A DNA stretch of 64,000 bases from an uncultured candidatus Porisulfidus sp. GTDB taxonomy: Bacteria > Pseudomonadota > Gammaproteobacteria > Poriferisulfidales > Oxydemutatoraceae. Location: the NCBI GenBank assembly GCA_965215765.1, contig OZ244118.1, positions 175,292 to 239,291 on the forward strand, read 5' to 3'. This document shows positions 1 through 64,000 of this stretch, in pieces. The notes below the pieces were generated by a model, which worked only from the letters and a program-made list of their open reading frames with translations, was not told the DNA's origin and did not search any database. Positions within the stretch are counted from its first letter, which is position 1; each line of letters begins with the position of its first letter. The translations under genes were made by a program, and so were the position numbers.

Positions 1-300
1 GTGCTCCTGCGTCTGCCGCCCGAAAGACAGGCAGAAGTTGCCGAAGTCATTGTTACAGAACAATTATCAGTACGACAAAGTGAGGCTATGGTTGAGGCTC
101 TCCTGAAGCCACGCCCTGCAAAAGCCGCAGACGTCGCGGTAGCCGACCACGAGACGGCAAGTCTTGAGAAGGAGCTGAGTGATCGCCTGGGCACGCCGGT
201 CAGCATGTCGCATCACAAAAGCGGCCGAGGAAAACTGTTGATACGCTATGCCAATCTGGACGTTTTGGAAGGAGTCCTGGAGCTGTTGCGTCGCCGATGA
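1..300 (+). CDS. parB: ParB/Spo0J-family partition protein, C-terminal fragment (5' end outside window)
   Basis: Frame +1 is open from the window edge. The tail ...GRGKLLIRYANLDVLEGVLELL resembles the ParB C-terminal dimerisation end. The stop overlaps the ribF ATG. Confidence 0.6.
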   Translation: MLLRLPPERQAEVAEVIVTEQLSVRQSEAMVEALLKPRPAKAADVAVADHETASLEKELSDRLGTPVSMSHHKSGRGKLLIRYANLDVLEGVLELLRRR

Positions 301-1217
301 GGCTGGTTCGCGGCCTACATAACCTGAAAGCGACAGAAGCCGACTGTGTCGTGGCTTTGGGGGGCTTTGACGCCATGCACCTTGGACATCAGGCTGTGAT
401 CAGGCAGGCTCAGCTTTTGGCGAAGGAGCGGAAGCTCGAGGAGGCGGTGGTGTTCTTTGAACCTTTGCCCAGAGAGTTTTTATACCCTGGGCAAACGCAC
501 TCCCGAATTTACAGTTTCGCAGAGCGAGTGCGGCTGCTTGGGTCATTCGGTGTCAGGAAAGCCATCTGCATACGTTTTGACGCAAGACTTAAAAACCTTA
601 GCGCGCAAGCATTTGTGCGGGAAACATTGGTCAACAAAATTCGTGCCAGGCACATCGTGGTGGGAGAAGGATTTCGTTTTGGCAGCGTCCGTCAGGGAAC
701 TCTGGAGACGATGCGTAGCCTGGGAAAAACCTTGGGATTTTCTGTGACAGCGGTACCGGCGGTGTCTTGCCAGGGGAGCGTGGTCAGCAGTACGCGCATT
801 CGCAGGGCAGTGGGCAGCGGGGATTTTTTGCTCGCTGAGCAGTTGCTGGGTCGGTCTTATGCCATTTCGGCACGGGTTACGCGCGGGGATCAACGTGGTG
901 CCAAATTGGGTTTTCCAACTGCGAACCTGCAAACCGGGACGCGCCCATTGAGAGGTGTTTATGCGGCGTGGGTTACAGGTGCCGCGACAAATGCGCTGCG
1001 AGGGGTGTTGAATGCCGGATGCCGACCAACCTTCAATGGAAAAGATTATGTGGTGGAAGTTCACATTGCCAACTATTCAGCCAATCTCTATGGTCGGCGT
1101 CTGGGGCTAAAAATTGTCGCCAAAATTCGTGGCGAAAGACGCTTTTCTTCTGTCAAGGCGTTGCAGGCACAAATCAGTGACGATGTGCGTACCGCCACAC
1201 AACAGCTGCTGTCGTGA
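297..1217 (+). CDS. ribF: Bifunctional riboflavin kinase / FMN adenylyltransferase
   Basis: 306 aa. N-terminal nucleotidyltransferase motif [12 protein letters not shown]-terminal riboflavin kinase part (GFPTANL..., [17 protein letters not shown]). Confidence 0.9.
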
Positions 1218-4033
1218 GTGATTACAAGGACACGCTGAACCTGCCGCGCACGGATTTTCCGATGCGTGCCAACTTGCCGCATCGCGAAAAGGAGCGATTG
1301 GCGGGTTGGCAAGAGAATCGGCTTTACGAGTCGGTGTGTCAGGCGAGGAAGGGACGGAAAAAGTTTATTTTGCACGACGGGCCGCCATACGCGAACGGAG
1401 ACATACACATCGGTCATGCGGTCAACAAGGTCTTGAAAGACATGGTTTTAAAGTCCCGATTGCTTGAAGGCTATGACGTGCCCTTTGTTCCGGGTTGGGA
1501 TTGCCATGGTTTGCCAGTTGAGATGGAAGTCGAGAAGCACCTGGCTCGCACTAAAAAATCAGTGAGCGATGCCGGGTTCAGGGAGCACTGCCGGGCGCAC
1601 GCGCGACACCATATTCAGCGGCAGCGAGAAGGGTTTATGCGGCTGGGCATCCTGGGCGATTGGGAACATCCCTATCACAGCATGGATTTTCAGATGGAGG
1701 CAGACATTCTGCGGGCATTGGGCAAAGTCATTGAGTTGGGCTATCTGGAAATGGGGATGCGTCCGGTCTTGTGGTGCCCGAATTGTGAATCGGCTTTGGC
1801 TGAGGCTGAAGTGGAATATATGGACAAGGAATCTCTGGCAGTTGATGTTTTTTTCCCCGCGCTGAGTCCCGAAGCGGTCGGTGACTGCTTCGGCGTCGCG
1901 CCCCCGGAACTGCCCTCTGGTTTTGCTGTCTGGACCACCACGCCGTGGACGCTGCCGGCAAACGAAGCGGTGGCGGTACACCCCGACCTGGTCTACGAAT
2001 TGCTTGAAACGCCCGAACGGGTCTTGATTCTGGTGCAGGAAATGGTTCCTGAGTGCCTGGAAAAATGGAACATATCTTCCGCAAATCTGCTGGGTAGCGT
2101 TTCGGGCAGTGCCCTGGCGGGCATCAGGGTCAGTCGTCCCTTCCCACCCGCAGGGGGCACGGAAGAAGTAAAAGTGATTTGCGCCAAACACGTTTCTGCA
2201 GACTCGGGAACGGGTGTGGTGCATACCGCTCCGACACATGGTCCGGATGACTTTCAGAGTTGTCGGCAAAATGGCATTGCGTGCGGACAAACACACGTGG
2301 ATGGCAAGGGGCGGTTTGATTCAGGCAGTGCTGTTTTTCCCGGCCGCTTCGTGCATGACGCAGACGAAGGCATAGTCGAATGTCTGGCAAGCAGCAACCG
2401 CCTGCTCCACCGCGCCCCGCTCCTGCACGCTTACCCGCATTGTTGGCGACACAAGACGCCGACTCTCTATCGTGCCACTTCGCAGTGGTTTTTGAATATG
2501 GAACACGAAGATTTGCGGCACAGGGCAATGGCTGCGTGCGAGCGTGTGCGCTGGTATCCGAAATGGGGAGAGGAGCGGATAAAGGGCATGGTCGCCAGTC
2601 GTCCGGACTGGTGCCTGTCGCGACAGCGCAGGTGGGGGGTACCGATCGCGGTGTTCAGACACCGTGAAACACACAGGCTCCACCCGAACAGCCTGGAGAT
2701 TTTGGAGTCAGTGGCGAAAAAAATAGAAAAGGCGGGCGTGCAGGCTTGGTTTGACCTGCAAGCAGAGGATGTGCCTGGCGTGGCGGCTTCGGAATATGAA
2801 AAAATCGAAGATGTTTTGGATGTGTGGTTTGATTCAGGAACGACCCACAGTTGTGTTCTGGGTCAGCGGGAGGAGTTGGCAGTTCCCGCCGACCTGTATC
2901 TGGAAGGATCGGATCAGCACCGTGGCTGGTTTCAGTCTTCTTTGCTCACGGCCTTGGCGGAAGGGAGTACGGATGCCCCGTACAGAACCGTGCTGACCCA
3001 CGGCTTTGTGGTGGACGTGAATGGGCAAAAGATGTCCAAATCACGAGGGAATGTCGTTTCTCCATACGAGGTGGTGCAAAAGCAGGGGGCGGACGTTTTG
3101 CGGCTTTGGGTCTGTGCCGCTGATTACAGCAGCGAGATGGTCATCTCTGACGTCATACTGGGTCAAATGAGTGATGCTTACCGCCGCATCCGTAACACGG
3201 CACGGTTCCTGTTGGCCAATCTGTATGACTTTGTTCCCGGTCGACACTGCCTGGCTTCAAACCAGCTTCTGCCGCTTGATGCCTGGGCAGTTCACAGGGC
3301 GTGGGAAGTCCAGAGCTCCCTGCGAATGGCATACGCGGATTACCAGTTTCCTCGGATTTACCAGCAGTTGCATGGGTTTTGCGCTGTGGATATGGGGTCG
3401 TTTTATCTGGACATCATTAAAGATCGCCTCTATACCTCCCGGGCGGATCGCGCGCCCAGGCGATCCGCGCAGACTGCCATGTATCTGATCGTGCAGGCGT
3501 TGGCGCGCTGGATAGCTCCTGTTCTGAGCTTTACCGCAGAAGAGTTGTACCAGGCGATTCCCGAAAGAAGGCAGGACTCTGTGTTTCATTGTGAATGGCA
3601 AGAGGATTTGCGCCCGCTTGGTGAGCAGGGGCCACTTTCGGTACAGGACTGGAAGCGGCTGATCCGCTTGCGCGAGATGGTCACGGAGAAGCTGGAGATT
3701 TTGCGCAAGGCCGGGGACATTGGCTCTTCCCTGGAGGCAGAAGTGACGCTTTTTTGCGACCAGGACGACCGGCGACTGCTGGCCACTTTTGGCGACGAGC
3801 TTCGGTTTGTTTTACTGACCTCGGGAGTGGAGGTTGTTGCTGCCAGCGAACGACCCGCAGATGCGCTGTCTTGCGACGAGAGTCTCTGGATGCTTATGAG
3901 ACCCTCCCCGTACGAAAAGTGTGCGCGGTGCTGGAATCGTTGTCGCGATGTCGGTGCCAGTGACGCGCACCCGGGAATTTGTGCACGGTGCGTGGAGAAC
4001 CTTGGGGAGGGAGAGGTGCGCAAATATGCTTAA
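1214..4033 (+). CDS. ileS: Isoleucine--tRNA ligase
   Basis: 939 aa. Class I HIGH region ([13 protein letters not shown]), KMSKS loop ([10 protein letters not shown]) and a C-terminal Cys-rich Zn finger (CARCWNRC...CARC). GTG start overlaps the ribF stop. Confidence 0.97.
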
Positions 4034-4511
4034 ATGGATGCCGGTCACTGTGATGGTCACGGGGATTGTGTTGTGCGATCAAATCAGCAAGATTTTTGCC
4101 AATCGTCATCTGGTTCTGCACGAACCGAAGGTCATTGTTGAACACCTGAACCTGACCCTGGTGTACAACCGTGGTGCGGCTTTCGGGTTTTTAAGTGAGG
4201 CAGGGAGCTGGAATCGCTGGTTTTTTGTTGTTTTGACCATCTGCATTGTCCTGTTTCTGATTCATTTGCTCAAAGGCATGGAGACCGAGCACAAATCAGC
4301 GCCCTTTGCCATCGCCCTTATTATCGGCGGGGCACTTGGTAATCTGGCAGACCGAATATGGTGGGGACACGTGATCGATTTTGTTGACATCCATTATTTT
4401 GGCTACCACTGGCCTGCGTTTAACGTGGCAGACAGTGCAATTACGGCAGGTGCACTGGGGTTGCTTTTTTTTGCTTTTCGGGGTTCAAAAAATGAAAGTC
4501 CTTCTCGCTAA
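4026..4511 (+). CDS. lspA: Lipoprotein signal peptidase (signal peptidase II)
   Basis: In-frame ATG at 4026 inside ORF 3921..4511, overlapping the ileS stop. 161 aa membrane protein with NRGAAFGF and IDFVD...FNVADS motifs. Classic ileS-lspA order. Confidence 0.9.
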
Positions 4512-5451
4512 CCCAAGAGGCTTCTGTGCCGGCGTGGATCGCGCCATCGAAATTGTTGAAAGAGCACTGGACTACTTGGGGTCACCCGTGTACGTGCGCC
4601 ACGAAGTCGTTCATAACCGCCAGGTAGTCGATCGCTTGCGCAAAAGAGGCGCAGTTTTTGTTAACGAGCTATCTGAGGTTCCTGCGCGCGCCCAAGTGAT
4701 ATTCAGTGCTCATGGAGTTGCCAGATCTGTCGTAAAGGAGGCGCGTGAACGCCAGTTGAGGGTGCTGGATGCCACTTGTCCTTTAGTCACTCGGGTTCAT
4801 TTGGAAGTGTTCAGGTACTGTCAAAAAGGCCTGGATGTGATTTTAATCGGGCATCGTGGTCACCCGGAGGTAGAAGGGACTATGGGTCAATACGACGCCT
4901 CGCAAGGGGGCGAAATCCATCTCGTGGAAACGGCTGCAGACGTTGCGGAAATGGTGGTCAAGCGCCCGAAAAAATTGGCTTATGTCACCCAGACCACGCT
5001 TTCTGTGGATGACACCGCCAGGATTATCAAGGTGCTGAAAGAGAAATTTCCCGGCATCTCCGGTCCGCGCAAGGACGACATCTGCTACGCCACACAGAAT
5101 CGCCAGGATGCGGTAAAACGCCTGGCAAAATGCTGCGACCGCATATTGATCGTAGGCTCAAAAAACAGCTCGAACTCTAACCGGCTATGTGAGATCGCAG
5201 TGAAAAACAAGGTGCCAGCTCGTTTGATTGATGATGCCGCAATGATTGATGAAGAATGGATCGCAGGAAGCGAAGTACTCGGTATTTCTGCCGGGGCTTC
5301 AGCACCCGAGGCATTGGTTCGCGATATCGTGCAGACTTTATACCGTTACGGTGCCGTGGAAGTACAAGAAGCTGACGGCGTTAAAGAAAGCGTGATTTTT
5401 CCGATTCCGTCTGCCCTGCGCTCGCCCGACAAAGAAGCAACCACAGCATAG
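4492..5451 (+). CDS. ispH: 4-hydroxy-3-methylbut-2-enyl diphosphate reductase
   Basis: In-frame ATG at 4492 gives [23 protein letters not shown] (LytB/IspH N-terminus with the Fe-S Cys). 319 aa. Follows lspA as in many proteobacteria. Confidence 0.95.
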
Positions 5452-5454
5452 AGG

Positions 5455-6362
5455 GGAAGCCTGCTCAGGAGCCATCGGCACCCGCACTTCTCGGCAAGGC
5501 AATTGCAGGAGAAGTACGTGAACTGTTCTGAAATAACGCCGAAACGCGATCACCAAGCCTGCAGATGGTTATCGGTGCCCTCACTTCTCGGAAAGGCAAT
5601 TGCAGGAGAAGTACGCGAACCGTTCTGAAATAACGCCGAAACGCGATCACCAAGTCTGCTCAGGGGACATCGGTGCCCGCACTTCTCGGCAAGGCAATTG
5701 CCGGAGAAGCATGCGAACCGTTCTGAAATAACGCCGAAACGCGATCATCAAGCCCGCTCAGGGGTTATCGTGCCCGCACCTCTCGGCAAGGCAGTTGCAG
5801 GAGAAGTACGCGAACCGTTCTGAAATAACGCCGAAACGCGATCATCAAGCCTGCAGAGGGTTATCGGCACCCACACTTCTCGGCAAGGCAATTGCAGGAG
5901 AAGTACGCGAACCGTTCTGAAATAACGCCGAAACGCGATCACCAAGCCTGCTCAGGGGACATCGGCACCCGCACTTCTCGGCAAGGCAATTGCAGGAGAA
6001 GTACACGAACCGTTATGAAATAACGCCGAAACGCGATCATCAAGCCTGCGTGGGTTATCGGCACCCGCACTTCTCGGCAAGGCAATTGCAGGAGAAGTAC
6101 GCGAACCGTTCTGAAATAACGCCGAAACGCGATCACCAAGCCTGCTCAGGGGTTATCGCCTCCCACACATCCCGGCAAGGCAATTGCAGGAGAAGCACGC
6201 GAACCGTTCCGAAATAACGCCGAAACGCGATCATCAAGCCTGCAGAGGGTTATCGGCACACTCACTTCTCGGCAAGGCAATTGCAGGAGAAGCACGCGAA
6301 CCGTTCTGAAATAACGCCGAAACGCGGTCACCAAGCCTACAGAGGGCTATCGGCACCCTGCA
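5455..6362. repeat. Non-coding tandem array, ~97 bp unit, about 9.3 copies
   Basis: Anchor gaaataacgccgaaacgcg recurs at 5530, 5627, 5725, 5822, 5919, 6017, 6113, 6211 and 6308 (spacing 96-98 bp). The unit is not a multiple of 3. Each unit carries the inverted repeat cttctc-N16-gagaag. Lies between convergent ispH and the SRPBCC gene. Confidence 0.95.
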
Positions 6363-6386
6363 GCCTGGATTGGGGTTGGATCGGTC

Positions 6387-6983
6387 TCAGTAAGGGGGTT
6401 TCGGCTTCTCGCCGTTTCCAGGAGCAAATATGGACGCAAGGTTATCCAGCCCCCCTCTGTAGACGCTTTTTATGACTCCAAGAGACATCTCATCTCTTTT
6501 TTCCTGATCCATGTCTTCGTTTCCGGCACTGTTAAAGCCGCCGGACCAGACAACCAGGCTGTGTCCCGCATCCTCGCCGGCTCCCACACTCAATTCGGAT
6601 ACATAGTCCATTACTGGCAGAACTTTCGGGTCAACTGCCAAGATTCGGTACTCATAGGATCGAGCCTGACCGTCATATCCCAAGAGTTCCTCGCTAATCG
6701 TTACGTCCTCCCCCAGGTAGAGAGTCCGTTTCGCGCCCGGGGTATGCCCCCCTTCGTGAACAGATTTCACAATCGCAGGATGCCACGCTTGCATGTTGCC
6801 GAAGTCCCCGAGAACAGCCCAGACCACTTCAGGTGGTGCTGCCACCTCAACGCTTTCAGAGACCATAAGAAGTCCTTTCGGCTGTTTTTCAGGTTTTTTG
6901 TCGCGCTCACACCCTTGAACGAGTGCCAGCGACAACAGGGAAAACGTTAATAGCGTCAGCCATTTCGGGTTTTTGGAATTCAT
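6387..6983 (-). CDS. SRPBCC-fold (MxaD/polyketide-cyclase-like) lipoprotein
   Basis: 198 aa. Signal peptide with lipobox-like LVQGC. Core VAAPPEVVWAVLGDFGNMQAWHPAIV... resembles SRPBCC ligand-binding domain proteins. Confidence 0.55.
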   Translation of the reverse strand: MNSKNPKWLTLLTFSLLSLALVQGCERDKKPEKQPKGLLMVSESVEVAAPPEVVWAVLGDFGNMQAWHPAIVKSVHEGGHTPGAKRTLYLGEDVTISEELLGYDGQARSYEYRILAVDPKVLPVMDYVSELSVGAGEDAGHSLVVWSGGFNSAGNEDMDQEKRDEMSLGVIKSVYRGGLDNLASIFAPGNGEKPKPPY

Positions 6984-7293
6984 GTTACCTCCGGGAAAAG
7001 CACTAAAGCGAACGGTGCTTCAAGTGTGCCCACGGCAGGGGATTTTATTAGTGGCAAGGTGATCCGTCAACAAGCTGAGGGAAAAGGATACCCACTTCTG
7101 GTCAGCTACGTATGTGTCTGTCGATTTTTGGTCTCTGGTGTGCGGGAAAAGCTTGTTGGCGTTCAAGAAAAAGAACTCGCGATCCAGCCTCTCATGTCAA
7201 GACCTGCCGTACGACTGGTCAGCACTTTGAATATTTTGTGCTTTGTAGGTGAGTGCGGGAGAGGAGAGAGGCAGTGCCCTGCAAGTTTCCTGC

Positions 7294-10014
7294 CTAACGT
7301 ACTGCGCCTCCCAAGAGAGTCCGTACTCGCACTCGCAGTGACGCTGATTCCGGAACCAGCGGCGTTGTGACACCACTCTGTTGGAAATACAGGAGGGTAT
7401 CGTTGCCAGACACCACATTGAAATAGCCTTGAAGCTCAAAATCAAGGCTAAATTCGCCGGTCAGATTGGGCTCAATTTCCTCCTCTATTCCCAAAGACAA
7501 CATCAAGATAGCCTCTTTGTCGCCACCAAGAACGAGGACGGAGTCGGTTCTTTTATCGCCAATTATCAGATAAACACAGTTGGTGGCAGAATCGGATTCG
7601 CACACCGTGACCGTATTGGACGTGACCATACTCCCGGAGGCTTCTGTCAATGTAACCTTAAAAGTGCTATATCTGTCTGGGGCAGGATCCAGTGTAACTT
7701 TCACCGCTACCGAAAGGGGGTTATGCGGTGCGTCAGTAGTAAACCCCAGTGTGCTTCCCGTAACCAGTACTGTGATCCGAACTGTAGACATGGGTTGCAT
7801 TGTGGCTTCACCCTGTTGAAAATTCAGAGGCAACTTGTTGCCGGAGCCTTCATTTGTATAGCCTTGAAGCTCAAAATCAAGGCTGAATTCGCCGGTCAGT
7901 CCGGGGTCAATTTCCCCTGCTATTCCCAAAGACAATATCAAGCGAGTCACACTGGTGCCACCAAGAACGGGGACAGTATCGGTTCCTGGATCACCGACTT
8001 TCAGATAAACGCAGTCAGTGTCAAAGTCGGACACGCACACCGGAACCGTGCCGGAGGTTTTTGTCAATGCAACTCTCAGAACTCTATCTTGTTCAGGGGG
8101 AGGATCCAGCGTGACGCTCGCCGTTACCGGAATGGCTGCATGCGGTGTATCAAGAGTAAATCCCAGTGTGCTTCCCTCTGCCATTACAGTGACCCGAACT
8201 GTAGTCAAGGGCCGTCCGGCATTACCTGGTTGAAAATTCAGGGGCAACCTGTTGCCGAAGCCTTCATTGATATAGCCTCGAAGCGCAACCACAAATTCAA
8301 ATTCGCCGGTCAGACCGGAGTCAATTTCCCCCACTTTCCCCAAAGACAGTATCAAGCGGGTCACACTGGTGCCAGCAGAAATGTCGGCTGTGCCGGTTCT
8401 TCCGCCGCCGATTCTCAAAAAAACGCAACCGGTGTCAGAAACGTATTCGCACACACGGACCGTACCTGAGGTTCTTGTCAATGCAACTCTCAGAACGCCA
8501 TTTTTTTCAGGGGCAGGAACCAGCGTGACGTTCGCAGTTACCGGAATGGTTACAGACGGTGAGGCAAGAGTAAACCCCAGTGTGTCTCCCTCAACCATTA
8601 CAGTGATCCGAACTGCAGGAACTACGGGGAATCCAATAATTCGGGGCAATTGTTCGGCAGTTCCGAAGTCCCAAATATCCGAACTCCAGTTTTCAAAGGG
8701 AGCGATGAGAAGGTTTTCGTTTCCGCAGACGGTACCGGGAGTGGTCGGACATTGTAGTTGGGCAAGTGCTACCTGGGTGGTGACGCCTGATGGTGCCGTT
8801 GCACCAGAGTGCCGTATCGTCGTGCCAACGTAATAGTTTCCAGTTGATGTGAGCGTTGCGGAACCACCTGTGTCGTACAGGAAACTGTTTTCAGGGGTCC
8901 CTGTTGCAAAATTGTTTTCCAGACGACCTGTTCCGTATATAAACCCCAACAAACTTCCAAACCTTAACCCTTGTGATTCAACCCCCCCCGTTGCATAACT
9001 GTTCCTGACCAACCAGGTTTCCTGTAGCTCGCCAATCAGCCCACCTGCCCTTAAGAAGTTAGCAGAACCATCAACATTCCCTGTTGAGTAGGAGTTCAGC
9101 ACTGTTGACCTTCTGCCAGCAGAAGTATCCCCCTGACCCAGTACGCCAATCAAGCCCCCCGCATTAGCACTGGCGGACACTGCCCCAGTCGCACGGCTTT
9201 CGCTGATCATGGACGCTATTGCGCGGCCGATCAGTCCTCCGGCTGTATATGCTCCAGCGTTGATGGATCCATTTGCAAAGCTGTTTAGTACACTTGAACT
9301 CGTCGCAAAGCCAATCAGTCCTCCGACAATTCTCTGAGACAGATCGAGCCTCGCTTGACTTCTCGTTGACCCCAAAACCAAATCACCCACCGCAGAGCAA
9401 CGTCTAACCGTCGCTGTGGAAAGCATACCGACCAGTCCTCCCAAGTATTCTTGGGCTCTAAATCCTGCGATCCGTGATGTTGGCCGCACCACCACATCGC
9501 TTCTACAGTCGCTCAAATTGGCATCTTTGAATAAGCCCACGAGCCCCCCGACTTGGTGACGACCCGCTACAGTCCCCGTTACTGTGCTTCTTTCTATGTT
9601 CCCCAGGCTTTCCCCCACCAGAGCTCCCACTAAATCACGTCCTGTAACGACCACGTTTACCAGGTTAAGGTTTCGTATTTCTCCACTGGAAGACAACTTG
9701 CCAAACAGCCCAACCCTTGATGAGGAAGGGCGATTAATGGTCAGATTGCTGATGGACATATTGTTCCCGTCGAAAGTTCCGGAGAAACCATCAGCGCCAC
9801 CAATCGGAACAAAATCCGTACCAGTGGCGTCAATGTCTACGCACAGCACATAATTGCTGGTCGGACTCGAAGTGATTGCCAGCAATTGGTTGATGTTTGT
9901 GATTGCGTAGGGAGTGTCGCTCCCGTTCCCTGAAGGGTTTTCACATGACGTTTGTGCAGACGCAGAACCTGCAAATATCAGTATCGCAAAAACGAGCACA
10001 CCGTACCGGCACAT
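7294..10014 (-). CDS. GLUG-motif beta-helix surface protein A (C-terminal ...LLGGAVR tail)
   Basis: ORF is open 7294..10125. Preferred start is ATG 10014 (MCRYGVLVFAILIFAGSASA|QT, a Sec signal). N-terminal module ...YVLCVDIDATGTDFVPIGG..FSGTFDGNNMSISNLTINR..RVGLFG. Then many VGGLVG/GGLIG (GLUG-like) repeats and three tandem ~138-aa beta-sandwich-like modules. Tail is SLRVRVRTLLGGAVR-stop. Confidence 0.8.
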   Translation of the reverse strand: MCRYGVLVFAILIFAGSASAQTSCENPSGNGSDTPYAITNINQLLAITSSPTSNYVLCVDIDATGTDFVPIGGADGFSGTFDGNNMSISNLTINRPSSSRVGLFGKLSSSGEIRNLNLVNVVVTGRDLVGALVGESLGNIERSTVTGTVAGRHQVGGLVGLFKDANLSDCRSDVVVRPTSRIAGFRAQEYLGGLVGMLSTATVRRCSAVGDLVLGSTRSQARLDLSQRIVGGLIGFATSSSVLNSFANGSINAGAYTAGGLIGRAIASMISESRATGAVSASANAGGLIGVLGQGDTSAGRRSTVLNSYSTGNVDGSANFLRAGGLIGELQETWLVRNSYATGGVESQGLRFGSLLGFIYGTGRLENNFATGTPENSFLYDTGGSATLTSTGNYYVGTTIRHSGATAPSGVTTQVALAQLQCPTTPGTVCGNENLLIAPFENWSSDIWDFGTAEQLPRIIGFPVVPAVRITVMVEGDTLGFTLASPSVTIPVTANVTLVPAPEKNGVLRVALTRTSGTVRVCEYVSDTGCVFLRIGGGRTGTADISAGTSVTRLILSLGKVGEIDSGLTGEFEFVVALRGYINEGFGNRLPLNFQPGNAGRPLTTVRVTVMAEGSTLGFTLDTPHAAIPVTASVTLDPPPEQDRVLRVALTKTSGTVPVCVSDFDTDCVYLKVGDPGTDTVPVLGGTSVTRLILSLGIAGEIDPGLTGEFSLDFELQGYTNEGSGNKLPLNFQQGEATMQPMSTVRITVLVTGSTLGFTTDAPHNPLSVAVKVTLDPAPDRYSTFKVTLTEASGSMVTSNTVTVCESDSATNCVYLIIGDKRTDSVLVLGGDKEAILMLSLGIEEEIEPNLTGEFSLDFELQGYFNVVSGNDTLLYFQQSGVTTPLVPESASLRVRVRTLLGGAVR

Positions 10015-10339
10015 TGACACCGCCAAAGAATGGCAGGGTTCACAGCACTTAACCTTGTTGGGCTCGTGCCTAAAGGTGGCACTCTTGCAAAGAGCCATCA
10101 ACACTGAAACGACTTGTTCTGACACAATAAATCGACCTCCTGGTTACCCTTAATTAAAGGGCAAATAAAGAAACGAACGAGATCGGGTAATTGTATGGGC
10201 TGCTCGGGAGTTTGTCTGTAAACTGTAGGCGGATGTTGAATTTCGGCTACAGATTCCACGCCACAACTTTGGGCGACAGACAGCCCGGCGATGACCTTGC
10301 CGGGTTCGTACCTTGAAGCAATATCGTGGTGACCCGAAT

Positions 10340-11030
10340 CATCTGCCAAGCAGACTTCCGGTTGCCCGGCACTTTTGTTTTTTCAGCTTTTCCTTTTCGT
10401 CGAGCAGCACAATGCGAAGAAATGGGGTGACCGCCTTGAACGGGAGCTCATTTTGTCCCGAAGGCTTCCAGGCTTCTGACGAAACAGGTGCGGTGCAGCT
10501 CATCGTGTGTGCGCACAGATTTTTCAGGGCTTCCTGCCGGAAGGTGCAGCCAGTATCGGTCTTTCCACAACGAGACAGTCAGCCCCGGCACACAGTGCCT
10601 GTTCCGGCTTGGGCTCGAGTTTGTGGTTGTTTGTTGGTGTTTCGTCCATACGAATGCCTGGCGTAAAAATTGCAAATCCCCGACCATTCTGCCTGTGTGC
10701 CGCCGCCACTTCGCTACCGGATGCCGACTCCGTGACACCCGGGCACTTGGTCTGCCTCGCCCGAACACAAATCAACGCGCCGAGACTCCCTTCATTGACC
10801 TGTTTTTCGCCTCTTTTTGACCCAGACAGCTTAAAAACGTAAACAACAGAACCTTCAGGTGTGGGATACAGTTCTCCACCACCGCTTCCAGCATGACCTC
10901 ATGACGATACACATCGAGAAAAGAAATTCCGTTGTCTGACAGGTTTTGCACTGAGATACCCACCGTTCCTGTAACATCGTGAAGTTTCAAACCCACGAAC
11001 ACTCTTGTGTCACGATTCAGTAGCCGGTTT
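10340..11030 (-). pseudogene. Decayed pyrF copy (frameshifted, 5'-truncated)
   Basis: Collinear nucleotide similarity to pyrF 18832..19530. ORF pieces 10524..10775 (...AIFTPGIRMDETP...) and 10772..11002 (...LKLHDVTGTVG...) sit in different frames. Confidence 0.75.
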
Positions 11031-11059
11031 GCAGAAAATGTTGCGGCATTCAGGAGCCA

Positions 11060-11335
11060 GAGAACGGTGCGTCAAATAGTCACCGGGTTCCATAGTTTTA
11101 CTTCCGGAGAAAACCGCGAAACTTTCTTGTGGGGCACACATTTGAGGCGAATAGTTGCGCAATACTCGTTGTCCGGTTGCAAAACGCAGGAGTTTGATCG
11201 CTGGAGACCCCCGTTACTCTTAACGCCAGGTTTTTCGTGTTTATGACACGGCGTCGTGATGACCTGCTTCAGGCTGGATATGGCTGGAAGCTTACGACCG
11301 GACAGGGCTTTGAAACCATTGTGCTTTGCGGGCAG
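11060..11335 (-). pseudogene. gshA fragments (two pieces joined by an internal deletion)
   Basis: Matches gshA around 19868..19910 (FAVFSGSKT region) joined to around 20350..20510 (SLKQ.ITTPCHK.EK.GVK.NG...VLQ.DNEY.ATIR). ORF 11072..11383 reads this mosaic. Confidence 0.7.
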
Positions 11336-11392
11336 TGCCCTGCTTGTGGAAGAGAAGGAGTGGTGTGTGGCAGTGCCCTGCAAGTTTCCTGC

Positions 11393-13654
11393 CTAACGTA
11401 CCGCGCCGCCCAAGAAAGCCCGCATCCGCAGCGAAGCCTCCCCCCCTGTGGCATTTGTGGCATTACCCTGTTGAAAATTCAGGCGGAACTTGTTGCCGGA
11501 GCCTACATTGAGATAGCTTTGAAGCCGAACCTCAAGTCTAAATTCGCCGGTCTGACCGAGGGCGATTTCCCCCGCTCTTTCCAAAGACAGTTTCAGGCGA
11601 GCCGCGTCGGTGCCAGCAGAAACGAAGACTGTGTCGGTTGTTTTGCCGTCTATTTCGATGATTGGATAAACGCAGTTGGTGTCAGACTCGGATCCGCACA
11701 CCGTGACCGTACCGGAGATTTTTGTCAATGTAACTTTCAGAGTGGTATCTTCATCAGGGGCAGGAACCAGCGTGACGCTCGCAGTTACCGGAATGGGCGC
11801 AGAAGCCCCCCTCAAAGTAAATCCCAGCGTACTTCCCCCAACCTCTACAGTGACCCGAACTGTAGGATCTCCGGGGAGTCCAACAAGTCGGGGCAATTGT
11901 TCGGCATTCCCTAAGTCCCAAATATCCGGACTCCATTCTTCAAAGGGAGAGATGCCATCGCAGACGTCATCCGGAGCTATCGGACATTGTAGTTGGGCAA
12001 GTGCCACCTGTGTGGTGACGCCCGACGGAACCGCTGCGCCAGCGAATCGTACCGTCGTGCCAGTGTAATAGTTCCCGATTGGTGTGAGATTTACGGAATC
12101 ACTTATGTTGTACATGAAACTGCTTTCAGTGCTCCCGGTTGCAAAACTGTTCTCCAAGATACCTGTTCCGAACACATACCCCAATAAACTTCCAAATTCT
12201 ACATTCTCTGCCAGTCTGGAGTTCCCTGTTGCGTAACTGTTCCTGACCAACCAAATTTCCTGCACCTCGCTAATCAGCCCACCTGTTCTGATCTGAGGGA
12301 TGATACCAAAGTCATCAACATTCCCCGTTGAGTAGGAGTTCAGCACTGTTGACCTTCTAAAGGTAGAATTATCCCTACCGAGTATGCCAATCAAGCCACC
12401 CGCACTCCTTGAAGCGGTCACTGTCCCGCTCGCAAAGCTTTCACTGATCATGGTATTTATTGCGCGACCGATCAGTCCTCCGGCTGTAGCTGCTCCGGCG
12501 TCGATCTGTCCAGTTGCGATGCTGTTTAGTACACTCGAGCCCGTCGCAAGGCCAATCAGTCCTCCGACAATTCTCTCTGCCAACTCGATACGCATTTGAC
12601 TTTTCCCGTTCGGCAAAGCCAAATTACCCGTTGCTGAGCAACGGCGAACCGTTGCCCCGGAAAGCTCACCAACCAGTCCCCCCAAGTATTCTTTTGTTTT
12701 TTGTGGTGCGGTTTCTGCTTTTGTCCGCACCACCACATCGCTTTTACAGTCGCTCAAATTGGCATTGCTGAATGCGCCGACGAGTCCGCCGACTTGGTGA
12801 CGTCCCACTACAGCTCCCGTTACCGAGACTTTTTCTATGTTCCCCAGGCCTTCCCCTACCAGAGTGCCCACAAAATCACGTCCGGTAACGACCACGTTTA
12901 CCAAGTTAAGGTTTCGTATTTCTCCACCGGAAGCCAATTTGCCAAACAGCCCAACCCTTGATGAGGAAAGGCGATTAATGGTCAGATTGCTGATGGACAT
13001 ATTGTTCCCGTCGAAAGTTCCGGAGAAACCATCAGCGCCACCAATCGGAACAAAATCCGTGCCAGCGGCATCAATGTCCGCGTCCAGCACATAATTGCTG
13101 CCTGGTCTCGCAGTGATTGCCTGCAGTTGGACGAAGGTTTCGATTCTGAATGCGCCCACGAGCCTGCCGACATAATCACGTCCCGTTACAGTTCCCGTTA
13201 CCGCGCTTCCTTCTATCTTCCCCAAGCTTTCCCCCACCAGACCTCCCACATAATCACGTCCTGTAATGACCACGTCTACCAGGTTAAGGTCTCGTATTTC
13301 TCCACCGGAAGCCAATTTGCCAAACAGCCCAACCCTTGATGAGGAAGGGCGATTAATGGTCAGATTTCTGATGGTCATATTGTTCCCGTTGAAAGTTCCG
13401 GAGAAACTACTCTTGCCTCCAATCGGAACAAAATCCGTGCCAGTGGCATCAAGGTCTGCGCCCAGCGTATACCAGGCTTTCGGCATTGAAGTAATTGCCT
13501 GCAATTGGCAGACGGTTTCTATTCTGTAAGGATCGGAGTCTTTCCCGGTTCCGCCCCCTGAGGGGAGGCTCTCCTTGTTTTCACATGACGTTTGTGCAGA
13601 CGCAGAACCTGCAAATATCAGTACCGCAAAAACGAGCACACCGTAACGGCACAT
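11393..13654 (-). CDS. GLUG-motif beta-helix surface protein B (C-terminal ...FLGGAVR tail)
   Basis: ORF is open to 13765. Preferred start is ATG 13654 (MCRYGVLVFAVLIFAGSASA|QT). Two copies of the DxDATGTDFVPIGG...GTF(N/D)GNNM.I.NLTINR module, GLUG-like repeats, one ~138-aa C-terminal module. Tail is SLRMRAFLGGAVR-stop. Confidence 0.8.
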   Translation of the reverse strand: MCRYGVLVFAVLIFAGSASAQTSCENKESLPSGGGTGKDSDPYRIETVCQLQAITSMPKAWYTLGADLDATGTDFVPIGGKSSFSGTFNGNNMTIRNLTINRPSSSRVGLFGKLASGGEIRDLNLVDVVITGRDYVGGLVGESLGKIEGSAVTGTVTGRDYVGRLVGAFRIETFVQLQAITARPGSNYVLDADIDAAGTDFVPIGGADGFSGTFDGNNMSISNLTINRLSSSRVGLFGKLASGGEIRNLNLVNVVVTGRDFVGTLVGEGLGNIEKVSVTGAVVGRHQVGGLVGAFSNANLSDCKSDVVVRTKAETAPQKTKEYLGGLVGELSGATVRRCSATGNLALPNGKSQMRIELAERIVGGLIGLATGSSVLNSIATGQIDAGAATAGGLIGRAINTMISESFASGTVTASRSAGGLIGILGRDNSTFRRSTVLNSYSTGNVDDFGIIPQIRTGGLISEVQEIWLVRNSYATGNSRLAENVEFGSLLGYVFGTGILENSFATGSTESSFMYNISDSVNLTPIGNYYTGTTVRFAGAAVPSGVTTQVALAQLQCPIAPDDVCDGISPFEEWSPDIWDLGNAEQLPRLVGLPGDPTVRVTVEVGGSTLGFTLRGASAPIPVTASVTLVPAPDEDTTLKVTLTKISGTVTVCGSESDTNCVYPIIEIDGKTTDTVFVSAGTDAARLKLSLERAGEIALGQTGEFRLEVRLQSYLNVGSGNKFRLNFQQGNATNATGGEASLRMRAFLGGAVR

Positions 13655-14090
13655 TGTCGCCGCCAAAGAATGGAAGGGTTCACAGCGGTTAACCCTGTAT
13701 TGCCACTCGGCTACCGTGTTCTTCATGAAAATGAAGCTGGGGTGCCTTCGCCCCTTTGGAAACATACCCCAAGTGCTGATTCCATCGTTAGACAGGAGCC
13801 TGACTTTGGGGATTTCTTTTTAGGTCTGCGCCTGAGAGTGGCACGCCGGCAAAGAGCCACCGACTCTGAAATGATTTGTTCTGACACGGTAACTGACCCC
13901 TTATTAAAGGCTAAACAAACAAACAAACGAGATTGGGTAATTGTACGGGCTGCTCGGTCGTTTGCATATTATAGCGCAGGAGGATGTTGAAGCTTGATCG
14001 CAGTTTTAACACCACAACTTTGGGCACCAGACAGTCTGTCTGTGGCCTTGCAGGGTTCGTACCTTGAAGCAATATCGTGGTGACCTGAAT

Positions 14091-14370
14091 CATCTGCCAA
14101 TCAGGCTTCCGGCTACCCGGCACTTTTGTTTTTTCAGCTTCTCCTTTTCGTCGAGAGGCACAATGCGATGAAATGGGGAGGCTCCCTCGACCAAGAACTC
14201 GTTTTGTCCTGAAGCCTTCCATGCTTCTGACGGAACAGGTGCGGCGCAGCTCATCATGCGTACGCACAGATCTTGCAGGGCTGGCTGCACGGAAGGTGCA
14301 GCCAGCATCGGTCTTCCCACAACGATACAGTCAGTCCCGGTACGCAGTGTCTGTTCCGGCTTGAGTGCGC
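14091..14370 (-). pseudogene. pyrF 3'-terminal fragment
   Basis: ORF 14090..14320 reads ...GRPMLAAPS.QPALQDL..RMMSCAAP.PSEAW..SGQN..L.EGASPFH.IV.LDE.EKLKK, which matches the C-terminal ~75 aa of pyrF (18832..). Confidence 0.75.
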
Positions 14371-14384
14371 TCTAGCCAGAGGGC

Positions 14385-14625
14385 AGTGCGCGAAATGGTT
14401 GCTGGATTCCAAGGTTTTACTTCCGGAGAAAACCGCGAAACTTTCTTGTGAGGCACACATTTGAGGCGAATAGTCGCGCAATACTCGTTGTCCGGTTGCA
14501 ATACGCAGGAGTTTGATCGCTGGTGACCCCCGTTATTCTTAACGCCACGCTTTTCGTATTTATGACACGGCGTCGCGACGACCTGCTTCAGGCCTGATAC
14601 GGCTGGAAGCTTACAACCGGTCAGT
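14385..14625 (-). pseudogene. gshA fragments (same mosaic as 11060..11335)
   Basis: ORF 14331..14843 contains ...LKQVVATPCHKYEKRGVKNNGGHQRSNSCVLQPDNEYCATIRLKCVPHKKVSRFSPEVKPW.... Same deletion junction as the 11.1 kb copy. Confidence 0.7.
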
Positions 14626-14667
14626 GCTTTGCAGGCGAGTGCGGGAGAGGGGCAGGCGGTTTCCTGC

Positions 14668-17600
14668 CTAACGTACCGCGCCGCCCAAGAAAACCCGTAT
14701 TTGCACTGATGCCGAATCCGGAACCGGCTGCATTGTGGCACCCCCCTGGTGAAATTCCAGGAGGACATTGTTGCCGGAAACCGTGTATGGATAGCCTGGA
14801 AGCTGAACCACAAGCATAAATTTGCCGGTCTGACCTCGGGCAATCTCCCCCTCTATTCCTATTTCCAAAGACAATGTCAAGATAGCCTCATCGGTGCCAC
14901 GAGGAACGTGAACGGTGTTGGTTCTTCTATTGCCAATTTTCAGAAAAACGCAGCCGGTGTCAGAAACGGAACTGCACAACCTGACCGTGCCGGAGGTTTT
15001 TGTCAATGCAACTCTCAGAACGTTATTGCTATCAGGGGCAGGGTTCAGCATGACTTTCACCTCGCGCGAAAGGGGTATATGCGTTGTGCCAAGAGTAAAC
15101 CCCAGTACGTTTCTTCCTTCCATAGGAAACCCAACAGTGATCTGAACTACAGGAATGGGGATTAGCGTAGGTAATTCCGCATCCGTTCCGAAGTCCCAAA
15201 TGTTCGGGTTCCAGTTTTCAAAGGGAGAGATGCCATCGCAGACGTCACCCGGAGTGGTCGGGCATTGCAGTTGAGCAAGAGCTACCTGTGTTGTGACGCC
15301 TGACGGTGCCATCGTGCCAGTGTAATAGTTCTCGTTTAATGTGAGAGTTGCGGAACCATTTACTTGGTATATGAATCCGCTCTCAGGACTTCCGGTTGCA
15401 AAACTGTTTTCCACAAGCCCTGTTCCGAATGCATACCCTAATAAACTTCCAAACTTGACCCCTTGCGGTTCAACATTCCCCGTTGCGTAACTGTTGCTGA
15501 TCACCCAGATTTCCTCTAGCTGTCCAATCAGCCCACCTGCCCTCACGACGTTAACAGAACCACCGACATCCCCCGTTGAGTAGGAGTTCAGCACTCTTGA
15601 AGTTCTGACACGGAATCCAGCGCCAGAATCTGAACCCAGCCAGCCAATCAAACCACCCGCTTTCTGTGTGGCACTTACTGCCCCACTCGCATAGCTTTCG
15701 CTGACCATCGATTCCACTGCAATACCAATCAGCCCCCCGGCTATATCTGCCATAGCGTTGATCTGTCCGGATGCGTAACTGTTTTTCACGACCGAGCGAT
15801 CTGCCAAGCCAATCAACCCTCCGACAATTCTATTAAGCTGAGCGAGCCGCCTTTGACTTCGCTCGCTCGACAAAACCAAATCGCCCGTCGCTGAGCAACG
15901 GCTAACCGTCGCCCTGCTAAGATGACCGACCAGCCCCCCCAAGTATTCTGCTCCTTGTCCTGTCGCGCTCAGTCTTGGATGCACCGTCGCACTGCTTTCA
16001 CAATCACTCAAAGTGCCGTTCCGAAATCTTATGTCCGAGTCACCGAATCTGCCCGCGAGTCCGCCGACACTGCTAACTCCTGAAACAGATCCCTCTACCG
16101 AGACTCTACTTATGTTCCCCCGGCTCCCCTTGCCTACCCCCACGAGTCCGCCAACAACGTTAGTTCCTGAAACAGAACCCGTTACTGTGCTGTCACTGAT
16201 GACCCCGTTGCTTTCTCCAGCCAGACCTCCTATGAGCTGACCCTGACCAATGGCTCTGCTGCTTTCTGCAACTTGTACGTTTACCAGGCTAACGTTCCGA
16301 ATTTCTCCACCGGCAGACGACAAACCTACGAGTCCGCCGACTCGGTAACGTCCCGCCACAGATCCGTTTAGTGTGCCTGCACCATCTATTGACCCCCCGC
16401 TATCTCCCACCATGCCACCGACAATAGTTGCGCCTGAAACGTTCATGTTTTCCATGTTAGTGTCTCGAATTTCTCCACCGGAATGCAATCTGCCTACGAG
16501 GCCGCCGACCACTGTACCTACGAGGGGACCGACCACTGTAGCAGTTAATTTCTTTCCTACAAATCCCGATACCCTACCTCCTACTATGAGCCCCCGGCTT
16601 TCCCCCACCAGACCACCGACAATAGTTACGCCTATAACGTTCAGGTTTACCAGGCTAAGGTCTCGAATTTCTCCACCGGAATCCAGGTTTCTGAACAGTC
16701 CAACCCTTGATGAGGCGCGATTGATGGTCAAGTTGCTGATGCTCATACCATTCCCGTCAAATGTTCCGGAGAACCCCGCACCACCGCCCCCGATTGGTGT
16801 AAAGCCAGCACCGTTATTCCACGACCCGGCATCTGTGGCATCAAGGTTCGCCGCCAGTTTGTAATGGGCAGTCAGGTTTTCCTGTATTGCCTGCAGTCGG
16901 CAAATCGTATCAATGTTGTAAGGGTTGTTTATAGAGCCATCTTCTCCAACTGCGTAGTTCTTGTCAATTTGAATGCAATCCGAGGGACGGTTGGCTCGTG
17001 GAGCACCAGTTAGCGTAGGTAATTGCGCTGAAGTCCCGAAGTTCCAGAAGTATGGATCCCAGTTTCTGAAAGGAGCGATGCTGCCATCGCAGGCCTCATC
17101 TGCAGAGGTCGGACATTTTAGTTGGCTAAGCTTAATCCGGGTGACTCCTTGCTCTGTGCTCTGTATGTCGGGTGATTCAATGAAATAGTTCCCACTTGAT
17201 GTGACTTTTGTGGAACTTTGTACGAAGCGAATGAACTGGCGTTGAGCGCTCCCGGTTGCAAAACTGTTTTCCACAACCCCTATTCCAAATGCAGCACCCA
17301 ATAAACTTCCAAAAATTACGTTTCTTGCCTCGTTGTCGTTGTTCCCTGTTGCGTAACTGCCACTGACCAGCCAGGTTTCCTGTAGCTCGCCAATCAGCCC
17401 TCCCAGCCTTTTAAATCTTATTTGTTCATTAAGTCGTAAGTTGACATCTCCCGTCGAGTAGGAGTTCAGCACTGCTGACCTTCTGCCAGAGTCAGAACCA
17501 ACCCCCAGTATGCCAATCAATCCACCTGCACTCCTCAAAGTGTACACTGCGCCACTCGCATAGGTTTCGCTGATCATGGCGTTTATTGCGCGACCGATCA

Positions 17601-18465
17601 GTCCCCCGGCTGTATCTGCCCCAGCGTCTATCTGTCCAGTTGCGAAGCTGTTTTGCACAGTTGAGCTTTCTGCATGTCCAATCAGCCCACCGACAATTCT
17701 CACTGTCTGATTGAGATTCGTTTGACTTTTCCCGTTCTCCGGCAAAACCAAATCACCCGTCGCTGAGCAACGGATAACCGTTGTCCCGGAAAGCTGACCG
17801 ACTAGACCCCCCAGGTATTCTGCTGCGTTGTTTGCTGCGCTCCGTGTTATTGGTCGCACGACCACATCGCTTTTACAGTCGCTCAAATTGGCATTTCTGG
17901 ATATGCCCACGAGCCCGCCGACCTGGTGACGTCCCGCCACAGTTCCCGTTACCGAGACTTCTTCTATGTTCCCCCGGCTTTCACCCACCAGACCTCCCAC
18001 TAAATCACGTCCCGTTACAGTTCCCGTTACCGAGCTTTTTTCTATGTTCCCCAGGCTTTGCCCCACCAGAGCTCCCACATAATCAAGTCCTGTAACGTCC
18101 ACGTTTACCAGGTTAAGGTTTAGTATTTTCCCACCGGAATTCAACTTGCCAAACAGCCCAACCCTTGATGAGGAAGGGCGATTGATTGTCAGATTGCTGA
18201 TGGACTTTCTGTTTCCGTTGAAAGTTCCGGAGAAACCAACAGTGCCCCCAATTGGAGCAAAATCCGTACCATCGGCATCTATGTCGTCGACCAGACTATA
18301 AAATCCCGTCGGAGTTGAAGTGAGTGCCTGAAATTGGCAGACGGTGCTGATTTCGTAAGGATCGTTAACAGTCCCCTTCGCTGTAGAGTATTCACATGGT
18401 GTTTGTGCAGACGCAGCACCTGCAAATATCAGTATCGCAAAAGCGAGCACACCGTAACGGCACAT
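14668..18465 (-). CDS. GLUG-motif beta-helix surface protein C (C-terminal ...FLGGAVR tail)
   Basis: ORF is open to 18633. Preferred start is ATG 18465 (MCRYGVLAFAILIFAGAASA|QT). Two N-terminal-type modules, a long run of VGGLVG/GGLAG repeats, one C-terminal ~138-aa module. Tail is SVQIRVFLGGAVR-stop. Confidence 0.8.
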   Translation of the reverse strand: MCRYGVLAFAILIFAGAASAQTPCEYSTAKGTVNDPYEISTVCQFQALTSTPTGFYSLVDDIDADGTDFAPIGGTVGFSGTFNGNRKSISNLTINRPSSSRVGLFGKLNSGGKILNLNLVNVDVTGLDYVGALVGQSLGNIEKSSVTGTVTGRDLVGGLVGESRGNIEEVSVTGTVAGRHQVGGLVGISRNANLSDCKSDVVVRPITRSAANNAAEYLGGLVGQLSGTTVIRCSATGDLVLPENGKSQTNLNQTVRIVGGLIGHAESSTVQNSFATGQIDAGADTAGGLIGRAINAMISETYASGAVYTLRSAGGLIGILGVGSDSGRRSAVLNSYSTGDVNLRLNEQIRFKRLGGLIGELQETWLVSGSYATGNNDNEARNVIFGSLLGAAFGIGVVENSFATGSAQRQFIRFVQSSTKVTSSGNYFIESPDIQSTEQGVTRIKLSQLKCPTSADEACDGSIAPFRNWDPYFWNFGTSAQLPTLTGAPRANRPSDCIQIDKNYAVGEDGSINNPYNIDTICRLQAIQENLTAHYKLAANLDATDAGSWNNGAGFTPIGGGGAGFSGTFDGNGMSISNLTINRASSRVGLFRNLDSGGEIRDLSLVNLNVIGVTIVGGLVGESRGLIVGGRVSGFVGKKLTATVVGPLVGTVVGGLVGRLHSGGEIRDTNMENMNVSGATIVGGMVGDSGGSIDGAGTLNGSVAGRYRVGGLVGLSSAGGEIRNVSLVNVQVAESSRAIGQGQLIGGLAGESNGVISDSTVTGSVSGTNVVGGLVGVGKGSRGNISRVSVEGSVSGVSSVGGLAGRFGDSDIRFRNGTLSDCESSATVHPRLSATGQGAEYLGGLVGHLSRATVSRCSATGDLVLSSERSQRRLAQLNRIVGGLIGLADRSVVKNSYASGQINAMADIAGGLIGIAVESMVSESYASGAVSATQKAGGLIGWLGSDSGAGFRVRTSRVLNSYSTGDVGGSVNVVRAGGLIGQLEEIWVISNSYATGNVEPQGVKFGSLLGYAFGTGLVENSFATGSPESGFIYQVNGSATLTLNENYYTGTMAPSGVTTQVALAQLQCPTTPGDVCDGISPFENWNPNIWDFGTDAELPTLIPIPVVQITVGFPMEGRNVLGFTLGTTHIPLSREVKVMLNPAPDSNNVLRVALTKTSGTVRLCSSVSDTGCVFLKIGNRRTNTVHVPRGTDEAILTLSLEIGIEGEIARGQTGKFMLVVQLPGYPYTVSGNNVLLEFHQGGATMQPVPDSASVQIRVFLGGAVR

Positions 18466-18831
18466 TGACGCCGCCAAAGAATGGAAGGGTTCACGGTGCT
18501 TAACCCTGTATTGCCACTCGGCTACCGTGTTCTTCATGAAAATGAAGTTGAGGAGGCTTCGCCCCTTTGGAAATTTTTCTTTAGGCCTGCGCCCGCGAAT
18601 AGCCATAGGCTCCGAAATAATCAGCTTTGACACCGTAATTAACCTCCTTCTCTTTTATAGAGGGTATAAATACACACGAATCTGCACATTATACAGGCTG
18701 CGCTGGAGTTTGTCCATAAATGCAGTCGGCTGTAGTTTCCACGCTACAACTTTGGGCACCAGACAGCCCGGCGATGACCATGCTTCGCTCGTACTTTGAA
18801 GCAATATCGTGGGATCTGAATCATCTGCCAA

Positions 18832-19677
18832 TCAGACTTCCGGCTGACTGATGCTTTTTTTTTTCAGCTTCTCCGTTTCGTCGAGATGCACGATGGGATG
18901 AAATGGGGAGGCTCCCTCGATCAGGAGATCGTTTTGTCCCGAAGGTTCCCATGCATCAGATGGATCAGGTGCGGCGCAGCTCATCATGCGCGCGTGTAAA
19001 TCTTGCAGGGCTTTCTGCCGGGAAGGTGCAGCCAGTATCGGCCTTCCCACAACGAGATAGTCAGCCCCGGCACGCAGAGCCTGTTCCGGGTTGAGCGCGC
19101 GTTTGTGGTCGTTTATTGGCGTGTCGTCCATGCGAATGCCTGGCGTAAAAATTGCAAATTCCCGACCATTCTGCTTGCGTACCGCCGCCACTTCTCTACC
19201 GGATGCTATGACTCCGTGACATCCCAGCGCTTTGGCTTGCCTCGCCCGCTCACAAATCAACGCGTCAAGACTTCCTTCATAAGCCATATTCTTCGCATCT
19301 TTTTGATCCAGGCTACTTAAAAACGTAACCAACAGAATCTTCAGGTGAGCACCACAGTTCTCCACCGCCGCTTCCAGCATGGCCTCATGGCTATGCACAC
19401 TGAGAAAAGAAGCACCGCTGTCTGCCAGATTTCGCACTGCGGCACCTACCGTTCTCGGAATATCATGAAGTTTCAAATCCACAAACACTTTTGCGTCACG
19501 CTTCAGCAACCAGTCAAGCAAGCCAAAAGCGCCACGATCTGTGAATGTTTCCAGCCCGAGTTTGAAAAAACGCACGCTGTCACCCAGCTCCAGCACGACT
19601 TTTTTGGCTTCACTGACGGGCAGATCCAACGCCAGAACCAGACGCTCGGTGATTTCAGCGGGAACATTCAGAGACAT
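18832..19677 (-). CDS. pyrF: Orotidine 5'-phosphate decarboxylase
   Basis: 281 aa. LVLALDL, FFKLGLE, VFVDLKLHDIPRTV and LVVGRPI motifs. Carries about 45 extra C-terminal residues compared with typical PyrF; these are also present in the decayed copies. Confidence 0.9.
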   Translation of the reverse strand: MSLNVPAEITERLVLALDLPVSEAKKVVLELGDSVRFFKLGLETFTDRGAFGLLDWLLKRDAKVFVDLKLHDIPRTVGAAVRNLADSGASFLSVHSHEAMLEAAVENCGAHLKILLVTFLSSLDQKDAKNMAYEGSLDALICERARQAKALGCHGVIASGREVAAVRKQNGREFAIFTPGIRMDDTPINDHKRALNPEQALRAGADYLVVGRPILAAPSRQKALQDLHARMMSCAAPDPSDAWEPSGQNDLLIEGASPFHPIVHLDETEKLKKKSISQPEV

Positions 19678-19697
19678 GCTTTCACTCAGTCAGCCAG

Positions 19698-21314
19698 CTA
19701 TGCGCTTTGGATTTCCTGGAGCTGGGAGAAATAATGGCTGATGTACTCGTCCAGTGGCAGAACATCCTGGCTTTCAATGTCAGCTTGTGCCTGTAAGGAT
19801 TCAGCAGCCAGCTTGCAGAAATGGCTGTGGCATTCAGGGTCCAGAGAGCGGTTCGCGAAATGGTCACTGGATTCTATGGTTTTACTTCCGGAGAAAACTG
19901 CGAAACTTTCTCCTGAAGTACGCATTTGATCCAAAATGCGTGCCGATGGCATCCGTTCCGGCACCTGGAATGTTTCCATCTGTGCGCGCAACGCTTGGCT
20001 GAATCGCGTGTTTCCGTGTGCCTTGGACAGTAACTCGCTGACAGGGAGCATTTGTTGACATATTTCATTGCCCCACACTCGCAATGGTTTTTTGCGCCCT
20101 TGGGAATACAGGAAAAGATTCGGGTCGCGTCCCCGGTGTGCAACGCGCACTTCGTTTTCCCGGATCTCCACTGCTGCGGCTTCATCCAGGAATGGGCTGT
20201 CATCGGCCAACAGGCAATAGGTCATGAAAAGCTCCAGGAAATCCAACTGCGCTTCTCCGATTCCGCAAGGCTCAAAAGGATCTACGTCCAAAGAGCGCAG
20301 TTCCACGTATTCTACCCCACGTCGGTGCAAGGCGGTTATGGACATTTCTCCTTTTTTGGGTACGCATTTGGGACGAATCGTCGCGTAATACTCGTTGTCC
20401 AGTTGCAGAACACAGGCGTTTAATTGCTGGAAAACACCGTTGTTTTTAACGCCTAGCTTTTCGTATTTATGACACGGCGTCATGATGGCCTGCTTCAGGC
20501 TGGAAATGTATTGTTGCAAACTGTTGTAGGAAGCAGCAAAGCCCATTTTCGCTCCTTGGTTGTTCTGATAGCCAATGTCGCCCATCCGCAATGAAGTGGC
20601 GTGGCGGCCGTAAAGTGTGCCGCTATCAAAGTGGCGGAGCTTGCTGGCGAACCCCACGAAACTTTTACAAACAGCCGGAGAAGCTCCGAACAGGTAAGGA
20701 ATGATCCAGCTGATTCGCATGATATTGCGCACCAGCCCCATGTAGGCTTGGGAGCGAAATTGCGTGACCCGGGTTTCGGGAGCGCGCCAATCTCTCAGCC
20801 AATCCATAAGCGCGTTTCCGAATGAATAGTTGAAATGCACGCCGGCTATGGCCTGCATATCCGGGCCATAGCGGCAGGCAAGCCCGCGACGGTAAATTTT
20901 CTTCATTTGGCCGATGTTTGAAGTCCCGTAATGCGCAATGGGAATAGTGGTTTTTCCCTTGATGATGCACGGCATGCTGTTGTTCCATAACGCCTCATCC
21001 CCGATTTTCGAGTAAACAAAAGTGTGCGTGTTTTCAAGAAACGCTTTCGCCTTCTCGGTGCTGGGCATGGCCGGCGTCACTATTTCCAGAAGTGTTTCCG
21101 AGTAGTCGGTGGTGATATGGGGGTGGGTCAGTGCCGAACCTAAAGATTTGGGATGGGGTTCCGGAGAAAGCGTGAACTCCGGCGTAACGCGCAGAGATTC
21201 CTTTTCCAGCCCTATTCCGCGACCATCGGTCAGCAGAGACAAGTCGCCAACGCTTGAGAGGGCTTTTACCGTGGCTTCAGCGTTCAAGTGGTCTCCCGAA
21301 TGCGCGCAAAGCAC
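19698..21314 (-). CDS. gshA: Glutamate--cysteine ligase
   Basis: 538 aa, collinear with enterobacterial GshA (GLEKESLRV, LGSALTHPHITTDYSE.LLE.ITP, GASPA.C.SF, ATSLRM.D.GY.N, EYVE.RSLD..PF). Confidence 0.93.
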   Translation of the reverse strand: MLCAHSGDHLNAEATVKALSSVGDLSLLTDGRGIGLEKESLRVTPEFTLSPEPHPKSLGSALTHPHITTDYSETLLEIVTPAMPSTEKAKAFLENTHTFVYSKIGDEALWNNSMPCIIKGKTTIPIAHYGTSNIGQMKKIYRRGLACRYGPDMQAIAGVHFNYSFGNALMDWLRDWRAPETRVTQFRSQAYMGLVRNIMRISWIIPYLFGASPAVCKSFVGFASKLRHFDSGTLYGRHATSLRMGDIGYQNNQGAKMGFAASYNSLQQYISSLKQAIMTPCHKYEKLGVKNNGVFQQLNACVLQLDNEYYATIRPKCVPKKGEMSITALHRRGVEYVELRSLDVDPFEPCGIGEAQLDFLELFMTYCLLADDSPFLDEAAAVEIRENEVRVAHRGRDPNLFLYSQGRKKPLRVWGNEICQQMLPVSELLSKAHGNTRFSQALRAQMETFQVPERMPSARILDQMRTSGESFAVFSGSKTIESSDHFANRSLDPECHSHFCKLAAESLQAQADIESQDVLPLDEYISHYFSQLQEIQSA

Positions 21315-21850
21315 TCAAGGAAATCCCACACGAAGAATGAACCAGGGTCAGTTTTTCTGTCAGGAGCCAGATCTTTGTGGCCGACAATGCGCTGCTCGTC
21401 CAGGGTCTCATAGCACTCCAGAAGCGCCACTGTCACTTCTGCCAATGTTTCGTATTGCTTCACCTCGAATGGTTGATTATCAGTGCCTTCCAGCTCTATG
21501 CCGACCGAAAAATCATTGCAGTTTGTACGTTCCCGGTAGCGGGACTCGCCAGCGTGCCAGGCACGCCGATGAAAAGGCACATATTGTATGACTTCCCCGT
21601 CTCGGCGAACCAAAAGGTGTGCGGAGACTCGTAAGCGGGAAAGGAAGGCGAAAGTCGGATGCGCTGCGGGATCCAGAGAGTTGGTGAACAATTGTGTGAT
21701 GCCAGACCCGCTGAAATCGTTTTCCGGGACACTGATGGAGTGAATGACGATTAATTCCAGTGACATGCCGGCTGTCCGCTCGTCAGCGTTCGGAGACGGC
21801 ACAAAACGCACATCTTTGAGTCGGTGGATTTGCTTGTCAATTTTCAGCAA
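21284..21850 (-). CDS. ampD: 1,6-anhydro-N-acetylmuramyl-L-alanine amidase AmpD
   Basis: ORF is open to 22051, but homology begins near VRFVPSPN. A TTG at 21850 sits 4 nt after the macro-gene stop with GGAG upstream and gives 188 aa. Motifs VIHSISVP, RVSAHLLVRRDGEVIQYVPF..RAWHAG.S, NDFSVGIELEG, GH.D.AP.RKTDPG. Confidence 0.85.
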   Translation of the reverse strand: MLKIDKQIHRLKDVRFVPSPNADERTAGMSLELIVIHSISVPENDFSGSGITQLFTNSLDPAAHPTFAFLSRLRVSAHLLVRRDGEVIQYVPFHRRAWHAGESRYRERTNCNDFSVGIELEGTDNQPFEVKQYETLAEVTVALLECYETLDEQRIVGHKDLAPDRKTDPGSFFVWDFLECFARIRETT

Positions 21851-21852
21851 GG

Positions 21853-22389
21853 TCAGACTCCGATCTGTTCTTGGTACAACCGGAACAATTCTTCCTGAAA
21901 ACAGACAAAAGTCACTTGAATCAGAGCTTGGCGTCTGTTTAGGCAAGCGCGGGTGGTTTGCACGGCAACACGCACTGCTTCCCTGTATGGATAACCATAA
22001 GCACCGCAACTGATGGCAGGAAAAGCCATGCTTTTTACAGAATTCTCGCAAGCCAGGCCAATGGCCTTTTCATAGCAAGCCGCGAGCAATGCCTCCTCGC
22101 CATGCGCCCCGCCCTGCCAAACGGGCCCAACGGCATGGATTACAAATTTTGCAGGGAGTTTATAGCCTTTGGTGATTCGAGCCTCTCCGGTCTGGCAACC
22201 CCCGATTTTGCGGCAGGCATCCAGCAACTCTGAGCCGGCAGCGCGGTGAATGGCGCCATCTACCCCGCCGCCTCCAAGCAGTGAAGAGTTGGCGGCGTTG
22301 ACAATTGCGTCCACTTCAAGGCGCGTGATGTCGCTCTTCACAGCCGCAAGCTGCGCAGAAGGATCGCCATAGTGTCCGGCTTCAGTCAC
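21853..22389 (-). CDS. Macro-domain protein (O-acetyl-ADP-ribose deacetylase, YmdB-like)
   Basis: 178 aa, GTG start. [42 protein letters not shown] and AFPAISCGAYGYP motifs. Confidence 0.9.
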   Translation of the reverse strand: MTEAGHYGDPSAQLAAVKSDITRLEVDAIVNAANSSLLGGGGVDGAIHRAAGSELLDACRKIGGCQTGEARITKGYKLPAKFVIHAVGPVWQGGAHGEEALLAACYEKAIGLACENSVKSMAFPAISCGAYGYPYREAVRVAVQTTRACLNRRQALIQVTFVCFQEELFRLYQEQIGV

Positions 22390-23486
22390 TTCTCTCTATG
22401 GTAGGCAACTTCTGCAGTGGTTCGTCCTGCAGGCATCCAGCAGCTTCGATCCGGCAGCGCGGTGAATGGCACCATCTGCCCCACCGCCTCCAAGCAGTGA
22501 AGAGTTGGCGGCGTTGACAATTGCGTCCACTTCAAGGCGCGTGATGTCGCTCTTCACAGCCGCAAGCCGCGTAGAAGGATCGCCATAGTGTCTGGTTTCA
22601 GTCACTTCTCTTTCATGGTAGGCAACTTCTGCAGTGGTTCGTCCTGCAGGCATCCAGCAGCTCTGAGCCGGCAGCGCGGTGAATGGCGCCATCTACCCCA
22701 CCGCCTCCAAGCAGTGAAGAGTTGGCGGCGTTGACAATTGCGTCCACTTCAAGGCGCGTGATGTCGCTCTTCACAGCCGCAAGCCGCGCAGAATGATCGC
22801 CATAGTGTCTGGCTTCAGTCATTTCTCTTTTATGGTAGGAAACTTCTGCAGTGGTTCGTCCTGCAGGCATCCAGCAGCTTCGATCCGGCAGCGCGGTGAA
22901 TGGCGCCATCTGCCCCACCGCCTCCAAGCAGTGAAGAGTTGGCGGCGTTGACAATTGCGTCCACTCCAAGGCGCGTGATGTCGTCTTTCACAGCCGCAAG
23001 CCGCGTAGAAGGATCGCCATAGTGTCCGGCTTCAGTCACTTCTCTCTATGGTAGGCAACTTCTGCGGTGGTTCGTCCTGCAGGCATCCAGCAGCTTCGAT
23101 CCGGCAGCGCGGTGAATGGCGCCATCTACCCCACCGCCTCCAAGCAGTGAAGAGTTGGCGGCGTTGACAATTGCGTCCACTTCAAGGCGCGTGATGTCGC
23201 TCTTCACAGCCGCAAGCCGCGCAGAAGGATCGCCATAGTGTCCGGCTTCAGTCACTTTGCAGCCTTTGGTGATTCGGGTCTCTCCGGTCTGGCAACTCCC
23301 GATTTTGCGACAGGCATCCAGCAGCTCTGAGCCGGTAGCGTGGTGAATGGCACCATCTGCCCCACCGCCTCCGGGCAGTGAAGAGTTGGCGGCGTTGACA
23401 ATTGCGTCCACTTCAAGGCGAGTGATGCCGCTCTTCACAGCCGCAAGCTGCGCAGAATGGTTTGTAAGACCGCTCGCTTCCAACAT
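22390..23486 (-). repeat. Five tandem truncated copies of the macro-domain gene 5' end (leader plus first ~60-77 codons)
   Basis: Start-codon anchors at 22389 (intact gene), 22605, 22822, 23039, 23255 and 23486. Spacing is 216-217 bp, and 231 bp for the last unit. Each copy reads (M/V)TEA(G/R)HYGD...[34 protein letters not shown] and then leaves the frame. Confidence 0.95.
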
Positions 23487-23677
23487 GGTGCTGGCTATGT
23501 TACTTCACCTGCCGCGCTCCAACGGTTCACGCTGAGCTTCAGGATTTGTAACAGCCTGGAATTTCTTGGCTCCACGACGGTGTCCGGGTTATTCAGAAAC
23601 AAGGCAGCCATATTTTCTCAGGTCGCTTTGCTGACTTGTCGTTTTTGCAGGTTCCCTGACACAAACGCTTGCCCTGC

Positions 23678-24121
23678 TTAGTGCCATGCTTCGGAAGGCA
23701 GTTTCCTGCCCATGGTATCAAGCGAAAGAGCCATTCCTTCGCCTGAGACGGGGGTGGCGGTCAGTCGGCAGCAGTGCTGCAAGTCCTCATCACAGGACTC
23801 ACCCGTGATGTGATAGTTCCCTCGTGCAGAAACTGCCTGACCTGCTTCTGCGGTGACACCAAGTTCCGAAACCAGGTCAACGGTATAGCGTTGGTGTTTG
23901 GCAAAGTGGCGAGCCTGCAAAACCATAATCTCGGAAAGTGCCAACCGCGCCTCAGTCAAAAACAAGCGTTGGCGGTGCTGATCGTAAGCGGGATATGCCA
24001 ACAGGCTCAGTACGGCGATGATTCCCATGGCAACCAGCAGTTCCAACAATGAAAAGCCGCGCGCACGGTTCCTCCATTTGGGCTTGCGAAAATAATCGGG
24101 AGTCGGGAGAGTCGGTTTCAA
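23678..24121 (-). CDS. pilE: Type IV pilin (PilE-like)
   Basis: 147 aa, TTG start overlapping the pilX stop. Prepilin N-terminus RGFSLLELLVAMGIIAVLSLLAYPAY. Confidence 0.75.
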   Translation of the reverse strand: MKPTLPTPDYFRKPKWRNRARGFSLLELLVAMGIIAVLSLLAYPAYDQHRQRLFLTEARLALSEIMVLQARHFAKHQRYTVDLVSELGVTAEAGQAVSARGNYHITGESCDEDLQHCCRLTATPVSGEGMALSLDTMGRKLPSEAWH

Positions 24122-24594
24122 TAGCTGAAATCTGCCCCCTCAAGGCGAACCGTACCGGCAGGGGATTTGCTGAATAAAAGCAGAGCCGTAATTTTGTTTC
24201 CGGCATCATCCAGGACGTGGGCATTCAACAGAACCTGAGTGTTTACGAGTTGGGCTTCTTCTGTGCCATCTGGTCTCCATAGGGGCGGGATCAGGAGCGA
24301 AGCTGTGCACCCGGAAGTGATGCCCTCGCTGTTCCCAAACTCGCTGCTGCAGAGCTTGGCGTGAACAAAAATCTCGTCGAAGTCCGGCGTGGCGGTGTCT
24401 AACAGTCGCAGCCGCGAAGAGGCTTCCAACACGGTGTTTCTCATTGCCGTGTGTAAATCGACTTTCCGCTCAAAAGTGGTGGTGATCCGCGACAAGTCCC
24501 CAGTTTGATGCAGGCTGGCGGTAATGAGCATGTTTCCCAGAAGCAGGAGCACGATCGCCGGAATCAGAATGCTGCCATGTGTTCTTGCGCCCAC
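24118..24594 (-). CDS. pilX: Type IV pilus minor pilin/assembly protein PilX-like
   Basis: ORF is open to 24717 but overlaps pilW. A GTG at 24594, 7 nt after the pilW stop (GAAGG upstream), gives 158 aa starting MGARTHGSILIPAIVLLLLGNMLITASL (PilX_N-like hydrophobic segment). Confidence 0.6.
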   Translation of the reverse strand: MGARTHGSILIPAIVLLLLGNMLITASLHQTGDLSRITTTFERKVDLHTAMRNTVLEASSRLRLLDTATPDFDEIFVHAKLCSSEFGNSEGITSGCTASLLIPPLWRPDGTEEAQLVNTQVLLNAHVLDDAGNKITALLLFSKSPAGTVRLEGADFSY

Positions 24595-24601
24595 GCCGCC
24601 T

Positions 24602-25579
24602 TCAGGGCACCACTGTGAACGTATGCCATGCGGAGTTTGCCGATTCTTCTTCAGTCTGTACGGGTGCGCGAGGCGATCTTTCTTCAACTTGCAACTGGAC
24701 TTCCAGTGCCAAATCATGGCTCTCCGCGCTTTTCAGCGCCGCGACACGGAGTGAGGTGATTCCCTGCAGCCATTCCTCGCGAAACATTCCGGCTCGTTTG
24801 TAATGCCCGTAATCTGCGACCACGAGCCGTTTGCGAAACAGAGAAAATTGTGCGTTTTCAGCATGGACGCCTGTTGCCAGATAGATGGCCTGTGGCCGAT
24901 AAGGAATCAACAACGCGCCGCGCGGGAATGTGTGGCTTTCCCGCGCCCGGCAAGCCCTGTCTGCGTCAAAGACCACTGCGCAGTTGCCAGGCCTGACCGC
25001 AGAGCCCTCGTCGTAATGGACGCGCGTCCCACGTCTGCTGACTCTTGTAACCTGAAACAAGGCGGCCAGGTCTTCATGGCACGCCACCGCCAACTCGCCA
25101 ACTTTTACTTTGGTGGGAACCGCAAGGTCAAAAAAACGGTTCGGCTCTTCGTGTTCCAGTATCGGGGCAGGCAACGAAGCCTGTAGACCAATGAGCACGT
25201 CGCTGAATTCGTTTCGCCCGTCCGGGTGAGGTGTCACTTTTGCAACCGCCCGGGCTCTGTCGCTCGTGGCGGAATGAGCGAAACGAAACTCCTCGAAAGG
25301 AGTCGCCCAGTAATCATAAGCGGAGCGATTCACCAGGTTAATGCGCTGCGCCGCATAAGGGCACAAGGCACGACGACTGCCATGCAATGCGTCCTGCAAG
25401 AGGCGGTCAGCGACAAAAGCGGTTTCAGTCATGGAAAGGCGTTCTCTGAGCCAGAGATGGTTCGTCAGCAAGCTTTGGTGTGCATTGATCATGACCAAGG
25501 TTATAAACACCCCGAAAGTCGTCGCCAGCAGCATTTCCAGCATAGTGAAGCCGCGGGCGAATTTTCCTGGGTCTCTCAA
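24602..25579 (-). CDS. pilW: Type IV pilus minor pilin PilW
   Basis: 325 aa, TTG start with AGGAAG upstream. N-terminus ARGFTMLEMLLATTFGVFITLV. Size and position match PilW. Confidence 0.7.
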   Translation of the reverse strand: MRDPGKFARGFTMLEMLLATTFGVFITLVMINAHQSLLTNHLWLRERLSMTETAFVADRLLQDALHGSRRALCPYAAQRINLVNRSAYDYWATPFEEFRFAHSATSDRARAVAKVTPHPDGRNEFSDVLIGLQASLPAPILEHEEPNRFFDLAVPTKVKVGELAVACHEDLAALFQVTRVSRRGTRVHYDEGSAVRPGNCAVVFDADRACRARESHTFPRGALLIPYRPQAIYLATGVHAENAQFSLFRKRLVVADYGHYKRAGMFREEWLQGITSLRVAALKSAESHDLALEVQLQVEERSPRAPVQTEEESANSAWHTFTVVP

Positions 25580-25985
25580 ATCTTCCTATGGTGCGACCAT
25601 GAGATTTTTGTGCAATGTTTGCTCATCGCCAGTTAAGTCCTGCCACTTGATCGAAAGCTGAAGCGAGCGCTCCTGAGCCACCAGCCTGGCATCCCCTTGG
25701 CGCAGAACAAGCATGGGACGGCTGGTGTCGCTGCATGCCGGGTTGTCTGCCTAGGTGCCAAGCCGAAATTTCCTGGGTCTCTCAATTCTTCCTATGGTGC
25801 GACCATGAGGTTTTTGTGCAATGTTTGCTCATCGCCATTTAAGTCCTGCCACTTGATCGAAAGCTGAAGCGAGCGCTCCCGAGCCACCAGCCTGGCATCC
25901 CCTTGGCGCAGAACAAGCATGGGACGGCTGGTGTCGCTGCATGCCGGGTTGTCTGCCCAAGTGCCGAGCCGACATTTCCAGTGTC
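25558..25985. repeat. Tandem duplication (~207 bp x2) spanning the pilV 3' end and pilW start
   Basis: Segment 25558..25764 repeats 25765..25985. The anchor cctatggtgcgaccatgag occurs at 25585 and 25791. The extra copy sits in the pilV-pilW spacer. Confidence 0.9.
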
Positions 25986-26295
25986 TGAGAAAAAACTTGG
26001 TGCGCTCCGGCTGGCCGCAGGCCGTGACGGAACAGTCCTCGCTCGCTTGAGGGATGTTTTGGTAATCACTGCCTGATACGCCCACCAGCATATTGTTGGA
26101 GGTGTCTGCCCAGCGCAGAAAGTCATAAAACATGAGGTTGGCCTGGATGCGGTGCAGCAACTCCTCATCTGTGTTCAGCAAGTCGTTTTGCAAATGGATC
26201 ATGCCCAGCAAGCCGAAAGAGACCAAACCCATTGCCAATAGCAGCTCCAGAAAACCGTAGCCTGCCTGCTTGCGAAACTGGCGACAAGTTCTCAC
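25792..26295 (-). CDS. pilV: Type IV pilus minor pilin PilV
   Basis: 167 aa. N-terminus QAGYGFLELLLAMGLVSFGLLGM. Overlaps the fimT stop. Confidence 0.7.
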   Translation of the reverse strand: MRTCRQFRKQAGYGFLELLLAMGLVSFGLLGMIHLQNDLLNTDEELLHRIQANLMFYDFLRWADTSNNMLVGVSGSDYQNIPQASEDCSVTACGQPERTKFFLRHWKCRLGTWADNPACSDTSRPMLVLRQGDARLVARERSLQLSIKWQDLNGDEQTLHKNLMVAP

Positions 26296-26948
26296 GCTTC
26301 GCAGTCGCTCAATTCACTCTCTCGGGAGGAGCGCAACCGGCCACTGCGGATGATGACAATGCCTGACAATGCTTTCCGGGTACCGGTGCGGCAGAAAAAG
26401 AAATGGCCGTTTGTGTGGGCGCGTCCTTGTTCTGAAAAACGAACGAAGTCTGAAAAAGCGTTGGTCTTTATTGAGAAGCCAGAGAGGAGAGGCATCCCCA
26501 CATTGACCAATCTGGCGTTTGGTGGTGGGGTCGCGAAGTAGCCCGGGTCTAGAACTTCCAATACGACCCAGCCTTGTGCGTAGTCACGAGAAAGGCATCG
26601 TGCCTGACTTTCTCCGGGACAGACAAAAATGACCCGCCCGCTCGTCAGTGCGTATGAACGGGCAAACTTCAAAGCATTGATGAATTTGCGTGGCTCCTCT
26701 TTGTCCGTCCGGTTTTGAAACAGCTCGCGATAGCCATAAACACCCCACGTCAGAAATATGGCAATAAGCGCTGTGACCGCCAGCAATTCCAGCAGCGAAA
26801 AGCCTGTGTTTTTAAGCGTGGCCGGCTGGCTGAGGCCAGCAACCCGAGGTATGAGCGCATTGATTTTCCTGTTGTTTGGCACCGCATTCGCAATCGTGTC
26901 CCGGAATACTGTCAGGTGAAGTGGCAAAAACTCCACAGTCCGGGACAA
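26292..26948 (-). CDS. fimT: GspH/FimT-family minor pilin
   Basis: Prepilin motif NTGFSLLELLAVTALIAIF followed by a GspH-like domain (...FINALKFARSYALTSGR.VFVCPG). The true start may be internal to the 218-aa ORF. Confidence 0.65.
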   Translation of the reverse strand: MSRTVEFLPLHLTVFRDTIANAVPNNRKINALIPRVAGLSQPATLKNTGFSLLELLAVTALIAIFLTWGVYGYRELFQNRTDKEEPRKFINALKFARSYALTSGRVIFVCPGESQARCLSRDYAQGWVVLEVLDPGYFATPPPNARLVNVGMPLLSGFSIKTNAFSDFVRFSEQGRAHTNGHFFFCRTGTRKALSGIVIIRSGRLRSSRESELSDCEA

Positions 26949-27044
26949 GCGGCTTTATGCCTTCTCCAAGTGGCTTGCTCTTGGCCAAGCCGTGGTTGTC
27001 CAGTCCGATTTACCAGGGGTGCAAATCCGGGACGCTTCACGTTC

Positions 27045-27690
27045 TGCAAAGTCGCTTGCTTGGCAGAAGCGATGTGACAGCAGGGAAAAGCACTTGCCTC
27101 GGGGAGAACAAGTGTCTGTTTTTTCTTTTGCAGGGCGTGGCAGATTGATGACTTCTTGTTCCCTGCCCCGTTCCCCGAGATCAGCTCAGGCAATCGTCTC
27201 TGTACCTAATGCGGCAGGATCTGACTCAGGAATTTTTTCGTTCTTTCGTGCTTCGGGTTGGCGGCGCTTGTCTGGCAGAAGCGATGGGACAGCAGGGAAA
27301 AGCACCTGCCTCGGGGCGAACGAGTGTCTGTTTTTTCTTTTGCGGGGCGCGGCAGATTGATGACTTCTTGTTCCCTGCCCCGTTCCCCGAGATCAGCTCA
27401 GGCAATTGTCTCTGTGCCTAATGCGGCAGGATCTGACTCAGGAATTTGTTTGTTCTTTCGTGCTTTGGGTTCGCGGCACTTGCTTGGCAGAAACGATGGG
27501 ACAGCAGGGAAAAGCACCTGCCTCGGGGCGAACGAGTGTCTGTTTTTTCTTTTGCGGGGCGCGGCAGATTGATGACTTCTTGTTCCCTGCCCTGTTTCCC
27601 GAGATCAGTTCAGGCAATCGTCTCCGTGCCTAATGCGGCAGGATCTGACTCAGGAATTTTTTCGTTCTTTCGTGCTTTGGGTTCGAAAAG
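27045..27690. repeat. Tandem array (~212 bp unit, ~3 copies) of the ABC ATPase gene 3' end plus downstream spacer
   Basis: taatgcggcaggatctgactcagg (stop plus last codons ...FLSQILPH) recurs at 27207, 27419 and 27630. A partial unit starts near 27045. Confidence 0.92.
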
Positions 27691-28382
27691 AAATTTGCGG
27701 GTTTGCCGACCTCCACAATCTGTCCTTCGGCCATGAACACAATCCAGTCTGCGACTCGCCGCGCGAATCCCATTTCATGGCTGACGCAAATCATGGTCAT
27801 GCCCTCGTCCGCCAGGGAAACAATGACGTCCAGAACCTCGGAGATCATTTCCGGATCCAGCGCCGACGTGGGCTCATCAAACAGCATGACGCGAGGGTGC
27901 ATGCACAAAGAACGCGCAATGGCAACGCGCTGCTGCTGTCCACCTGAAAGTTGGGCGGGATACTTATGCGCCTGATCCGCAATGTGTACCCGTTCGAGGT
28001 AGGACATGGCAACTTCTTCTGCTTCAGCGCGCCTCATTTTGCGCACCCAAACAGGAGCGAGAGTCAGGTTTTCCAGAACGCTTAAATGGGGAAACAGGTT
28101 GAAGTGCTGAAACACCATGCCGACTTCGCTGCGTACCTGATCAATGTTCTTCAGGTCTTCGTTCAGCTCCACACCGTCAACCACAATGCGGCCTTTCTGG
28201 TGTTTTTCCAGGCGGTTAATGCAGCGAATCAGCGTTGATTTTCCGGAAGCGGACGGGCCGCACACCACGATGCGCTCTCCTTTGCGCACCGTGAGGCTGA
28301 CGTTTTTCAGTACATGCAGTTCGCCGTACCACTTGTTCACTTTTTCAAGTTGGACTATTGGCTGGGTGTCGGGATTATCCAT
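27630..28382 (-). CDS. aapP: Amino-acid ABC transporter ATP-binding protein
   Basis: In-frame ATG at 28382 ([20 protein letters not shown]) gives 250 aa. Walker [10 protein letters not shown], signature [13 protein letters not shown], Walker [12 protein letters not shown]. The symbol is assigned by analogy with AapJQMP sizes and order. Confidence 0.9.
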
Positions 28383-28383
28383 T

Positions 28384-28595
28384 TGGCGATATTTTAATGG
28401 GTTGCGGATCGGTGCGAGCGCTCCAGCTTCTTTTCCGGAAGTTGACTGTGTCGTGACATGCCGAAACAGAATATACAGAAAACCAGGGCGGCAAACAGAG
28501 GCGCTTGCTGTTCGTAGCCTTTCCATTCCAGAGAACGGCTTGCTGCCTGCGCCATGTACAACAGATCGAGAAGCCCGATGATGGCGACCAACGTC
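28384..28595 (-). pseudogene. Orphan duplicate of the permease (aapM-like) 3' end
   Basis: Reads ...[27 protein letters not shown]....F..FCFGMSR.SQ..EKKL.RSH.S.TH, matching the last ~65 codons of the gene ending at 29357. The matching stretch at 29344..29560 also includes the aapP start-codon remnant. Confidence 0.85.
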
Positions 28596-28692
28596 GCTTG
28601 CTGTTCACCTGTCCCAAAGCGCAGAACCGCCAACAGAAGAATCTTCGGGTTTCAGCGTGTCAAAGGTTGCATTCATGGCATCGGAAAGGCTT

Positions 28693-29307
28693 TCACCTCG
28701 CTCCTTGCTCTATTTCCTGTGCGTCTAAAACGTCAAGTAACCTTTTGGTGAATTTTTTTTCTAAGCTATTCCAAATTGCCTCTTTTTCTGCATCAGAAAG
28801 AAACTCCCATGTGATCTCTCCACTCTCTATCAAGGAAATGAGTTGCTCTCGGGAATCGTAAAGCCTTGTATCATATATTGCCTTAGGGTATACGCCATAC
28901 CAATTATGGCTTAGTTTTTTATCTTCATCATAAACACTTAAATATAAAATTCCCGACAAAACTCCAGTTGTAGGAATAATTTCTATAACAGTAGATATCG
29001 TAATAGGAAAAATATCACAGTCGGGATGATTTTCCCTTAACCTATCTCTATCATCATAACGCTTGTTAAATTCCTCCCAATCATCCTTTGTTTTTAATAC
29101 TTTTATTTCACTATCTGTTTGTTTCATTAGTTTTATCGCAGCTTCTTTGCTTTTACATAGCCTATTCTCTTTGTGTATATAGGATTTATTTTTATAGCGA
29201 TATCGCACCTTTCTTTCTTCAGCCACATCAAAAGCCGCCAAAGCGGGGGCGATACCCACGCCCCAAAGAGCAATCGCCAACATCAGGAATTTTATTGATT
29301 TATGCAT
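28693..29307 (-). CDS. AT-rich hypothetical secreted protein (probable foreign insertion)
   Basis: 204 aa. Signal peptide MHKSIKFLMLAIALWGVGIAPALA|AF. Lys/Glu/Asp-rich, no family recognised. Visibly much more AT-rich than its neighbours. Confidence 0.6.
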   Translation of the reverse strand: MHKSIKFLMLAIALWGVGIAPALAAFDVAEERKVRYRYKNKSYIHKENRLCKSKEAAIKLMKQTDSEIKVLKTKDDWEEFNKRYDDRDRLRENHPDCDIFPITISTVIEIIPTTGVLSGILYLSVYDEDKKLSHNWYGVYPKAIYDTRLYDSREQLISLIESGEITWEFLSDAEKEAIWNSLEKKFTKRLLDVLDAQEIEQGAR

Positions 29308-29356
29308 AAGCGGTGCTTAAAAAACCTGACATCGTTATTGAGCATTTGGTGATGTT

Positions 29357-30487
29357 TTAGTGAGTCGTGGACTGGTGCGAGCGATCCAGCTTCTTTTCCA
29401 GACGCTGACTGTATCGTGACATGCCGAAACAGAATATCCAGAAAACAAAAGCGGTAAACAGGTACGCTTCCAGTTCGTAGCCTTTCCATTCCAGCGAACG
29501 GCTTGCTGCCTGCGCCATGTACAACAGATCGAGAAGCCCGATGATGGCGACCAGAGTCGTGTCTTTGAACAGCTCAATAAATGTATTCACGATTGCAGGA
29601 ATGGAGATTTTTAACGCCTGGGGTAACACGACCAGCGACATTTTTCTCCAATAGCCAAGCCCCAGAGAGTCGGCAGCTTCATGCTGACCAGGGGGCACAG
29701 CTTGCAAGCCACCACGTATAGCTTCTGCTGTGTAGGCAGCCGAGAACATGGTGAGGCCAATCAGGGCTCGAGCGACTTTGTCAAAACTCACCTGCTCCGG
29801 AAAAAACAAAGGCAGCATGACTGAGGACATAAACAATACGGTTATGAGTGGTGTGCCCCGCCAAAACTCGATATAGGCCACAGAGAAGTAATGAATGAAC
29901 GGCAGGCTTGAGTTGCGCCCGAGCGCCAGTAACACGCCTAAAGGCAAAGCCGCGGCTGTCCCCACGCCAGCCAGAATGAAGGTGAGCATGAATCCTCCCC
30001 ATTCGCTTGGCTCAGCCACCGGCAACCCTAGCCACTCACCGTGAATCAGGGCAAAAGCCAGGAATGGAAAAATGAAAAACGTGAATGCGGCGATTTGTCG
30101 CTTATACGGGGTTTTGGGATACAGGAGCAGAGCCAGGAGCAGGCCGCTTGCTACGAACATCACCGTTGGTCGCCATACCTGGTCAGCGTGTGCCGCAAAG
30201 TAGAGGCCAAACATGAGCTGCAGGAATCTGACTTTGACGAAAGTCCAGCAAGCACCGTCCGGATGCGCTTCGCAGGCAGCGCGACTTGTGCCATCCCAGG
30301 ACGCCTCCAGGAATAGCCAGTTGATGATTCCGGGCACACTGGAAAAAATCAGCCACAGTGCCAGAACCGTGAACAGGGTACTCGTCGGCGAGGCAAAGAA
30401 GTTTTGCTTTAGCCAGGCGTAAGTGCCAACCGAGCGGCCTGGGGCGGGGAAGGCTTTTTCCTTTGGGTATACCCTTTCGCGGTTCAT
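29357..30487 (-). CDS. aapM: Amino-acid ABC transporter permease
   Basis: 376 aa multi-TM protein with a polar amino-acid permease EAA-type loop (AAYTAEAIRGGLQAV..GQ.EAA.SLGL). Overlaps the upstream permease stop. Confidence 0.88.
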   Translation of the reverse strand: MNRERVYPKEKAFPAPGRSVGTYAWLKQNFFASPTSTLFTVLALWLIFSSVPGIINWLFLEASWDGTSRAACEAHPDGACWTFVKVRFLQLMFGLYFAAHADQVWRPTVMFVASGLLLALLLYPKTPYKRQIAAFTFFIFPFLAFALIHGEWLGLPVAEPSEWGGFMLTFILAGVGTAAALPLGVLLALGRNSSLPFIHYFSVAYIEFWRGTPLITVLFMSSVMLPLFFPEQVSFDKVARALIGLTMFSAAYTAEAIRGGLQAVPPGQHEAADSLGLGYWRKMSLVVLPQALKISIPAIVNTFIELFKDTTLVAIIGLLDLLYMAQAASRSLEWKGYELEAYLFTAFVFWIFCFGMSRYSQRLEKKLDRSHQSTTH

Positions 30488-31665
30488 CTTTCTACCAGTC
30501 GTACGCGCTTGTTGTACCAGTTCAAAAATGCGGAAGTCAGCAAGCTCAAGGTTTCGTAAACGGCGACGGTCATGGCCATGATGATCAGTGCCTGTCCACT
30601 CTGGTTCAAAGCAATGCCTGACCAGAGATTCACCAGTTCCTCATAAGCGATTGCAACAGCCAGGGAGGAGTTTTTGATGATGTTCAGGTACTGGCTGATT
30701 GTGGGCGGGATAATCACGCGCAGGGCTTGCGGAATGATGATTAGTCGTAAATAGGTCAGCTTGCTTAGTCCCAGTGAGAGGGCGGCCTCTGTTTGACCGC
30801 TCTTGACGGATTGAATGCCGCCTCGCACGTTTTCGCCAATAAACGCCGCAGTGTAGACAGTCAGGGAAAACCAGAGCGCGAAAAGGGAAAGTGGCACTGA
30901 GAACCCACCGGCAAACGTGAAGGTCTCAAGTACAGGATACTCAAGAAGCAAGGGGTCGCCGGTCAAAAAATACGCCACTGTGCAGGTGGCGATCAGCCCG
31001 GCAATGAACAGAATCTTTTTCGGCAAACGGCTGATGTAGTCTCTTTTTTCCAACCGCCTCGTGCGCCGGTAAATACCCAAGGCAAGCAGGCAGGCAATAC
31101 CGGAAATGAAGAAAAACAAGCCAAGGTCTGCGGCAGGGTTCAATACCGGCAAAGGGGCAAAAAAGCCGCTGTTGTTTAAGTAAATGCCCGCGCCCAACTC
31201 ATAGCTTTCTCGTGGCGAAGGGAAAGCCGTCAGAAAAACCACGAAATACCAAAACATGACTTGCAAAAGCAGCGGGATGTTGCGGAACGTTTCAATGTAA
31301 ATCAAAGCGAAAAATGCCACAAACCAATTCGAGGAAATCCGCATGATTCCAATGAGCAAGCCGCCCAGGCTTGCCGTGAAAATTGAGAGCACGCTGACCA
31401 GCATGGTGTTTTGGACGCCGATGACAAAGACTTCCCAATAAGTGCTTTTACCCAGCTCAAAATCCCAGAAGGGGCTGAAAGACAAATTGAACGGGGCGAC
31501 TTCATACAAGAAGTCCAGGCTGACCTTTATGTTGCGGACTTGCAGGTTGTGCAAGGTGTTTTCGATCAGCGAGAGAACTGCCCACAGCAGAAGTCCTGCC
31601 ACAAGCACCTGGCTGATGATGCGCCGAACCAGCTGGAGACGCAGCCAAGACAGGTCGGGCGTCAT
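30484..31665 (-). CDS. aapQ: Amino-acid ABC transporter permease
   Basis: 393 aa multi-TM protein. AAFIGENVRGGIQSV.SGQTEAALSLGL permease signature. Confidence 0.88.
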   Translation of the reverse strand: MTPDLSWLRLQLVRRIISQVLVAGLLLWAVLSLIENTLHNLQVRNIKVSLDFLYEVAPFNLSFSPFWDFELGKSTYWEVFVIGVQNTMLVSVLSIFTASLGGLLIGIMRISSNWFVAFFALIYIETFRNIPLLLQVMFWYFVVFLTAFPSPRESYELGAGIYLNNSGFFAPLPVLNPAADLGLFFFISGIACLLALGIYRRTRRLEKRDYISRLPKKILFIAGLIATCTVAYFLTGDPLLLEYPVLETFTFAGGFSVPLSLFALWFSLTVYTAAFIGENVRGGIQSVKSGQTEAALSLGLSKLTYLRLIIIPQALRVIIPPTISQYLNIIKNSSLAVAIAYEELVNLWSGIALNQSGQALIIMAMTVAVYETLSLLTSAFLNWYNKRVRLVER

Positions 31666-31747
31666 GGATGCCTTCTGTTCGGCAATGCGCGCGTCAAAAC
31701 ATATCTGCCGCAGCTTGCCAGGGATGCGCTATGGGGTCTCCGCTTTG

Positions 31748-32752
31748 TTAGCGGATGGGGGGGGCGTAAAGCAGTCCTCCCTGGTTCCACAAGGCATTAG
31801 GGCTGCCTGCGCGTATCAAGCCGAGCGGTGCAATGTTTTTTTCGTATATCTCGCCGTAGTTTCCCACCTGCTTGATGATCCGAAAAGCCCATTCCTTGTC
31901 CAGACCCAAGCCTTTGCCAAGATTTCCTTCGGTGCCGAGCATGCGGCGAATTTCCGGATTCCGGGTTGTCTCTTTCAAGCGCTCCACGTTTTTTGAGTTC
32001 ACCCCGAGCTCCTCAGCGTTCATTAAAGCGTACAGGCTCCATCTCACGATGTTAAACCACTGCTCGTCACCTTGTTTGACTGCAGGGCCCAAGGGCTCTT
32101 TGGAAATCGTGGCAGCAAGAATGACTGAGTCGTCAGGGGATTTCAGTTCCGAGCGTATGGCCGCGAGTTGGGATTTGTCAGAAGTCAGAACATCGCACGA
32201 GCCTCGCTCATACCCTTCACGGGTTTGAACGGAAGTGTCGTAACCAACAGGGGTAAACTTCAACCCTCGAGAGCGGAAATAATCAGCCAGGTTCAATTCA
32301 GTGGTGGTTCCTGATTGCACACAAATCCTGGCGCCGTTCAGGTCTTCAACACGGGTGGTGCCAAGCTTTTTCGGCACCATAAACCCTTGTCCGTCAATGT
32401 AGTTGTAGTAAGTAAAGTAGATGCCATGGTCAGTATCTCTTTTCAGGGTATGTGTCGTGTTGCGTGACAGGATGTCTACTTCCCCCGAAGAAAGGGCGGT
32501 AAAACGTTCCTTGGCGTTGAGCGGCGTGAATCGTGTTTTTCTTGCGTCTCCGAGCACTGCTGCGGCTACTGCATAACAAACATCCGCATCAATCCCTCGC
32601 ATCAATCCCCGGTCGTCAGGTGCGGCGAACCCCGGGAGGCCACCATCTACCCCGCAACGCACAGTGCCACGCTTTTTGACATCATCAAGTGTGGCAGAAA
32701 ACGCGACAAAAGGTGCCACGAGCAAAACAAACAGAAACTTCATTCTCAACAT
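31748..32752 (-). CDS. aapJ: Amino-acid ABC transporter periplasmic substrate-binding protein
   Basis: 334 aa with a signal peptide. Family-3 SBP features (TLDDVKKRGTVRCGV, F.GFDADVC-like RGIDADVC). Confidence 0.88.
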   Translation of the reverse strand: MLRMKFLFVLLVAPFVAFSATLDDVKKRGTVRCGVDGGLPGFAAPDDRGLMRGIDADVCYAVAAAVLGDARKTRFTPLNAKERFTALSSGEVDILSRNTTHTLKRDTDHGIYFTYYNYIDGQGFMVPKKLGTTRVEDLNGARICVQSGTTTELNLADYFRSRGLKFTPVGYDTSVQTREGYERGSCDVLTSDKSQLAAIRSELKSPDDSVILAATISKEPLGPAVKQGDEQWFNIVRWSLYALMNAEELGVNSKNVERLKETTRNPEIRRMLGTEGNLGKGLGLDKEWAFRIIKQVGNYGEIYEKNIAPLGLIRAGSPNALWNQGGLLYAPPIR

Positions 32753-33077
32753 ACCGTCCTCCGGTTAATACTTTATTGTGCAGATGCCGGATTTGTTCCG
32801 ATACCTTCCTGAAGTATATCCCCTGAACGGCCCGAATGTGATCACTTGCAGTTCTTTGACGGGTCGGGGCGAAACCAGTCTCTTTGCACCAGTGCTTGCA
32901 AAGCCCCACGCAGCGAAGCCCATGCCAGAGTTGGGGGCGGCGGTTCTGCACGCCGTGCTTTTCTGCCAGGATGGCCTTGTGCGCTCGTGAGGAAGTTCCT
33001 TCTGAGCAAAGTTTTCAGTACTGAAACGCAAGCAAATATCTTTGTTCATGCTTGAGTTGTTGATGGCTTGGGACAGG

Positions 33078-33106
33078 TTGAGTTTGTAGTGGGGTTTTGG
33101 TATCAT
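33078..33106 (+). promoter_or_regulatory. Candidate sigma70 promoter for the T3SS sub-cluster
   Basis: TTGAGT (33078..33083), 17 nt spacer, TATCAT (33101..33106), about 40 nt upstream of the sctF ATG. A GGAG RBS lies near 33132. Confidence 0.35.
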
Positions 33107-33145
33107 ACGCATGTTGTCGTTAACGAAATATGGAGATAAAAGCAT

Positions 33146-33370
33146 ATGGCACTAAATTTTGATTCAGTTGCAAATACACTAGGAGCAGCTGCCAGCAAAC
33201 AAGAGACTGAGGTATCAGAATTCTCTAAGACCATGGATCCCACCAACATGCGGGATCAGGTTGTTTTCCAGCAAAAGTTCAACAAAATGATGCAGACATA
33301 CGAATTCACCGGGACTTTGATGAAGTCTTTGCGTGAAGTCAATGACTCGTTGATCAGGGACATCCAGTAA
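33146..33370 (+). CDS. sctF: Type III secretion needle filament protein (SctF/YscF-like)
   Basis: 74 aa two-helix protein. ...DPTN.... central turn and a C-terminal helix ...LMKSLREVNDSLIRDIQ, as in needle subunits. First gene of an F-G-I-J-K-L ordered block. Confidence 0.7.
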   Translation: MALNFDSVANTLGAAASKQETEVSEFSKTMDPTNMRDQVVFQQKFNKMMQTYEFTGTLMKSLREVNDSLIRDIQ

Positions 33371-33418
33371 CACGGAAAACCCTGAGAAGCAGGCTTGTAA
33401 GGCAGATATGGGGCAGGT

Positions 33419-33790
33419 ATGGAAGTAGGAACAGAGTGTTTGCAGTTGCTCGGAAAGGTAGGCTTTATGGCCTGCCTGGAAGAGTCTCTGCCTAAGGAAG
33501 CCGAAAAGATCTTTTCGGCGGCAGTTCTGGCCAGGCCGGATCAGCCTACTCCGTACATTGGCTTGGCACTGGCAAACATGGGGATCGGAAAATTTTCAGA
33601 CGCCGTTGAGTTGCTCAAGGATAAGGCTTTGAAACTCGATCCGGAACATGACCGCGCAAAGGTTCTGTTGTCTATGGCACTTAAACTGGATGGTCGGAAT
33701 TCCGAAAGCCAGGCGTTGCTGGAAGAGTGCATGAAAAGTGATGACGACAGAGCCAAAGATCTGGCTACCAATCTGTTTGATCAGAAATGA
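33419..33790 (+). CDS. TPR-like T3SS needle-subunit chaperone (YscG/PscG-like)
   Basis: 123 aa all-helical TPR-like sequence (AEKIFSAAVLARPDQPTPYIGLALANMGIGKFSDAVELL). Sits immediately after sctF, as yscG does. Confidence 0.5.
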   Translation: MEVGTECLQLLGKVGFMACLEESLPKEAEKIFSAAVLARPDQPTPYIGLALANMGIGKFSDAVELLKDKALKLDPEHDRAKVLLSMALKLDGRNSESQALLEECMKSDDDRAKDLATNLFDQK

Positions 33791-33893
33791 TTGAGAGCGA
33801 CAGAAAACAAAGCGGCGTGGCAATTGATTGTTGCGCGTTTGCGGATGGTTCTCTCAACCGGACTTTAGATACACAAGAAGAGGTTAAGTAACG

Positions 33894-34328
33894 ATGATAC
33901 AGAATGTTGCACAAAACATTGCACAAAAGCTTACTGAAAAAACTACGGAGGGCGTGGGGAAAGCCGGTGTCCAGAATTCGGCGCAGGTAAGCTCTGCCGA
34001 TTCCGACAAGTTTATGAATCTCATGCAGCAGACCCAGGCAGGGCCTTCAAGTCAGGGGCAACAACTTTCGGCGGGTTCCGTCGGGCAAGCGCATAGCAAA
34101 ACGATAGGGGAGCGGATCCTTGATGGTATTGCAAATACCGCGCAAAGTCAGGAATCCAAATATCAGAATGCCATGGGTGGTATCATGGACGTCTCAAAAA
34201 CCGGCATGTCTCCGGGAGACATTTTGCACGCACAAGTCGGGTTGATGAAGGTTCAAACCATGCAGCAAGCGGAAGGCAAGGTGGTGAGCAAGGTTGACCA
34301 AACAGTCGAGAACCTTCTTAAAGGCTGA
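33894..34328 (+). CDS. sctI: T3SS inner rod protein (SctI/YscI-like)
   Basis: 144 aa Gln/Ser-rich protein with a C-terminal amphipathic helix (...DILHAQVGLMKVQTMQQAEGKVVSKVDQTVENLLKG). Sits between the chaperone and sctJ. Confidence 0.55.
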   Translation: MIQNVAQNIAQKLTEKTTEGVGKAGVQNSAQVSSADSDKFMNLMQQTQAGPSSQGQQLSAGSVGQAHSKTIGERILDGIANTAQSQESKYQNAMGGIMDVSKTGMSPGDILHAQVGLMKVQTMQQAEGKVVSKVDQTVENLLKG

Positions 34329-35905
34329 TCTTTACTGCTTCACGTACTAAAGCAGAAAAAAACTTCATGAGCGGGTGATGCCTGCGCCCTCATTTGGTCA
34401 TAGCGTTTCATGCGTTGACACCTAAGCCGATTCACTGATCCTTCTCCTGTCGCACCGGCTCGACACATCAGTCGTTGATGCTGACGCGACACGCTCCGAG
34501 CAGCAAGCGGAAGGCAAGGTGGTGAGCAAGGTTGACCAAACAGTCGAGAACCTTCTTAAGGGCTGATCTTTACTGCTTCACGTACTAAAGCAGAAAAAAA
34601 CTTCATGAGCGGGTGATGCCTGCGCCCTCATTTGGTCATAGCGTTTCACGCATTGACACCTAAGCCGATTCACTGATCCTTCTCCATGTCGCACCGGCTC
34701 GACTCATCAATCGTTGATGCTGACGCGACACACTCCGAGCAGCAAGCGGAAGGCAAGGTGGTGAGCAAGGTTGACCAAACAGTTGAGAACCTTCTTAAGG
34801 GCTGATCTTTACTGCTTCACGTACTAAAGCAGAAAAAAACTTCATGAGCGGGTGATGCTTGCCCCCTCATTTGGTCATAGCACTTCACGCGTTGACACCT
34901 AAGCCGATTCACTGACCCTTCTCCTGTCGCACCGGCTCGACTCATCAGTCGTTGATGCTGACGCGACACACTCCGGGCAGCAAGCGGAAGGCAAGGTGGT
35001 GAGCAAGGTTGACCAAACAGTTGAGAACCTTCTTAAGGGCTGATCTTTACTGCTTCACGTACTAAAACAGAAAAAAACTTCATGAGCGGGTGATGCCTGC
35101 GCCCTCATTTGGTCATAGCACTTCACGCGTTGACACCTAAGCCGATTCGCTGACCCTTCTCCTGTCGCACCGGCTTGACTCATCAGTCGTTGATGCTGAC
35201 GCGACACACGCCGAGCGGCAAGCGGAAGGCAAGGTGGTGAGCAAGGTTGACCCAACAGTCGAGAATCTTCTTAAGGGCTGATCTTTACTGCTTCACGTAC
35301 AAAAGCAGAAAAAAACTTCATGAGCGGGTGATGCCTGCGCCCTCATTTGGTCATAGCTTTTCACGCGTTGACACCTAAGCCGATTTACTGCCCCTTCTCC
35401 ATGTCGCACCGGCTCGACACGCTCCGGGCAGCAAGCGGAAGGCAAGGTGGTGAGCAAGGGTGACCAAACAGTTGAGAACCTTCTTAAGGGCTGATCTTTA
35501 CTGCTTCACGTACTAAAGCAGAAAAAAACTTCATGAGCGGGTGATGCCTGCGCCCTCATTTGGTCATAGCTTTTCACGCGTTGACACCTAAGCCGATTTA
35601 CTGACCCTTCTCCATGTCGCACCGGATCGACTCATCAGTCGTTGATGCTGACGCGACACGCTCCGGGCAGCAAGCGGAAGGCAAGGTGGTGAGCAAGGTT
35701 GACCCAACAGTCGAGAATCTTCTTAAGGGCTGATCTTTACTGCTCCACGTACTAAAGCAGAAAAAAACTTCATGAGCGGGTGATGCTCGCGCCCTCATTT
35801 GGTCATAGCGTTTCACGCGTTGACACCTAAGCCGATTCACTGATCCTTCTTCATGTCGCACCGGCTCGACTCATCAATCGTTGATGCTGACGCGACACGC
35901 TCCGA
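34262..35905. repeat. Tandem array (238-239 bp unit, 7 copies) of the sctI 3' end plus downstream spacer
   Basis: gc(a/g)gcaagcggaaggcaaggtggtgagcaagg recurs at 34262 (genuine gene end), 34500, 34739, 34977, 35215, 35428 and 35667. One unit is 213 bp because of a ~25 bp deletion. Confidence 0.95.
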
Positions 35906-36042
35906 TGTGGCATTATGAGCCGCTACTAAAAAACTGATAAAAGCCATTTAGCAATTGTCTGTTTAGCCCGCGATGATGCCCCGTCATGGGCGGTGTTGCC
36001 CATGAGTAAAAATCACTCACGGGTTTGGTGCCGGGTGAAGTG

Positions 36043-36924
36043 ATGAAATTGCACAAATACAAATCAGCCTTGAAGTACTTTCTTGTAATTTTCGTTGTCG
36101 TGCTCCTTTCGGGCTGCAAGACGGAGCTGTACTCAAAGCTTTCGGAACAGGAAGGCAATGAAATGTTGGCACTACTTTTGACAGAAGGTGTCAGCGCAGA
36201 AAAAGAAACAGACAAAAAAGGGTTGGTCAGCATTCTTGTTGATGAAAACGAAATCGCCGTATCTGTGGAAGTTTTGACGAATCATGGTTACCCAAAAAAC
36301 AAGTTTCAGACCTTCGGAGATATTTATAAACAGGAAGGGCTGGTCTTTTCGCCGCTACAGGAAAAAGCGCGCTACATATACGCCTTGTCTCAGGAAATTT
36401 CCGGGACACTCGCTAAAATAGACGGCGTGCTGGTGGCTCGTGTCCACGTCGTGTTGGCAGAAGAAACGCACCCTGGTCAAATCGGTATTCCGGCTTCTGC
36501 CTCGGTATTCGTTAAACACGTGCCGGATGTTTCGCTTGACCACATGATCCCGAGTATCAAAAGCATCGTGACCAATGCGATTGAAGGGCTCAGCTATGAA
36601 AAGGTTTCTGTCTCCTTGTTTCCTGCCGCGGAGCAGGTTCTGGAACGAAATCTCTTGCCACAACAAGTGCTGTTTTTTCTGAACGTATCGAAAGAATCCG
36701 TTACTTCCTTATACGTCCTGTTTGGCACGATGCTTTTACTGATTCTGCTTTTGGCGGCGAGCACCTGGTTTATGCTTGTCAACTTTGGCGGTGAAGCGAA
36801 GACCCTGCTTTCGAAGAAGCTCGGGTTCGGTTCGCGAACACCAGAAGAAAACGCGGGCACAGACCAAGGCGATGATGCTGGCGAAACGGCAAGCAAAGTT
36901 GCGCCGGATTCGGGAAAGAATTAG
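36043..36924 (+). CDS. sctJ: T3SS inner-membrane ring lipoprotein SctJ (YscJ/HrcJ/PrgK family)
   Basis: ATG 36043 gives MKLHKYKSALKYFLVIFVVVLLSGC (lipobox). It is followed by ELYSKLSEQEGNEMLALLL..GV.AEK and a C-terminal TM segment. Confidence 0.9.
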   Translation: MKLHKYKSALKYFLVIFVVVLLSGCKTELYSKLSEQEGNEMLALLLTEGVSAEKETDKKGLVSILVDENEIAVSVEVLTNHGYPKNKFQTFGDIYKQEGLVFSPLQEKARYIYALSQEISGTLAKIDGVLVARVHVVLAEETHPGQIGIPASASVFVKHVPDVSLDHMIPSIKSIVTNAIEGLSYEKVSVSLFPAAEQVLERNLLPQQVLFFLNVSKESVTSLYVLFGTMLLLILLLAASTWFMLVNFGGEAKTLLSKKLGFGSRTPEENAGTDQGDDAGETASKVAPDSGKN

Positions 36925-36941
36925 CCTGGTGTCTACGCTTC

Positions 36942-37625
36942 GTGTTTCCTGAACCCGACACCAACACACTGTTTCCCCTACCCTTGATGGTGGTTCAGTT
37001 CAATTATTTTCCGTCTTCTTACGCTGATGAAAGCTGGTGGAGCGCTTTCAAGCTGATGAATATTTACAAAAAGCTTGCGAAAAGACCACAGACGCATCGG
37101 CGGCTTTCCAGAGCTTTGCTGGAACAGTTGAAAATTAGCGGCCAATACGACTTTGATTTTGATCATAAAACCAAAAAGCTGGCTCTTCTTCCAGCCAGTG
37201 ACTTGCGCAGGCTGATAAGAGTGTTGGGCCTGGTTTCACACTCGGCACAGTTGCGTCGGATTGTGCTCGGCTCTGAATTGAAACGCTTGCATGAATTCGT
37301 CAGCAAAGAAGATCACAGCCTGGCTTTGCGATTGTCCTTTGCCTGCGAAGGTCGTTTCCCCCCGGTATCTGCGGAGTTGTCTCAAGATGGGCTGGTTGGA
37401 GCGATTGCTTCACACGTGGAAGAGCGTGGCCTGTCAATTTTGGACAAGGCTTTTGGGGCTGGCCTTTCCGGAGCGTTTGTTAAACGTTTTCTGCTAAAAA
37501 TGCCGAAGCATCTGGATGGTTCCCACAGCCAGGATTTTGCGAACGTCCCGCTTCGCTGGCTGGAAAATTTTGCTGTAAAAACCATGGTCTCCATGAACCC
37601 GAAATGGCGCACTTTGCTCTCCTGA
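36942..37625 (+). CDS. sctK: T3SS sorting-platform protein SctK (YscK-like)
   Basis: 227 aa, GTG start. By recall it is collinear with YscK (FNYFPSSY... ; LALLPASDLRRLIRVLGLVSHSAQLRRIVLGSELKRL). Sits between sctJ and sctL. Confidence 0.6.
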   Translation: MFPEPDTNTLFPLPLMVVQFNYFPSSYADESWWSAFKLMNIYKKLAKRPQTHRRLSRALLEQLKISGQYDFDFDHKTKKLALLPASDLRRLIRVLGLVSHSAQLRRIVLGSELKRLHEFVSKEDHSLALRLSFACEGRFPPVSAELSQDGLVGAIASHVEERGLSILDKAFGAGLSGAFVKRFLLKMPKHLDGSHSQDFANVPLRWLENFAVKTMVSMNPKWRTLLS

Positions 37626-38224
37626 AATCCAATACATTGCGTCCGGTTCCAGGTCAGCGTCTGCTGAAGAAATCGGACTATGAAGTTTTTCGCGAATCCG
37701 AACAGCTGTTGGCCGAGGCAAGAGCTCAGGCTGAGGAAATAAGAAATCAGGCACGCGCCGAATACGAGGCTGAAAAAAAACGTGGCTACCAGGAAGGAGA
37801 AAAGCAGGCTCAGATGGAACTGAGCGAAAAAATGTTCGACATGGCGGCGGGCACGGTGGACTATTTTGCAAATATAGAGGGGGAAGTCACTGAAATTGTT
37901 TTGACTTCCGTCCGAAGAGTGCTGGACTCTTTCAGCGATGATGACCTGGTTGTGAAAGCTACCCGTAAAGTGCTGCATGCCTTAAGTGGCGAAAGGCACA
38001 TCAAGATGCGCGTGTCTCCAGACATTGAAGAAAAGGTGACGGAACGCATTGTTGAAATCTTGGAGGGATTGCCGCACTCCACATTCCTGGAAGTGGTGTC
38101 CGACGCCCGCCTCTCAGGTTCCGGGTGTATTTTGGAAAGCGAGTTGGGAACCGTTGAGTCGAGTGTTGATTTGCAATTTCAAGCACTTGAAAAGAGCTTG
38201 AGAAAACGTTTTGAGAGAAAATAG
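37604..38224 (+). CDS. sctL: T3SS stator protein SctL (YscL/HrpE, FliH-like)
   Basis: 206 aa. Charged coiled-coil N-terminal half (AEARAQAEEIRNQARAEYEAEKKRGYQEGEKQ) and a FliH-like C-terminal domain. Overlaps the sctK end. Confidence 0.8.
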   Translation: MAHFALLKSNTLRPVPGQRLLKKSDYEVFRESEQLLAEARAQAEEIRNQARAEYEAEKKRGYQEGEKQAQMELSEKMFDMAAGTVDYFANIEGEVTEIVLTSVRRVLDSFSDDDLVVKATRKVLHALSGERHIKMRVSPDIEEKVTERIVEILEGLPHSTFLEVVSDARLSGSGCILESELGTVESSVDLQFQALEKSLRKRFERK

Positions 38225-38566
38225 AAAAGCCCCACCAGCGGCTAAATGAACTGTGGCTGGAGCCGTGATGAGACCTGGCCGTCAAATTTTGGAGCCAATG
38301 TCTGATCGCCATCCGGAAAATGAAATGTCGAGCGCAAACTCCGCCTCTAAGTGAGTTCCTCCAGAGAAAATCTTGCCGGTTGGGGGCTGACACCGGACTG
38401 GCTGTGTTGCTACGGTGGGGACAAGCCAAAGCCCCTTGTTTATGCGCTTGCCTTGGTCGGGGTTTGTCGCGCCCCGAAACGAGCCGGGAACAAGTTTTTT
38501 GGATATATGGCTACAATGGCTTGTTTCAGGTGACATTCCTGAACCCTGATCTCTCCAACGCCAAGA

Positions 38567-39043
38567 ATGGTGCAAAAAGACGAATATTTCATGCAACTCG
38601 CTTATGATCAGGCACTGAAGGCCGAACGCGAGGGGGAAGTGCCGGTCGGAGCTGTGGTGGTGCATGGAGAAAAGCTGATCGCTTGCGGGCACAACCTGAC
38701 TGTTTTTAATCACGATGCATCTGCGCACGCCGAAATTATGGCTCTGCGTTCTGCCGGTCATGCCCGCTCCAATCACCGTTTGGCAGGATGTGAGCTTTTT
38801 GTAACTTTGGAACCCTGCGTGATGTGCCTTGGCGCAATTGTCCAAGCCCGTTTGAAGCGTGTGGTCTTCGGAGCCACGGATCCTAAAAGCGGATCGCTTG
38901 GAGGTGCTCTTGACCTGCGTGACAGCCATGCTTTCAATCACGAGATTCAAGTCAACAGTGGCATACTCGCCGCGCAATGTGGCAACCTCCTTGAAAAGTT
39001 TTTTCTGTCCCGCCGCAAAAAAAAGCACAAACAAAAGCTCTGA
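38567..39043 (+). CDS. tadA: tRNA-specific adenosine deaminase
   Basis: 158 aa. CDA motifs HAEIMALR and TLEPCVMCLGAI. Confidence 0.92.
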   Translation: MVQKDEYFMQLAYDQALKAEREGEVPVGAVVVHGEKLIACGHNLTVFNHDASAHAEIMALRSAGHARSNHRLAGCELFVTLEPCVMCLGAIVQARLKRVVFGATDPKSGSLGGALDLRDSHAFNHEIQVNSGILAAQCGNLLEKFFLSRRKKKHKQKL

Positions 39044-39151
39044 GCTATAATGTGTAGCGTAAAAGGTCGTGGCAGCTTCATCCTTGGCAGAAAAAATGAA
39101 AGGGGAGCAGTCTCGGGCTAAGTAAGGAGTTAACTCTACACAACGAGCGGA

Positions 39152-39829
39152 TTGATTATGGTTTCACTGGACGCATTCATTTCTGCCTGCCAGCAGGCAA
39201 GAGAAACAGGAGGGGACATCCGCATCAATCAGTCAGGTGTTCCCTATCACACCACTAGCCGGTTGCCGCGTTTCATGGCCAAGTTGGTAATGTGGTTCAA
39301 GGATCGGTGTGCGCCAAAAAGAGCCGCGCGGGAATACGAGGAAGTCACAAAAAACTTGAATGCCTATATTCAAGAAAACAGATTGCAGCCCGATTCCATG
39401 ATTCCCCAGCCCCAGATCAGGCACAATTCAGGACGGGAAGCCTTTCTTGAAGACTTGGATGGGTATCTGCGCGAGGTCAAAGTGGTCAAGGATGACCGCT
39501 CTCGCGTTGTTGTCTTGCGAAGCTATTTTGATACTCTTGATTCTATGGTGGGATCAAGCAAAGGGGATGTTAATGGCGTGCAAAGGCGTAGAAACTTTGA
39601 AAACTTCTGTCGCAGCATCCATGAGGGAGGTCGGTATAACGATGATAGCGGGGAACTCCACTTCCGGTATATTGCCAGCGCCTACGAGATGAGTGCCCAC
39701 ACGCCTGAGAGCATAAAAGGAAAGACAAGCCGGTTGGATTCCTTGCGCTCTATTCCCAGGGGCGAGAGTGATACCCTTGTAAACGACTACCACAAAATTA
39801 CCAGCCGGGACACCGAGACCGAGCTATAG
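39152..39829 (+). CDS. Hypothetical protein (orphan)
   Basis: 225-aa ORF. The likely start is the ATG at 39158. No signal peptide, TM segment or recognisable motif. Confidence 0.45.
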   Translation: MIMVSLDAFISACQQARETGGDIRINQSGVPYHTTSRLPRFMAKLVMWFKDRCAPKRAAREYEEVTKNLNAYIQENRLQPDSMIPQPQIRHNSGREAFLEDLDGYLREVKVVKDDRSRVVVLRSYFDTLDSMVGSSKGDVNGVQRRRNFENFCRSIHEGGRYNDDSGELHFRYIASAYEMSAHTPESIKGKTSRLDSLRSIPRGESDTLVNDYHKITSRDTETEL

Positions 39830-40052
39830 CTTCTTCTCGTCTTCTGTCGAAACAGCCGAAGATCGACACAGAAAAAACCTGAGAAACAATGGAATGCCCG
39901 CATTCTTCCTGTGTTTTCTTGCGGCACATCGGTGACCCCGAAAAGAGGTGACAGGCGTACGCTTGGCCGAAGGACTATGGTTTCGGCGTGTGCAGAAACA
40001 TCACGCGAGCTGTTGCCTTTAAGGGCATAAGAATTTTACAGAACCTTAAAAA

Positions 40053-40823
40053 ATGCGCATCATCTCTCTTAACGCCAACGGGATCCGGGCTGCTGCGCGC
40101 AAGGGGTTTTTCCAGTGGCTCTCACGGCAACGTGCGGACATAGTTTGCTTGCAAGAAATCCGGGCACAAGTCGAGCAAATTGTTGAGCCGATTTATCACC
40201 CCAAGTCTTACCATTGCAAGTATTTGCCGTCTGCGCTCAAAAAGGGCTACAGCGGAGTTGCTGTGTTTTCTCGCATCCAGCCTGAAGACTGGGTCGAAAA
40301 ATTCGGGAGCGTGGAGTTTGATAACGATGGTCGCTATCTGGAGGCTCGATTCCCCGAATTTTCCGTGATCTCCCTTTATATGCCTTCCGGCTCATCAGCG
40401 CCTGAGAGGCAGGAAGCCAAGTATCGCTTTATGGACACTTTTGAACACTTGCTGCAATCTTTCCGTAATACCGGGCGGCACTACATTATTTGTGGCGACT
40501 GGAACATTGCGCACAAAGAGGTGGACTTGAAAAACTGGCGCGGGAACCTGAAAAATTCCGGGTTTCTTCCCGAAGAACGTAGCTGGATGGATCACGTTTT
40601 ATACGAACTGGGCTTTAACGATGCCTTTCGCGAAGTTTGCCCGCTCACTGACCAATATACCTGGTGGTCAAACCGTGGGCAGGCGCGTGCGAACAATGTT
40701 GGGTGGCGCATCGATTACCAGATTACATCGCCTGGATTAAAAGGAAAATCCCTCAGCGCCCGTATTTACAAGGGGAAGTTTTTTTCTGACCATGCTCCTC
40801 TGATCTTAGACTACGCCATTTAG
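40053..40823 (+). CDS. xthA: Exodeoxyribonuclease III
   Basis: 256 aa. MRIISLNANGIRAA, DIVCLQE, GDWNIAH and SDHAPL motifs of the EEP AP-endonuclease family. Confidence 0.93.
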   Translation: MRIISLNANGIRAAARKGFFQWLSRQRADIVCLQEIRAQVEQIVEPIYHPKSYHCKYLPSALKKGYSGVAVFSRIQPEDWVEKFGSVEFDNDGRYLEARFPEFSVISLYMPSGSSAPERQEAKYRFMDTFEHLLQSFRNTGRHYIICGDWNIAHKEVDLKNWRGNLKNSGFLPEERSWMDHVLYELGFNDAFREVCPLTDQYTWWSNRGQARANNVGWRIDYQITSPGLKGKSLSARIYKGKFFSDHAPLILDYAI

Positions 40824-40838
40824 CCTTCAGCCTTATAA

Positions 40839-42221
40839 ATGGGAACCGGCATAGGGACACGCAGCTGGGGGGAAGCGTTTAGCGTTTATCGCCAGCCATG
40901 CGTTATTTCCATGCTCTTTCTGGGTTTTTCTGCCGGTGTTCCCTATCTCTTGGTCTTTTCAACCCTCTCAGCCTGGTTAACTGAGGAAGGACTGAGCCGA
41001 ACCGCGATCGGCTTTTTCAGCTGGGTGGGCATCACCTATTCGATAAAAGTTTTTTGGGCTCCATTTATAGATCATTTGCGCCTGCCATTTCTGCATCAAT
41101 GGTTGGGTCGCCGCCGCTCCTGGATGTTGTTGTCTCAGTTATGTGTTGCCGCCAGCTTGCTGTCCCTGACTTTGGTTGATCCGCAGGAAGAATTGGTTCT
41201 TTTTGCCGCGCTGGCAGTTCTGGTTGCTTTTGCTTCCGCGACTCAAGACGTTGTCGTGGACGCTTACCGTATCGAGGCTTCCGAAATACGTTACCAGGGA
41301 GCCATGGCCACAAGCTACATATTGGGGTATCGGCTGGCCTTGCTCAGCTCGGGAGCCGGAGCACTTTTGCTGGCTGATCAGTACGGATGGTCGCTGGCAT
41401 ACACGGCTATGGCGGGAAGCATGCTGGTCGGCATCGTCACGGTGCTGGTTATCGCAGAACCAGGTGGCGACACGAAGAAGTTCCATCCTCGTTCCGAAGA
41501 CCAAGGACATGAATCTCCGGGTCGAGTTGCCAAAAGTCCCGCTGGTTGGGTATTAGGCGCATTGGTCGAACCCGTTTCTGATTTTTTCAGACGCTACGGA
41601 CGACAGGCATTACTGATACTGCTTTTTGTCGGGCTGTACCGTATCAGCGACATCACGTTGGGTGTTATGGCAAATCCGTTCTACCTGGACTCCGGCTACA
41701 GCAAAACAGAAATCGCCGAAGTCAGCAAACTGTTTGGCTTTTTCATGACTATCGCCGGGGCAGCTTTGGGCGGTGTGCTGGTTGTACGCTTTGGCGTGGC
41801 GAAAATTTTGTTTTTAGGGGCACTGCTTATTGCCACCACAAATCTGTTATTTGTCGTGTTGGCGGGTATGGGGCCAGACTTGGGCATGCTCGCCTTGGTC
41901 ATCAGTGCTGACAATTTAAGCGGCGGTCTCGCCACCACTGCCTTTATCGCTTATTTGTCCAGCCTGACAAGTGCGTCTCATACAGCGACGCAATACGCGC
42001 TGTTCAGCTCGCTGATGACTTTGCCAGCGAAGTTCATCGGCGGTTTTTCCGGTCTGCTGGTTGACGGCTTCGGAGGCTACCCGCTGTTTTTTATCTATAC
42101 CGCAGCAATGGGGACTCCCGCCATACTGATTTCTTACTGGCTCTGCCGCGAATCAGCCAAGCAGCAAGCGACTGATGACTCGCAGGCGAAGCTCGCAAAC
42201 ACGATTCACCGAGACCCTTGA
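40839..42221 (+). CDS. ampG: AmpG-family muropeptide MFS transporter
   Basis: 460 aa multi-TM protein. LGFSAGVPYLLVFSTLSAWL.E.G......GFFSWVG..YS.K..WAP..D, typical of AmpG. Confidence 0.88.
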   Translation: MGTGIGTRSWGEAFSVYRQPCVISMLFLGFSAGVPYLLVFSTLSAWLTEEGLSRTAIGFFSWVGITYSIKVFWAPFIDHLRLPFLHQWLGRRRSWMLLSQLCVAASLLSLTLVDPQEELVLFAALAVLVAFASATQDVVVDAYRIEASEIRYQGAMATSYILGYRLALLSSGAGALLLADQYGWSLAYTAMAGSMLVGIVTVLVIAEPGGDTKKFHPRSEDQGHESPGRVAKSPAGWVLGALVEPVSDFFRRYGRQALLILLFVGLYRISDITLGVMANPFYLDSGYSKTEIAEVSKLFGFFMTIAGAALGGVLVVRFGVAKILFLGALLIATTNLLFVVLAGMGPDLGMLALVISADNLSGGLATTAFIAYLSSLTSASHTATQYALFSSLMTLPAKFIGGFSGLLVDGFGGYPLFFIYTAAMGTPAILISYWLCRESAKQQATDDSQAKLANTIHRDP

Positions 42222-42655
42222 TTGCACTTCTGCAAGCGGTGTCGCGTGCATCGCTCCTGACAAAGCAAGGAGACTGTGCCGAAATAGGGCGAGGACTTCT
42301 GGTTTTCCTCGCTGTGGAAAAACAAGACGCTGAACTGGATTGCAAGCGACTTGCAAAGCGCATTCTGTCATTTCGCCTGTTTGCGGACGAGGACGGAAAA
42401 ACCAACCTGAGCGTAGTTGACGTCAATGGTGCGATACTGCTGGTTCCACAATTTACGCTTGGAGCCAACACGCACAAAGGAAACCGACCCGGCTTTGGCA
42501 ACAGTGCTCCGCCAAGTGAGGCGCGGCGGCTTTTTCAACTCACTGCCCGCTTGCTGGACGAAAACGAGCTAACGACGCATACCGGATACTTTGGTGAATT
42601 TATGAGGGTGGAACTGGTGAATGAAGGCCCCACTACGTATCTGCTGAAGAGCTGA
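42218..42655 (+). CDS. dtd: D-aminoacyl-tRNA deacylase
   Basis: 145 aa. MIALLQ.V..A, LLVPQFTL and G.RP.F motifs, ending ...GEFMRVELVNEGPTTYLL. Confidence 0.92.
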   Translation: MIALLQAVSRASLLTKQGDCAEIGRGLLVFLAVEKQDAELDCKRLAKRILSFRLFADEDGKTNLSVVDVNGAILLVPQFTLGANTHKGNRPGFGNSAPPSEARRLFQLTARLLDENELTTHTGYFGEFMRVELVNEGPTTYLLKS

Positions 42656-45055
42656 GCCAAAAAGTGTTGTCTGTATGGGGAATCAAAGTCTGCGGAACAT
42701 CTTGCCGAACTGTGCCGAGCGAGGTTTGGACATCATCTTTCGCACCTTCAGAGATCTGCGCACAAAGGAAACCGACCCGGCTTTGGCAACAGTGCTCCGC
42801 CAAGTGAGGCGCGGCGGATTTTTCAACTCACTGCCCGCTTGCTGGACGAAAGCGAGCCAACTACGCACACCGGATACTTTGGTGAATTTTATGAGGGTGG
42901 ATCTGGTGAATAAAGACCCCACCACGTATCTGCTGAAAAGCTGAGCCAAAAAGTGTTGTCTGTATGGGGAATCAAAATCCGCGGAACATCTTGCCGAACT
43001 GTGCAGAGCGCGGTTTGGACATCATCTTTCGCACCTTCAGAGAGCTGCGCACAAAGGAACCTGACCCGGCTTTGGCAACAGTGCTCCGCCAAGTGAGGCG
43101 CGGCGGCTTTTTCAACTCACTGCCCGCTTGCTGGACGAAAGCGAGCTAACTACGCATACCGGATACTTTGGTAAATTTATGAGGGTGGAGCTGGTGAATG
43201 AAGGCCCCACCACGTACCTGCTGAAAAGCTGAGCCAAAAAGAGTTGTCTGTATGGGAAATCAAAATCCGCGGAACATCTTGCCGAACTGTGCCGAGCGAG
43301 GTTTGGACATCATCTTTCGCACCTTCAGAGATCTGCGCACAAAGGAAACCGACCCGGCTTTGGCAACAGTGCTCCGCCAAGTGAGGCGCGGCGGCTTTTT
43401 CAACTCACTGCCCGCCTGCTGGACGAAAGCGAACTAACTACGCATACCGGATACTTTGGTAAATTTTATGAGGGTGGAGCTGGTAAATGAAGGCTCTACC
43501 ACGTATCTGCTGAATAGCTGAGCCAAAAAGTGTTGTCTGTATGGGGAATCAAAATCCGCGGAACATCTTGCCGAACTGTGCAGAGCGCGGTTTGGACATC
43601 ATCTTTCGCACCTTCAGAGAGCTGCGCACAAAGGAACCTGACCCGGCTTTGGCAACAGTGCTCCGCCAAGTGAGGCGCGGCGGCTTTTTCAACTCACTGC
43701 CCGCTTGCTGGACGAAAGCGAGCTAACGACGCATACCGGATACTTTGGTGAATTTATGAGGGTGGAGCTGGTGAATGAAGGCCCCACCACGTATCTGCTG
43801 AAAAGCTGAGCCAAAAAGTGTTGTCTGTATGGGGAATCAAAGTCCGCGGAACATCTTGCCGAACGTGCAGAGCGCGGTTTGGACATCATCTTTCGCACCT
43901 TCAGAGATCTGCGCACAAAGGAAACCGACCCAGCTTTGGCAACAGTGCTCCGCCAAGTGAGGCGCGGCGGCTTTTTCAACTCACTGCCCGCTTGCTGGAC
44001 GAAAGCGAGCTAACGACGCATACCGGATACTTTGGTAAATTTATGAGGGTGGAGCTGGTGAATGAAGGGCCCACTACGTATCTGCTGAATAGCTGAGCCA
44101 AAAAGTGTTGTCTGTATGGGGAATCAAAATCTGCGGAACATCTTGCCGAACTGTGCAGAGCGCGGTTTGGACATCATCTTTCGCACCTTCAGAGATCTGC
44201 GCACAAAGGAAACCGACCCAGCTTTGGCAACAGTGCTCCGCCAAGTGAGGCGCGGCGGCTTTTTCAACTCACTGCCCGCTTGCTGGACGAAAGCGAGCTA
44301 ACGACGCATACCGGATACTTTGGTAAATTTTATGAGGGTGGATCTGGTGAATGAAGGGCCCACTACGTATCTGCTGAATAGCTGAGCCAGAAAGTGTTGT
44401 CTGTATGGGGAATCAAAGTCTGCGGAACATCTTGCCGAACTGTGCCGAGCGAGGTTTGGACATCATCTTTCGCACCTTCGGAGATCTGCGCACAAAGGAA
44501 ACCGGCCCAGCTTTGGCAACAGTGCTCCGCCAAGTGAGGCGCGGCGGATTTTTCAACTCACTGCCCGCTTGCTGGACGAAAGCGAGCTAACGACGCGTAC
44601 CGGATACTTTTGTAAATTTTATGAGGGTGGAGCTGGTGAATGAAGGCCCTACCACGTATCTGCTGAAAAGCTGAGCCAAAAAGTGTTGTCTGTATGGGGA
44701 ATCAAAATCTGCGGAACATCTTGCCGAACTGTGCAGAGCGCGGTTTGGACATAATCTTTCGCACCTTCAGAGAGCTGTGCACAAAGGAAACCGACCCGGC
44801 TTTGGCAACAGTGCTCCGCCAAGTGAGGCGCGGCGGCTTTTTCAACTCACTGCCCGCTTGTTGGACGAAAGCGAGCTAACGACGCGTACCGGATACTTTG
44901 GTAAATTTTATGAGGGTGGAGCTGGTGAATGAAGAGCCCACCACGTATCTGCTGAATAGCTGAGCCAAAAAGTGTTGTCTGTATGGGAAATCAAAATCCG
45001 CGGAACATCTTGCCGAACTGTGCCGAGCGAGGTTTGGACATCATCTTTCGTACCT
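42470..45055. repeat. Tandem array (~289 bp unit, ~9 units) spanning the convergent 3' ends of dtd and ffh
   Basis: atggg(g/a)aatcaaa anchors at 42675, 42964, 43252, 43541, 43829, 44116, 44405, 44694 and 44983 (spacing 287-289 bp). Each unit holds the dtd tail (HKGNRP.FGNSAPPSEARRLF...LLKS-stop), the spacer, and the ffh tail (...VRKMMSKPRSAQFGKMFR.F-stop, minus strand). Confidence 0.95.
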
Positions 45056-46319
45056 GAGAGAGCTGCGCAATCAAGCGGTTGATATCTTGTAACTGCGTCC
45101 CGGAGCCGGCCGCAATCCGTCGTTTTCGTGAGGCTTTAAGAAGCTCGGGCTTACGTCGTTCCAGAGGGGTCATGGAATCAATCATCGCCGAAAAAACGCG
45201 CATGTCTTTTTCCGCAGATGCCAGCTGCGCCTTGTTCAGGTTTCCTCGACCCATTTGTGGGAGATGAGAAAGCAAAGTCCCCAGACTGCTCTGTTTTCTT
45301 ACCGCTTCAAACTGCTTGCGCAAGTCGTTGAAATTCAATTGTTGCCTGGAAGCCGTCTTCTTAAGGTCACGAGGCTTGGTGGGCATAAGCTGTCGATTCA
45401 TCTGATCCATGAAACCTTTCATATCACCCATGCCAAGCACTCTTGAGGCAATACGGTCGGGGTAGAAGACTTCCATGTCTTCCAGTTTTTCACCGCTGGA
45501 AATCAGCTTTATCGGGGTTCCGGTAACCTCTTTCACTGACAATGCGGCTCCACCTTGTGCGTCTCCGTCTGCTTTGGTCAAAACAATCCCCGTCAGCTTC
45601 AGGTGCCGGGAAAAGTTTTGTACCTCGCTCACCGCACTTTGTCCCATCATGCTGTCCATGACAAAAAGTACTTCGCTGGGCTTGACGTGCTCTACGATGC
45701 CGGACAACTCCGCTGCTTCCCTGTCGCCAATATTGGGGTGGCCTGCTGTGTCCATAAGCAAAACATCTACCAGTTGTTTCCTGGCGGCGGCAAAAGTTTC
45801 CCGAGCCACGTCCGTCGCCGTTTCAAACGGCTCCGGGTCTATAAAGCCGGCATCTGCCTGCTTCGCCAACACCTGTAGCTGTCTGGCAGCAGCCGGACGG
45901 CGCTTGTCACAACTGGTCACGGCAACCAGTTTTTTGTGCCTGTTTTTGAAATGCATGGCAATTTTGGCGCAGGCTGTGGTTTTACCCGAACCTTGCGGGC
46001 CGACGAGTAAAATGACTGCAGGCGACAAAACGTTGGTGTTTAGCGCCACTCGCTTATTCCCTATGAGTGCCGTCAGCTTATCGCGGATCTCTTTTGCCAG
46101 CAGGCTGCCGGGGTTCATTTTCTGAGCAAGCTTCTTTTGCCTGACCGCCACACGGATCTTTTCCGTCAAAGACTTGACAACCGGAAGCGCGACGTCTGCG
46201 TCAAGAAGAACCCTGCGCAATTCGCGCAATAAAGACTCGAGTAACTCGTCATTCAGGCGCCCGCTGTCACGTAGCCGGGAAATCGTTTTGCTGAGCTTCT
46301 CGGTCAGTGCGTCAAACAT
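44991..46319 (-). CDS. ffh: Signal recognition particle protein Ffh
   Basis: 442 aa. NG domain (GPQGSGKTT, DTAG, TKADGD) and a Met-rich M domain. Confidence 0.95.
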   Translation of the reverse strand: MFDALTEKLSKTISRLRDSGRLNDELLESLLRELRRVLLDADVALPVVKSLTEKIRVAVRQKKLAQKMNPGSLLAKEIRDKLTALIGNKRVALNTNVLSPAVILLVGPQGSGKTTACAKIAMHFKNRHKKLVAVTSCDKRRPAAARQLQVLAKQADAGFIDPEPFETATDVARETFAAARKQLVDVLLMDTAGHPNIGDREAAELSGIVEHVKPSEVLFVMDSMMGQSAVSEVQNFSRHLKLTGIVLTKADGDAQGGAALSVKEVTGTPIKLISSGEKLEDMEVFYPDRIASRVLGMGDMKGFMDQMNRQLMPTKPRDLKKTASRQQLNFNDLRKQFEAVRKQSSLGTLLSHLPQMGRGNLNKAQLASAEKDMRVFSAMIDSMTPLERRKPELLKASRKRRIAAGSGTQLQDINRLIAQLSQVRKMMSKPRSAQFGKMFRGF

Positions 46320-46716
46320 CGGGCGTGAACCAATAGTGAAGAATCATGAAAGCAGTTATGCACGGTGATTGGAAAAATAACATCGGGTGGATTGTAGCCC
46401 AGCCCGTTTTCGAAGAGGCATCCGGTGAGTCAAAGGGCGAGGGGAGCTATAGCAGGGAATGAGCCGCCTTGTGCTTGACAGAAACATTCTGACATTTGCT
46501 TCCATAAGCGAATGAGCACCCGGTGCTCCCTGAAATCCTTTTGTCAGCACAGGTTCATGACCTCCATTTCGGCGACCGGGTCGCGACTCGTTCACAAAAA
46601 CATGCTACTATCGTGTGCCGTGCCAAGCGTAACCGAGGAGCGTTGTTCATTCGTCGTCCTGGTTACGTGGTTCAAAACCCCGATATCTACAAAATCAGAA
46701 ATATGAGGAGATTTTT

Positions 46717-48126
46717 ATGTCTGTAAAAGATGCATTGAAGCTTATGGCGGCCAATGAGACTCAGTTTGTAGACCTGCGTTTCACCGACACTCGCGGAAAG
46801 GAGCAACACGCCACCTACCCGGCAGAAGTCGTTGATGAAACATTTTTTCGAGTCGGAAGAATGTTTGACGGTTCATCAATAGCGGGATGGAAAAGCATAG
46901 ATCAGTCGGACATGATGCTGATGCCGGATCCCCATACTGCACTTGTTGACCCCTTCTTCGCGCATCCAACTGTTTCTTTTCGTTGTGACGTTCTGGAGCC
47001 GGGTACGCACAAAGCCTACAAACGTGATCCGCGTTCTCTTGGCAAACGTGCAGAAAAGTATTTGTTGTCAACCGGAATCGCTGACGCGGCCTGGTTTGGT
47101 CCGGAACCGGAGTTTTTTGTTTTTGATTCCGTCGACTGGTCTCTGGAAATGGGGGGAGCCCACTACGAAATCAGATCCGAAGAAGGCGCATGGAGTAACC
47201 AAGGAGACGAAGACGGGTGCAGCACCGGACACCGGCCTTCTGTGAAAGGCGGGTACTTTCCAGTGCCGCCAGTCGATTCATTGCAAGACATCCGCTCCGG
47301 CATTTGTGAGATCCTGAAAAAACTGGGAGTTGTGCCTGAAGTACATCACCACGAAGTCGGGACAGGTGGTCAATGTGAAATTGGTACGCGCTTTGATACG
47401 CTCGTTCGCAGGGGCGACATGAACCAGATTCTGAAATACGTGGTCTTGAATGTTGCGAATGACTATGGAAAAACCGCCACATTCATGCCCAAGCCGCTGG
47501 TAGGGGAAAACGGCAGCGGAATGCACGTCCATGTCTCCATGAGCAAAAATGGAGAGAATATCTTTCATGGTGAGGAATACGCAGGACTCTCAAAAATCGC
47601 CTTGTATTTTATTGCCGGAGTCTTTGAACACGCGCAAGCGGTGAACGCTTTCACAAACGCAGGAACAAACAGCTACAAAAGACTGGTTCCAGGTTTTGAG
47701 GCACCGGTCAATCTGGCTTACTCGCGGCGAAATCGCTCGGCTGCAATACGTGTCCCGATGGTCAATTCCCAGAAGGAAACGCGTGTTGAAGTCCGTTTCC
47801 CGGATGCGCTTGGCAATCCCTATTTGACCTTTGCTTCCATTCTGATGGCAGGTCTGGACGGTATAGAAAGGGAGCTTTCTCCAGGAGCACCAACTGATGT
47901 TGACTTGTATGATGTTTCTGCAAAAAAGAGCAAGAACATCGCCAACGTGTGCGGTAGCCTGCCAGAGGCACTTGCGGCACTGAACAGTGATCGTGAGTTT
48001 CTCAAAAAAGGCAATGTGTTTTCAGATGACATGATTGATGGCTACATCGCATTAAAAATGCAGGAAATAAACCGGTTTCGAGCTTCTACCCATCCCCTGG
48101 AGTTCGACATGTACTACAGTTGCTAA
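46717..48126 (+). CDS. glnA: Glutamine synthetase, type I
   Basis: 469 aa. FDGSSI, GSGMHVH.S and NSYKRLVPG.EAP motifs. The adenylylation-region Tyr context is present. Confidence 0.96.
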   Translation: MSVKDALKLMAANETQFVDLRFTDTRGKEQHATYPAEVVDETFFRVGRMFDGSSIAGWKSIDQSDMMLMPDPHTALVDPFFAHPTVSFRCDVLEPGTHKAYKRDPRSLGKRAEKYLLSTGIADAAWFGPEPEFFVFDSVDWSLEMGGAHYEIRSEEGAWSNQGDEDGCSTGHRPSVKGGYFPVPPVDSLQDIRSGICEILKKLGVVPEVHHHEVGTGGQCEIGTRFDTLVRRGDMNQILKYVVLNVANDYGKTATFMPKPLVGENGSGMHVHVSMSKNGENIFHGEEYAGLSKIALYFIAGVFEHAQAVNAFTNAGTNSYKRLVPGFEAPVNLAYSRRNRSAAIRVPMVNSQKETRVEVRFPDALGNPYLTFASILMAGLDGIERELSPGAPTDVDLYDVSAKKSKNIANVCGSLPEALAALNSDREFLKKGNVFSDDMIDGYIALKMQEINRFRASTHPLEFDMYYSC

Positions 48127-48210
48127 AGCGTCTCTGGCAGACAGCGTTGCAAGCAGAAAGCACCTGCGTCTGCGTGTAACACGAATTCTTGAGCCAGGGT
48201 GCGTCGTCTC

Positions 48211-48745
48211 CCGGTTCTGAACAGGTCAAAAGCACCGCCGCCAATCGGACACTGCTTCTTCCTGATGGCTTCGTCAGAGGCACCCCCCACTCGTCATTTC
48301 GGTCACTCTTGGGTGTTACAGGGTTGGCGCAACGCAGTATTTCCCTCTTTGGCCAATCGTCTGTTTGTCGTGCTGACGATTTTTGCCAGCAGATCTGAAC
48401 AGATCAAAAGCGCCGCCGCCAATCGGACACTGCTTCTTCCTGATGGCTTCGTCAGAGGCTCCCCCACTCGTTATTTCGGTCACTCTTGGGTGATGGGTTG
48501 ACGCAACGCAGTGTTTCCCTCTTTGGCCAATCGTCTGTTTATCGTGCTGACGATTTTTGCCAGCAGAACTGAACAGGTCAAAAGCACCGCCGCCAATCGG
48601 ACACTGCTTCTTCCTGATGGCCCCGTCAGAAGCACCCCCACTCGTTATTTCGGTCACTCTTGGGTGATGGGTTGACGCAACGCAGTGTTTCCCTCTTTGG
48701 CCAATCGTCTGTTTTATCGTGCTGACGATTTCTGCCAGCAGACCG
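48211..48745. repeat. Tandem array (~174-178 bp unit, 3 copies) of glnA-dnaG spacer sequence
   Basis: ccaatcggacactgcttcttcctgatgg occurs at 48241, 48419 and 48593. The same spacer is single-copy at about 53700..53890. Confidence 0.88.
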
Positions 48746-49526
48746 GCGGCTTTTGCCGGCTCGAGGGCATCCTTTACCCGTGAAGGCTTATGCAGCAGGT
48801 ATGTGATGACCACGCGCGCCGAGTTGTACTGGTGTTGCCGGGGTGACTTCTGTGGAGACGCCCGCAACAAAGTCCGGGACGGTCGGAGCGCGAGATCTGC
48901 TGCCGGCTGCCGGCTGCCGGCTTTTTTGGCAAGCTCCTCCGGGAGACAAGTTTTTGAAAATGGTCTTTGGCAACGGGAGAAGCAATTTTTTGGCATGCGC
49001 AACGAGCTGTGTGCAACCTTCCGGATTTTCCAGCAACACGCCTGCCGCAAGATTTTGCAAGGCAAAGCGTGACAGCGGTACTGCCTGGTTCGAGTCAAAT
49101 GCGGATGGCCCTTGCTCCTTCACCAGATCGTCAGGATCCCGGTTTTCCGGAAGCGACAAAAACCGCACATCTTTCCCGTCTTTGAAAAGTGGCAGCAAAA
49201 CCGTGGATGCGGCCAAAGCGACCCGTTGTCCCGCAGCGTCACCGTCAAAGCAGAAGACGATCTCGTCGGACATTTTGAACAGGCTTGATATGTGGTAGGC
49301 GGTTACTGCGATGCCCGGCGTGGCAACGCAGTTTCTCATGCCAAGAGAGGCAAGAGAGACCACGTCCATATAGCCTTTAACCACCCACGCTTCGTTGGAG
49401 CTTTTTATGGTGCTGGCTTCAGGAACCCCATAAAGTTCGCGGCGTTTTTGGAACAACGGGGTTTCGGGAGAGTTAAGGTATTTGGCATGCGCACTCTCAT
49501 CCAGTGCCCGCCCACCAAAAGCAATG
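48720..49526 (-). pseudogene. dnaG internal/3' fragment (frameshifted), fused to a gltB fragment
   Basis: ORF 48788..49687 reads ...IIAFGGRALDESAHAKYLNSPETPLFQKRRELYG...GYMDVVSLA...FCFDGDAAGQR. (TOPRIM region) and then shifts frame relative to dnaG at 54828..56543. Confidence 0.85.
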
Positions 49527-49885
49527 ATGCGGGAGGGGAGAAGCGCGACGTAAAATGCTTCGTTCGGCGCACCAAAGGCAATTTCGGCGCACCGTCTGGC
49601 GATAAAAAGCCGACGTTCGAAGTCTTGGACATCATCATTTGTGCCGTCTCGCTTTGTGGCGCGGCAAAAACACCATGTCAGCAGCAAACAGCTTTGCGAG
49701 CTTCAGTTTTGCTTCTTCTGCTGTGACGCGTAAAAAGAGCTCAGGTTTCTTTAGCAGCAGGCCGCACCCATCGCCAGTTTTTCCGTCTGCCGCAATCGCG
49801 CCGCGATGTGTCAATCGGGACAGGGCTTTGATACCTGTAGTGACCAGGTGGTGGCTCGGCGTGTCATCCCTTATGGGCGATCAGA
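49527..49885 (-). pseudogene. gltB 5' fragment (internally deleted), 5' part of the chimera
   Basis: ...NDD.QDFERRLFIARR.AEIA.G..NEAFYVA.L.SR.IA matches gltB residues near 60640..60760. It also matches 60890..61140 after a deletion of about 140 bp at a short direct repeat. Confidence 0.85.
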
Positions 49886-50196
49886 TCTGCACAGGGCAGA
49901 GGTGTGGGCGTCTCGTTTTGGAGTAAATCACGGCGCGGCACCCGTTTTGCACTGACCGGTCAATGTTGCCGTGTTCCTTGTGCTGGCGTGACGAATTACG
50001 GCTTCCTTCCTGAAAACGCGTGGTACTATAAGCCGGCACGGAACAGCCAACGGAGTTCCGCTCGGAGACGGCGTTCGCTTCTGCCGCCTTGGTAAAGAGG
50101 CGGAGCTTTCGGGTGACAGTGGTTGGAGGGGTGCTTCGTGAGTGTTTTTGTATTTTGATTGAGCTTTGACTTGGCTCGGAGCGGAGGGACGTACTT

Positions 50197-52491
50197 GTGT
50201 TAGTAGACAGTTATGGGTTTTTTGCGGCTTGCAGGAAAATTGCTTGCCTTTCCATTTTGCTTGCATTCTCGTCGAGTGCCCAAGCGATATTTGTAACGAC
50301 ACCAGTCGATGTCACTTTCGAAGAATCACCGTCAACAATAACAGAAATGTTTGGCTCCGCCCAAGAGAACAGTTTTCTGATCAAAAAATTGACAATTACA
50401 AATGGTAGTGCGCAGACTAAATGGAGCATAGGGGATGGGGATGGGGAGCCGAAATATGGTAGAGCCGACTTTATCAGTTCCACCGCACGTTCGGATGCCA
50501 CTACCGTAACCGTGACCCTTACGACCATGGGGGAGACAGTTGTTGTCAGGTACAAGTTGCGTGATGATCCCGCTCCCAGTGGAAGTGGTGATGTAGGTAC
50601 ACTTGATCAATTTGACGTGATTATTGAGGATGATACAAGTAAAACCAAGGTGATTGCTCTTGTTGGTATCCGTAACAATCCGCCAATAGTACGTGATTCC
50701 AAAGGAGCAGAGATTACCGACCCTACATCCGTTGGTATATCTGCAGCTACGTATGTTGTTGGTGGGGTGAGTACGGCTGTGTTCACGGCATACGAAAAGC
50801 AAGGTGAAGGTGTGGTTGGTACTGCTCCTTACCTTAGGTGGTCAATTTATAGTGTTAACGAAGGCTCTACCGTGTCCTTTTCCAATGGTGAGCAAACCAC
50901 TACGGGTCTTCAAACTACCTCAGAAATAGAGGTGGTGTATAGAAGCTCCCAGGATGAAAACATCGAAAATGCAGGGTATACACTGGTGGTGAAAGACACC
51001 ATTGGCAGAGCAGCCACCGTTACTGTGTCGCTCATGCCGGAGCCCCCGGTGATTAGTACGTATGAAGGTTCTCCGGTTGAAAATGGCGTATTAAGTATTG
51101 ATGTGCGTGAGTCTGCTTTTGGTGATCGAGGGTTTAAGTTTAGGCTTTCAGCTGAGTATGCCTGCCCGACGACGCTTCCGGCATGTTTGAAATGGAATGC
51201 CGAAAGTGAAACTGCAGAAGTATCTGTAGACCCTACTGCCGCTGCAATGGCGGGAGCCCCACTTACAGTCACAGTCCAAAGACCAGACAGTTCGCCAGTT
51301 TCTTTCCAGGTTAAGGTTAGAGTTTTGGATAACTCCGACGATACACTCTTGAATCGTGAAATCACTGTTAACGTAACGGTTATAGAGAACATGCCGCCCG
51401 AAATTGTGTCGATAGACGGGCGGACAGATACAACGGTGTTCACTGTTTCGACAAATTTAGAAACCGTGCGATTTCCTGTCGTTGCTGCTGATGATTTTGA
51501 ACCGGAAAGCTTGACATGGGAGATTTCCAATGCTGCGGGTTCAGGCAAAGGCACCGCCAGCTTCGTCGTGGGGGATGGGATGCTGCCGTCAACAACCGCC
51601 AGGGGGACAACGGTCGTTGTCAGCTTTGTGAGATCGTCGCCTGTAAGCACGACAGGGTCGTCATTCACACTCACCGTGATGGATACTGAGGGGCTTATGG
51701 ATACGGCTACGGTGACAGTTAATCCGAGTGAGTCTCCCACTATTCCGACACAGGTGCCGAATGCTGGGTTGCTTGGTGGATGGCGAGATATGGTTGTAAT
51801 GCCGGTGGCTTCAAGCCAGGTTGTGATACTCAGGGCAGAAGACTTTGGACTTGGGGAAAAAGCAGCTCTGGAGTGGGAAGTTACAAATCTTTTCGGTCTT
51901 GATTTTGATAGCACAAATAGCAAGACCATGGGGTCAGAAGGCAGGCTTGTGTTCAGGTTGGCTGATCCAAGGACGCAACTTACCGGCAGATTCACTGTTG
52001 AGGTAACAAATTCCTACGGAGAAAAAACCAGTAGGCGGATTACGCTTAGCGGAGAAAATGAGCCTCCCGTAGTAACGTACCGGGTCGGTGATGTGTCTTC
52101 CAGCCGCAGTGGGACTGGAGGAACGATAGCCTTGCCGGAGAGTGCGTTGACAATGATCATGTTTAGTGCCGACGATCCAGTTGGTCAGCCTGTAGCGGGT
52201 TCCACATTCACGTGGACATTAGTGGGTCAGGATGTCGCCTTGACAGCATCTTTCGTCGGAGTAATGCCTGAAACGAGCCGCGAAACCACAGGGAAGAGTG
52301 TTGTCGTTCAGTTCGTGAGGGGGGCACCCGGGGTGGAAAGCTCTTTTATTATTGAGGTCAGCGATGGTCGTGATAATGATGAAACGGGTGGAAACGGCAC
52401 CAATCGCATAACCGTGAATATAGTGCCCATGGAGGCGGGGCAGGTAGGGCAGCTCAGGGTCAGAACGTTTCTGGGTGGTGCCGTCCGCTGA
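50197..52491 (+). CDS. Large secreted Ig/cadherin-like repeat protein A (C-terminal ...FLGGAVR tail)
   Basis: 764 aa. GTG start with GGAGGG upstream. Signal peptide ...CLSILLAFSSSAQA|IF. Repeated beta-rich modules separated by N(N/M/E)PP(I/E/V)V motifs. Tail is QLRVRTFLGGAVR-stop. Family unassigned. Confidence 0.8.
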   Translation: MLVDSYGFFAACRKIACLSILLAFSSSAQAIFVTTPVDVTFEESPSTITEMFGSAQENSFLIKKLTITNGSAQTKWSIGDGDGEPKYGRADFISSTARSDATTVTVTLTTMGETVVVRYKLRDDPAPSGSGDVGTLDQFDVIIEDDTSKTKVIALVGIRNNPPIVRDSKGAEITDPTSVGISAATYVVGGVSTAVFTAYEKQGEGVVGTAPYLRWSIYSVNEGSTVSFSNGEQTTTGLQTTSEIEVVYRSSQDENIENAGYTLVVKDTIGRAATVTVSLMPEPPVISTYEGSPVENGVLSIDVRESAFGDRGFKFRLSAEYACPTTLPACLKWNAESETAEVSVDPTAAAMAGAPLTVTVQRPDSSPVSFQVKVRVLDNSDDTLLNREITVNVTVIENMPPEIVSIDGRTDTTVFTVSTNLETVRFPVVAADDFEPESLTWEISNAAGSGKGTASFVVGDGMLPSTTARGTTVVVSFVRSSPVSTTGSSFTLTVMDTEGLMDTATVTVNPSESPTIPTQVPNAGLLGGWRDMVVMPVASSQVVILRAEDFGLGEKAALEWEVTNLFGLDFDSTNSKTMGSEGRLVFRLADPRTQLTGRFTVEVTNSYGEKTSRRITLSGENEPPVVTYRVGDVSSSRSGTGGTIALPESALTMIMFSADDPVGQPVAGSTFTWTLVGQDVALTASFVGVMPETSRETTGKSVVVQFVRGAPGVESSFIIEVSDGRDNDETGGNGTNRITVNIVPMEAGQVGQLRVRTFLGGAVR

Positions 52492-52604
52492 GAAATTGAC
52501 CTTGGTGCCCTTCGGGTGGGCAATATGTTTACCAGATGGCGTGGCTTTGGTCTCGGTTCCTGTACGGGAACCAGCAGATAAAGCGATAGCCTTGGCGAGG
52601 TTTT

Positions 52605-53650
52605 AACGCAGGAACAAACAGCCACAAAAGGCTGGTTCCCTGTTTTGAGGCACCGGTCAATCTGGCTTACTCGCGGCGAAATCGCTCGGCTGCGATACGT
52701 GTCCCGTTGGTCAACTCCCAGAAGGAAACGCATGTTGAAATCCGTTTCCCAGATGCGCTTGGCAATCCCTGTTTGACTTTTGCTTCCATTCTGAAACATT
52801 GCCAGCGTGTGCGGCAGCCTGCCAGAGGCACTTGCGGCACTGAACAGTGATCGCGGGTTTCTCAAAACAGGCAATGTGTTTTCAGATGTCATGATTGATG
52901 GCTGCATCGCATTAAAAATGCAGGAAATAAACCGGTTTCGAGCTTCTACCCATCCCCTGGAGTTCGGCATGTACTACTGTTGCTAAAGCGTCTCTCGCAG
53001 ACAGCGTTGCGAGCAGAAAGCACCTACGTCTGCGTGTAACACGAATTCTTGAGCCAGGGTGCGTCGCCTCCCGGTTCTGAACAGGCCAAAAGCTCCGCCG
53101 CCAATCAGACACTGCTTTTTCCTGATGGTCTCGTCAGAGGCACCCCCACTCGTCATTGGCACTTGCGGCACTGAACAGTGATCGCGGGTTTCTCAAAAAA
53201 GGCAATGTGTTTTCAGATGACATGATTGATGGTTGCATCGCATTAAAAATGCAGGAAATAAACCGGTTTCGAGCTTCCACCCATCCCCAGGAGTTCGACT
53301 TGTACCACTGTTGCTAAAGCGTCTCTCGCAGACAGCGTTGCAAGCAGAAAGCACCCACGTCTGCGTGTAACACGAATTCTTGAGCCGGGGTGCGTCGCCT
53401 CCCGGTTCTGAACAGGCCAAAAGCTCCGCCGCCAATCAGACACTGCTTCTTCCTGATGGCCTCGTCAGAAGCACCCCCACTCGTCATTGACACTTGCGGC
53501 ACTGAACAGTGATCGCGGGTTTCTCAAAAAAGGCAATGTGTTTTCAGATGTCATGATTGATGGCTGCATCGCATTAAAAATGCAGGAAATAAACCGGTTT
53601 CGAGCTTCCACCCATCCTTTTGAGTTCGACATTTACTACAGCTGCTAGGG
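52605..53650 (+). pseudogene. Three tandem glnA 3'-end fragments plus spacer (331 bp period)
   Basis: The first copy starts at the glnA NAGTNSYKRLVPGFEAP equivalent and has an internal deletion. Anchors (g/a)cacttgcggcactgaacagtgatcg occur at 52828, 53159 and 53490. Each copy ends ...MQEINRFRAS.HP.EF..YY.C-stop. Confidence 0.9.
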
Positions 53651-53928
53651 CGTTTCTCGCAGACAGCGTTGCAAGCAGAAAGTGCCCACGTCTGCGTGTA
53701 ACACGAATTCTTGAGCCAGGGTGCGTCGCCTCCCGGTTCTGAACAGATCAAAAGTGCCGCCGCCAATCGGACACTGCTTCTTCCTGACAGCTTCGTCAGA
53801 GGCACCCCCACTCGTCATTTCGGTCGCTCTTGGGTGATACAGGGTTGACGCAACGCAGTATTTCCCTCTTTGGCCAATCGTCTGTCCGGTTGTTGCCATC
53901 AGAGGGCTCTTGCGAGGCGGGCTGGTGT

Positions 53929-54827
53929 TTAGCGTTTTTTAATCAGTTCTTGCAAAGTCTTTTTTTCTTCGAGACTGAGTTCTGTTGCTTCAGCTTTCTT
54001 GATCAGCGCTTCCAGCAGACCGGCGACTTTTTCCGGCTCGAGGGCGTCCTTTACCTCTGAAGGCTTATGCAGCAGATATGTGATGGCCACGCGCGCCGAG
54101 TTGTACTGGTGTTGCCGGGATAGCTTCTGTGGAGATGTCTGCATCAAAGTCCGGGGCGGGTTGGTGTTTAGCGTTTTTTAATCAGTTCTTGCAAAGTCTT
54201 TTTTTCTTCGAGACTGAGTTCTGTTGCTTCAGCTTTCTTGATCAGCGCTTCCAGCAGACCGGCGACTTTTGCCGGCTCGAGGGCGTCCTTTACCTCTGAA
54301 GGCTTATGCAGCAGATATGTGATGGCCACGCGCGCCGAGTTGTACTGGTGTTGCCGGGATAGCTTCTGTGGAGATGTCTGCATCAAAGTCCGGGGCGGGT
54401 TGGTGCTTAGCGTTTTTTAATCAGTTCTTGCAAAGTCTTTTTTTCTTCGAGACTGAGTTCTGCCGCTTCAGCTTTCTTGATCAGTGCATCCAGCCTGGTC
54501 GTCTGCACGTGATTTTCAAGTGCTTTCATGGAATCTCCAAACTCGTCCCGGGTCGGAGCCTTCTCGTTCAGCAGTTCCAGGAGACGCTGGTAGTGTTTGT
54601 GGTCACTCAGAAGTTGCAACAAAGCCCCGGTACTGGCCGGCTGCCGGCTTTTTATCGTGCTGACGATTTCTGTCAGCAGACCGGCGACTTTTGTCTGCTC
54701 GAGGGCGTCCTTTACCTCTGAGGCTTATGCAGAAGATATGTGATGGCCACGCGCGCCGAGTTGTACTGGTGTTGCCGGGATGGCTTCTGTGGAGATGTCT
54801 GCATCAAAGTCCGGGGCGGGTTGGTGC
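53929..54827 (-). repeat. Three tandem dnaG 3'-end fragments (239, 239, 421 bp units)
   Basis: ttagcgtttttt(t)a(a)tcagttcttgcaaag (stop plus ...KKTLQELIKKR) occurs at 53929, 54168, 54407 and at the genuine gene end 54828. The units are mosaics of dnaG C-terminal coding segments. Confidence 0.9.
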
Positions 54828-56543
54828 TTAGCGTTTTTTTATCAGTTCTTGCAAAGTCTTTTTTTCTTCGAGACTGAGTTCTGCCGCTTCAGCTTTCTTG
54901 ATCAGTGCATCCAGCCTGGTCGTCTGCACGTGATTTTCAAGTGCTTTCATGGAATCTCCAAACTCGTCCCGGGTCGGAGCCTTCTCGTCCAGCAGTACCA
55001 GGAGACGCTGGTAGTGTTTGTGGTCACTCAGAAGTTGCAACAAAGTCCCGGTACTGGCTGGCTGCCGGCTTTTTATCGTGCTGACGATTTCTGCCAGCAG
55101 TCTGGTACCTTTTATTCCGGTTTTCGCTATGACCGCAGGCTCGAGGGCGTCCTTTACTCCTGAAGGCTTATGCAGCAGATATGTGATGGCCACGCGCGCA
55201 GAGTTGTACTGGTGTTGCCGGGATGACTTCTGTGGAGACGCCTGCATCAAAGCCCGGGGGGACGGTCGGATCGCGAGTTCTGCTGCTGGCAGACCGGCTT
55301 TTTTGGCAAGCTCCTCCGTGAGAAAGTTTTTGAAAATGGTCTTTGGCAACGGGTGAAGCAATTTTTTGGCACGTGCAACGAGCTGTGTGCGACCTTCCAG
55401 ATTTTCCAGCAACACGCCTGCCGCAAGATTTTGCAAGACAAAGCGTGACAGCGGTACTGCCCGGTTGGAGTCAAATGCAGATGGCCCTTGTTCCTTCACC
55501 AGATCGTCAGGATCCTGGTTTTCCGGAAGCGAGAAAAATCGCACATCTTTCCCGTCTTTGAATAGTGGCAGCAAAACCGTGGATGCGGCCAAAGCGGCTC
55601 GTTGTCCCGCAGCATCACCGTCAAAGCAGAAGATGATCTTGTCGGACATTCTGAACAGGCTTGATATGTGGTAGGCGGTTGCTGCGGTGCCCAGCGTGGC
55701 AACGCAGTTTCTCATGCCATGCGAGGCAAGAGAGACCACGTCCATATAGCCTTCAACCACCCACACTTCGTTGGAGCTTTTTATGGTACTGGCTTCTAGA
55801 ACCCCATAAAGTTCGCGGCGTTTTTGGAACAACGGGGTTTCGGGAGAGTTAAGGTATTTGGCAAGCGCACTCTCATCTAGCGCCCGACCACCAAAAGCGA
55901 TGACGCGTCCGCGCCGATCACGAATCGGAAACATCAGGCGATTAAAAAAGCGGTCGTAGCAAGTTCTTCCTTTTATGACCACCAGGCCGGCAAGTTCCAA
56001 AAGGCGCATGTCAAAATCCTTTGCCAGCTGTGTGGCAAGTGTGTTTCTTCCATGTGGGGCATAGCCGATCATGAAGTCCAGGGTGGTTGCCGGGTCAATT
56101 TGTCGGGAACGAAGGTAGTTTTTGGCTGTGGAGCTCCGGGACAACGCGTCCTGATAAAAAAGCGCGGCTTTTTCGAGTGCTTTGAACAGGTCTTCTGTGT
56201 GTTTTTTCGATCGCTCTGTCTGCGCCGGTGAAGCACCGCTGCGAGGCACAGTCATGCCATAACGATCTGCCAAGGATTCGATCGTTTCAACGAAGCTCAG
56301 GTTTTGATACTCCATGAGGAAGCGAATGATGTTGCCCCCTACGCCACAGCCGAAGCAGTGGTAAAACTGTTTGTCCCGGTCGACGGTGAAAGATGGGGTC
56401 TTTTCCTGGTGGAAGGGGCAGCACGCTTTGTAGCTGTTCCCTCGCCGTTTCAGGGGAACAAACTCTTCGATGACGTCAACAATGTCGGCTCGGGAAACCA
56501 GGTCGTTGATAAACTGCTCAGAAATTCTGCCGCGTTGTGCCAT
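54828..56543 (-). CDS. dnaG: DNA primase
   Basis: ORF is open to 56591. The ATG at 56543 gives MAQRGRISEQFINDLVSRADIVDVIEEFV.LKR.G..YKACCPFH.EKTPSF (Zn-ribbon), then TOPRIM (VVEGYMDVV, FDGD.AG). Confidence 0.93.
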   Translation of the reverse strand: MAQRGRISEQFINDLVSRADIVDVIEEFVPLKRRGNSYKACCPFHQEKTPSFTVDRDKQFYHCFGCGVGGNIIRFLMEYQNLSFVETIESLADRYGMTVPRSGASPAQTERSKKHTEDLFKALEKAALFYQDALSRSSTAKNYLRSRQIDPATTLDFMIGYAPHGRNTLATQLAKDFDMRLLELAGLVVIKGRTCYDRFFNRLMFPIRDRRGRVIAFGGRALDESALAKYLNSPETPLFQKRRELYGVLEASTIKSSNEVWVVEGYMDVVSLASHGMRNCVATLGTAATAYHISSLFRMSDKIIFCFDGDAAGQRAALAASTVLLPLFKDGKDVRFFSLPENQDPDDLVKEQGPSAFDSNRAVPLSRFVLQNLAAGVLLENLEGRTQLVARAKKLLHPLPKTIFKNFLTEELAKKAGLPAAELAIRPSPRALMQASPQKSSRQHQYNSARVAITYLLHKPSGVKDALEPAVIAKTGIKGTRLLAEIVSTIKSRQPASTGTLLQLLSDHKHYQRLLVLLDEKAPTRDEFGDSMKALENHVQTTRLDALIKKAEAAELSLEEKKTLQELIKKR

Positions 56544-56750
56544 AGGGTTCAGTGAGCTTTGAGCCGCGTGGAAGGCTTTGCCACTTGCCAACCAGATTCT
56601 GCTCCCGATGAGCAGTGCGGCTCAGCACGCTCAAGAAGGGAAACTGGTTCGATTTTCCACACTGCAAGCAACAGCCGGAAAAGGGTTTTTATAACTTGGG
56701 GACAGGCAAGCTGTGGCTGCAGGGCACTGTTTCCGGAAACAGCAGCGCAA

Positions 56751-59700
56751 CTAGGCAGCTTCGAGCAGACTGTCAAGCAGGGTTTCAAGCTCTGTGGCTT
56801 TGGGCTTGACGAACCAGAATTTGGGCAGCAACATGCCGAACTCGGCACTGATGTTCTGACCCCATTGGCTGTTGGTCTTGCTTACGTGTTCATGGATGCA
56901 ACGATACAGATATTCTACGTAAGACTCCATAATTTCAGTATCCAGCCGGTTAATTTCTACCAGCTCCCGGTTGTATCGGTCACTGAAATTTTGCTCCTGA
57001 TCAAAAACAAATGCCATACCACCTGTCATTCCAGCCCCGAAATTAACGCCGGTTCTTCCGAGCACGACGACTGCGCCGCCGGTCATGTACTCGCAAGCAT
57101 GGTCTCCCGTTCCTTCAACGACTGCAATCGTCCCGGAGTTTCGAACCGCAAAGCGTTCTCCGGCTGTTCCGGCGGCAAAGCACTTGCCACCCGTCGCCCC
57201 ATAAAGGCAGGTGTTTCCCATAATCGGTGTTTCCTGGCTGAGGGTTCGAGCCAAGTGCGGCGGCAATAAAACCAGTTCCCCGCCCGCCATGCCTTTGCCA
57301 ACGTAGTCATTGGCATCCCCTTCCAGGCGCAGATTCAGCCCGGCAGAGTTCCACGCTCCGAAGCTTTGTCCGGCGGTTCCTTCAAACTTTACCGTAATGG
57401 GCGTGTCAGCCAAACCTTTTTTGCCGTGGTGTTTGGCAATTTCTCCAGATATGAGTGCGCCTATGGAGCGGTCTGTATTGAAGATTTCATAACGATACTC
57501 CCCACCATGGCCGGCAATGATCGCCTCGCCCATATCCTTCAGCATGCGATTTGCCAGTCTGGCCTGATCCGAGGGCGGGTTTCCCGACTCTGTGCAAAAC
57601 ACGGGGTATTGTGTGCTTTCTGTCTTGTCCAGGAGCACGTCTGCAGAAAGATTCCGCAAGCGCGGGTTCGTGGTTTTTGTCTCTTCGAGCAACTCGGTTT
57701 TGCCAATCAGGTCTGTAAAATTTCTGACCCCCAGAAGTGCCATCCATTCACGCAACTCTTCTGCGACGAATCTGAAATAGTTTATAACCATTTCCTTTTT
57801 ACCGATAAAGTGCAGGCGTCTCAACACGCTGTTTTGGGTTGCCACACCGGTCGCGCAATTGTTCAAGTGGCAAATTCGCAGGTATTTGCATCCCATGGCA
57901 ATCATGGGGGCGGTTCCAAACCCGAAGCTCTCCGCGCCAAGGATGGCGGCTTTCACAATATCCAGGCCGGTTTTAAGGCCGCCATCGGTTTGCAGTCGGA
58001 TTTTATGACGCAGGCCGTTAGCGATCAGGGCGTTGTGCGTTTCACGCAGTCCGAGTTCCCATGGCCCGCCAGCGTATTTGATGCTGCTCAAGGGGCTTGC
58101 GCCGGTACCCCCGTCGTAACCGGATATCGTAATCAAGTCTGCGTATGCTTTGGCAACTCCGACGGCAACTGTTCCCACTCCAATTTGGGCAACCAGCTTG
58201 ACCGAAACCAAAGCTGCGGGGTTGACCTGCTTCAAATCGAAAATCAGTTGCGCCAAGTCTTCAATGGAATAAATGTCGTGATGTGGTGGTGGGGAAATCA
58301 GGGATATGCCAGGCTTTGAAAACCGGAGTTTCGCAATCATGTCGTTAACTTTGTGCCCCGGCAGTTGCCCACCTTCGCCAGGTTTTGCGCCTTGGGCAAT
58401 TTTTATTTGCAGAACTTCCGCGTTTACCAGGTAGTACGGCGTAACGCCGAAGCGACCCGAAGCGATCTGCTTGATTTTTGAATTTTTTGGCGTGTTGAAG
58501 CGTAACGATGATTCTCCGCCCTCGCCTGAGTTTGAGCGACCTCCCAGTGCATTCATTGCTTCGGCAAGCGTTTCATGTGCTTCAGGTGAAAGCGCGCCCA
58601 GCGACATGCCGGCGGAATCAAAGCGCGGCAAGATGGTTTCCGCAGACTCGACCTCAGACAAAGGAATTCCGGCCTCAGGCAGTTTCAGAGCCAACAAATC
58701 ACGCAGCACCATAGGCTGGCGCTGATTCACGTGAGCTGCGAACACTTTATATTGTTCGTAGTCTCCGCTACTTGCGGCAGCGCGCAGGGACATGACAACC
58801 TGCGGGTTGAAAGCGTGGAACTCACCCTCTCCGTGATATTTCAAAAGTCCGCCTGGACGGATGTTACGGTGCGGGTTCCAGGTGCGGCGTGCCAGATCAA
58901 CCTGGTCTTGGTGCAGGTCGGAAAACTTCATGCCTTGTAAGCGGGGGGATGTGCTGGCAAAGCAGAGTTCCAGTATCTCCTGGTGCAAGCCGACAATTTC
59001 GAACAACTGCCCACCACGGTAGCTGGTGATGGCGGAAATTCCCATTTTCGAGAGGATTTTATACAGCCCCTTGTTGATGGCCTTACGATATGTCCGTCCG
59101 GCAACGTTTCTCTTGTCAATGGATGCCGGATCTTTCTTGAATTGCAAAGCGTGCAGTATCTGGTACGTCAGGTAAGGGTGTATGGCGGTGGCACCACTGC
59201 CGATCAAAATTGCAAAGTGATGGGGATCCCGAACCCAGCCAGTGTTGATCACGATGTTGACCCGGCAGCGAAGCCCTGCGCGGATGAGTCTGTGGTGCAA
59301 AGCCCCGCAGGCCAGCAGGGAGTGCATGGGAATGTACCCTTTGCGTATGTTCTGGTCGCTGAGCACCAGAAGGCGAACGCCGTTTTCCTGTACGGCACGG
59401 ATGGCACTGTCACACAGTGCGAGTAACCCGGATTGCAGGCTGAGCTCTTCACGTATATTGAGATCAAAAATCTGATGTTTCAGATAGCCGACCGGGTTTT
59501 CCAGAAGAGCGTTGTATTTGTGTTCGGAAAGCACGGGAGAATCCAGTGCCAGCCGCCGGGCGTGTTCCGGCCTTTCCACAAAGGGATTGGCTTCCTCGCC
59601 GAATGAGGTTTCCAGAGACATTACGATTTTCTCTCGCAAAGAATCGATCGGAGGATTCGTGACTTGCGCAAAAATCTGTCTGAAGTTGTCGAAAAGCGAG

Positions 59701-61208
59701 CGAATGGACGTGGAAAAAACCGGCAGTGGCGTATCGTCGCCCATGGATCCGATTGCTTCCTGCCCAATTTTGGCAAGGACTTTGATGACTTGCTCGCATT
59801 CTTCCGAAGAAACGTCAAACATTTTTTCGTAGATCGCCAATTTTTTGGGAGTGAATGCGGTTTTTAGCAGCAAGTCATCATCAATTGGCGTTGTCAGACG
59901 CCGGGTGTGGGTTTTGACCCACTGGTAATAGGGCTGGCGAGACTTCAGCAAGTCGTCTATTTCCTCCGGTAAGATCAAGCGACCCGTGAGGGTGTCTGCC
60001 GCGATCATTTCGCCGGGTTTCAATCGCCCCTTGAGCACCACGTCTTGTGGCTTGTAATCGCATACGCCTGCTTCAGTGGCCAGGATAATAAGGCGGTCAC
60101 GGGTGACCACGTAACGAGACGGGCGCAAGCCATTACGATCCAAAGCGCATGCTGCATAACGCCCGTCAGTCAAGGCGATTGCCGCCGGCCCATCCCAGGG
60201 TTCGCTGTGCATGGAGTGATAGCTGTAAAAGGCGCGCAGATCAGGGTCGCTGTGGCCGGTGTTTTGCCACGCCGGTGGTATCAGCATGCGCATGGCGCGA
60301 AAGATATCGAGTCCGCCAGCAAGCAGCAACTCCAGCATATTGTCCAGGCTTGAGGAATCGGAACCCTGCTGTGAAACAATGGGAGCCAGTTCTGTCAAAG
60401 CCGGAAGCAATGGTGAGTTCATGATGTGTGCGCGCGCGCTTGCCCAGACCCGGTTGCTGCTTATCGTATTGATCTCGCCGTTGTGCGCCAGAAAACGAAA
60501 GGGTTGTGCCAACCTCCATTGTGGCCAGGTGTTGGTTGAAAAGCGTTGATGGAACAGGCAAATAGAGCTTTGCAGGAGGCTGTCGCGCAAGTCTTCATAA
60601 AAAACCGGCAGGTTTTTCGGCATGATTAGCCCTTTGTACGCGATGACGCGGGAGGAGAGACTCGCGACGTAAAAGGCTTCGTTAGAAACGCCAAGGGCAA
60701 TTTCGGCGCGCCGTCTGGCGATAAAAAGCCGACGTTCGAAGTCCTGGGCATCATCATTTGTGGCGTTTACAAAGATCTGCGCAATAAAAGGCAGGGTTTC
60801 CAGGGCTTTTGCGCCGCAAGCCGAAATGTCTGTAGGAACCTCGCGCCAGCCGGCAACTGTCAACCCTTCGTCGATGAGCTTTTGTTCCAGGATGTGTGTG
60901 CATTTGTGCCGTCTCGCTTTGTGGCGCGGCAAAAACACCGTGCCAGCAGCGAACAGCTTTGCGAGCTTCAGTTTTGCTTCTTCTGCCTTGGCGCGTAAAA
61001 AGAGCTCAGGTTTCTTTAGCAGCAGGCCACACCCGTCGCCAGTTTTTCCGTCTGCCGCAATCGCGCCGCGATGTGTCAATCGGGACAGGGCTTTGATGCC
61101 TGTAGTGACCAGGTGATGGCTCGGCGTGTCGTCCCTGTGAGCGATCAGACCATAGCCGCAACCGTCTTTTTCGAAGGAGGGGTCGTAAAGTCTGTTGTTG
61201 TGTTGCAA
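56751..61208 (-). CDS. gltB: Glutamate synthase large subunit
   Basis: 1485 aa. The CGYG-type Ntn amidotransferase N-terminus follows a short leader. FMN/Fe-S central domain and a C-terminal GXGXG beta-helix domain. Confidence 0.96.
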   Translation of the reverse strand: MQHNNRLYDPSFEKDGCGYGLIAHRDDTPSHHLVTTGIKALSRLTHRGAIAADGKTGDGCGLLLKKPELFLRAKAEEAKLKLAKLFAAGTVFLPRHKARRHKCTHILEQKLIDEGLTVAGWREVPTDISACGAKALETLPFIAQIFVNATNDDAQDFERRLFIARRRAEIALGVSNEAFYVASLSSRVIAYKGLIMPKNLPVFYEDLRDSLLQSSICLFHQRFSTNTWPQWRLAQPFRFLAHNGEINTISSNRVWASARAHIMNSPLLPALTELAPIVSQQGSDSSSLDNMLELLLAGGLDIFRAMRMLIPPAWQNTGHSDPDLRAFYSYHSMHSEPWDGPAAIALTDGRYAACALDRNGLRPSRYVVTRDRLIILATEAGVCDYKPQDVVLKGRLKPGEMIAADTLTGRLILPEEIDDLLKSRQPYYQWVKTHTRRLTTPIDDDLLLKTAFTPKKLAIYEKMFDVSSEECEQVIKVLAKIGQEAIGSMGDDTPLPVFSTSIRSLFDNFRQIFAQVTNPPIDSLREKIVMSLETSFGEEANPFVERPEHARRLALDSPVLSEHKYNALLENPVGYLKHQIFDLNIREELSLQSGLLALCDSAIRAVQENGVRLLVLSDQNIRKGYIPMHSLLACGALHHRLIRAGLRCRVNIVINTGWVRDPHHFAILIGSGATAIHPYLTYQILHALQFKKDPASIDKRNVAGRTYRKAINKGLYKILSKMGISAITSYRGGQLFEIVGLHQEILELCFASTSPRLQGMKFSDLHQDQVDLARRTWNPHRNIRPGGLLKYHGEGEFHAFNPQVVMSLRAAASSGDYEQYKVFAAHVNQRQPMVLRDLLALKLPEAGIPLSEVESAETILPRFDSAGMSLGALSPEAHETLAEAMNALGGRSNSGEGGESSLRFNTPKNSKIKQIASGRFGVTPYYLVNAEVLQIKIAQGAKPGEGGQLPGHKVNDMIAKLRFSKPGISLISPPPHHDIYSIEDLAQLIFDLKQVNPAALVSVKLVAQIGVGTVAVGVAKAYADLITISGYDGGTGASPLSSIKYAGGPWELGLRETHNALIANGLRHKIRLQTDGGLKTGLDIVKAAILGAESFGFGTAPMIAMGCKYLRICHLNNCATGVATQNSVLRRLHFIGKKEMVINYFRFVAEELREWMALLGVRNFTDLIGKTELLEETKTTNPRLRNLSADVLLDKTESTQYPVFCTESGNPPSDQARLANRMLKDMGEAIIAGHGGEYRYEIFNTDRSIGALISGEIAKHHGKKGLADTPITVKFEGTAGQSFGAWNSAGLNLRLEGDANDYVGKGMAGGELVLLPPHLARTLSQETPIMGNTCLYGATGGKCFAAGTAGERFAVRNSGTIAVVEGTGDHACEYMTGGAVVVLGRTGVNFGAGMTGGMAFVFDQEQNFSDRYNRELVEINRLDTEIMESYVEYLYRCIHEHVSKTNSQWGQNISAEFGMLLPKFWFVKPKATELETLLDSLLEAA

Positions 61209-61350
61209 GCTTATGCAGAGTAGATGTGTGGGGGGCTCTCATCTGAGTATATCACGGCCTGGTCTGGCATTCGTTTCGCACTGACCGGTCAATGTTGCCG
61301 TGTTTTTTGTGCTGGCTTGACGAGTTGCGGCTTCCTCTCTGAAAACGCTG

Positions 61351-61359
61351 TGGTATAAT
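61351..61359 (+). promoter_or_regulatory. Candidate extended -10 promoter element (TGgTATAAT) upstream of Ig-like protein B
   Basis: tggtataat at 61351..61359, about 160 nt upstream of the start codon. The paralogous position in copy A (about 50020) reads tggtactataag. Confidence 0.3.
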
Positions 61360-61520
61360 TGGCTGGATTCGAATAGCCAACGGAGTTCCACTTGGAGACA
61401 GCGATTGATTCTGCCGCCTGAGAAAGAGGCAGAGCTTTAGGGTGACAGTGGACGGGAGGGTGCTTCGAGAATGTTTTTTATTTTTAATTTGAGCTTTGAC
61501 TTGGCTCGAAACGGGGGGAT

Positions 61521-63734
61521 GTGCTTGTGTTTATAGACGGTTATGGTTTTTTTGCGGCTTGCAGGAAAATTGCTTGCCTTGCCATTTTGCTTGCATTCTC
61601 GTCGAGTGCCCAGGCGATATTTGTATCGTCACCAGTCAATATCACTTTCGACGAAGAATCAACACTTTATACGAGTACTGCCGAAGAGAACAGTTATGTG
61701 GTGGGAGAACTGACAATTACAGATGGTAGTACGCAGACTCGATGGAGTCTCGTGCAACCGAATTATGGTATAGCCGACTTTGTTCGTTCCCTCCCTACTG
61801 CCAGTACCAGTTCTGGTGATGCTGCAGCCGCAGATGCCGCCACCTTAACCGTGACCTTTTCGACCGCAGGCAAGACAGTTTTTATCAGGTATAGGCTGCT
61901 GAAAAAACTCTCTTCCATTAACATTGATCAATTTAACGTGATTGTTCGGGATGCTGCGAAAGAAACCACGCTGACACTTTTGGTTCCTATTCGTAACAAT
62001 CCACCAAGAGTATATGATTCCGAAAAAGCAGAGATCACCGACCCTACATCCGTTGCTACATATACAGCTACGTTTGTTGTTGGCGGGGTGAGTACGACTG
62101 TGTTCTCGGCAAATGAAGCGGGAGAAAAAAATATGAACGGCAGGCCTCCCTTCTTTACGTGGTCAATTATTCCGAATGTTGACAATCTCGCTACCGTGTT
62201 CTTTGCCAATACCGCTGATAGTCAATTTATTGGAAGTTTACGAGAATCAGAAGTAGGCGTGGTGTATAGAACCCTGGATGAAAACATCGCTAATGCAGGG
62301 TATACGCTAGTGGTGAAAGATACCCTGGGCAGAGCAGCCACCGTTACTGTGTTGCTTACGCCGGAATCTCCGGTGATTAGGCGTAATGGCTCTCCTGCTG
62401 AAGATGGCGAATTGGCTGTCAATATTGGCGAGCTTGATAGTGGGAGCCCGGTTGTGCTTTTAGCTGAACACACCTGCCCGCCGTTGAATCCGAAATGTTT
62501 GCGTTGGTCTAGCGATGACGTAGCTATAAACCCTAGCCCTACGGCAGGGGGAGACACGGTTAGAGTCACAATACCAGAAGGGACAGATGTAGGTGCCTCC
62601 TTTTCTGTTAAGGTTGCGGCTTATGCCTCTGACGACAGACAGCTCTCGGAGACCGCTGTTAACTTAACGATTGTAGCAGACGTGCTGCCGCCCGAAATTG
62701 TGTCAATAGACGGGCAGCGTATACGAAGGACGTTCACTGTTTCGCCAGATTTAGAAACCGTGCGATTTCCTGTCGTTGCCACTGATGATTTTGACCCGGA
62801 AAGCATGACATGGGCGATTTCCAATGCTGCGGGTTCAGGCAAAGGCACCGCCAGCTTCGTCGTGATGGATGGGATGATGAAATCAACCGCCACAACCGCC
62901 AGGGGGTCAAATGTCATGGTCGACTTTAAGAAAGGATCAGAAAATTCGTCATTTACATTCACTGTGACGGATCGCGCAGGGCTTGTTGATACGGCCACGG
63001 TGACTGTTGAGCCGCGGGTTGTTGGTTCTTCTACTGATCCTGAAGCAGCAAACTGGAACACGGTGCAATCTGTACCAGCGGAGACAGGTTCAAGCGTGGT
63101 TTTGACATTCAGGGCAGAAGATCCTGGACTTGGAGAAAAAGCTGCTCTGAGGTGGTCAGTAGAATTCCTTCAAGGTCTTGTTTTTGATAGCACAGATAGC
63201 ATGACCGTGATCGCGGGTCCGGAAGCCAAGCTCGTGTTCCGCTTTTCTCCAAGTGCGCAACGTGAAAGGGCCTTCCAAGTTCGGGTAACAAATTCCGGTA
63301 ATAAATACGTCGAGGAAGTCATTCATTTGACCAGTAGTACCAGGGTCGAAATCGAAAATGAACCCATAGTAACGTATCAGGTCGGTAGTGCGTCTTTCAG
63401 CCGCAGTGGGGCTGGAGGAATGATAGGTTTTCCAATAAATCGGGTGGCAACAGGCATCTCGTTTAGTGCCTACGACCCGCTTCAGAGTGGCGTGCTCACG
63501 TGGATATTAGGAGAACAGTCTGGCTTGAAGGCATCTTTTGTCGGTACAAATAAGGGGGAGAATGTCGTAGTCCGGTTCGAGGAGCCACCCGTGGAGGGGA
63601 GCTATTTCATTATTCTGGTCAGCAATTTAATTGGGCGAGATGATATGATCTTTGCTAATACCATACGTGTGGATTTTGTGCCCGGAGGGCCGCAACTCAG
63701 GATCAGAACATTTCTGGGTGGTGCCGTCCGCTGA
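61521..63734 (+). CDS. Large secreted Ig/cadherin-like repeat protein B (C-terminal ...FLGGAVR tail)
   Basis: 737 aa. GTG start (alternative GTG at 61527). Signal peptide ...CLAILLAFSSSAQA|IF. Same module plan as protein A. Tail is QLRIRTFLGGAVR-stop. Confidence 0.8.
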   Translation: MLVFIDGYGFFAACRKIACLAILLAFSSSAQAIFVSSPVNITFDEESTLYTSTAEENSYVVGELTITDGSTQTRWSLVQPNYGIADFVRSLPTASTSSGDAAAADAATLTVTFSTAGKTVFIRYRLLKKLSSINIDQFNVIVRDAAKETTLTLLVPIRNNPPRVYDSEKAEITDPTSVATYTATFVVGGVSTTVFSANEAGEKNMNGRPPFFTWSIIPNVDNLATVFFANTADSQFIGSLRESEVGVVYRTLDENIANAGYTLVVKDTLGRAATVTVLLTPESPVIRRNGSPAEDGELAVNIGELDSGSPVVLLAEHTCPPLNPKCLRWSSDDVAINPSPTAGGDTVRVTIPEGTDVGASFSVKVAAYASDDRQLSETAVNLTIVADVLPPEIVSIDGQRIRRTFTVSPDLETVRFPVVATDDFDPESMTWAISNAAGSGKGTASFVVMDGMMKSTATTARGSNVMVDFKKGSENSSFTFTVTDRAGLVDTATVTVEPRVVGSSTDPEAANWNTVQSVPAETGSSVVLTFRAEDPGLGEKAALRWSVEFLQGLVFDSTDSMTVIAGPEAKLVFRFSPSAQRERAFQVRVTNSGNKYVEEVIHLTSSTRVEIENEPIVTYQVGSASFSRSGAGGMIGFPINRVATGISFSAYDPLQSGVLTWILGEQSGLKASFVGTNKGENVVVRFEEPPVEGSYFIILVSNLIGRDDMIFANTIRVDFVPGGPQLRIRTFLGGAVR

Positions 63735-64000
63735 GGAATTGACCTTGGTGCCCTTCGGGTGGGCAATACGCTAACCAGACGTGACTTTGGCCTCGGTTCC
63801 TGCCAGGCCAAGGTATCCCGCACTGTAGCCTTGGCGTTGTGAGGTCTCTCTGACCCGGGTCGACAATGTTTCTTTGAAGTATTCGGGAAAGAGTATCGTC
63901 AGTACAGCTTATTAAAGGTCAGCAGGACTGGACGCCTTTGGTTGCCCTCTCGTGTTACCTGGCCGTTTCCCGAATCGCCTTGTTGCACTCTGAGCAGTGA

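Follow-up and report, generated by a model that had tools for sequence, protein, structure and literature searches.

The closest precedent for the arrays described here is Ehrlichia ruminantium: its small host-associated genome carries many sequence-unrelated tandem arrays with a period of ~150 bp in non-coding DNA, which expand and contract between strains and reduce its coding fraction. In the account given by Collins in PNAS in 2005, the pseudogenes of this species are reportedly mostly truncated, repeat-associated gene fragments derived from ongoing duplication; a further primary paper on the species is Frutos et al. (2006, J Bacteriol). The MIRU-VNTR loci of Mycobacterium and other bacterial VNTR/MLVA loci are likewise intergenic tandem arrays with units of tens to ~100 bp, often between the genes of an operon, and they resemble the arrays here in that copy number varies from strain to strain while the flanking genes stay intact. 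New tandem duplications flanked by very short direct repeats arise when flap or Okazaki-fragment processing is defective, as in yeast rad27/FEN1 and E. coli polA 5'-nuclease mutants, and upon loss of single-strand exonucleases; such mutators also destabilise existing tandem repeats. In Roth/Andersson gene amplification, a rare illegitimate join is followed by frequent RecA-dependent unequal exchange, a sequence of events similar to the one considered below. In E. ruminantium, gene conversion takes place between partial gene duplicates and their functional counterpart (PMC9937504), and the Balanophora mitogenome is reported to have expanded through repeats after the loss of recombination and repair genes, with growth by microhomology-associated duplications in a host-dependent genome under relaxed selection (PMC12625411).

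The bacterium studied here is a Candidatus Oxydemutatoraceae gammaproteobacterium with 52% GC, whereas E. ruminantium belongs to the alphaproteobacteria and is an obligate intracellular pathogen with a GC content of 29%. The family has been described from sponges. In further contrast to E. ruminantium, 16% of the window (the whole 64-kb stretch of DNA analysed) lies in non-genic arrays, the arrays can be compared directly with an array-free sister species and hence dated, and the implied effect on genome size (3.0 versus 1.9 Mb) would be far greater. MIRUs are dispersed members of one sequence-related family and occupy few loci per genome; each array here derives from its own local unique sequence, with longer units that take in truncated coding ends and occur at a far higher density. 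Duplication mutators would yield the type of junction seen here, but they are laboratory mutants whose duplications are for the most part shorter than ~100 bp. The 5.4-kb and 16-kb segmental duplications reported below fall in the size class of Roth/Andersson amplifications, which comprise whole genes, are selected for dosage and are quickly lost, whereas the present arrays contain no complete gene and persist to 1-11% divergence. The Balanophora mitogenome belongs to a eukaryotic organelle with different machinery and serves as an analogy only.

The window contains nine sequence-unrelated non-coding arrays with periods of 97-331 bp and 2-9 copies, together with one split 211-bp pair, spread over 5.4-55.3 kb (Table 1). 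Arrays were detected with TRF, self-blastn and unit mapping, and each of the ten loci listed in the initial annotation was recovered in this way. The arrays had been described as independent in sequence, which holds with one exception: self-blastn finds sequence common to different arrays only among the three arrays of the glnA-dnaG mosaic. Most units take in a gene end, as had been proposed, but A1 is wholly intergenic, between the convergent stops of ispH (5451) and the SRPBCC gene (6387). A1 is also the oldest array, with a mean copy identity of 0.89, and the youngest copies (identity 0.987) are found in A9. Some details required correction: the macro-domain array has ~4.5 extra copies instead of five, and the 331-bp array, previously placed at the glnA 3' end, lies 4.7 kb from intact glnA in the second copy of a ~16-kb duplication; a fourth unit of it adjoins intact glnA at 47967-48298. 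The aapM/aapP pair with its insertion is present as noted, but it is an old duplication common to the sister species, including the 204-aa ORF with a signal peptide (28693-29307) that sits between the copies; these are 88.6% identical and 752 bp apart.

Table 1. Tandem arrays and larger duplications in the window, with copy numbers among co-existing haplotypes
Feature	Unit and copies	Position	Strand	Setting and composition of the unit	Copies among haplotypes
A1	97 bp × 9.3	5457-6358	.	ispH-SRPBCC spacer	
Cassette triplication	tandem 3.3-4 kb units, 74-89% identical	7258-20508	-	surface-protein cassettes	
A2	217 bp × 5.5-5.7	22213-23457	-	macro-domain (O-acetyl-ADP-ribose deacetylase) gene 5' end; ~40 nt upstream + first 177 nt of the gene; intact gene 21853-22389	5.5 / 3.7 / 1.7 / 3.7
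A3	206 bp × 2.1	25558-25986	-	pilV 3' / pilW 5'; pilW start + last 178 nt of pilV	2 / 3 / 2 / 3 (L087 and L090, 3)
A4	212 bp × 3.0	27053-27685	-	amino-acid ABC-transporter ATPase (aapP) 3' end; 156 nt downstream + last 56 nt of the gene	3 / 3 / 5 / 5 (L089 and L090, 5)
Split direct repeat	211 bp, two copies	28380-28590 and 29343-29553	-	aapM 3' / aapP 5' junction	
A5	238 bp × 6.9	34262-35905	+	sctI 3' end; 172 nt of sctI-sctJ spacer + last 66 nt of sctI	7 in L001 and L087 (window 6.9)
A6	289 bp × 9.0	42471-45069	.	dtd / ffh convergent ends; last 185 nt of dtd + ~26-nt spacer + last 78 nt of ffh	9 (window) / 5 (L001)
Segmental tandem duplication	~16 kb	47656-63802 (first copy 47656-52562)	.	glnA-dnaG region	
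A7	174 bp × 3.0	48216-48742	.	built from glnA-dnaG spacer	3.8 tandem copies in L002 (TRF)
A8	331 bp × 3.0	52827-53819	+	inside truncated glnA 3' fragment (52605-53885, +)	
A9	nested 239 bp (× 2.4) and 421 bp (× 2.3)	53913-55259	-	dnaG 3' end + downstream DNA; intact dnaG 54828-56591	

These 64 kb contain 11 arrays with a period of at least 80 bp, whereas unrelated control contigs totalling 957 kb contain 2. The density is ~80 times that of the controls, which are mostly short-read assemblies that can under-represent tandem repeats; two long-read relatives form a cleaner control but cover only ~63 kb jointly. Such a density far exceeds chance. Larger duplications accompany the arrays. The first copy of the 16-kb duplication comprises the 3' portion of intact glnA and the spacer, along with pieces of dnaG (3'/middle, 48712-49531) and of gltB (5', 49521-49885). 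It has kept an Ig-like paralogue (50197-52491) and lost the redundant dnaG-5' and gltB parts by deletion, so that most of dnaG and gltB is gone. The second copy bears the truncated glnA fragment that hosts A8. In the sister species dnaG and glnA converge directly on each other (L003 8081-8300). Three large Glug/M26-like surface proteins are encoded by the cassette triplication, and decaying pieces of pyrF and gshA lie between cassettes (10147-11312, 13898-14631); in the sister the surface-protein cassette is present as a 5.4-kb tandem duplicate, and haplotype contig L090 has two cassettes.

Placement relative to genes is far from random: within the window, all ten units would fall outside gene interiors by chance with P ~1e-6. 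Arrays occupy all 3 convergent junctions, 5 of the 34 co-directional ones and none of the 3 divergent ones (Fisher P = 0.006), and the largest are found at convergent 3' ends. Of the nine non-genic periods, eight are not divisible by 3; the sole in-gene arrays, of 414 bp (7723-8615) and 378 bp (12768-13526), are in-frame repeats inside the surface-protein genes. Each flanking gene had been said to keep one intact copy, and judged by sister orthologues and NCBIfam coverage, all 12 genes compared are full length, a set that leaves aside ispH and the SRPBCC gene. Since duplication of a gene end leaves each gene one intact copy while duplication within a gene disrupts it, purifying selection by itself suffices to account for the gene-boundary placement. 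The enrichment at convergent junctions could instead have a mechanistic origin, in a hotspot where forks stall or topological stress builds up, for instance. Substitutions in the non-functional copies are distributed over codon positions as 22:15:33; this weak third-position excess (P = 0.03) is not strictly neutral and may stem from base composition or from gene conversion by the functional copy.

Copies within arrays differ by 1-11%, with 146 transitions to 62 transversions and indels that vary from copy to copy, in agreement with the earlier view that the arrays are not brand new. Copy divergence (0.013-0.11) lies mostly between strain dS (0.01-0.06) and species dS (0.21-0.36). Neighbouring copies are as similar to each other as non-adjacent ones, many variants are common to several copies or reassorted among them, and TRF reveals higher-order periods of 195/292, 433 and 477 bp, the last in A5. 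The shared variants and higher-order periods indicate stepwise growth, and the span of array ages indicates a continuing process, not a single event. Junction microhomology amounts to 0-5 nt across arrays and includes CGCA at the dtd/ffh junction, as had been observed. An illegitimate join followed by unequal crossing-over, the route initially suggested, fits this microhomology, the higher-order periods, the reassorted variants and the copy-number differences between haplotypes.

At none of the eight loci that allow comparison does the sister species (OZ243039.1, circular, 1,918,571 bp) or a second relative carry more than one copy of the unit, which shows that the units come from local unique DNA. 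In the sister, the A2 unit is found at L088 8838-9046 and the A6 unit at L003 11251-11537, A3 and A4 have one copy each and A5 at most one. The interval 18726-61360 spans 42.6 kb in the window and 30.9 kb in the sister, and the 11.7-kb excess equals the arrays and the mosaic summed. Six haplotype contigs from one metagenome (the window and five others) all carry these arrays, and the suggested comparison across strains reveals different copy numbers in co-occurring haplotypes, for example 9 versus 5, although exact numbers may be off in low-coverage contigs (6-18x). Further arrays, 117 bp × 5.7 and 305 bp × 7.2, occur at an unlinked locus of the same population (L091). Housekeeping genes display dN/dS of 0.10-0.33 relative to the sister, and the source contig (2,997,607 bp, with a protein 100% identical to the GshA of the window) reaches 3.0 Mb versus 1.92 and 2.00 Mb in the relatives. 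The low copy number of the units in the relatives supports a lineage-specific peculiarity with relaxed selection, as had been envisaged.

It is highly improbable that a metagenome assembler falsely expanded repeats or stitched strain haplotypes in tandem. The sample does hold at least six closely related haplotypes, and some minor contigs end at or near arrays, such as L002 at the dtd/ffh array. However, copies 1-11% apart, whose substitutions are rich in transitions as in natural mutation and whose indels are copy-specific, are not the product of assembly: nine distinct copies could not be built from six single-copy haplotypes ~2% apart, and contigs assembled independently of one another show these arrays at identical sites. 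Long reads are implied by the circular sister chromosome and the shared style of contig naming; every array, at 2.6 kb or less, is well inside the length of a single long read, and the sister, one circular 1.9-Mb contig, is without arrays.

The initial annotation also raised a function for the amplified ends, as transcript-end decoys or as antisense or leader peptides; other conceivable roles are arrays of terminators or insulators between convergent genes, or control of the neighbouring gene by copy number in the manner of a contingency locus. The arrays persist in all six haplotypes over 1-11% divergence and lie at every convergent junction, the A1 unit has a 10-bp hairpin, the third-position excess points the same way, and A2 repeats a gene start with its upstream region, so expression could change. 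We nevertheless regard function as unlikely: the arrays match no Rfam family, their promoter- and terminator-like sites are neither above shuffled expectation nor recurrent per unit, and fold z-scores of -0.25 and -1.87 reveal no unusual fold. Moreover, the units bear no relation to one another in sequence or in type of gene end copied, some internal gene fragments have frameshifts and stops, copy number drifts freely among co-existing strains, the sister does without arrays, and the same process yields plainly decaying large duplicates (the dnaG, gltB, pyrF and gshA fragments). Just as doubtful is a dedicated enzyme or mobile element acting at preferred sites, in place of generic replication or repair error, be it a site-specific nuclease, a restriction system or a topoisomerase cutting near GCAG-like motifs, or else rolling-circle amplification. 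Of 18 breakpoints, 8 have GCAG/CTGC within +/-8 nt, against 2.8 expected, and several units start with GCAG or GCAC, but the excess was noticed post hoc and is not significant after correction for all 4-mers (family-wise P = 0.08). The strong concentration of arrays in one lineage would suit such an agent, and the equal similarity of adjacent and distant copies would fit one-step multi-copy amplification; the range of array ages and the signs of stepwise growth argue otherwise. No transposase, integrase, HUH or reverse-transcriptase genes were found among the window ORFs examined.

We consider it likely that these are VNTR- or minisatellite-like long-period arrays, non-functional by-products of a high local duplication rate in one sponge-associated Ca. 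Oxydemutatoraceae lineage. To judge from the junctions, an illegitimate join at 0-5 nt of microhomology would give 100-330 bp of unique local DNA a second, head-to-tail copy, perhaps through template switching in replication or end joining, and segments of 5 and 16 kb would be subject to the same process. From two copies onwards, unequal homologous recombination or slippage between them shifts copy number and reshuffles variants, leaving co-existing strains with different copy numbers, as the haplotype comparison attests. Selection would act as a filter, consistent with the placement statistics: in-gene duplications would be lost unless in frame in repeat-tolerant surface proteins, while those spanning gene ends or spacers would persist beside intact neighbours, convergent 3' ends being safest because no promoter or 5' end is copied. 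Surplus DNA would probably be weakly purged in a host-associated population, so that arrays and decaying gene fragments would build up and inflate the chromosome, an effect extrapolated from 42.6 kb and one unlinked 24-kb locus. The instability of this genome is of an unusual yet not unprecedented kind.

Tandem Repeats Finder (TRF) and self-blastn of the window recovered all of the arrays listed in the initial annotation. They comprise nine non-coding tandem arrays at gene ends and in spacers (A1–A9) and a separate split pair of repeats at aapM/aapP (see the table). TRF and copy mapping show that the array copies are direct, head-to-tail and in register, with no spacers between them. The flanking genes, assigned by NCBIfam and Pfam, encode or include ispH, an SRPBCC protein, a macro-domain deacetylase, pilV, pilW-like pilins, an amino-acid ABC transporter, sctI/sctJ, dtd, ffh, glnA and dnaG. 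Self-blastn of the window reveals that A1–A9 are mutually unrelated in sequence, except for the three arrays of the mosaic region between glnA and dnaG. The window also contains a T3SS gene cluster (33419–38224; a needle-family gene, sctI, sctJ, sctK and sctL), here in a member of a family associated with sponges, and the 238-bp × 7 array lies in its sctI–sctJ spacer, within what should be an operon.

Tandem arrays and the split repeat in the window, with copy numbers in the window (first value) and in co-occurring haplotype contigs
Feature	Location	Window coordinates	Unit and copies	Detected by	Copies, window first
A1	ispH/SRPBCC	5457–6358	97 bp × 9.3	TRF	
A2	macro-domain gene 5′ end	22213–23457	217 bp × 5.5–5.7	TRF	5.5 / 3.7 / 1.7 / 3.7
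A3	pilV/pilW	25558–25986	206 bp × 2.1	TRF	2 / 3 / 2 / 3
A4	aapP 3′ end	27053–27685	212 bp × 3.0	TRF	3 / 3 / 4.9 / 5
Split pair	aapM/aapP	28380–28590 / 29343–29553	211 bp, 88.6% identical	self-blastn	
A5	sctI 3′ end	34262–35905	238 bp × 6.9	TRF	6.9 / 7 / 7
A6	dtd/ffh	42471–45069	289 bp × 9.0	TRF	9 / 5
A7	glnA-dnaG region	48216–48742	174 bp × 3.0	TRF	
A8	glnA-dnaG region	52827–53819	331 bp × 3.0	TRF	
A9	glnA-dnaG region	53913–55259	nested 239 + 421 bp	TRF	

Arrays with a period of at least 80 bp number 11 in the 64-kb window and 2 in a 957-kb control of 82 unrelated loci scanned with the same TRF settings, a density ratio of roughly 80-fold against a control that comes mostly from short-read assemblies and may under-represent repeats; the two long-read relatives described below are the cleaner control. 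A scan of JGI metagenomes with GshA returned no close relative (≤50% identity), and those loci serve as a background set only. The nine non-genic arrays among these 11 occupy 10.3 kb (16% of the window); the coding fraction is 74% for the window and 89% outside the arrays. With random placement of units in the array-free part of the window, each avoids a gene interior with a probability of 0.17–0.33, and the probability that all ten, at their observed lengths, avoid lying wholly within genes is ~1e-6. The unusual density of arrays at gene boundaries proposed at the outset is thus borne out within the window, both against the control loci and against random placement.

The window Ffh is 95% identical to that of OZ243039.1, a complete and circular MAG chromosome of Candidatus Oxydemutatoraceae (1,918,571 bp; hereafter the sister species), and 81% identical to that of a second relative, OZ250161.1 (2,000,500 bp). 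The family Candidatus Oxydemutatoraceae has been described from sponges (PMC11685487). Two sister loci (L003 and L088) provide 41.5 kb of contiguous sequence collinear with the window, and no non-coding arrays were found in these 41.5 kb. At the eight loci compared, the sister carries at most one copy-equivalent of each of the A2–A9 units; each array is built from unique DNA of its own locus and not from a member of a dispersed repeat family. In the sister, dnaG converges directly on glnA at a distance of ~220 bp, whereas the window has the 6.7-kb mosaic there. Overall, 42.6 kb of the window (18726–61360) corresponds to 30.9 kb in the sister, and the arrays and the mosaic together add up to the 11.7-kb excess. 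All 12 comparable flanking genes are full length relative to their sister orthologues, as expected from the earlier observation that each flanking gene retains an intact ORF.

Exact-protein look-up identified five further overlapping contigs, all from the ENA metagenome assembly ERZ25071281. The haplotype contigs are ~97.5–98% identical to the window in unique DNA and have arrays at the same sites. Comparison of copy number across these co-occurring strains, which had been suggested with the initial annotation, reveals differences at A2, A3, A4, A6 and A7–A9. At the A7 locus TRF counts 3.0 tandem copies in the window versus 3.8 in haplotype contig L002, and the A8/A9 region is far shorter in haplotype contig L001 than in the window. 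The dtd/ffh copies of L001, five in number, cannot be matched as simple orthologues with the nine window copies: variants are reassorted among copies, and derived states absent from the single copy of the sister are common to all of them. An unlinked 24-kb locus from the same population (L091) carries arrays of 117 bp × 5.7 and 305 bp × 7.2, and the phenomenon therefore reaches beyond the window. The ORFs neighbouring the L091 arrays have no family hits. The 305-bp array (L091 2587–4797) is 98% identical between copies and hence very young; the gene caller set 'genes' of 430 and 280 aa across it, which are probably spurious ORFs and illustrate how arrays inflate gene counts. The same locus also contains 33-bp tandem repeats (GTTTTTGTTCTCAGCGGACATCTGTCGCTCCAA), a dispersed family in several small ORFs of 180–198 aa (8157–8248, 16478–16790, 19425–19491, 21906–21977 and 22101–22169). 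Unlike the window arrays, these repeats are sequence-related across loci.

False expansion or haplotypic duplication during assembly is rejected as the source of the arrays on account of copy divergence and recurrence in five other contigs. Copies differ by 1–11% (lowest 1.3%), with 146 transitions, 62 transversions (ts/tv 2.4) and copy-specific indels; the scattered substitutions and indels also uphold the initial view that the arrays are not brand new. Six single-copy haplotypes differing by 2% cannot stack into nine distinct copies, which argues against an artefact. The arrays recur in independently assembled contigs and none exceeds 2.6 kb. The sister genome lacks them, and its closed 1.9-Mb circle and shared contig-naming style imply long reads. 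On the plus strand, substitutions between copies, taken over all window arrays, favour C>T over G>A (55 vs 29), which hints at strand-asymmetric deamination. The ordinary transition-rich spectrum, in which this excess is moderate, led us to reject directed mutation of a RIP-like or DGR-like kind.

The arrays also do not fit several familiar repeat classes. A dispersed intergenic family (MIRU, REP/BIME or MITE-like) is rejected because the sequence of each array is unique by self-blastn, and a CRISPR array because copies abut and whole units of 97–331 bp repeat with no unique spacers. In-frame coding repeats are rejected for A1–A9, since only one of the nine non-genic periods is a multiple of 3 and the units extend across stops, spacers or convergent ends. 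The only intragenic arrays are separate ones that repeat in frame within one ORF, with periods of 414 and 378 bp (each divisible by 3), in the large repetitive surface proteins of the Glug/M26-like genes. Arrays of structured RNAs, tRNAs or riboswitches are rejected by an Rfam scan at gathering thresholds across the entire window (0 hits), the ARAGORN tRNA/tmRNA scan of the window (0 hits) and the A1 fold z-scores of −0.25 and −1.87, the 97-bp unit folding no better than its shuffles. Each 97-bp A1 unit (5474–6358) holds a ~10-bp inverted repeat, ACTTCTC...GAGAAGT, which may be what is left of a bidirectional terminator, with folding not significantly better than in shuffled sequences. Promoter-like and terminator-like sites between 33.8 and 46.4 kb do not exceed the shuffled expectation, and none recurs per unit. 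The units vary in sequence and in the type of gene end copied, and copy number drifts freely between strains. The suggestion that the amplified ends are functional elements is therefore not supported: there are no Rfam or tRNA matches, no promoter or terminator excess and no unusual folding, the units are heterogeneous and free to vary in copy number, and the sister does without the arrays.

Synonymous divergence is 0.21–0.36 between the window and the sister and 0.01–0.06 between the window and the co-occurring haplotypes. Mean divergence between copies is 0.013 in A9, 0.04–0.08 in most arrays and 0.11 in A1. Copy divergence thus falls mostly between the strain and species values, which dates the arrays later than the species split and, for the most part, earlier than the strain split. 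The spread of array ages points to a continuing process and not to a single burst.

Junction microhomology ranges from 0 to 5 nt (CGCA at dtd/ffh, none at the 331-bp unit); at the junction of the pilV/pilW unit an imperfect match of 17 nt may be present. TRF reports higher-order periods of 195/292, 433 and 477 bp in the arrays. The first join would be illegitimate, through template switching or end joining, which fits the short microhomology, and later unequal homologous exchange between copies would fit the higher-order periods, shared variants and copy-number polymorphism. The initial proposal of one illegitimate join followed by unequal crossing-over agrees with all of these features. A breakpoint motif shared among the arrays is rejected as unproven, the top 4-mer being GCAG/CTGC with a family-wise P of 0.08.

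The position of the arrays would be set by selection: a duplication across a gene end leaves each gene intact once, and one within a gene breaks it. Arrays occupy 3 of 3 convergent junctions, 5 of 34 co-directional ones and 0 of 3 divergent ones (Fisher P = 0.006), and the largest lie at convergent 3′ ends. Such ends would be the most permissive, since no promoter or 5′ end is copied, although a mechanistic hotspot at convergent ends is a possible alternative. In the second relative, OZ250161.1, an IS3-type transposase with an rve domain lies between ffh and dtd (L004 11397–12149), the junction that holds the 289-bp array in the window, which fits convergent spacers as permissive insertion sites. 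Taken as a whole, the gene-boundary pattern is best explained as survivorship under purifying selection. Several of the internal gene fragments have frameshifts or stops while their parent genes are intact. Substitutions by codon position, counted in non-functional copies only, are 22:15:33 (P = 0.03), a weak excess at the third position that is far from the skew of functional genes, and the internal fragments look largely unconstrained. For ffh, glnA, dtd, gshA and other genes dN/dS is 0.10–0.33, which is high for housekeeping genes and consistent with weak selection.

Larger or older duplications are found as well. The split aapM/aapP repeat and a 5.4-kb tandem duplication beginning inside gshA are earlier outcomes of this tendency to duplicate and are common to the sister. 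Between aapM and aapP, flanked by a direct repeat of 164–211 bp from the aapM/aapP junction, both species have an ORF of 204 aa with a signal peptide and no Pfam hit (window 28693–29307, minus strand; L088 3421–3991); it is only 35% identical between them and appears frameshifted in the sister. The Glug/M26-like (peptidase-M26-like) surface-protein genes form a tandem cassette of varying copy number, with three copies in the window (7258–20508), two in haplotype contig L090 (10560–18114) and at least two in the sister (L088 10863–21590), those two being 94% identical. Decaying fragments of pyrF and gshA lie between the cassette copies. The glnA-dnaG mosaic is best read as a ~16-kb tandem duplication of 47656..63802, followed by loss of redundant dnaG and gltB sequence from the first copy. 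Both Ig-like paralogues were kept after this duplication (50197–52491 and 61521–63734). They share 75–88% nucleotide identity with each other, and 44–49% amino-acid identity with the single sister orthologue versus ~90% for neighbouring housekeeping genes; the Ig-like protein is fast-evolving and probably surface-exposed.

A protein 100% identical to the window GshA is found on a 2,997,607-bp contig (NCBI, ENA), which is probably the chromosome of the window. This contig is 1.56 times the size of the sister chromosome. The window-to-sister length ratio is 1.38 over the aligned 42.6 kb and 1.52 over the part aligned to L003 (31306–61360; 30.1 kb vs 19.8 kb), and it is plausible that much of the extra 1.08 Mb comes from local duplication. 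We consider it conceivable, if rather unlikely, that the lineage is in a heritable 'duplication-mutator' state, in which very frequent short tandem duplications at microhomologies, with gene integrity as the only filter, have enlarged the chromosome from ~1.9 to ~3.0 Mb since the split from the sister (dS ~0.25). Impaired flap or Okazaki-fragment processing, or another replication or repair loss, is a possible cause of such a state. If true, non-coding tandem duplication, and not horizontal transfer or mobile elements, would be the main driver of a ~50% expansion of a bacterial genome, and the naturally array-free sister genome could help to identify the gene responsible.

The closest precedent is Ehrlichia ruminantium, in which Collins et al. 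reportedly tied truncated gene fragments to repeats in 2005. The window resembles it in having strain-variable long-period arrays together with truncated gene fragments. Passages of PMC10710844 and PMC7343930 describe the non-coding DNA of E. ruminantium as holding many tandem repeats with long periods and variable copy number, and give a coding fraction of ~64%. By contrast, MIRU-type VNTRs are a sequence-related dispersed family, which the window arrays are not. The arrays are of a known, E. ruminantium-like VNTR type, but their host is an unrelated gammaproteobacterium whose family is associated with sponges; they are unusually dense, and an array-free sister genome is available for comparison. 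We found no comparable report, for bacterial and symbiont genomes generally or for sponge symbionts, in the literature searched.

Such arrays break short-read or low-coverage assemblies and inflate ORF counts with spurious 'genes', and they could be used as strain markers for these symbionts. The decaying fragments beside the essential genes ffh, dnaG, glnA and dtd are potential donors for inactivating gene conversion; in E. ruminantium, conversion of the functional ntrX gene by a partial duplicate has been described (PMC9937504), which points to one possible cost. The array-free sister (1.92 Mb, circular) and the co-existing haplotypes could be used to seek a replication or repair change that raises the duplication rate, and to study the rates of array expansion, contraction and decay and how selection shapes the sites where duplications survive. 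Bacterial genomes are normally held compact by deletion bias. The present lineage appears to accept non-coding tandem duplications and may also produce them at a high rate; they make up one sixth of 64 kb and the whole length difference from the sister over 42.6 kb.

Follow-up and report, generated by a model that had tools for sequence, protein, structure and literature searches.

This study identified a 13-residue peptide at the extreme C-terminus of five large, adhesin-like proteins with Sec-type signals, which belong to two unrelated families and are encoded in one stretch of 64,000 nucleotides (hereafter the window) from an uncultured bacterial symbiont of sponges. The tail is under selection as a peptide and is not a DNA repeat, it is strictly terminal in the proteins that carry it, and it is undescribed in any database or paper. 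Among the matches listed, it is limited to one bacterial family and one CPR genome. We tentatively read the tail as a lineage-specific C-terminal docking strand, by which adhesins would be attached to a common acceptor through beta-strand complementation. We hold this reading to be quite possible, though short of probable, and we infer the docking, the complementation and the identity of the acceptor alike from sequence and from analogy.

The terminal peptide and its carriers

The preliminary description had read this peptide at the ends of five genes, and a six-frame search of the 64-kb window returned exactly five occurrences of GGAVR followed by a stop codon, at the same five places. At the DNA level, a degenerate pattern of R-x-[FL]-L-G-G-A-V-R-stop likewise matched five times, against 0.00 matches expected from 100 shuffles of the window. 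The consensus of the 13-residue tail is hydrophobic-R-hydrophobic-R-x-[FL]-L-G-G-A-V-R-COOH, also written …LRxRxFLGGAVR. Two or three arginines lie on one face, with hydrophobic residues opposite, a GG turn and a terminal arginine. Of the five ORFs ending in [FL]LGGAVR-stop, three encode GLUG beta-helix proteins and two encode proteins with Ig-like repeats; all are listed here with their tails and one neighbouring gene.

6387-6983, minus strand: SRPBCC (Polyketide_cyc2) lipoprotein, directly downstream of the GLUG array
7294-10125, minus strand: GLUG / Peptidase_M26_N-like beta-helix protein 1, 943-aa ORF, probable start MCRYG at nucleotide 10014
C-terminal end of the 7294-10125 ORF, minus strand: tail SLRVRVRTLLGGAVR, from the six-frame search
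7297-7335, minus strand: tail RVRVRTLLGGAVR, the 13 codons of GLUG protein 1, with the stop codon at 7294-7296
7336-8613, minus strand: three tandem Ig-like (integrin-calf / Calx-beta-like) modules of GLUG protein 1, each ~140 aa, followed by the tail
11393-13765, minus strand: GLUG protein 2, 790 aa
11396-11434, minus strand: tail SLRMRAFLGGAVR of GLUG protein 2
14668-18633, minus strand: GLUG protein 3, 1321-aa ORF
14671-14709, minus strand: tail SVQIRVFLGGAVR of GLUG protein 3
50197-52491, plus strand: Ig-like repeat protein, 764 aa
52450-52488, plus strand: tail QLRVRTFLGGAVR of the Ig-like protein 50197-52491
61521-63734, plus strand: Ig-like repeat protein, 737 aa
63693-63731, plus strand: tail QLRIRTFLGGAVR of the Ig-like protein 61521-63734

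The initial assignment of these proteins to two unrelated families was upheld. The three GLUG proteins match Pfam Glug (E 1e-19 to 1e-47) and Peptidase_M26_N, whereas the two Ig-like proteins gave weak Big_9/MG2 matches and an all-beta predicted model, nothing more. When the families were compared by BLASTP, the terminal 12-16 residues alone aligned, and in hhalign the match was confined to the 13 final columns (E=1.5e-6, probability 90%); once these were cut off, no GLUG-Ig profile match exceeded a probability of 0.2%. A shared full-length C-terminal domain was rejected, because the last modules without the tail show no homology in profile-profile comparison. In all five proteins a hydrophobic N-terminal peak (Kyte-Doolittle 1.7-2.1, 19-residue window) is followed by ASA/AQA, and none of the five has a C-terminal hydrophobic segment, the maximum over the last 60 residues being 1.09, which agrees with the Sec signals and the lack of a C-terminal transmembrane (TM) helix first reported. 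In the GLUG genes the probable start is an internal MCRYG..., not the start of the ORF. The gene at 61521-63734 has a counterpart in relatives as the first gene of a tandem array, which continues past the window, and both the GLUG and the Ig families are located in duplication-prone arrays. L168 also has the SRPBCC lipoprotein as a neighbour, as does the distant genome OZ250161 (L029); its conservation may be plain synteny, with no tie to the tail.

The coding of the tail differs between the families, as had been pointed out, with GGC/GGA GGC GCG/GCA GTA CGT TAG in the GLUG genes versus GGT GGT GCC GTC CGC TGA in the Ig genes. The 12 tail-coding sequences draw on every one of the four codons for G, for A and for V, on three codons for Arg and on each of the three stops, and the LGGAVR residues are unchanged. 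Since the synonymous codons and the stops vary between families and between genomes, selection acts on the peptide, and the earlier view that conservation lies at this level and not in a repeated DNA element was confirmed. LGGAVR is invariant in every Oxydemutatoraceae copy, and the strand preceding it is variable. An HMM of the tail found no internal match in any carrier and none elsewhere in the window. Among 15 Ig-family proteins the tail was the most conserved of 753 12-residue windows, outranking the signal peptide, and 9 of 12 tail residues are kept in a homologue of 26% identity. The Ig-family paralogs have bodies that are 48% identical, but hardly differ in their last codons and in ~75 nt of 3' flank, suggesting gene conversion or a conserved 3' element.

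Distribution across genomes and databases

The preliminary description had advised a scan of related genomes and metagenomes. The tail was detected in at least ~30 proteins from at least four assemblies of Ca. Oxydemutatoraceae (Gammaproteobacteria), and a genome of Paceibacterota (CPR; OZ244141.1) has one small protein that bears the exact tail; the pattern scan of genome contigs gives a lower bound on the taxonomic range. In this CPR genome, the paralog adjoining the exact-tail gene has a degraded tail, LRLNAFLGSAIVP, suggesting weak constraint there. Recent gene conversion among the five paralogs, which had been named as an explanation that would undo the claim, does not explain the tail, given the ~30 proteins, the several genomes, the homologue of 26% identity and the CPR genome. 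With regard to cytoplasmic carriers, a Sec-type signal was observed in each carrier whose N-terminus was available, which was so for all but three of them, the CPR gene with the exact tail being one of these three.

A scan of JGI metagenomes gave 52 pattern matches, all of which were judged to be chance (short ORFs, TGG in place of the stop, Ser in place of Arg). The tail-only profile, run against an index of 5.8 billion proteins that is lossy for such a query, returned six word-sharing candidates, none of them scoring, and the GLUG C-terminal modules gave a single match in the same lossy word index. An exhaustive HMM search of 1.84 billion representatives recovered only members of the same two families and the strands of P0019, which are internal, Calx-beta-like (FRVVLGGAVRA) and not terminal; a tail-only match (~25-28 bits) falls below the reporting threshold of this search, and further carrier families may exist. 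Searching PDB sequences with a profile of the tail gave no match, and neither did the sorting models of Pfam and NCBIfam, the sorting signals of the latter not even at E<=1. The tail is thus unlike the LPXTG, PEP-CTERM, GlyGly-CTERM, T9SS CTD and OMP beta-signal types, as had been proposed for all of these but the T9SS CTD. The literature on the LGGAVR motif and on the taxon held nothing relevant to the motif.

Candidate functions of the tail

The GLUG-family modules are beta-sandwiches of Ig-like type, and the tail lies at the point at which a further module of ~140 residues would begin with its first beta-strand. The BLAST HSP between an internal and a terminal GLUG module extends into the tail, and a module first strand, TVRITVLVTGSTL, aligns with the tail of GLUG protein 2 without gaps and in matching hydrophobic register. 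The modules of protein 1 each open with such a strand, and the tail takes its place. At this first-strand position of a truncated Ig-like module, the tail looks like an orphan strand, donor-strand-like. In the Ig-like protein 50197-52491, the last G-strand (NRITVNIVP) is followed by an 8-residue linker and then by the tail. The AF2 models left the tail outside the last domain of the Ig protein, not packed on it, and rendered it as a strand in the GLUG protein, both with low confidence (pLDDT 47 and 56, and 25-30 at the tail), which is too weak for placing the tail.

The positional homology to the A-strand of a next module in the GLUG proteins would also suit a structural cap, that is, a leftover first strand of a truncated module which stabilises the last domain and has no sorting role. 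Its uniformity would then come from concerted evolution within the families and one copying event between them, as might be expected of duplication-prone arrays and of Ig-family 3' ends that are so nearly identical next to diverged bodies. However, the last Ig domain has no detectable similarity to the GLUG module, yet the same tail follows its complete G-strand and linker. Moreover, internal modules start with TGSTL where the tail carries the invariant GGAVR, synonymous codons vary across families and genomes with the residues constant, and the AF2 model leaves the tail unpacked on the last Ig-family domain, albeit with low confidence. We consider the cap rather unlikely.

Under the docking reading, the carriers would be exported by Sec, and beyond their final folded Ig-like domain the tail would be left free as an amphipathic beta-strand without a pairing partner, to which the small residues GGA and a basic terminus are appended. 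It would then insert as a donor strand into an acceptor protein common to the carriers, and this acceptor could mount many interchangeable, fast-evolving bodies (GLUG beta-helices and Ig-like arrays) on one surface structure. A precedent exists in PilC/PilY1, Sec-exported proteins whose extreme C-terminal ~10-12 residues complement PilK/PilX; these residues are required and, in part, suffice (Ellison et al. 2026 preprint, PMC12918778). PMC13190605 cites Treuner-Lange et al. for the same PilC/PilY1 strand. MshQ, which is no PilY1 homologue, is predicted to dock likewise, and its case indicates that a beta-propeller is not obligatory for the mechanism (PMC12918778). The carriers resemble these proteins in being large adhesins with Sec-type signals, in having a strictly terminal strand of alternating pattern in the last ~10-13 residues (modelled as a strand in the GLUG protein at low pLDDT, with 13 residues against the ~10-12 of the PilC/PilY1 type) and in a docking, putative in our case, that would be independent of the variable body. 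They differ from PilC/PilY1 in that they have no beta-propeller (Pfam Neisseria_PilC was unmatched in all five proteins), their genes lie outside the pilin operon, and they comprise many paralogs with two unrelated body types. The invariant GGAVR belongs to the tail of the carriers, and PMC12918778 and PMC13190605 do not mention it for PilY1.

The leading candidate for the acceptor is a minor pilin of the PilX/PilK type, from the tip complex of the type IV pilus, an identification that we regard as doubtful and that is drawn from the following operon of the window.

23678-26948, minus strand: type IV pilus minor-pilin operon with fimT/gspH-like, pilV-like (25792-26295), pilW-like (24602-25579), pilX-like (24118-24717) and pilE-like genes, putative source of the acceptor

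The pilX-like protein of this operon is without Glu5, and neither pilY1 nor a large gene is present in the operon, 64 kb of the 3.0-Mb genome having been read. The GLUG array lies ~5 kb from the operon, separated from it by pyrF, gshA and genes for an amidase and for macro-domain proteins; for the Ig genes the distance is 25-40 kb. Type IV filaments are present in Gammaproteobacteria and CPR alike, which could explain the tail in both. In its broadest form, the proposal would make the tail a universal plug for a dozen diversifying adhesins, the most attractive acceptor being a type IV pilus tip where they replace PilY1, with the plug acquired by a co-occurring CPR bacterium. There, it could dock the secreted CPR proteins either to a type IV filament of equivalent kind or else to the acceptor of a gammaproteobacterial host (molecular mimicry, episymbiosis). 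This chain as a whole appears improbable to us.

Several observations were counted against docking. At least 10 paralogs competing for one site would be unusual for a pilus tip. The constraint is weak in the CPR genome, the models are of low confidence and the tail genes are away from the pilin operon. Again, the absolute invariance of LGGAVR resembles an enzyme recognition motif more than a tolerant beta-augmentation strand. LGGAVR might accordingly be a recognition or processing motif for a dedicated peptidase or transpeptidase, as the preliminary description had suggested, which would cut at or after GG and either release the new C-terminus or join it covalently to a surface polymer or lipid, in the manner of a sortase, PorU or rhombosortase but without a membrane-spanning segment. 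Six invariant residues after a variable strand form the pattern of the LPXTG, PEP and GG motifs, and the tag crosses families, on exported proteins, within one lineage. These properties are shared with the signals of the Haft type (LPXTG/sortase, PEP-CTERM/exosortase and GlyGly-CTERM/rhombosortase), which are likewise short C-terminal motifs on unrelated exported proteins in restricted lineages. Nevertheless, each of those signals has three parts (motif, TM helix, basic cluster), whereas the tail ends three residues past GG and offers neither a TM helix nor a basic cluster by which a membrane enzyme could retain its substrate. The carriers have no LPXTG and a 19-residue hydropathy of at most 1.09 in the last 60 aa; they have no PEP motif; and, although GG is present as in GlyGly-CTERM, only AVR follows it. 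No exosortase, rhombosortase, sortase or PorU-like gene was found in the window and the related loci read, and the sorting-signal models of NCBIfam were silent, as given above. We think that such processing is not likely, albeit worth keeping in view.

Other known systems share single traits with the tail. The T9SS CTD is also a C-terminal tag common to unrelated Sec-exported surface proteins of diderms, in an Ig-like context, and directs surface attachment, but it is a complete 70-100-residue beta-sandwich of Bacteroidota, whereas the tail amounts to 13 shared residues after modules that are unrelated between the families. The carriers gave no Pfam or NCBIfam match to it (TIGR04183/Por_Secre_tail), and the window belongs to a gammaproteobacterium. 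The donor strands of chaperone-usher and type V pili are terminal, have alternating hydrophobics together with small residues (Gly) and complete the Ig-like fold of a partner subunit, and the tail similarly aligns to a module's own first strand; the carriers, in contrast, are large multidomain proteins and not pilins, and no incomplete acceptor fold and no usher, chaperone or type V pilin genes were seen within the 64-kb window. The carriers have Sec-type signals and no HemolysinCabind/RTX matches, unlike T1SS/RTX substrates, and no autotransporter, ShlB or POTRA matches, their C-terminal region consisting of Ig-like modules.

As with the OMP beta-signal, the tail is a C-terminal amphipathic strand on envelope proteins, which are delivered to the periplasm and presumably bound for the surface. 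It could thus be an outer-membrane export or insertion signal, as a BAM/TAM-type variant or for an unknown translocon, and be dispensable afterwards; C-terminal signals are indeed found on both OMPs and T9SS cargo. We judge this very unlikely, since all tails end in R and not in an aromatic residue, as first noted, and the carriers are soluble beta-helix/Ig proteins with no barrel domain match. The same tail also occurs in a Paceibacterota genome, and Paceibacterota are generally considered to be without an outer membrane. An equally slim chance is given to the binding of a non-protein ligand, whereby a cationic amphipathic mini-hairpin (RxRxFL-GG-AVR) would tether the carriers non-covalently to LPS or to an anionic polymer of the envelope or host. 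The arrangement of the arginines, hydrophobic residues, turn and terminal Arg described above would suit it, and it could, speculatively, explain the use of the tail by a CPR epibiont attached to a Gram-negative host, but such binding seldom requires that six residues, G, G, A and V among them, be invariant. Resemblances to ubiquitin-like (LRLRGG), double-glycine leader and CendR motifs were dropped, in view of the Sec export of the carriers, their Ig-like or beta-helical build and motif positions that do not fit, and readthrough into a hidden anchor was ruled out by the use of TAG, TGA and TAA. The C-terminal strand of E. coli GspK (…SAQIYRRTLQLY) bears a vague resemblance only and was not taken as evidence.

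Possible meaning for surface display in the symbionts

The importance of the tail is limited by the narrow, uncultured lineage and by a tag function that we infer. If it is a docking or sorting tag, it would represent a new class of C-terminal surface-display signal of 13 residues, with no transmembrane segment and portable between unrelated passengers. If the acceptor is the pilus tip, the carriers would be natural, interchangeable tip adhesins using the recently described PilY1-type strand complementation, and a compact tag would be suggested for engineered surface or pilus display. The occurrence in CPR, if not due to chance, would link envelope biology across very different cell plans. As a docking or sorting tag, the tail would moreover give a handle on adhesin display and variation in uncultured sponge symbionts.

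Tail peptides and their carriers in the window

A six-frame search of the window located exactly five occurrences of GGAVR-stop, each at the end of one of the following genes:

7294-10125, minus strand, GLUG gene
11393-13765, minus strand, GLUG gene
14668-18633, minus strand, GLUG gene
50197-52491, plus strand, Ig gene
61521-63734, plus strand, Ig gene

The back-translated pattern R-x-[FL]-L-G-G-A-V-R-stop was matched five times, against 0.00 expected from 100 dinucleotide shuffles of the window. Each gene on the minus strand matched both Pfam Glug (repeats, E 8e-19 to 1e-47) and Peptidase_M26_N; the plus-strand genes gave only weak Big_9/MG2 matches together with an all-beta model. With BLASTP matches between the families confined to the final 12-16 residues, the five tails on two unrelated families reported in the preliminary description were borne out. 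A Sec-type N-terminus was observed in five of five carriers (Kyte-Doolittle peak 1.7-2.1), namely MCRYGVLVFAILIFAGSASA↓Q in the GLUG proteins and M..GYGFFAACRKIACL.ILLAFSSSAQA↓I in the Ig proteins, and no hydrophobic C-terminal segment was detected in these five on the same scale; the signal peptides and the lack of a C-terminal transmembrane helix had likewise been read correctly.

About 100-170 nt 5' of the probable MCRYG start are kept among the GLUG paralogs and across genomes (equivalents at loci L046 and L080, outside the window). In the window, this stretch (~10015-10125, 13655-13765 and 18466-18633) is open in frame and extends the ORF (...EPFHSLA.SM), had no match in Rfam, and might represent a promoter or a conserved 5' leader.

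Conservation and anatomy of the tail

Codons were compared among 12 tail-coding sequences, comprising those of the window, of four loci from two Ca. Oxydemutatoraceae genomes and of one CPR (Paceibacterota) genome. Gly was encoded by GGT, GGC, GGA and GGG, Ala by GCC, GCG, GCA and GCT, Val by GTC, GTA, GTG and GTT, Arg by CGC, CGT and CGA, and the stop by TGA, TAG and TAA, with no amino-acid change in LGGAVR. The codon and stop differences noted earlier between the families are correct, the proposed peptide-level conservation without a shared DNA repeat holds across all 12, and the 3' flanks of the tail are unlike between the families. Selection on the tail therefore acts on the encoded peptide and not on the DNA.

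In a profile-profile comparison that took 150-170 C-terminal residues from each family, only the final 13 columns aligned (QlRIRtFLGGAVR vs R~Rv~~lLGGAVR; E=1.5e-6, probability 90%), and the profiles without the tail showed no similarity (probability 0.2%); the common element is therefore a 13-residue peptide and not a domain. Among 15 Ig-family proteins, none of the 753 windows of 12 residues was better conserved than the tail (0.98 vs a mean of 0.70), with the signal peptide behind it. The tail HMM had no internal match in any carrier and none in other ORFs of the window. GLUG-family tails are invariant at LGGAVR and vary in the strand before it; that this invariant Gly-Gly marks a GG-type processing or attachment motif seems unlikely to us. 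Ig paralogs with bodies 48% identical are nearly identical over their last codons and ~75 nt past the stop, so some of the uniformity within this family is due to concerted evolution. That the tail is nothing more than a structural cap, maintained through concerted evolution, is similarly improbable.

At their C-terminal end, GLUG proteins have between one and three modules of ~140 residues in tandem, modelled as Ig-like sandwiches and resembling integrin calf, Calx-beta CBD12 and RbmA-type domains. After every internal module the sequence continues as ...NFQQGxAT(linker)TVRITVLVTGSTLGF..., which forms the following module's first strand; after the terminal one it continues as ...FQQGxAT(linker)SLRMRAFLGGAVR-stop. 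Since a BLAST HSP between modules extends through the tail, and TVRITVLVTGSTL and SLRMRAFLGGAVR align without gaps and with the hydrophobic register kept, the tail lies at the place where the A-strand of a next module would begin. Compared with such a strand, it has Arg on its exposed face and the invariant GGAVR in place of the turn. Ig-family tails are joined by a linker of 8 residues to the last G-strand (NRITVNIVP). The AF2 models leave the tail unstructured in the Ig protein and form a strand in the GLUG protein, and these placements are weak indications only because confidence is low in both.

Distribution and genomic surroundings

The Ig family comprises 15 cluster representatives among 5.8 billion proteins, all 15 ending in LRIRTFLGGAVR, and its genes stand in tandem, with four to five or more per array. 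True matches in the genome-collection scan were long ORFs that scored 24-32 bits against the tail HMM, the remainder reaching at most 21.6 bits; among the matches listed, they occurred only in OZ243039.1 and OZ250161.1 (Ca. Oxydemutatoraceae) and in OZ244141.1 (Ca. Paceibacterota). OZ243039.1 is syntenic with the window, with GshA 90% identical, and the window therefore belongs to Ca. Oxydemutatoraceae (Gammaproteobacteria), whose described member lives in symbiosis with a sponge (PMC11685487). A protein from OZ250161.1 (locus L018) is 26% identical to the window Ig proteins and still keeps FRIRMFLGGAVR. Scanning beyond the window, as suggested beforehand, extended the tail, among the matches listed, to further genomes of Ca. 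Oxydemutatoraceae and to a single CPR genome; in the full JGI metagenome scan, all 52 matches were judged chance. An exhaustive representative search, insensitive to tail-only matches, returned the same two families only.

In Acidobacteriota MAGs (loci L070 and L098), a conserved small ORF family of 78-94 aa ends in ...GLHYR[TA]LLGGAVR-stop; it is unrelated to the carriers, and its ending is probably coincidental. At L029 of OZ250161.1 (2890-6476, minus strand), a GLUG gene is apparently in two ORFs (697 aa and 435 aa) with the tail still at the end, possibly a frameshift or pseudogene.

The locus on OZ244141.1 (L105) has a context typical of CPR (pgk, HIT, recJ, comEC, sodA; 43-46% GC) and holds:

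6214-8000 of L105, two adjacent Thr-rich genes on the 512-kb Ca. Paceibacterota chromosome

One ORF, whose N-terminus lies beyond the locus end, carries the exact tail (...VVKLRLRVFLGGAVR-stop); chance is unlikely here (rough estimate p~0.03), because L-R-hydrophobic before R, unrequired by the search pattern, also matches. Its 289-aa paralog has a signal peptide and ends in ...VVKLRLNAFLGSAIVP-stop, and this degraded version of the tail, LRLNAFLGSAIVP, points to weak constraint in the CPR genome. Carriers have a Sec-type signal wherever the N-terminus is readable.

Long-period tandem DNA repeats are unusually abundant in the window (units of 97-477 bp, 2-9 copies, 89-97% identical) and may be real biology or assembly artefact:

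5474-6358, tandem repeat
22213-23457, tandem repeat
27053-27685, tandem repeat
34262-35904, tandem repeat
42471-45069, tandem repeat
48216-48742, tandem repeat
52827-53819, tandem repeat
53916-55259, tandem repeat

Some span gene fragments (macro-domain ORFs at 21853-23486, the dnaG 3' end). A dnaG fragment (48788-49687, minus strand), which matches residues 229-437 of the complete dnaG (54828-56591, minus strand) at 85% identity, lies directly upstream of the Ig gene at 50197-52491, and in a related strain (locus L167, 7515-7916) the array of Ig genes contains an integrase and a fragment of glnA. The Ig family is therefore housed in arrays that are prone to duplication and recombination and whose 5' and 3' ends are conserved, which recalls the loci of variable surface proteins. 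At 36025-38224, plus strand, type III secretion genes (YscJ/SctJ, YscK, SctL) are consistent with a host-associated lifestyle. In three genomes, one of them distant, the GLUG array is directly followed on its downstream side by an SRPBCC (Polyketide_cyc2) lipoprotein gene, with lipobox LVQG↓C and a Pro-rich C-terminus ending PPY, an arrangement that may be synteny only:

6387-6983, minus strand, SRPBCC lipoprotein gene, window
752-1702, minus strand, SRPBCC lipoprotein gene, L029
5189-5785, SRPBCC lipoprotein gene, locus L168

Known C-terminal signals and a candidate acceptor

No Pfam or NCBIfam C-terminal sorting-signal model matched even at E<=1, no PDB chain matched the tail, and a literature search found the motif in no paper in a relevant context. 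The tail and its carriers do not show the defining features of LPXTG, PEP-CTERM, GlyGly-CTERM, T9SS CTD, the OMP beta-signal or T1SS, nor the carriers those of autotransporters, in agreement with the earlier view on PEP-CTERM, GlyGly-CTERM, LPXTG and the OMP beta-signal. As an outer-membrane targeting signal the tail seems very improbable, and direct binding to an envelope or host ligand deserves equally little credence.

We tentatively prefer the reading that the tail is a docking tag, which might enter, as a donor strand, a putative acceptor common to both families. Ellison et al. (2026 preprint, PMC12918778) dealt with the ~10-12 residues at the very C-terminus of PilC/PilY1, adhesins exported by Sec; the tip complex needs this strand in order to function, and the strand is in part sufficient. 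MshQ, although no relative of PilY1, is predicted to dock likewise, and in T2SS GspK the strand is supplied in cis. Modelling of myxobacterial complexes agrees with this (PMC13190605). PilC/PilY1 and the tail carriers share their anatomy, being large exported adhesins that end in a short strand, and on this ground the pilus tip is the most concrete acceptor candidate. The window holds:

23678-26948, minus strand, minor-pilin operon (fimT/gspH-like, pilV-like, pilW-like, pilX-like, pilE-like)

Four of its proteins have G↓F..LE prepilin motifs, and the pilX-like protein is without Glu5, a trait of PilK/PilX proteins; no pilY1 lies between the pilX-like and pilE-like genes, which abut. Type IV filaments are common to Gammaproteobacteria and CPR. 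However, the tail genes lie outside this operon, the carriers are without the PilY1 propeller, and tail-bearing paralogs are many; the type IV pilus tip as the acceptor is unlikely when taken alone, and makes up about half of the credence given to the docking reading. C-terminal sorting or docking signals are known as a kind, and the present tail, an instance that fits no described family, is on the sequence evidence a real, unannotated, family-crossing peptide tag under peptide-level selection in a narrow uncultured lineage.

Follow-up and report, generated by a model that had tools for sequence, protein, structure and literature searches.

An upstream-most duplicated unit with relics of glnA, dnaG and gltB in a probable tandem cluster of predicted secreted Ig-like protein genes

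Locus organization

The window analysed here is a 64,000-nt stretch of a 2.997 Mb contig from an uncultured gammaproteobacterium without a close sequenced relative, in a sample that holds several strains about 1–2% apart. It carries intact glnA, dnaG and gltB genes, two genes for Ig-like proteins (IgA and IgB) and relics of all three housekeeping genes, laid out as follows (strand where assigned).

46717–48126 (+): glnA, intact, 469 aa (Pfam Gln-synt_N and Gln-synt_C, full length)
47656–52604: unit A, comprising glnA 3′ part, spacer, dnaG relic, gltB relic, upstream region, IgA and 3′ flank (blastn chain)
48216–48742: tandem array, 174 nt × 3, in the glnA–dnaG spacer of unit A (TRF, 94% matches)
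48755–49531 (−): dnaG relic, equivalent to DnaG aa 229–485, 93% identical to the working gene (blastn, substitution analysis, Pfam)
49521–49531: deletion junction, dnaG 55907 to gltB 60640, 4,732 bp gone (three-way sequence comparison and overlapping HSP ends)
49521–49885 (−): gltB 5′ relic, equivalent to 60640–60766 plus 60901–61151 (blastn and sequence comparison)
49886–50196: upstream region of IgA, homologous to the divergent gltB/IgB intergenic region
50197–52491 (+): IgA, 764 aa, predicted secreted all-beta repeat protein, ORF intact
52492–52604 (+): IgA 3′ flank, two hairpins
52598–52605: founding A/B junction, Ig 3′ flank (stop plus ~110 nt) joined to glnA at ~47656 with at most 3 nt of homology (sequence comparison)
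52605–52986 (+): glnA 3′ relic heading unit B, 94–95% identical to glnA (blastn)
52827–53819: tandem array, 331 nt × 3 (TRF)
53916–55259: overlapping tandem arrays, 239 nt × 2.4 and 421 nt × 2.3 (TRF)
54828–56591 (−): dnaG, intact, 587 aa, all domains (Pfam)
56751–61208 (−): gltB, intact, 1485 aa, all four domains (Pfam)
61209–61520: divergent gltB/IgB intergenic region
61521–63734 (+): IgB, longest ORF 737 aa, or 735 aa when started at 61527 as in the database (P0012)
63735–63845 (+): IgB 3′ flank, homologous to 52492–52604

Blastn of 46501–52604 against 52605–64000 yielded a single collinear chain that aligns unit A with unit B (52605 to ~63845), with E-values from 0 to ~1e-6 for the shortest Ig patch and below 1e-35 for all relic segments. 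Specifically, 52605–52794 matches 47656–47845 in glnA (93.7%); three 331-nt units at 52795–53885 match 47935–48364 in the spacer (93–94%); 55135–55907 matches 48755–49531 in dnaG, covering aa 229–485 (91.9%); 60640–60766 matches 49521–49647 (87%); 60901–61149 matches 49636–49885 in the gltB 5′ part (94%); and the Ig-like genes with their flanks, 61245–63802 and 49921–52562, align in patches at 75–89%. The chain confirms the collinear diagonals of a tandem duplication of ~11.3 kb, from within glnA to just beyond the Ig-like gene, that a preliminary description of this DNA had set out, and its offsets rise stepwise (4949, 6380, 11119 and ~11320), in line with that account. That description also placed the two Ig-like starts 11324 bp apart, at 50197 and 61521; the former stands, but its homologous partner is codon 61527, an offset of 11,330, and 61521 merely marks where the longest ORF has its first GTG. 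Copy B had been called intact, which holds for its complete dnaG and gltB but not for its glnA relic, which lacks 89 bp. The working glnA draws on the 3′ part of copy A, and the working dnaG and gltB sit in copy B. Three other contigs encode an identical GlnA protein.

The spacers are themselves repetitive. The 174-nt units of unit A match 53738–53885 of unit B (blastn), each 331-nt unit combines the terminal ~160 nt of glnA with downstream sequence, and the 239- and 421-nt arrays are repeated pieces of the dnaG 3′ end plus downstream sequence, the last copy being the real dnaG 3′ end. The count of DnaB-binding-domain fragments varies between haplotypes.

Breakpoints and read support

Alignment at the boundaries places the left breakpoint inside glnA at ~47647–47656 (codon ~313) and the right breakpoint of the A/B duplication at ~63826–63845, and the sequence past the latter is the repeat unit of a downstream array. 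The junction at 52588–52615 reads ...AGCCTTGGCG-AGGTTTT-AACGCAGGAAC..., and seven copies of the junction on five contigs (that of the window, L081, L082, L083 and L085) have an identical core, GAGGTTTTAACGCAGG. Read support, which the preliminary description had asked for, comes from a 125-nt read-derived unitig that matches 52502–52626 exactly in all four runs of the sample, at 0.4–0.9 of single-copy depth. The Ig gene of copy A lies at single-copy depth, and A-specific sequence has the depth of single-copy gltB; the first ~30 nt of the IgA 3′ flank, with the final codons of the gene, reach 12–15 times single-copy depth and are multi-copy in the sample. Unit A is also present in L081 and L082 at 97.5–97.7% identity. 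There is a single founding junction, common to all haplotypes.

Deletions and decay of the relics

The segment absent from copy A is 55908–60639, from the dnaG 5′ part to the gltB 3′ part, so that the ~4.7 kb deletion reported earlier is now fixed at 4,732 bp. An 11-nt microhomology, GCGATGACGCG, marks its site; later substitutions have turned this into GCAATGATGCG in copy A. The gltB relic has an additional internal deletion of ~134 nt (60767–60900) at an 8-nt microhomology, CATTTGTG, and also lacks ~60 nt including the gltB start codon; in all, microhomologies were found at three deletion junctions. The 89-bp internal deletion of the unit B glnA relic (47846–47934) is accompanied by one in-frame stop, and every secondary glnA relic, in all haplotypes, has the identical start point and the same deletion.

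Overall, the relics are 93–95% identical to the working genes. The dnaG relic carries a frameshifting 1-nt insertion, another insertion of 6 nt and a deletion of 3 nt, with substitutions at all three codon positions, and the ORF at 48788–49687 that runs across the copy A relics has Pfam matches limited to Toprim and the DNAG_N end. Relic substitutions fall on codon positions 1:2:3 as 22:34:48, alongside a frameshift and a stop. This pattern bears out the earlier term housekeeping pseudogene debris and, judged from sequence, identifies the three relics as decaying pseudogenes.

The Ig-like family and its further members

IgA has a predicted Sec signal peptide (..LLAFSSSAQA/IF) and a C-terminal tail, QLRVRTFLGGAVR, and both elements are the same in IgB. 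IgB matches Big_9 (PF17963) at 25.3 bits (Pfam cut-off 23.6), whereas IgA falls under the cut-off; 12 of 15 family members have such matches, each a single weak domain match per protein. The predicted structure is all-beta at low confidence (pLDDT 52), with Foldseek matches to cadherin, titin and SbsB domain strings, and the family profile reaches giant multi-repeat proteins at the domain level. The family is lineage-restricted, with 15 clusters among 5.8e9 proteins and none outside the lineage, and at full length the family HMM matched nothing beyond the family itself among 1.8e9 representatives.

At least three further members lie on the contig of the window, and a 98%-identical sister haplotype has at least four further paralogs in tandem directly after IgB; the downstream array is that of the sister haplotype, as the window stops 155 nt past unit B. 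The net effect is therefore not a simple second copy of a surface-protein gene, as first proposed. Each downstream paralog of the sister haplotype is preceded by a gltB relic with the boundaries of copy A (60763 joined to 60901, ending at 61151), and unit 6 additionally has dnaG 55650–55907 fused to gltB 60640, the same fusion as in copy A. Since the scars of copy A recur in downstream units, they must have been propagated or exchanged between units. A separate downstream array has its own junction, in which the stop plus ~510 nt is joined to gltB 60675. Co-occurring strains have two or three glnA′-headed units, and the three-unit haplotype, found on contigs of 354 kb and 16 kb, has a different, independent deletion junction (dnaG 56036 to gltB 60916). 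No unit lacks an upstream region, a signal peptide or a full-length ORF of its own, and none of the seven full-length paralog ORFs examined is interrupted.

Divergence, selection and mosaicism

IgA and IgB share 48% amino-acid identity by BLASTP and 55% over aligned codons. Their silent-site divergence K4, measured in conserved codons and possibly biased towards converted segments, is ~0.20, where the scars would lead one to expect ~0.10. Within the family as a whole, IgA is the outlier (K4 0.20–0.30, about twice the ~0.10 predicted from the relics of its own unit), and IgB groups with the downstream paralogs (K4 0.10–0.16, 63–66% aa). Among IgB and units 3–5, K4 is likewise 0.10–0.16, in line with inter-relic divergence, and whole-gene omega is 1.0–1.1 (NG86) or 1.4–1.6 (YN00). 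Between strains, omega is 0.67–1.63 for IgA, whose strain alleles are 99% identical, and 0.89 for IgB; it is 0–0.22 for ffh, glnA, dnaG, gltB and an MFS gene at comparable dS.

The conservation profile is 0.90–0.94 in the relics, 0.81–0.87 in the upstream region and signal peptide and 0.83 at the 3′ end, and alternates between 0.52 and 0.90 in the gene body; the non-coding region upstream of IgA is 80% identical to unit B vs 94–95% for the adjacent relics. One clock does not fit: either gene conversion from the working genes may have refreshed the relics, or an unsampled donor may have overwritten IgA with its upstream region. Allele pairs are 100% identical except for blocks at 45–86%, some of which match another paralog at 87–98% (P0008 vs P0014; P0006 vs P0007 vs P0015; P0009 vs P0010 vs P0005).

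Discussion

We consider it likely, at a probability of roughly 0.8, that the A/B duplication is one round of a repeated process and forms the unit farthest upstream in a larger tandem cluster of genes for predicted secreted Ig-like (beta-sandwich repeat) proteins, and that this paralog cluster grows under diversifying selection through a combination of illegitimate duplication, deletion at microhomologies, unequal crossing-over and gene conversion. The simpler history of the preliminary description, with one recent 11.3 kb duplication, one 4.7 kb deletion and IgA as the diverged twin of IgB, accounts for A/B collinearity, the lone junction and the lone large deletion exactly as described, but is unlikely to be the entire story: the gltB scars, and in one unit the dnaG–gltB fusion too, recur downstream of IgB; IgB is nearer to the downstream units than to IgA (K4 0.20, 55% aa); the non-coding sequence upstream of IgA has diverged further than the adjoining relics; and haplotypes with three units and another deletion junction exist. 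We regard as extremely unlikely an assembly artefact, in which the metagenome assembler joined two strain haplotypes of one locus head to tail. A mixture of strains is indeed a setting where assemblers can err, but A and B differ by 6–25%, far above strain differences, and the junction joins unrelated sequences (Ig 3′ flank and mid-glnA) and recurs across contigs and runs, with A-specific depth equal to that of gltB.

It is also very improbable that unit A, instead of being duplicated in place, came from a related lineage through homology-facilitated illegitimate recombination with glnA as the anchor. Its relics are 5–7% from the resident genes, above the inter-strain distance, and IgA is without a close partner in the resident array; however, no donor lineage was found in the protein sets searched, where the family is confined to this population, glnA has no 5′/3′ discontinuity between haplotypes (99.8–99.9% vs 98.7–99.6%), the relic substitutions resemble pseudogene decay and not orthologue divergence, and the scars of unit A are also in resident downstream units. 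Extreme amino-acid divergence with conserved ends, together with block mosaicism between copies, could suggest a dedicated diversification machine, either DGR-like targeted hypermutation or programmed switching of vls/pilS/msp2-like cassettes into a single expression site, to which we give very little credence. Between-strain dS of the Ig genes equals that of housekeeping genes (0.005–0.021 vs 0.009–0.043), so that hypermutation is not at work; there is no template repeat in the window and no reverse transcriptase among the window ORFs scanned with Pfam (~17 of 39 ORFs of at least 200 aa). With a complete gene in every unit there is no silent-cassette architecture, and minority variants indicating within-clone switching were not seen among the contigs examined, which drop rare variants.

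Three steps in the favoured history of a growing paralog cluster are shown by the sequence: an illegitimate join from ~110 nt past the Ig stop to a site in glnA duplicated ~11.3 kb; the redundant dnaG–gltB segment of one copy was deleted between 11-nt direct repeats, with smaller deletions at 8-nt and 6–7-nt microhomologies likewise trimming the relics; and the relics are decaying as pseudogenes. Homologous unequal crossing-over between units may subsequently have altered unit number, as suggested by the two vs three glnA′-headed units of coexisting strains and by the separate downstream array with its own junction. We infer from scars common to non-adjacent units and from block-mosaic allele pairs that gene conversion carries scars and gene blocks from unit to unit. 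Diversifying selection on the mature protein would keep the paralogs distinct, while the signal peptide, C-terminal tail, flanks and relics stay similar and could act as recombination anchors.

The lpl lipoprotein-like tandem paralogs of S. aureus have a conserved unit, made of the ORF 3′ end, the intergenic region and the next ORF 5′ end, around a variable ORF centre, and unequal crossing-over and gene conversion make their copy number vary from strain to strain (Tsuru & Kobayashi 2008, PMC2568036). On the outline given in that study, the cluster described here is alike in its same-orientation tandem paralogs, conserved inter-ORF unit, variable centre and strain-variable copy number. It differs in that the inter-ORF unit holds pieces of the essential housekeeping genes gltB, dnaG and glnA, dragged in by the founding duplications, and in that the proteins are predicted Sec-secreted beta-sandwich repeat proteins, not lipoproteins, of a family limited to one uncultured lineage. 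The Big_9 matches and the all-beta model also recall Big_9 or cadherin-like repeat adhesins, but outside the lineage there are no relatives of the full-length architecture, of the signal peptide or of the C-terminal RxRxFLGGAVR tail.

In the gene duplication-amplification or innovation-amplification-divergence model of enterobacteria (Roth, Andersson, Nasvall and colleagues), tandem duplication starts from a join with microhomology or none, and is followed by RecA-type unequal recombination that resizes the array, deletion of redundant parts and divergence of the copies. The tandem join, differences in unit number, loss of redundant parts and diverged copies seen here are similar. However, laboratory amplifications are young, near-identical and unstable, whereas these units are 5–25% diverged and fixed in all sampled haplotypes, with datable pseudogene scars. 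Cassette antigenic variation (Borrelia vlsE, Neisseria pilE/pilS, Anaplasma msp2) makes mosaic surface proteins by segmental gene conversion, and the cluster shares the mosaicism, conserved ends and variable centres, but in place of one expression site with promoterless silent cassettes it has complete genes throughout, every unit bringing its own upstream region, and the variation was observed between strains.

Building an array by duplication, deletion and recombination is a mode of gene-family evolution already known from bacteria. Here its net effect would be a variable repertoire of predicted secreted or surface proteins, which probably face an antagonist, whether host, phage or competitor, at the price of short-lived housekeeping-gene debris.

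Structure of the duplicated segment

Self-comparison of the window with blastn returned a single collinear chain of matches between 46.5–52.6 kb and 52.6–64 kb, pairing 47656–52604 (unit A) with 52605–63845 (unit B), and this chain together with the direct-repeat families identifies the units as two head-to-tail copies of one segment. The final 471 nt of glnA (from 47656) recur at 52605 and are followed by the spacer, after which unit A carries a 777-nt piece of dnaG (48755–49531, matching 55135–55907 at 92–93% identity) directly adjoined by two pieces from the 5′ region of gltB (49521–49647, matching 60640–60766, and 49636–49885, matching 60901–61149). The chain ends with the upstream region and the Ig-like ORF (50197–52491 against 61521–63734), where identity is 75–89% in patches. 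Pfam recovers three complete housekeeping genes, and the ORF across the unit A relics yields a Toprim fragment only.

Complete housekeeping genes in the window (Pfam)
46717–48126, glnA
54828–56591, minus strand, dnaG
56751–61208, minus strand, gltB

The block absent from unit A spans 55908–60639 (4,732 bp). The preliminary description had read this region as a tandem duplication with a later deletion in one copy; the single chain confirms the diagonals it predicted (47.6–52.6 against 52.6–63.9 kb), and the chain, the complete glnA, dnaG and gltB and the gap in unit A bear out its duplication and deletion coordinates. Of the two Ig-like start codons it named, 50197 stands, whereas 61521 does not: the homologous codon in unit B is 61527, an offset of 11,330. 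The A/B junction, at 52598–52605, reads AGCCTTGGCG-AGGTTTT-AACGCAGG, and since at most 3 nt are common to the Ig 3′ flank and glnA, the join arose by illegitimate recombination.

Occurrence in other contigs and in the reads

An exact look-up of the GlnA protein led to three more contigs in the same ENA metagenome assembly, and a later one to a fourth of 354 kb, all of which match the window at ~98% identity across shared genes. Exact look-ups of DnaG, IgB (P0012), P0007 and P0013 gave no match. An assembly artefact as the source of the duplicated locus is very unlikely, because the junction is present on every one of these contigs with its core, GAGGTTTTAACGCAGG, identical in seven copies, an exact 125-nt unitig spans 52502–52626 in four sequencing runs of the sample (X1–X4), unit A-specific sequence has the depth of single-copy gltB, and units A and B differ by 6–25%, far more than strains do. 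The 52.6-kb junction, for which read support had been called for, is thus borne out by sequence data that do not depend on the assembler. Every secondary glnA relic has the same glnA start position and the same 89-bp internal deletion, which traces them all to one founding join.

At least two units are already present on all five contigs from the sample, and when DnaG was compared with GTDB species representatives no match came closer than 37–47% identity, leaving no relative informative about the unduplicated state. These best matches among 185,579 representatives belong to unclassified Gammaproteobacteria, ‘Candidatus Venteria’, Competibacteraceae and others, so that collection contains no sequenced genome close to this organism. 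An apparent one-unit revertant (contig ‘joints’ 48711 to 55072 and 55070 to 48712) was rejected, as it rests on a 30-nt exact repeat (48712–48741, identical to 55071–55100) at contig ends and reflects ambiguous placement.

Deletion scars and relic decay

The 4.7-kb deletion sits on an 11-nt direct repeat, GCGATGACGCG, found in dnaG and in gltB, and a deletion of ~134 nt within the gltB relic sits on CATTTGTG. Haplotypes with three units carry a different deletion, joining dnaG at 56036 to gltB at 60916 on TGTGGC. The housekeeping-gene relics are decaying: their substitutions fall 22:34:48 at codon positions 1:2:3, the dnaG relic has a frameshift, the glnA relic a stop in addition to its 89-bp deletion, and the gltB relic no start codon. 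We rejected the idea that the gltB relic is specially conserved for a regulatory role, its conservation being no higher than that of the dnaG and glnA relics.

The fused gltB–dnaG relic is still an ORF, of 299 aa in the window (48788–49687, minus strand), and on two other contigs of the sample it encodes 413 aa with a DnaB-binding domain (L081, 12188–13429) or 266 aa (L082). Transcription from a gltB-type promoter, if it occurs, would give a truncated primase without the zinc finger; the ORF’s differing length between haplotypes suggests that it is debris.

Extent of the paralog cluster

On the 88-kb sister haplotype (ctg48952), IgA and IgB, the Ig-like proteins of the two units, are followed by at least four further same-strand genes in tandem (730, 736, 755 and 741 aa) and a fragment. 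A gltB relic stands ahead of most of these downstream units and has the boundaries seen in unit A, namely the internal join of 60763 to 60901, the right end at 61151 and the missing start codon, and in one of them dnaG 55650–55907 is fused to gltB 60640, which is the junction of unit A’s 4.7-kb deletion. The downstream units have a founding junction of their own, in which ~510 nt past the stop is joined to gltB 60675. Units headed by the glnA relic number two in the window, L081 and L082 and three on contigs L083 and L085, where the middle unit has a broken Ig gene; this copy-number variation in the population points to unequal recombination.

With IgA as query, 5.8 billion proteins yielded only 15 clusters, all on contigs of this population. 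Three further members lie on the 2.997-Mb contig that also holds IgB, from which we infer at least three tandem paralogs in the window’s own genome too. The downstream paralogs, the shared scars, the separate junction and the three-unit haplotypes together argue that the locus is a tandem paralog cluster, assembled over several rounds in which segments were duplicated and deleted and units exchanged sequence. The duplication-then-deletion structure of the preliminary description therefore stands, whereas its treatment of unit A as a stand-alone event does not, unit A being one member of a larger cluster; nor was the net effect just a second surface-protein gene, given the paralogs past IgB and the three-unit haplotypes.

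The IgA-like gene of the three-unit haplotypes (L083 4719–6668; L085 10001–11950) has an in-frame internal deletion, leaving 649 aa at 83–84% amino-acid identity to IgA, and the middle-unit gene (L085 16028–18029) is split into three ORFs (119, 212 and 221 aa). Such broken and internally deleted genes represent birth-and-death turnover in the array.

Divergence, selection and exchange

IgA and IgB share 48% amino-acid identity, with the signal peptide and the last 13 residues conserved. IgA and its allele P0002 form the family outlier, at ~52% identity to all others, which are 58–90% identical among themselves. Silent divergence, measured at four-fold sites in conserved codons, was set against divergence between relics.

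Silent divergence among Ig-like genes (units 3–5 follow IgB in the sister haplotype)
IgB against units 3–5, and among units 3–5: 0.10–0.16
IgA against IgB: 0.20
IgA against all others: 0.20–0.30
Between relics (reference): 0.05–0.12

The values for IgB and units 3–5 agree with the relics; those for IgA are about twice the prediction from the unit A relics, and identity between A and B is also no more than 80% in the non-coding upstream region. Conversion templated by the working genes may have refreshed the relics, or else IgA and its upstream region may have been overwritten by an unsampled donor. NG86 dS of 0.32–0.38 for IgA–IgB was judged to be inflated by multi-hit codons and by alignment of variable segments, and was replaced by the four-fold value. 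Whole-gene omega among IgB and units 3–5 is 1.0–1.1 (NG86) or 1.4–1.6 (YN00), and 0.8–1.3 for IgA against the rest.

Divergence between strains
IgA: dS 0.005–0.012, omega 0.67–1.63
IgB: dS 0.021, omega 0.89
ffh, glnA, dnaG, gltB and an MFS gene: dS 0.009–0.043, omega 0–0.22

Between-strain dS of the Ig genes is the same as that of housekeeping genes, which led us to reject hypermutation; the Ig genes differ in accumulating amino-acid changes much faster. Frames of 730–764 codons remain open in all seven full-length copies examined, which we regard as very improbable in the absence of selection for function.

Pairs of alleles show 100% identity across hundreds of residues and fall to 45–86% in separate blocks, and some of these blocks resemble another paralog at 87–98% (block patterns in family members P0006/P0007/P0015, P0008/P0014 and P0009/P0010/P0005). 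These mosaics indicate segmental exchange, by gene conversion or unequal crossing-over. In a sliding-window comparison of eight units, the relics, upstream region, signal peptide and 3′ end are conserved, with conserved and variable stretches alternating through the gene body.

The Ig-like proteins and a shared C-terminal tail

As read from the sequence, the proteins have a signal peptide of Sec type whose cleavage motif is A-Q-A. Big_9 matches 12 of 15 family members at E ≤ 0.1, only some of which reach the Pfam cut-off of 23.6 bits (IgB, 25.3; IgA, 15.5). The AlphaFold model is all-beta at low confidence (mean pLDDT 51.9), and Foldseek matched it to strings of beta-sandwich domains in cadherin, titin and the S-layer protein SbsB at TM-scores of only 0.1–0.2; ‘Ig-like’ thus seems reasonable as a fold-class label, with no firm family assignment. 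When a profile was run against 1.8 billion representatives, full-length relatives came up within the family only; beyond it there were only domain-level matches to giant repeat proteins.

Five secreted proteins from two unrelated families in the window end in R-x-R-x-[FL]-L-G-G-A-V-R-stop, a tail covered by no NCBIfam or Pfam model, which may be a lineage-specific C-terminal sorting signal.

Positions of the tail
7294–7335, 11393–11434 and 14668–14706, GLUG-motif proteins
52450–52491 and 63693–63734, Ig-like proteins

In the sample, depth over the Ig-gene tail and the next ~30 nt is 12–15 times that of single-copy sequence. Genes for type III secretion (YscJ/SctJ, YscK and SctL families) at 36025–38224, 10 kb upstream of the locus, suggest a host-associated lifestyle; with their Sec signal peptides, the Ig-like proteins are not obvious type III substrates.

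Other repeats in the window

A second tandem paralog array occupies 7294–18990 on the minus strand and encodes three secreted proteins.

GLUG-motif secreted proteins
7294–10125, minus strand
11393–13765, minus strand
14668–18633, minus strand

Upstream of the distal two genes lies a relic (13994–14260 and 10243–10509, 79–88% identity) collinear with 18726–18990, which comprises the intergenic region and the last ~52 codons of pyrF (18832–19677). The GLUG unit thus appears to have carried along a piece of a neighbouring housekeeping gene, the same pattern as in the Ig array.

Ten long-period (97–480 nt) tandem arrays make up ~10 kb of the 64 kb, among them the following.

Long-period tandem arrays
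5474–6358
22213–23457
25558–25986
27053–27685
34262–35904
42471–45069
48216–48742
52827–53819
53916–55259

Several take in a gene’s 3′ terminus: ffh contributes 79 nt to several units of a 289-nt × 9 array, and other arrays include ~160 nt of glnA or 88–277 nt of dnaG. Copy numbers vary by haplotype, the 289-nt array having 9 copies in the window and ~5 in L081 and L082. The genome either forms tandem duplications unusually often or removes them unusually slowly. We found no relevant literature on genomes in which tandem arrays at gene ends are abundant. No Rfam family reached gathering score anywhere in the 64 kb, promoter and terminator consensus scans stayed at background level, and no RNA run contained the locus.

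Discussion

Our main reading, to which we give a probability of about 0.8, is a tandem paralog cluster of a lineage-specific secreted family. The array would have grown by illegitimate tandem duplication, redundant parts of its units would have been trimmed by microhomology deletion, unequal crossing-over and gene conversion would reshuffle the units, and the paralogs would diversify under positive selection. Units A and B share with duplication-amplification the head-to-tail copies, the homology-poor end-to-start junction and a copy number that varies in the population. The pattern is that of the Staphylococcus aureus lpl cluster, for which conserved flanks and a variable centre have been described (Tsuru & Kobayashi, PMC2568036). 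The Ig array likewise has at least three same-strand tandem paralogs (on ctg48952), units with a conserved 3′ end, intergenic region and 5′ end around a variable ORF centre, and alleles that are block mosaics.

Programmed antigenic variation from cassettes involves a single expression site and promoterless, truncated silent copies, whereas every unit here has an upstream region, signal peptide, full ORF and C-terminal tail. A diversity-generating retroelement would bring a reverse transcriptase and a template repeat, with adenine-specific changes; yet no Ig segment has a second copy within the window besides the A/B pair, no reverse transcriptase was found among the part of the window’s ORFs scanned with Pfam, divergence covers the whole gene and its upstream region, and between-strain dS is not raised. 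A broader proposal takes the Ig array, the GLUG array with its pyrF 3′ relics and the tandem-array load as one lineage-specific biology, in which unusually frequent duplication or slow deletion is exploited for variable secreted repertoires bearing an undescribed C-terminal sorting tail and the relics are maintained as recombination anchors, not mere debris; we consider this improbable. The tandem paralog cluster needs no new mechanism for any of the locus: systems of this kind are already known, and its merit lies in clear scars and coexisting stages.

The locus documents the birth of a bacterial surface-protein family with unusual clarity: founding junctions, microhomology deletions and fragments of essential genes serve as datable scars, and several structural stages coexist within one environmental population. 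Neutral relics adjoin the genes and so provide an internal clock for judging the whole-gene dN/dS of at least 1, and the lineage-restricted secreted family with its shared C-terminal tail is a candidate interface with host, phage or competitor.
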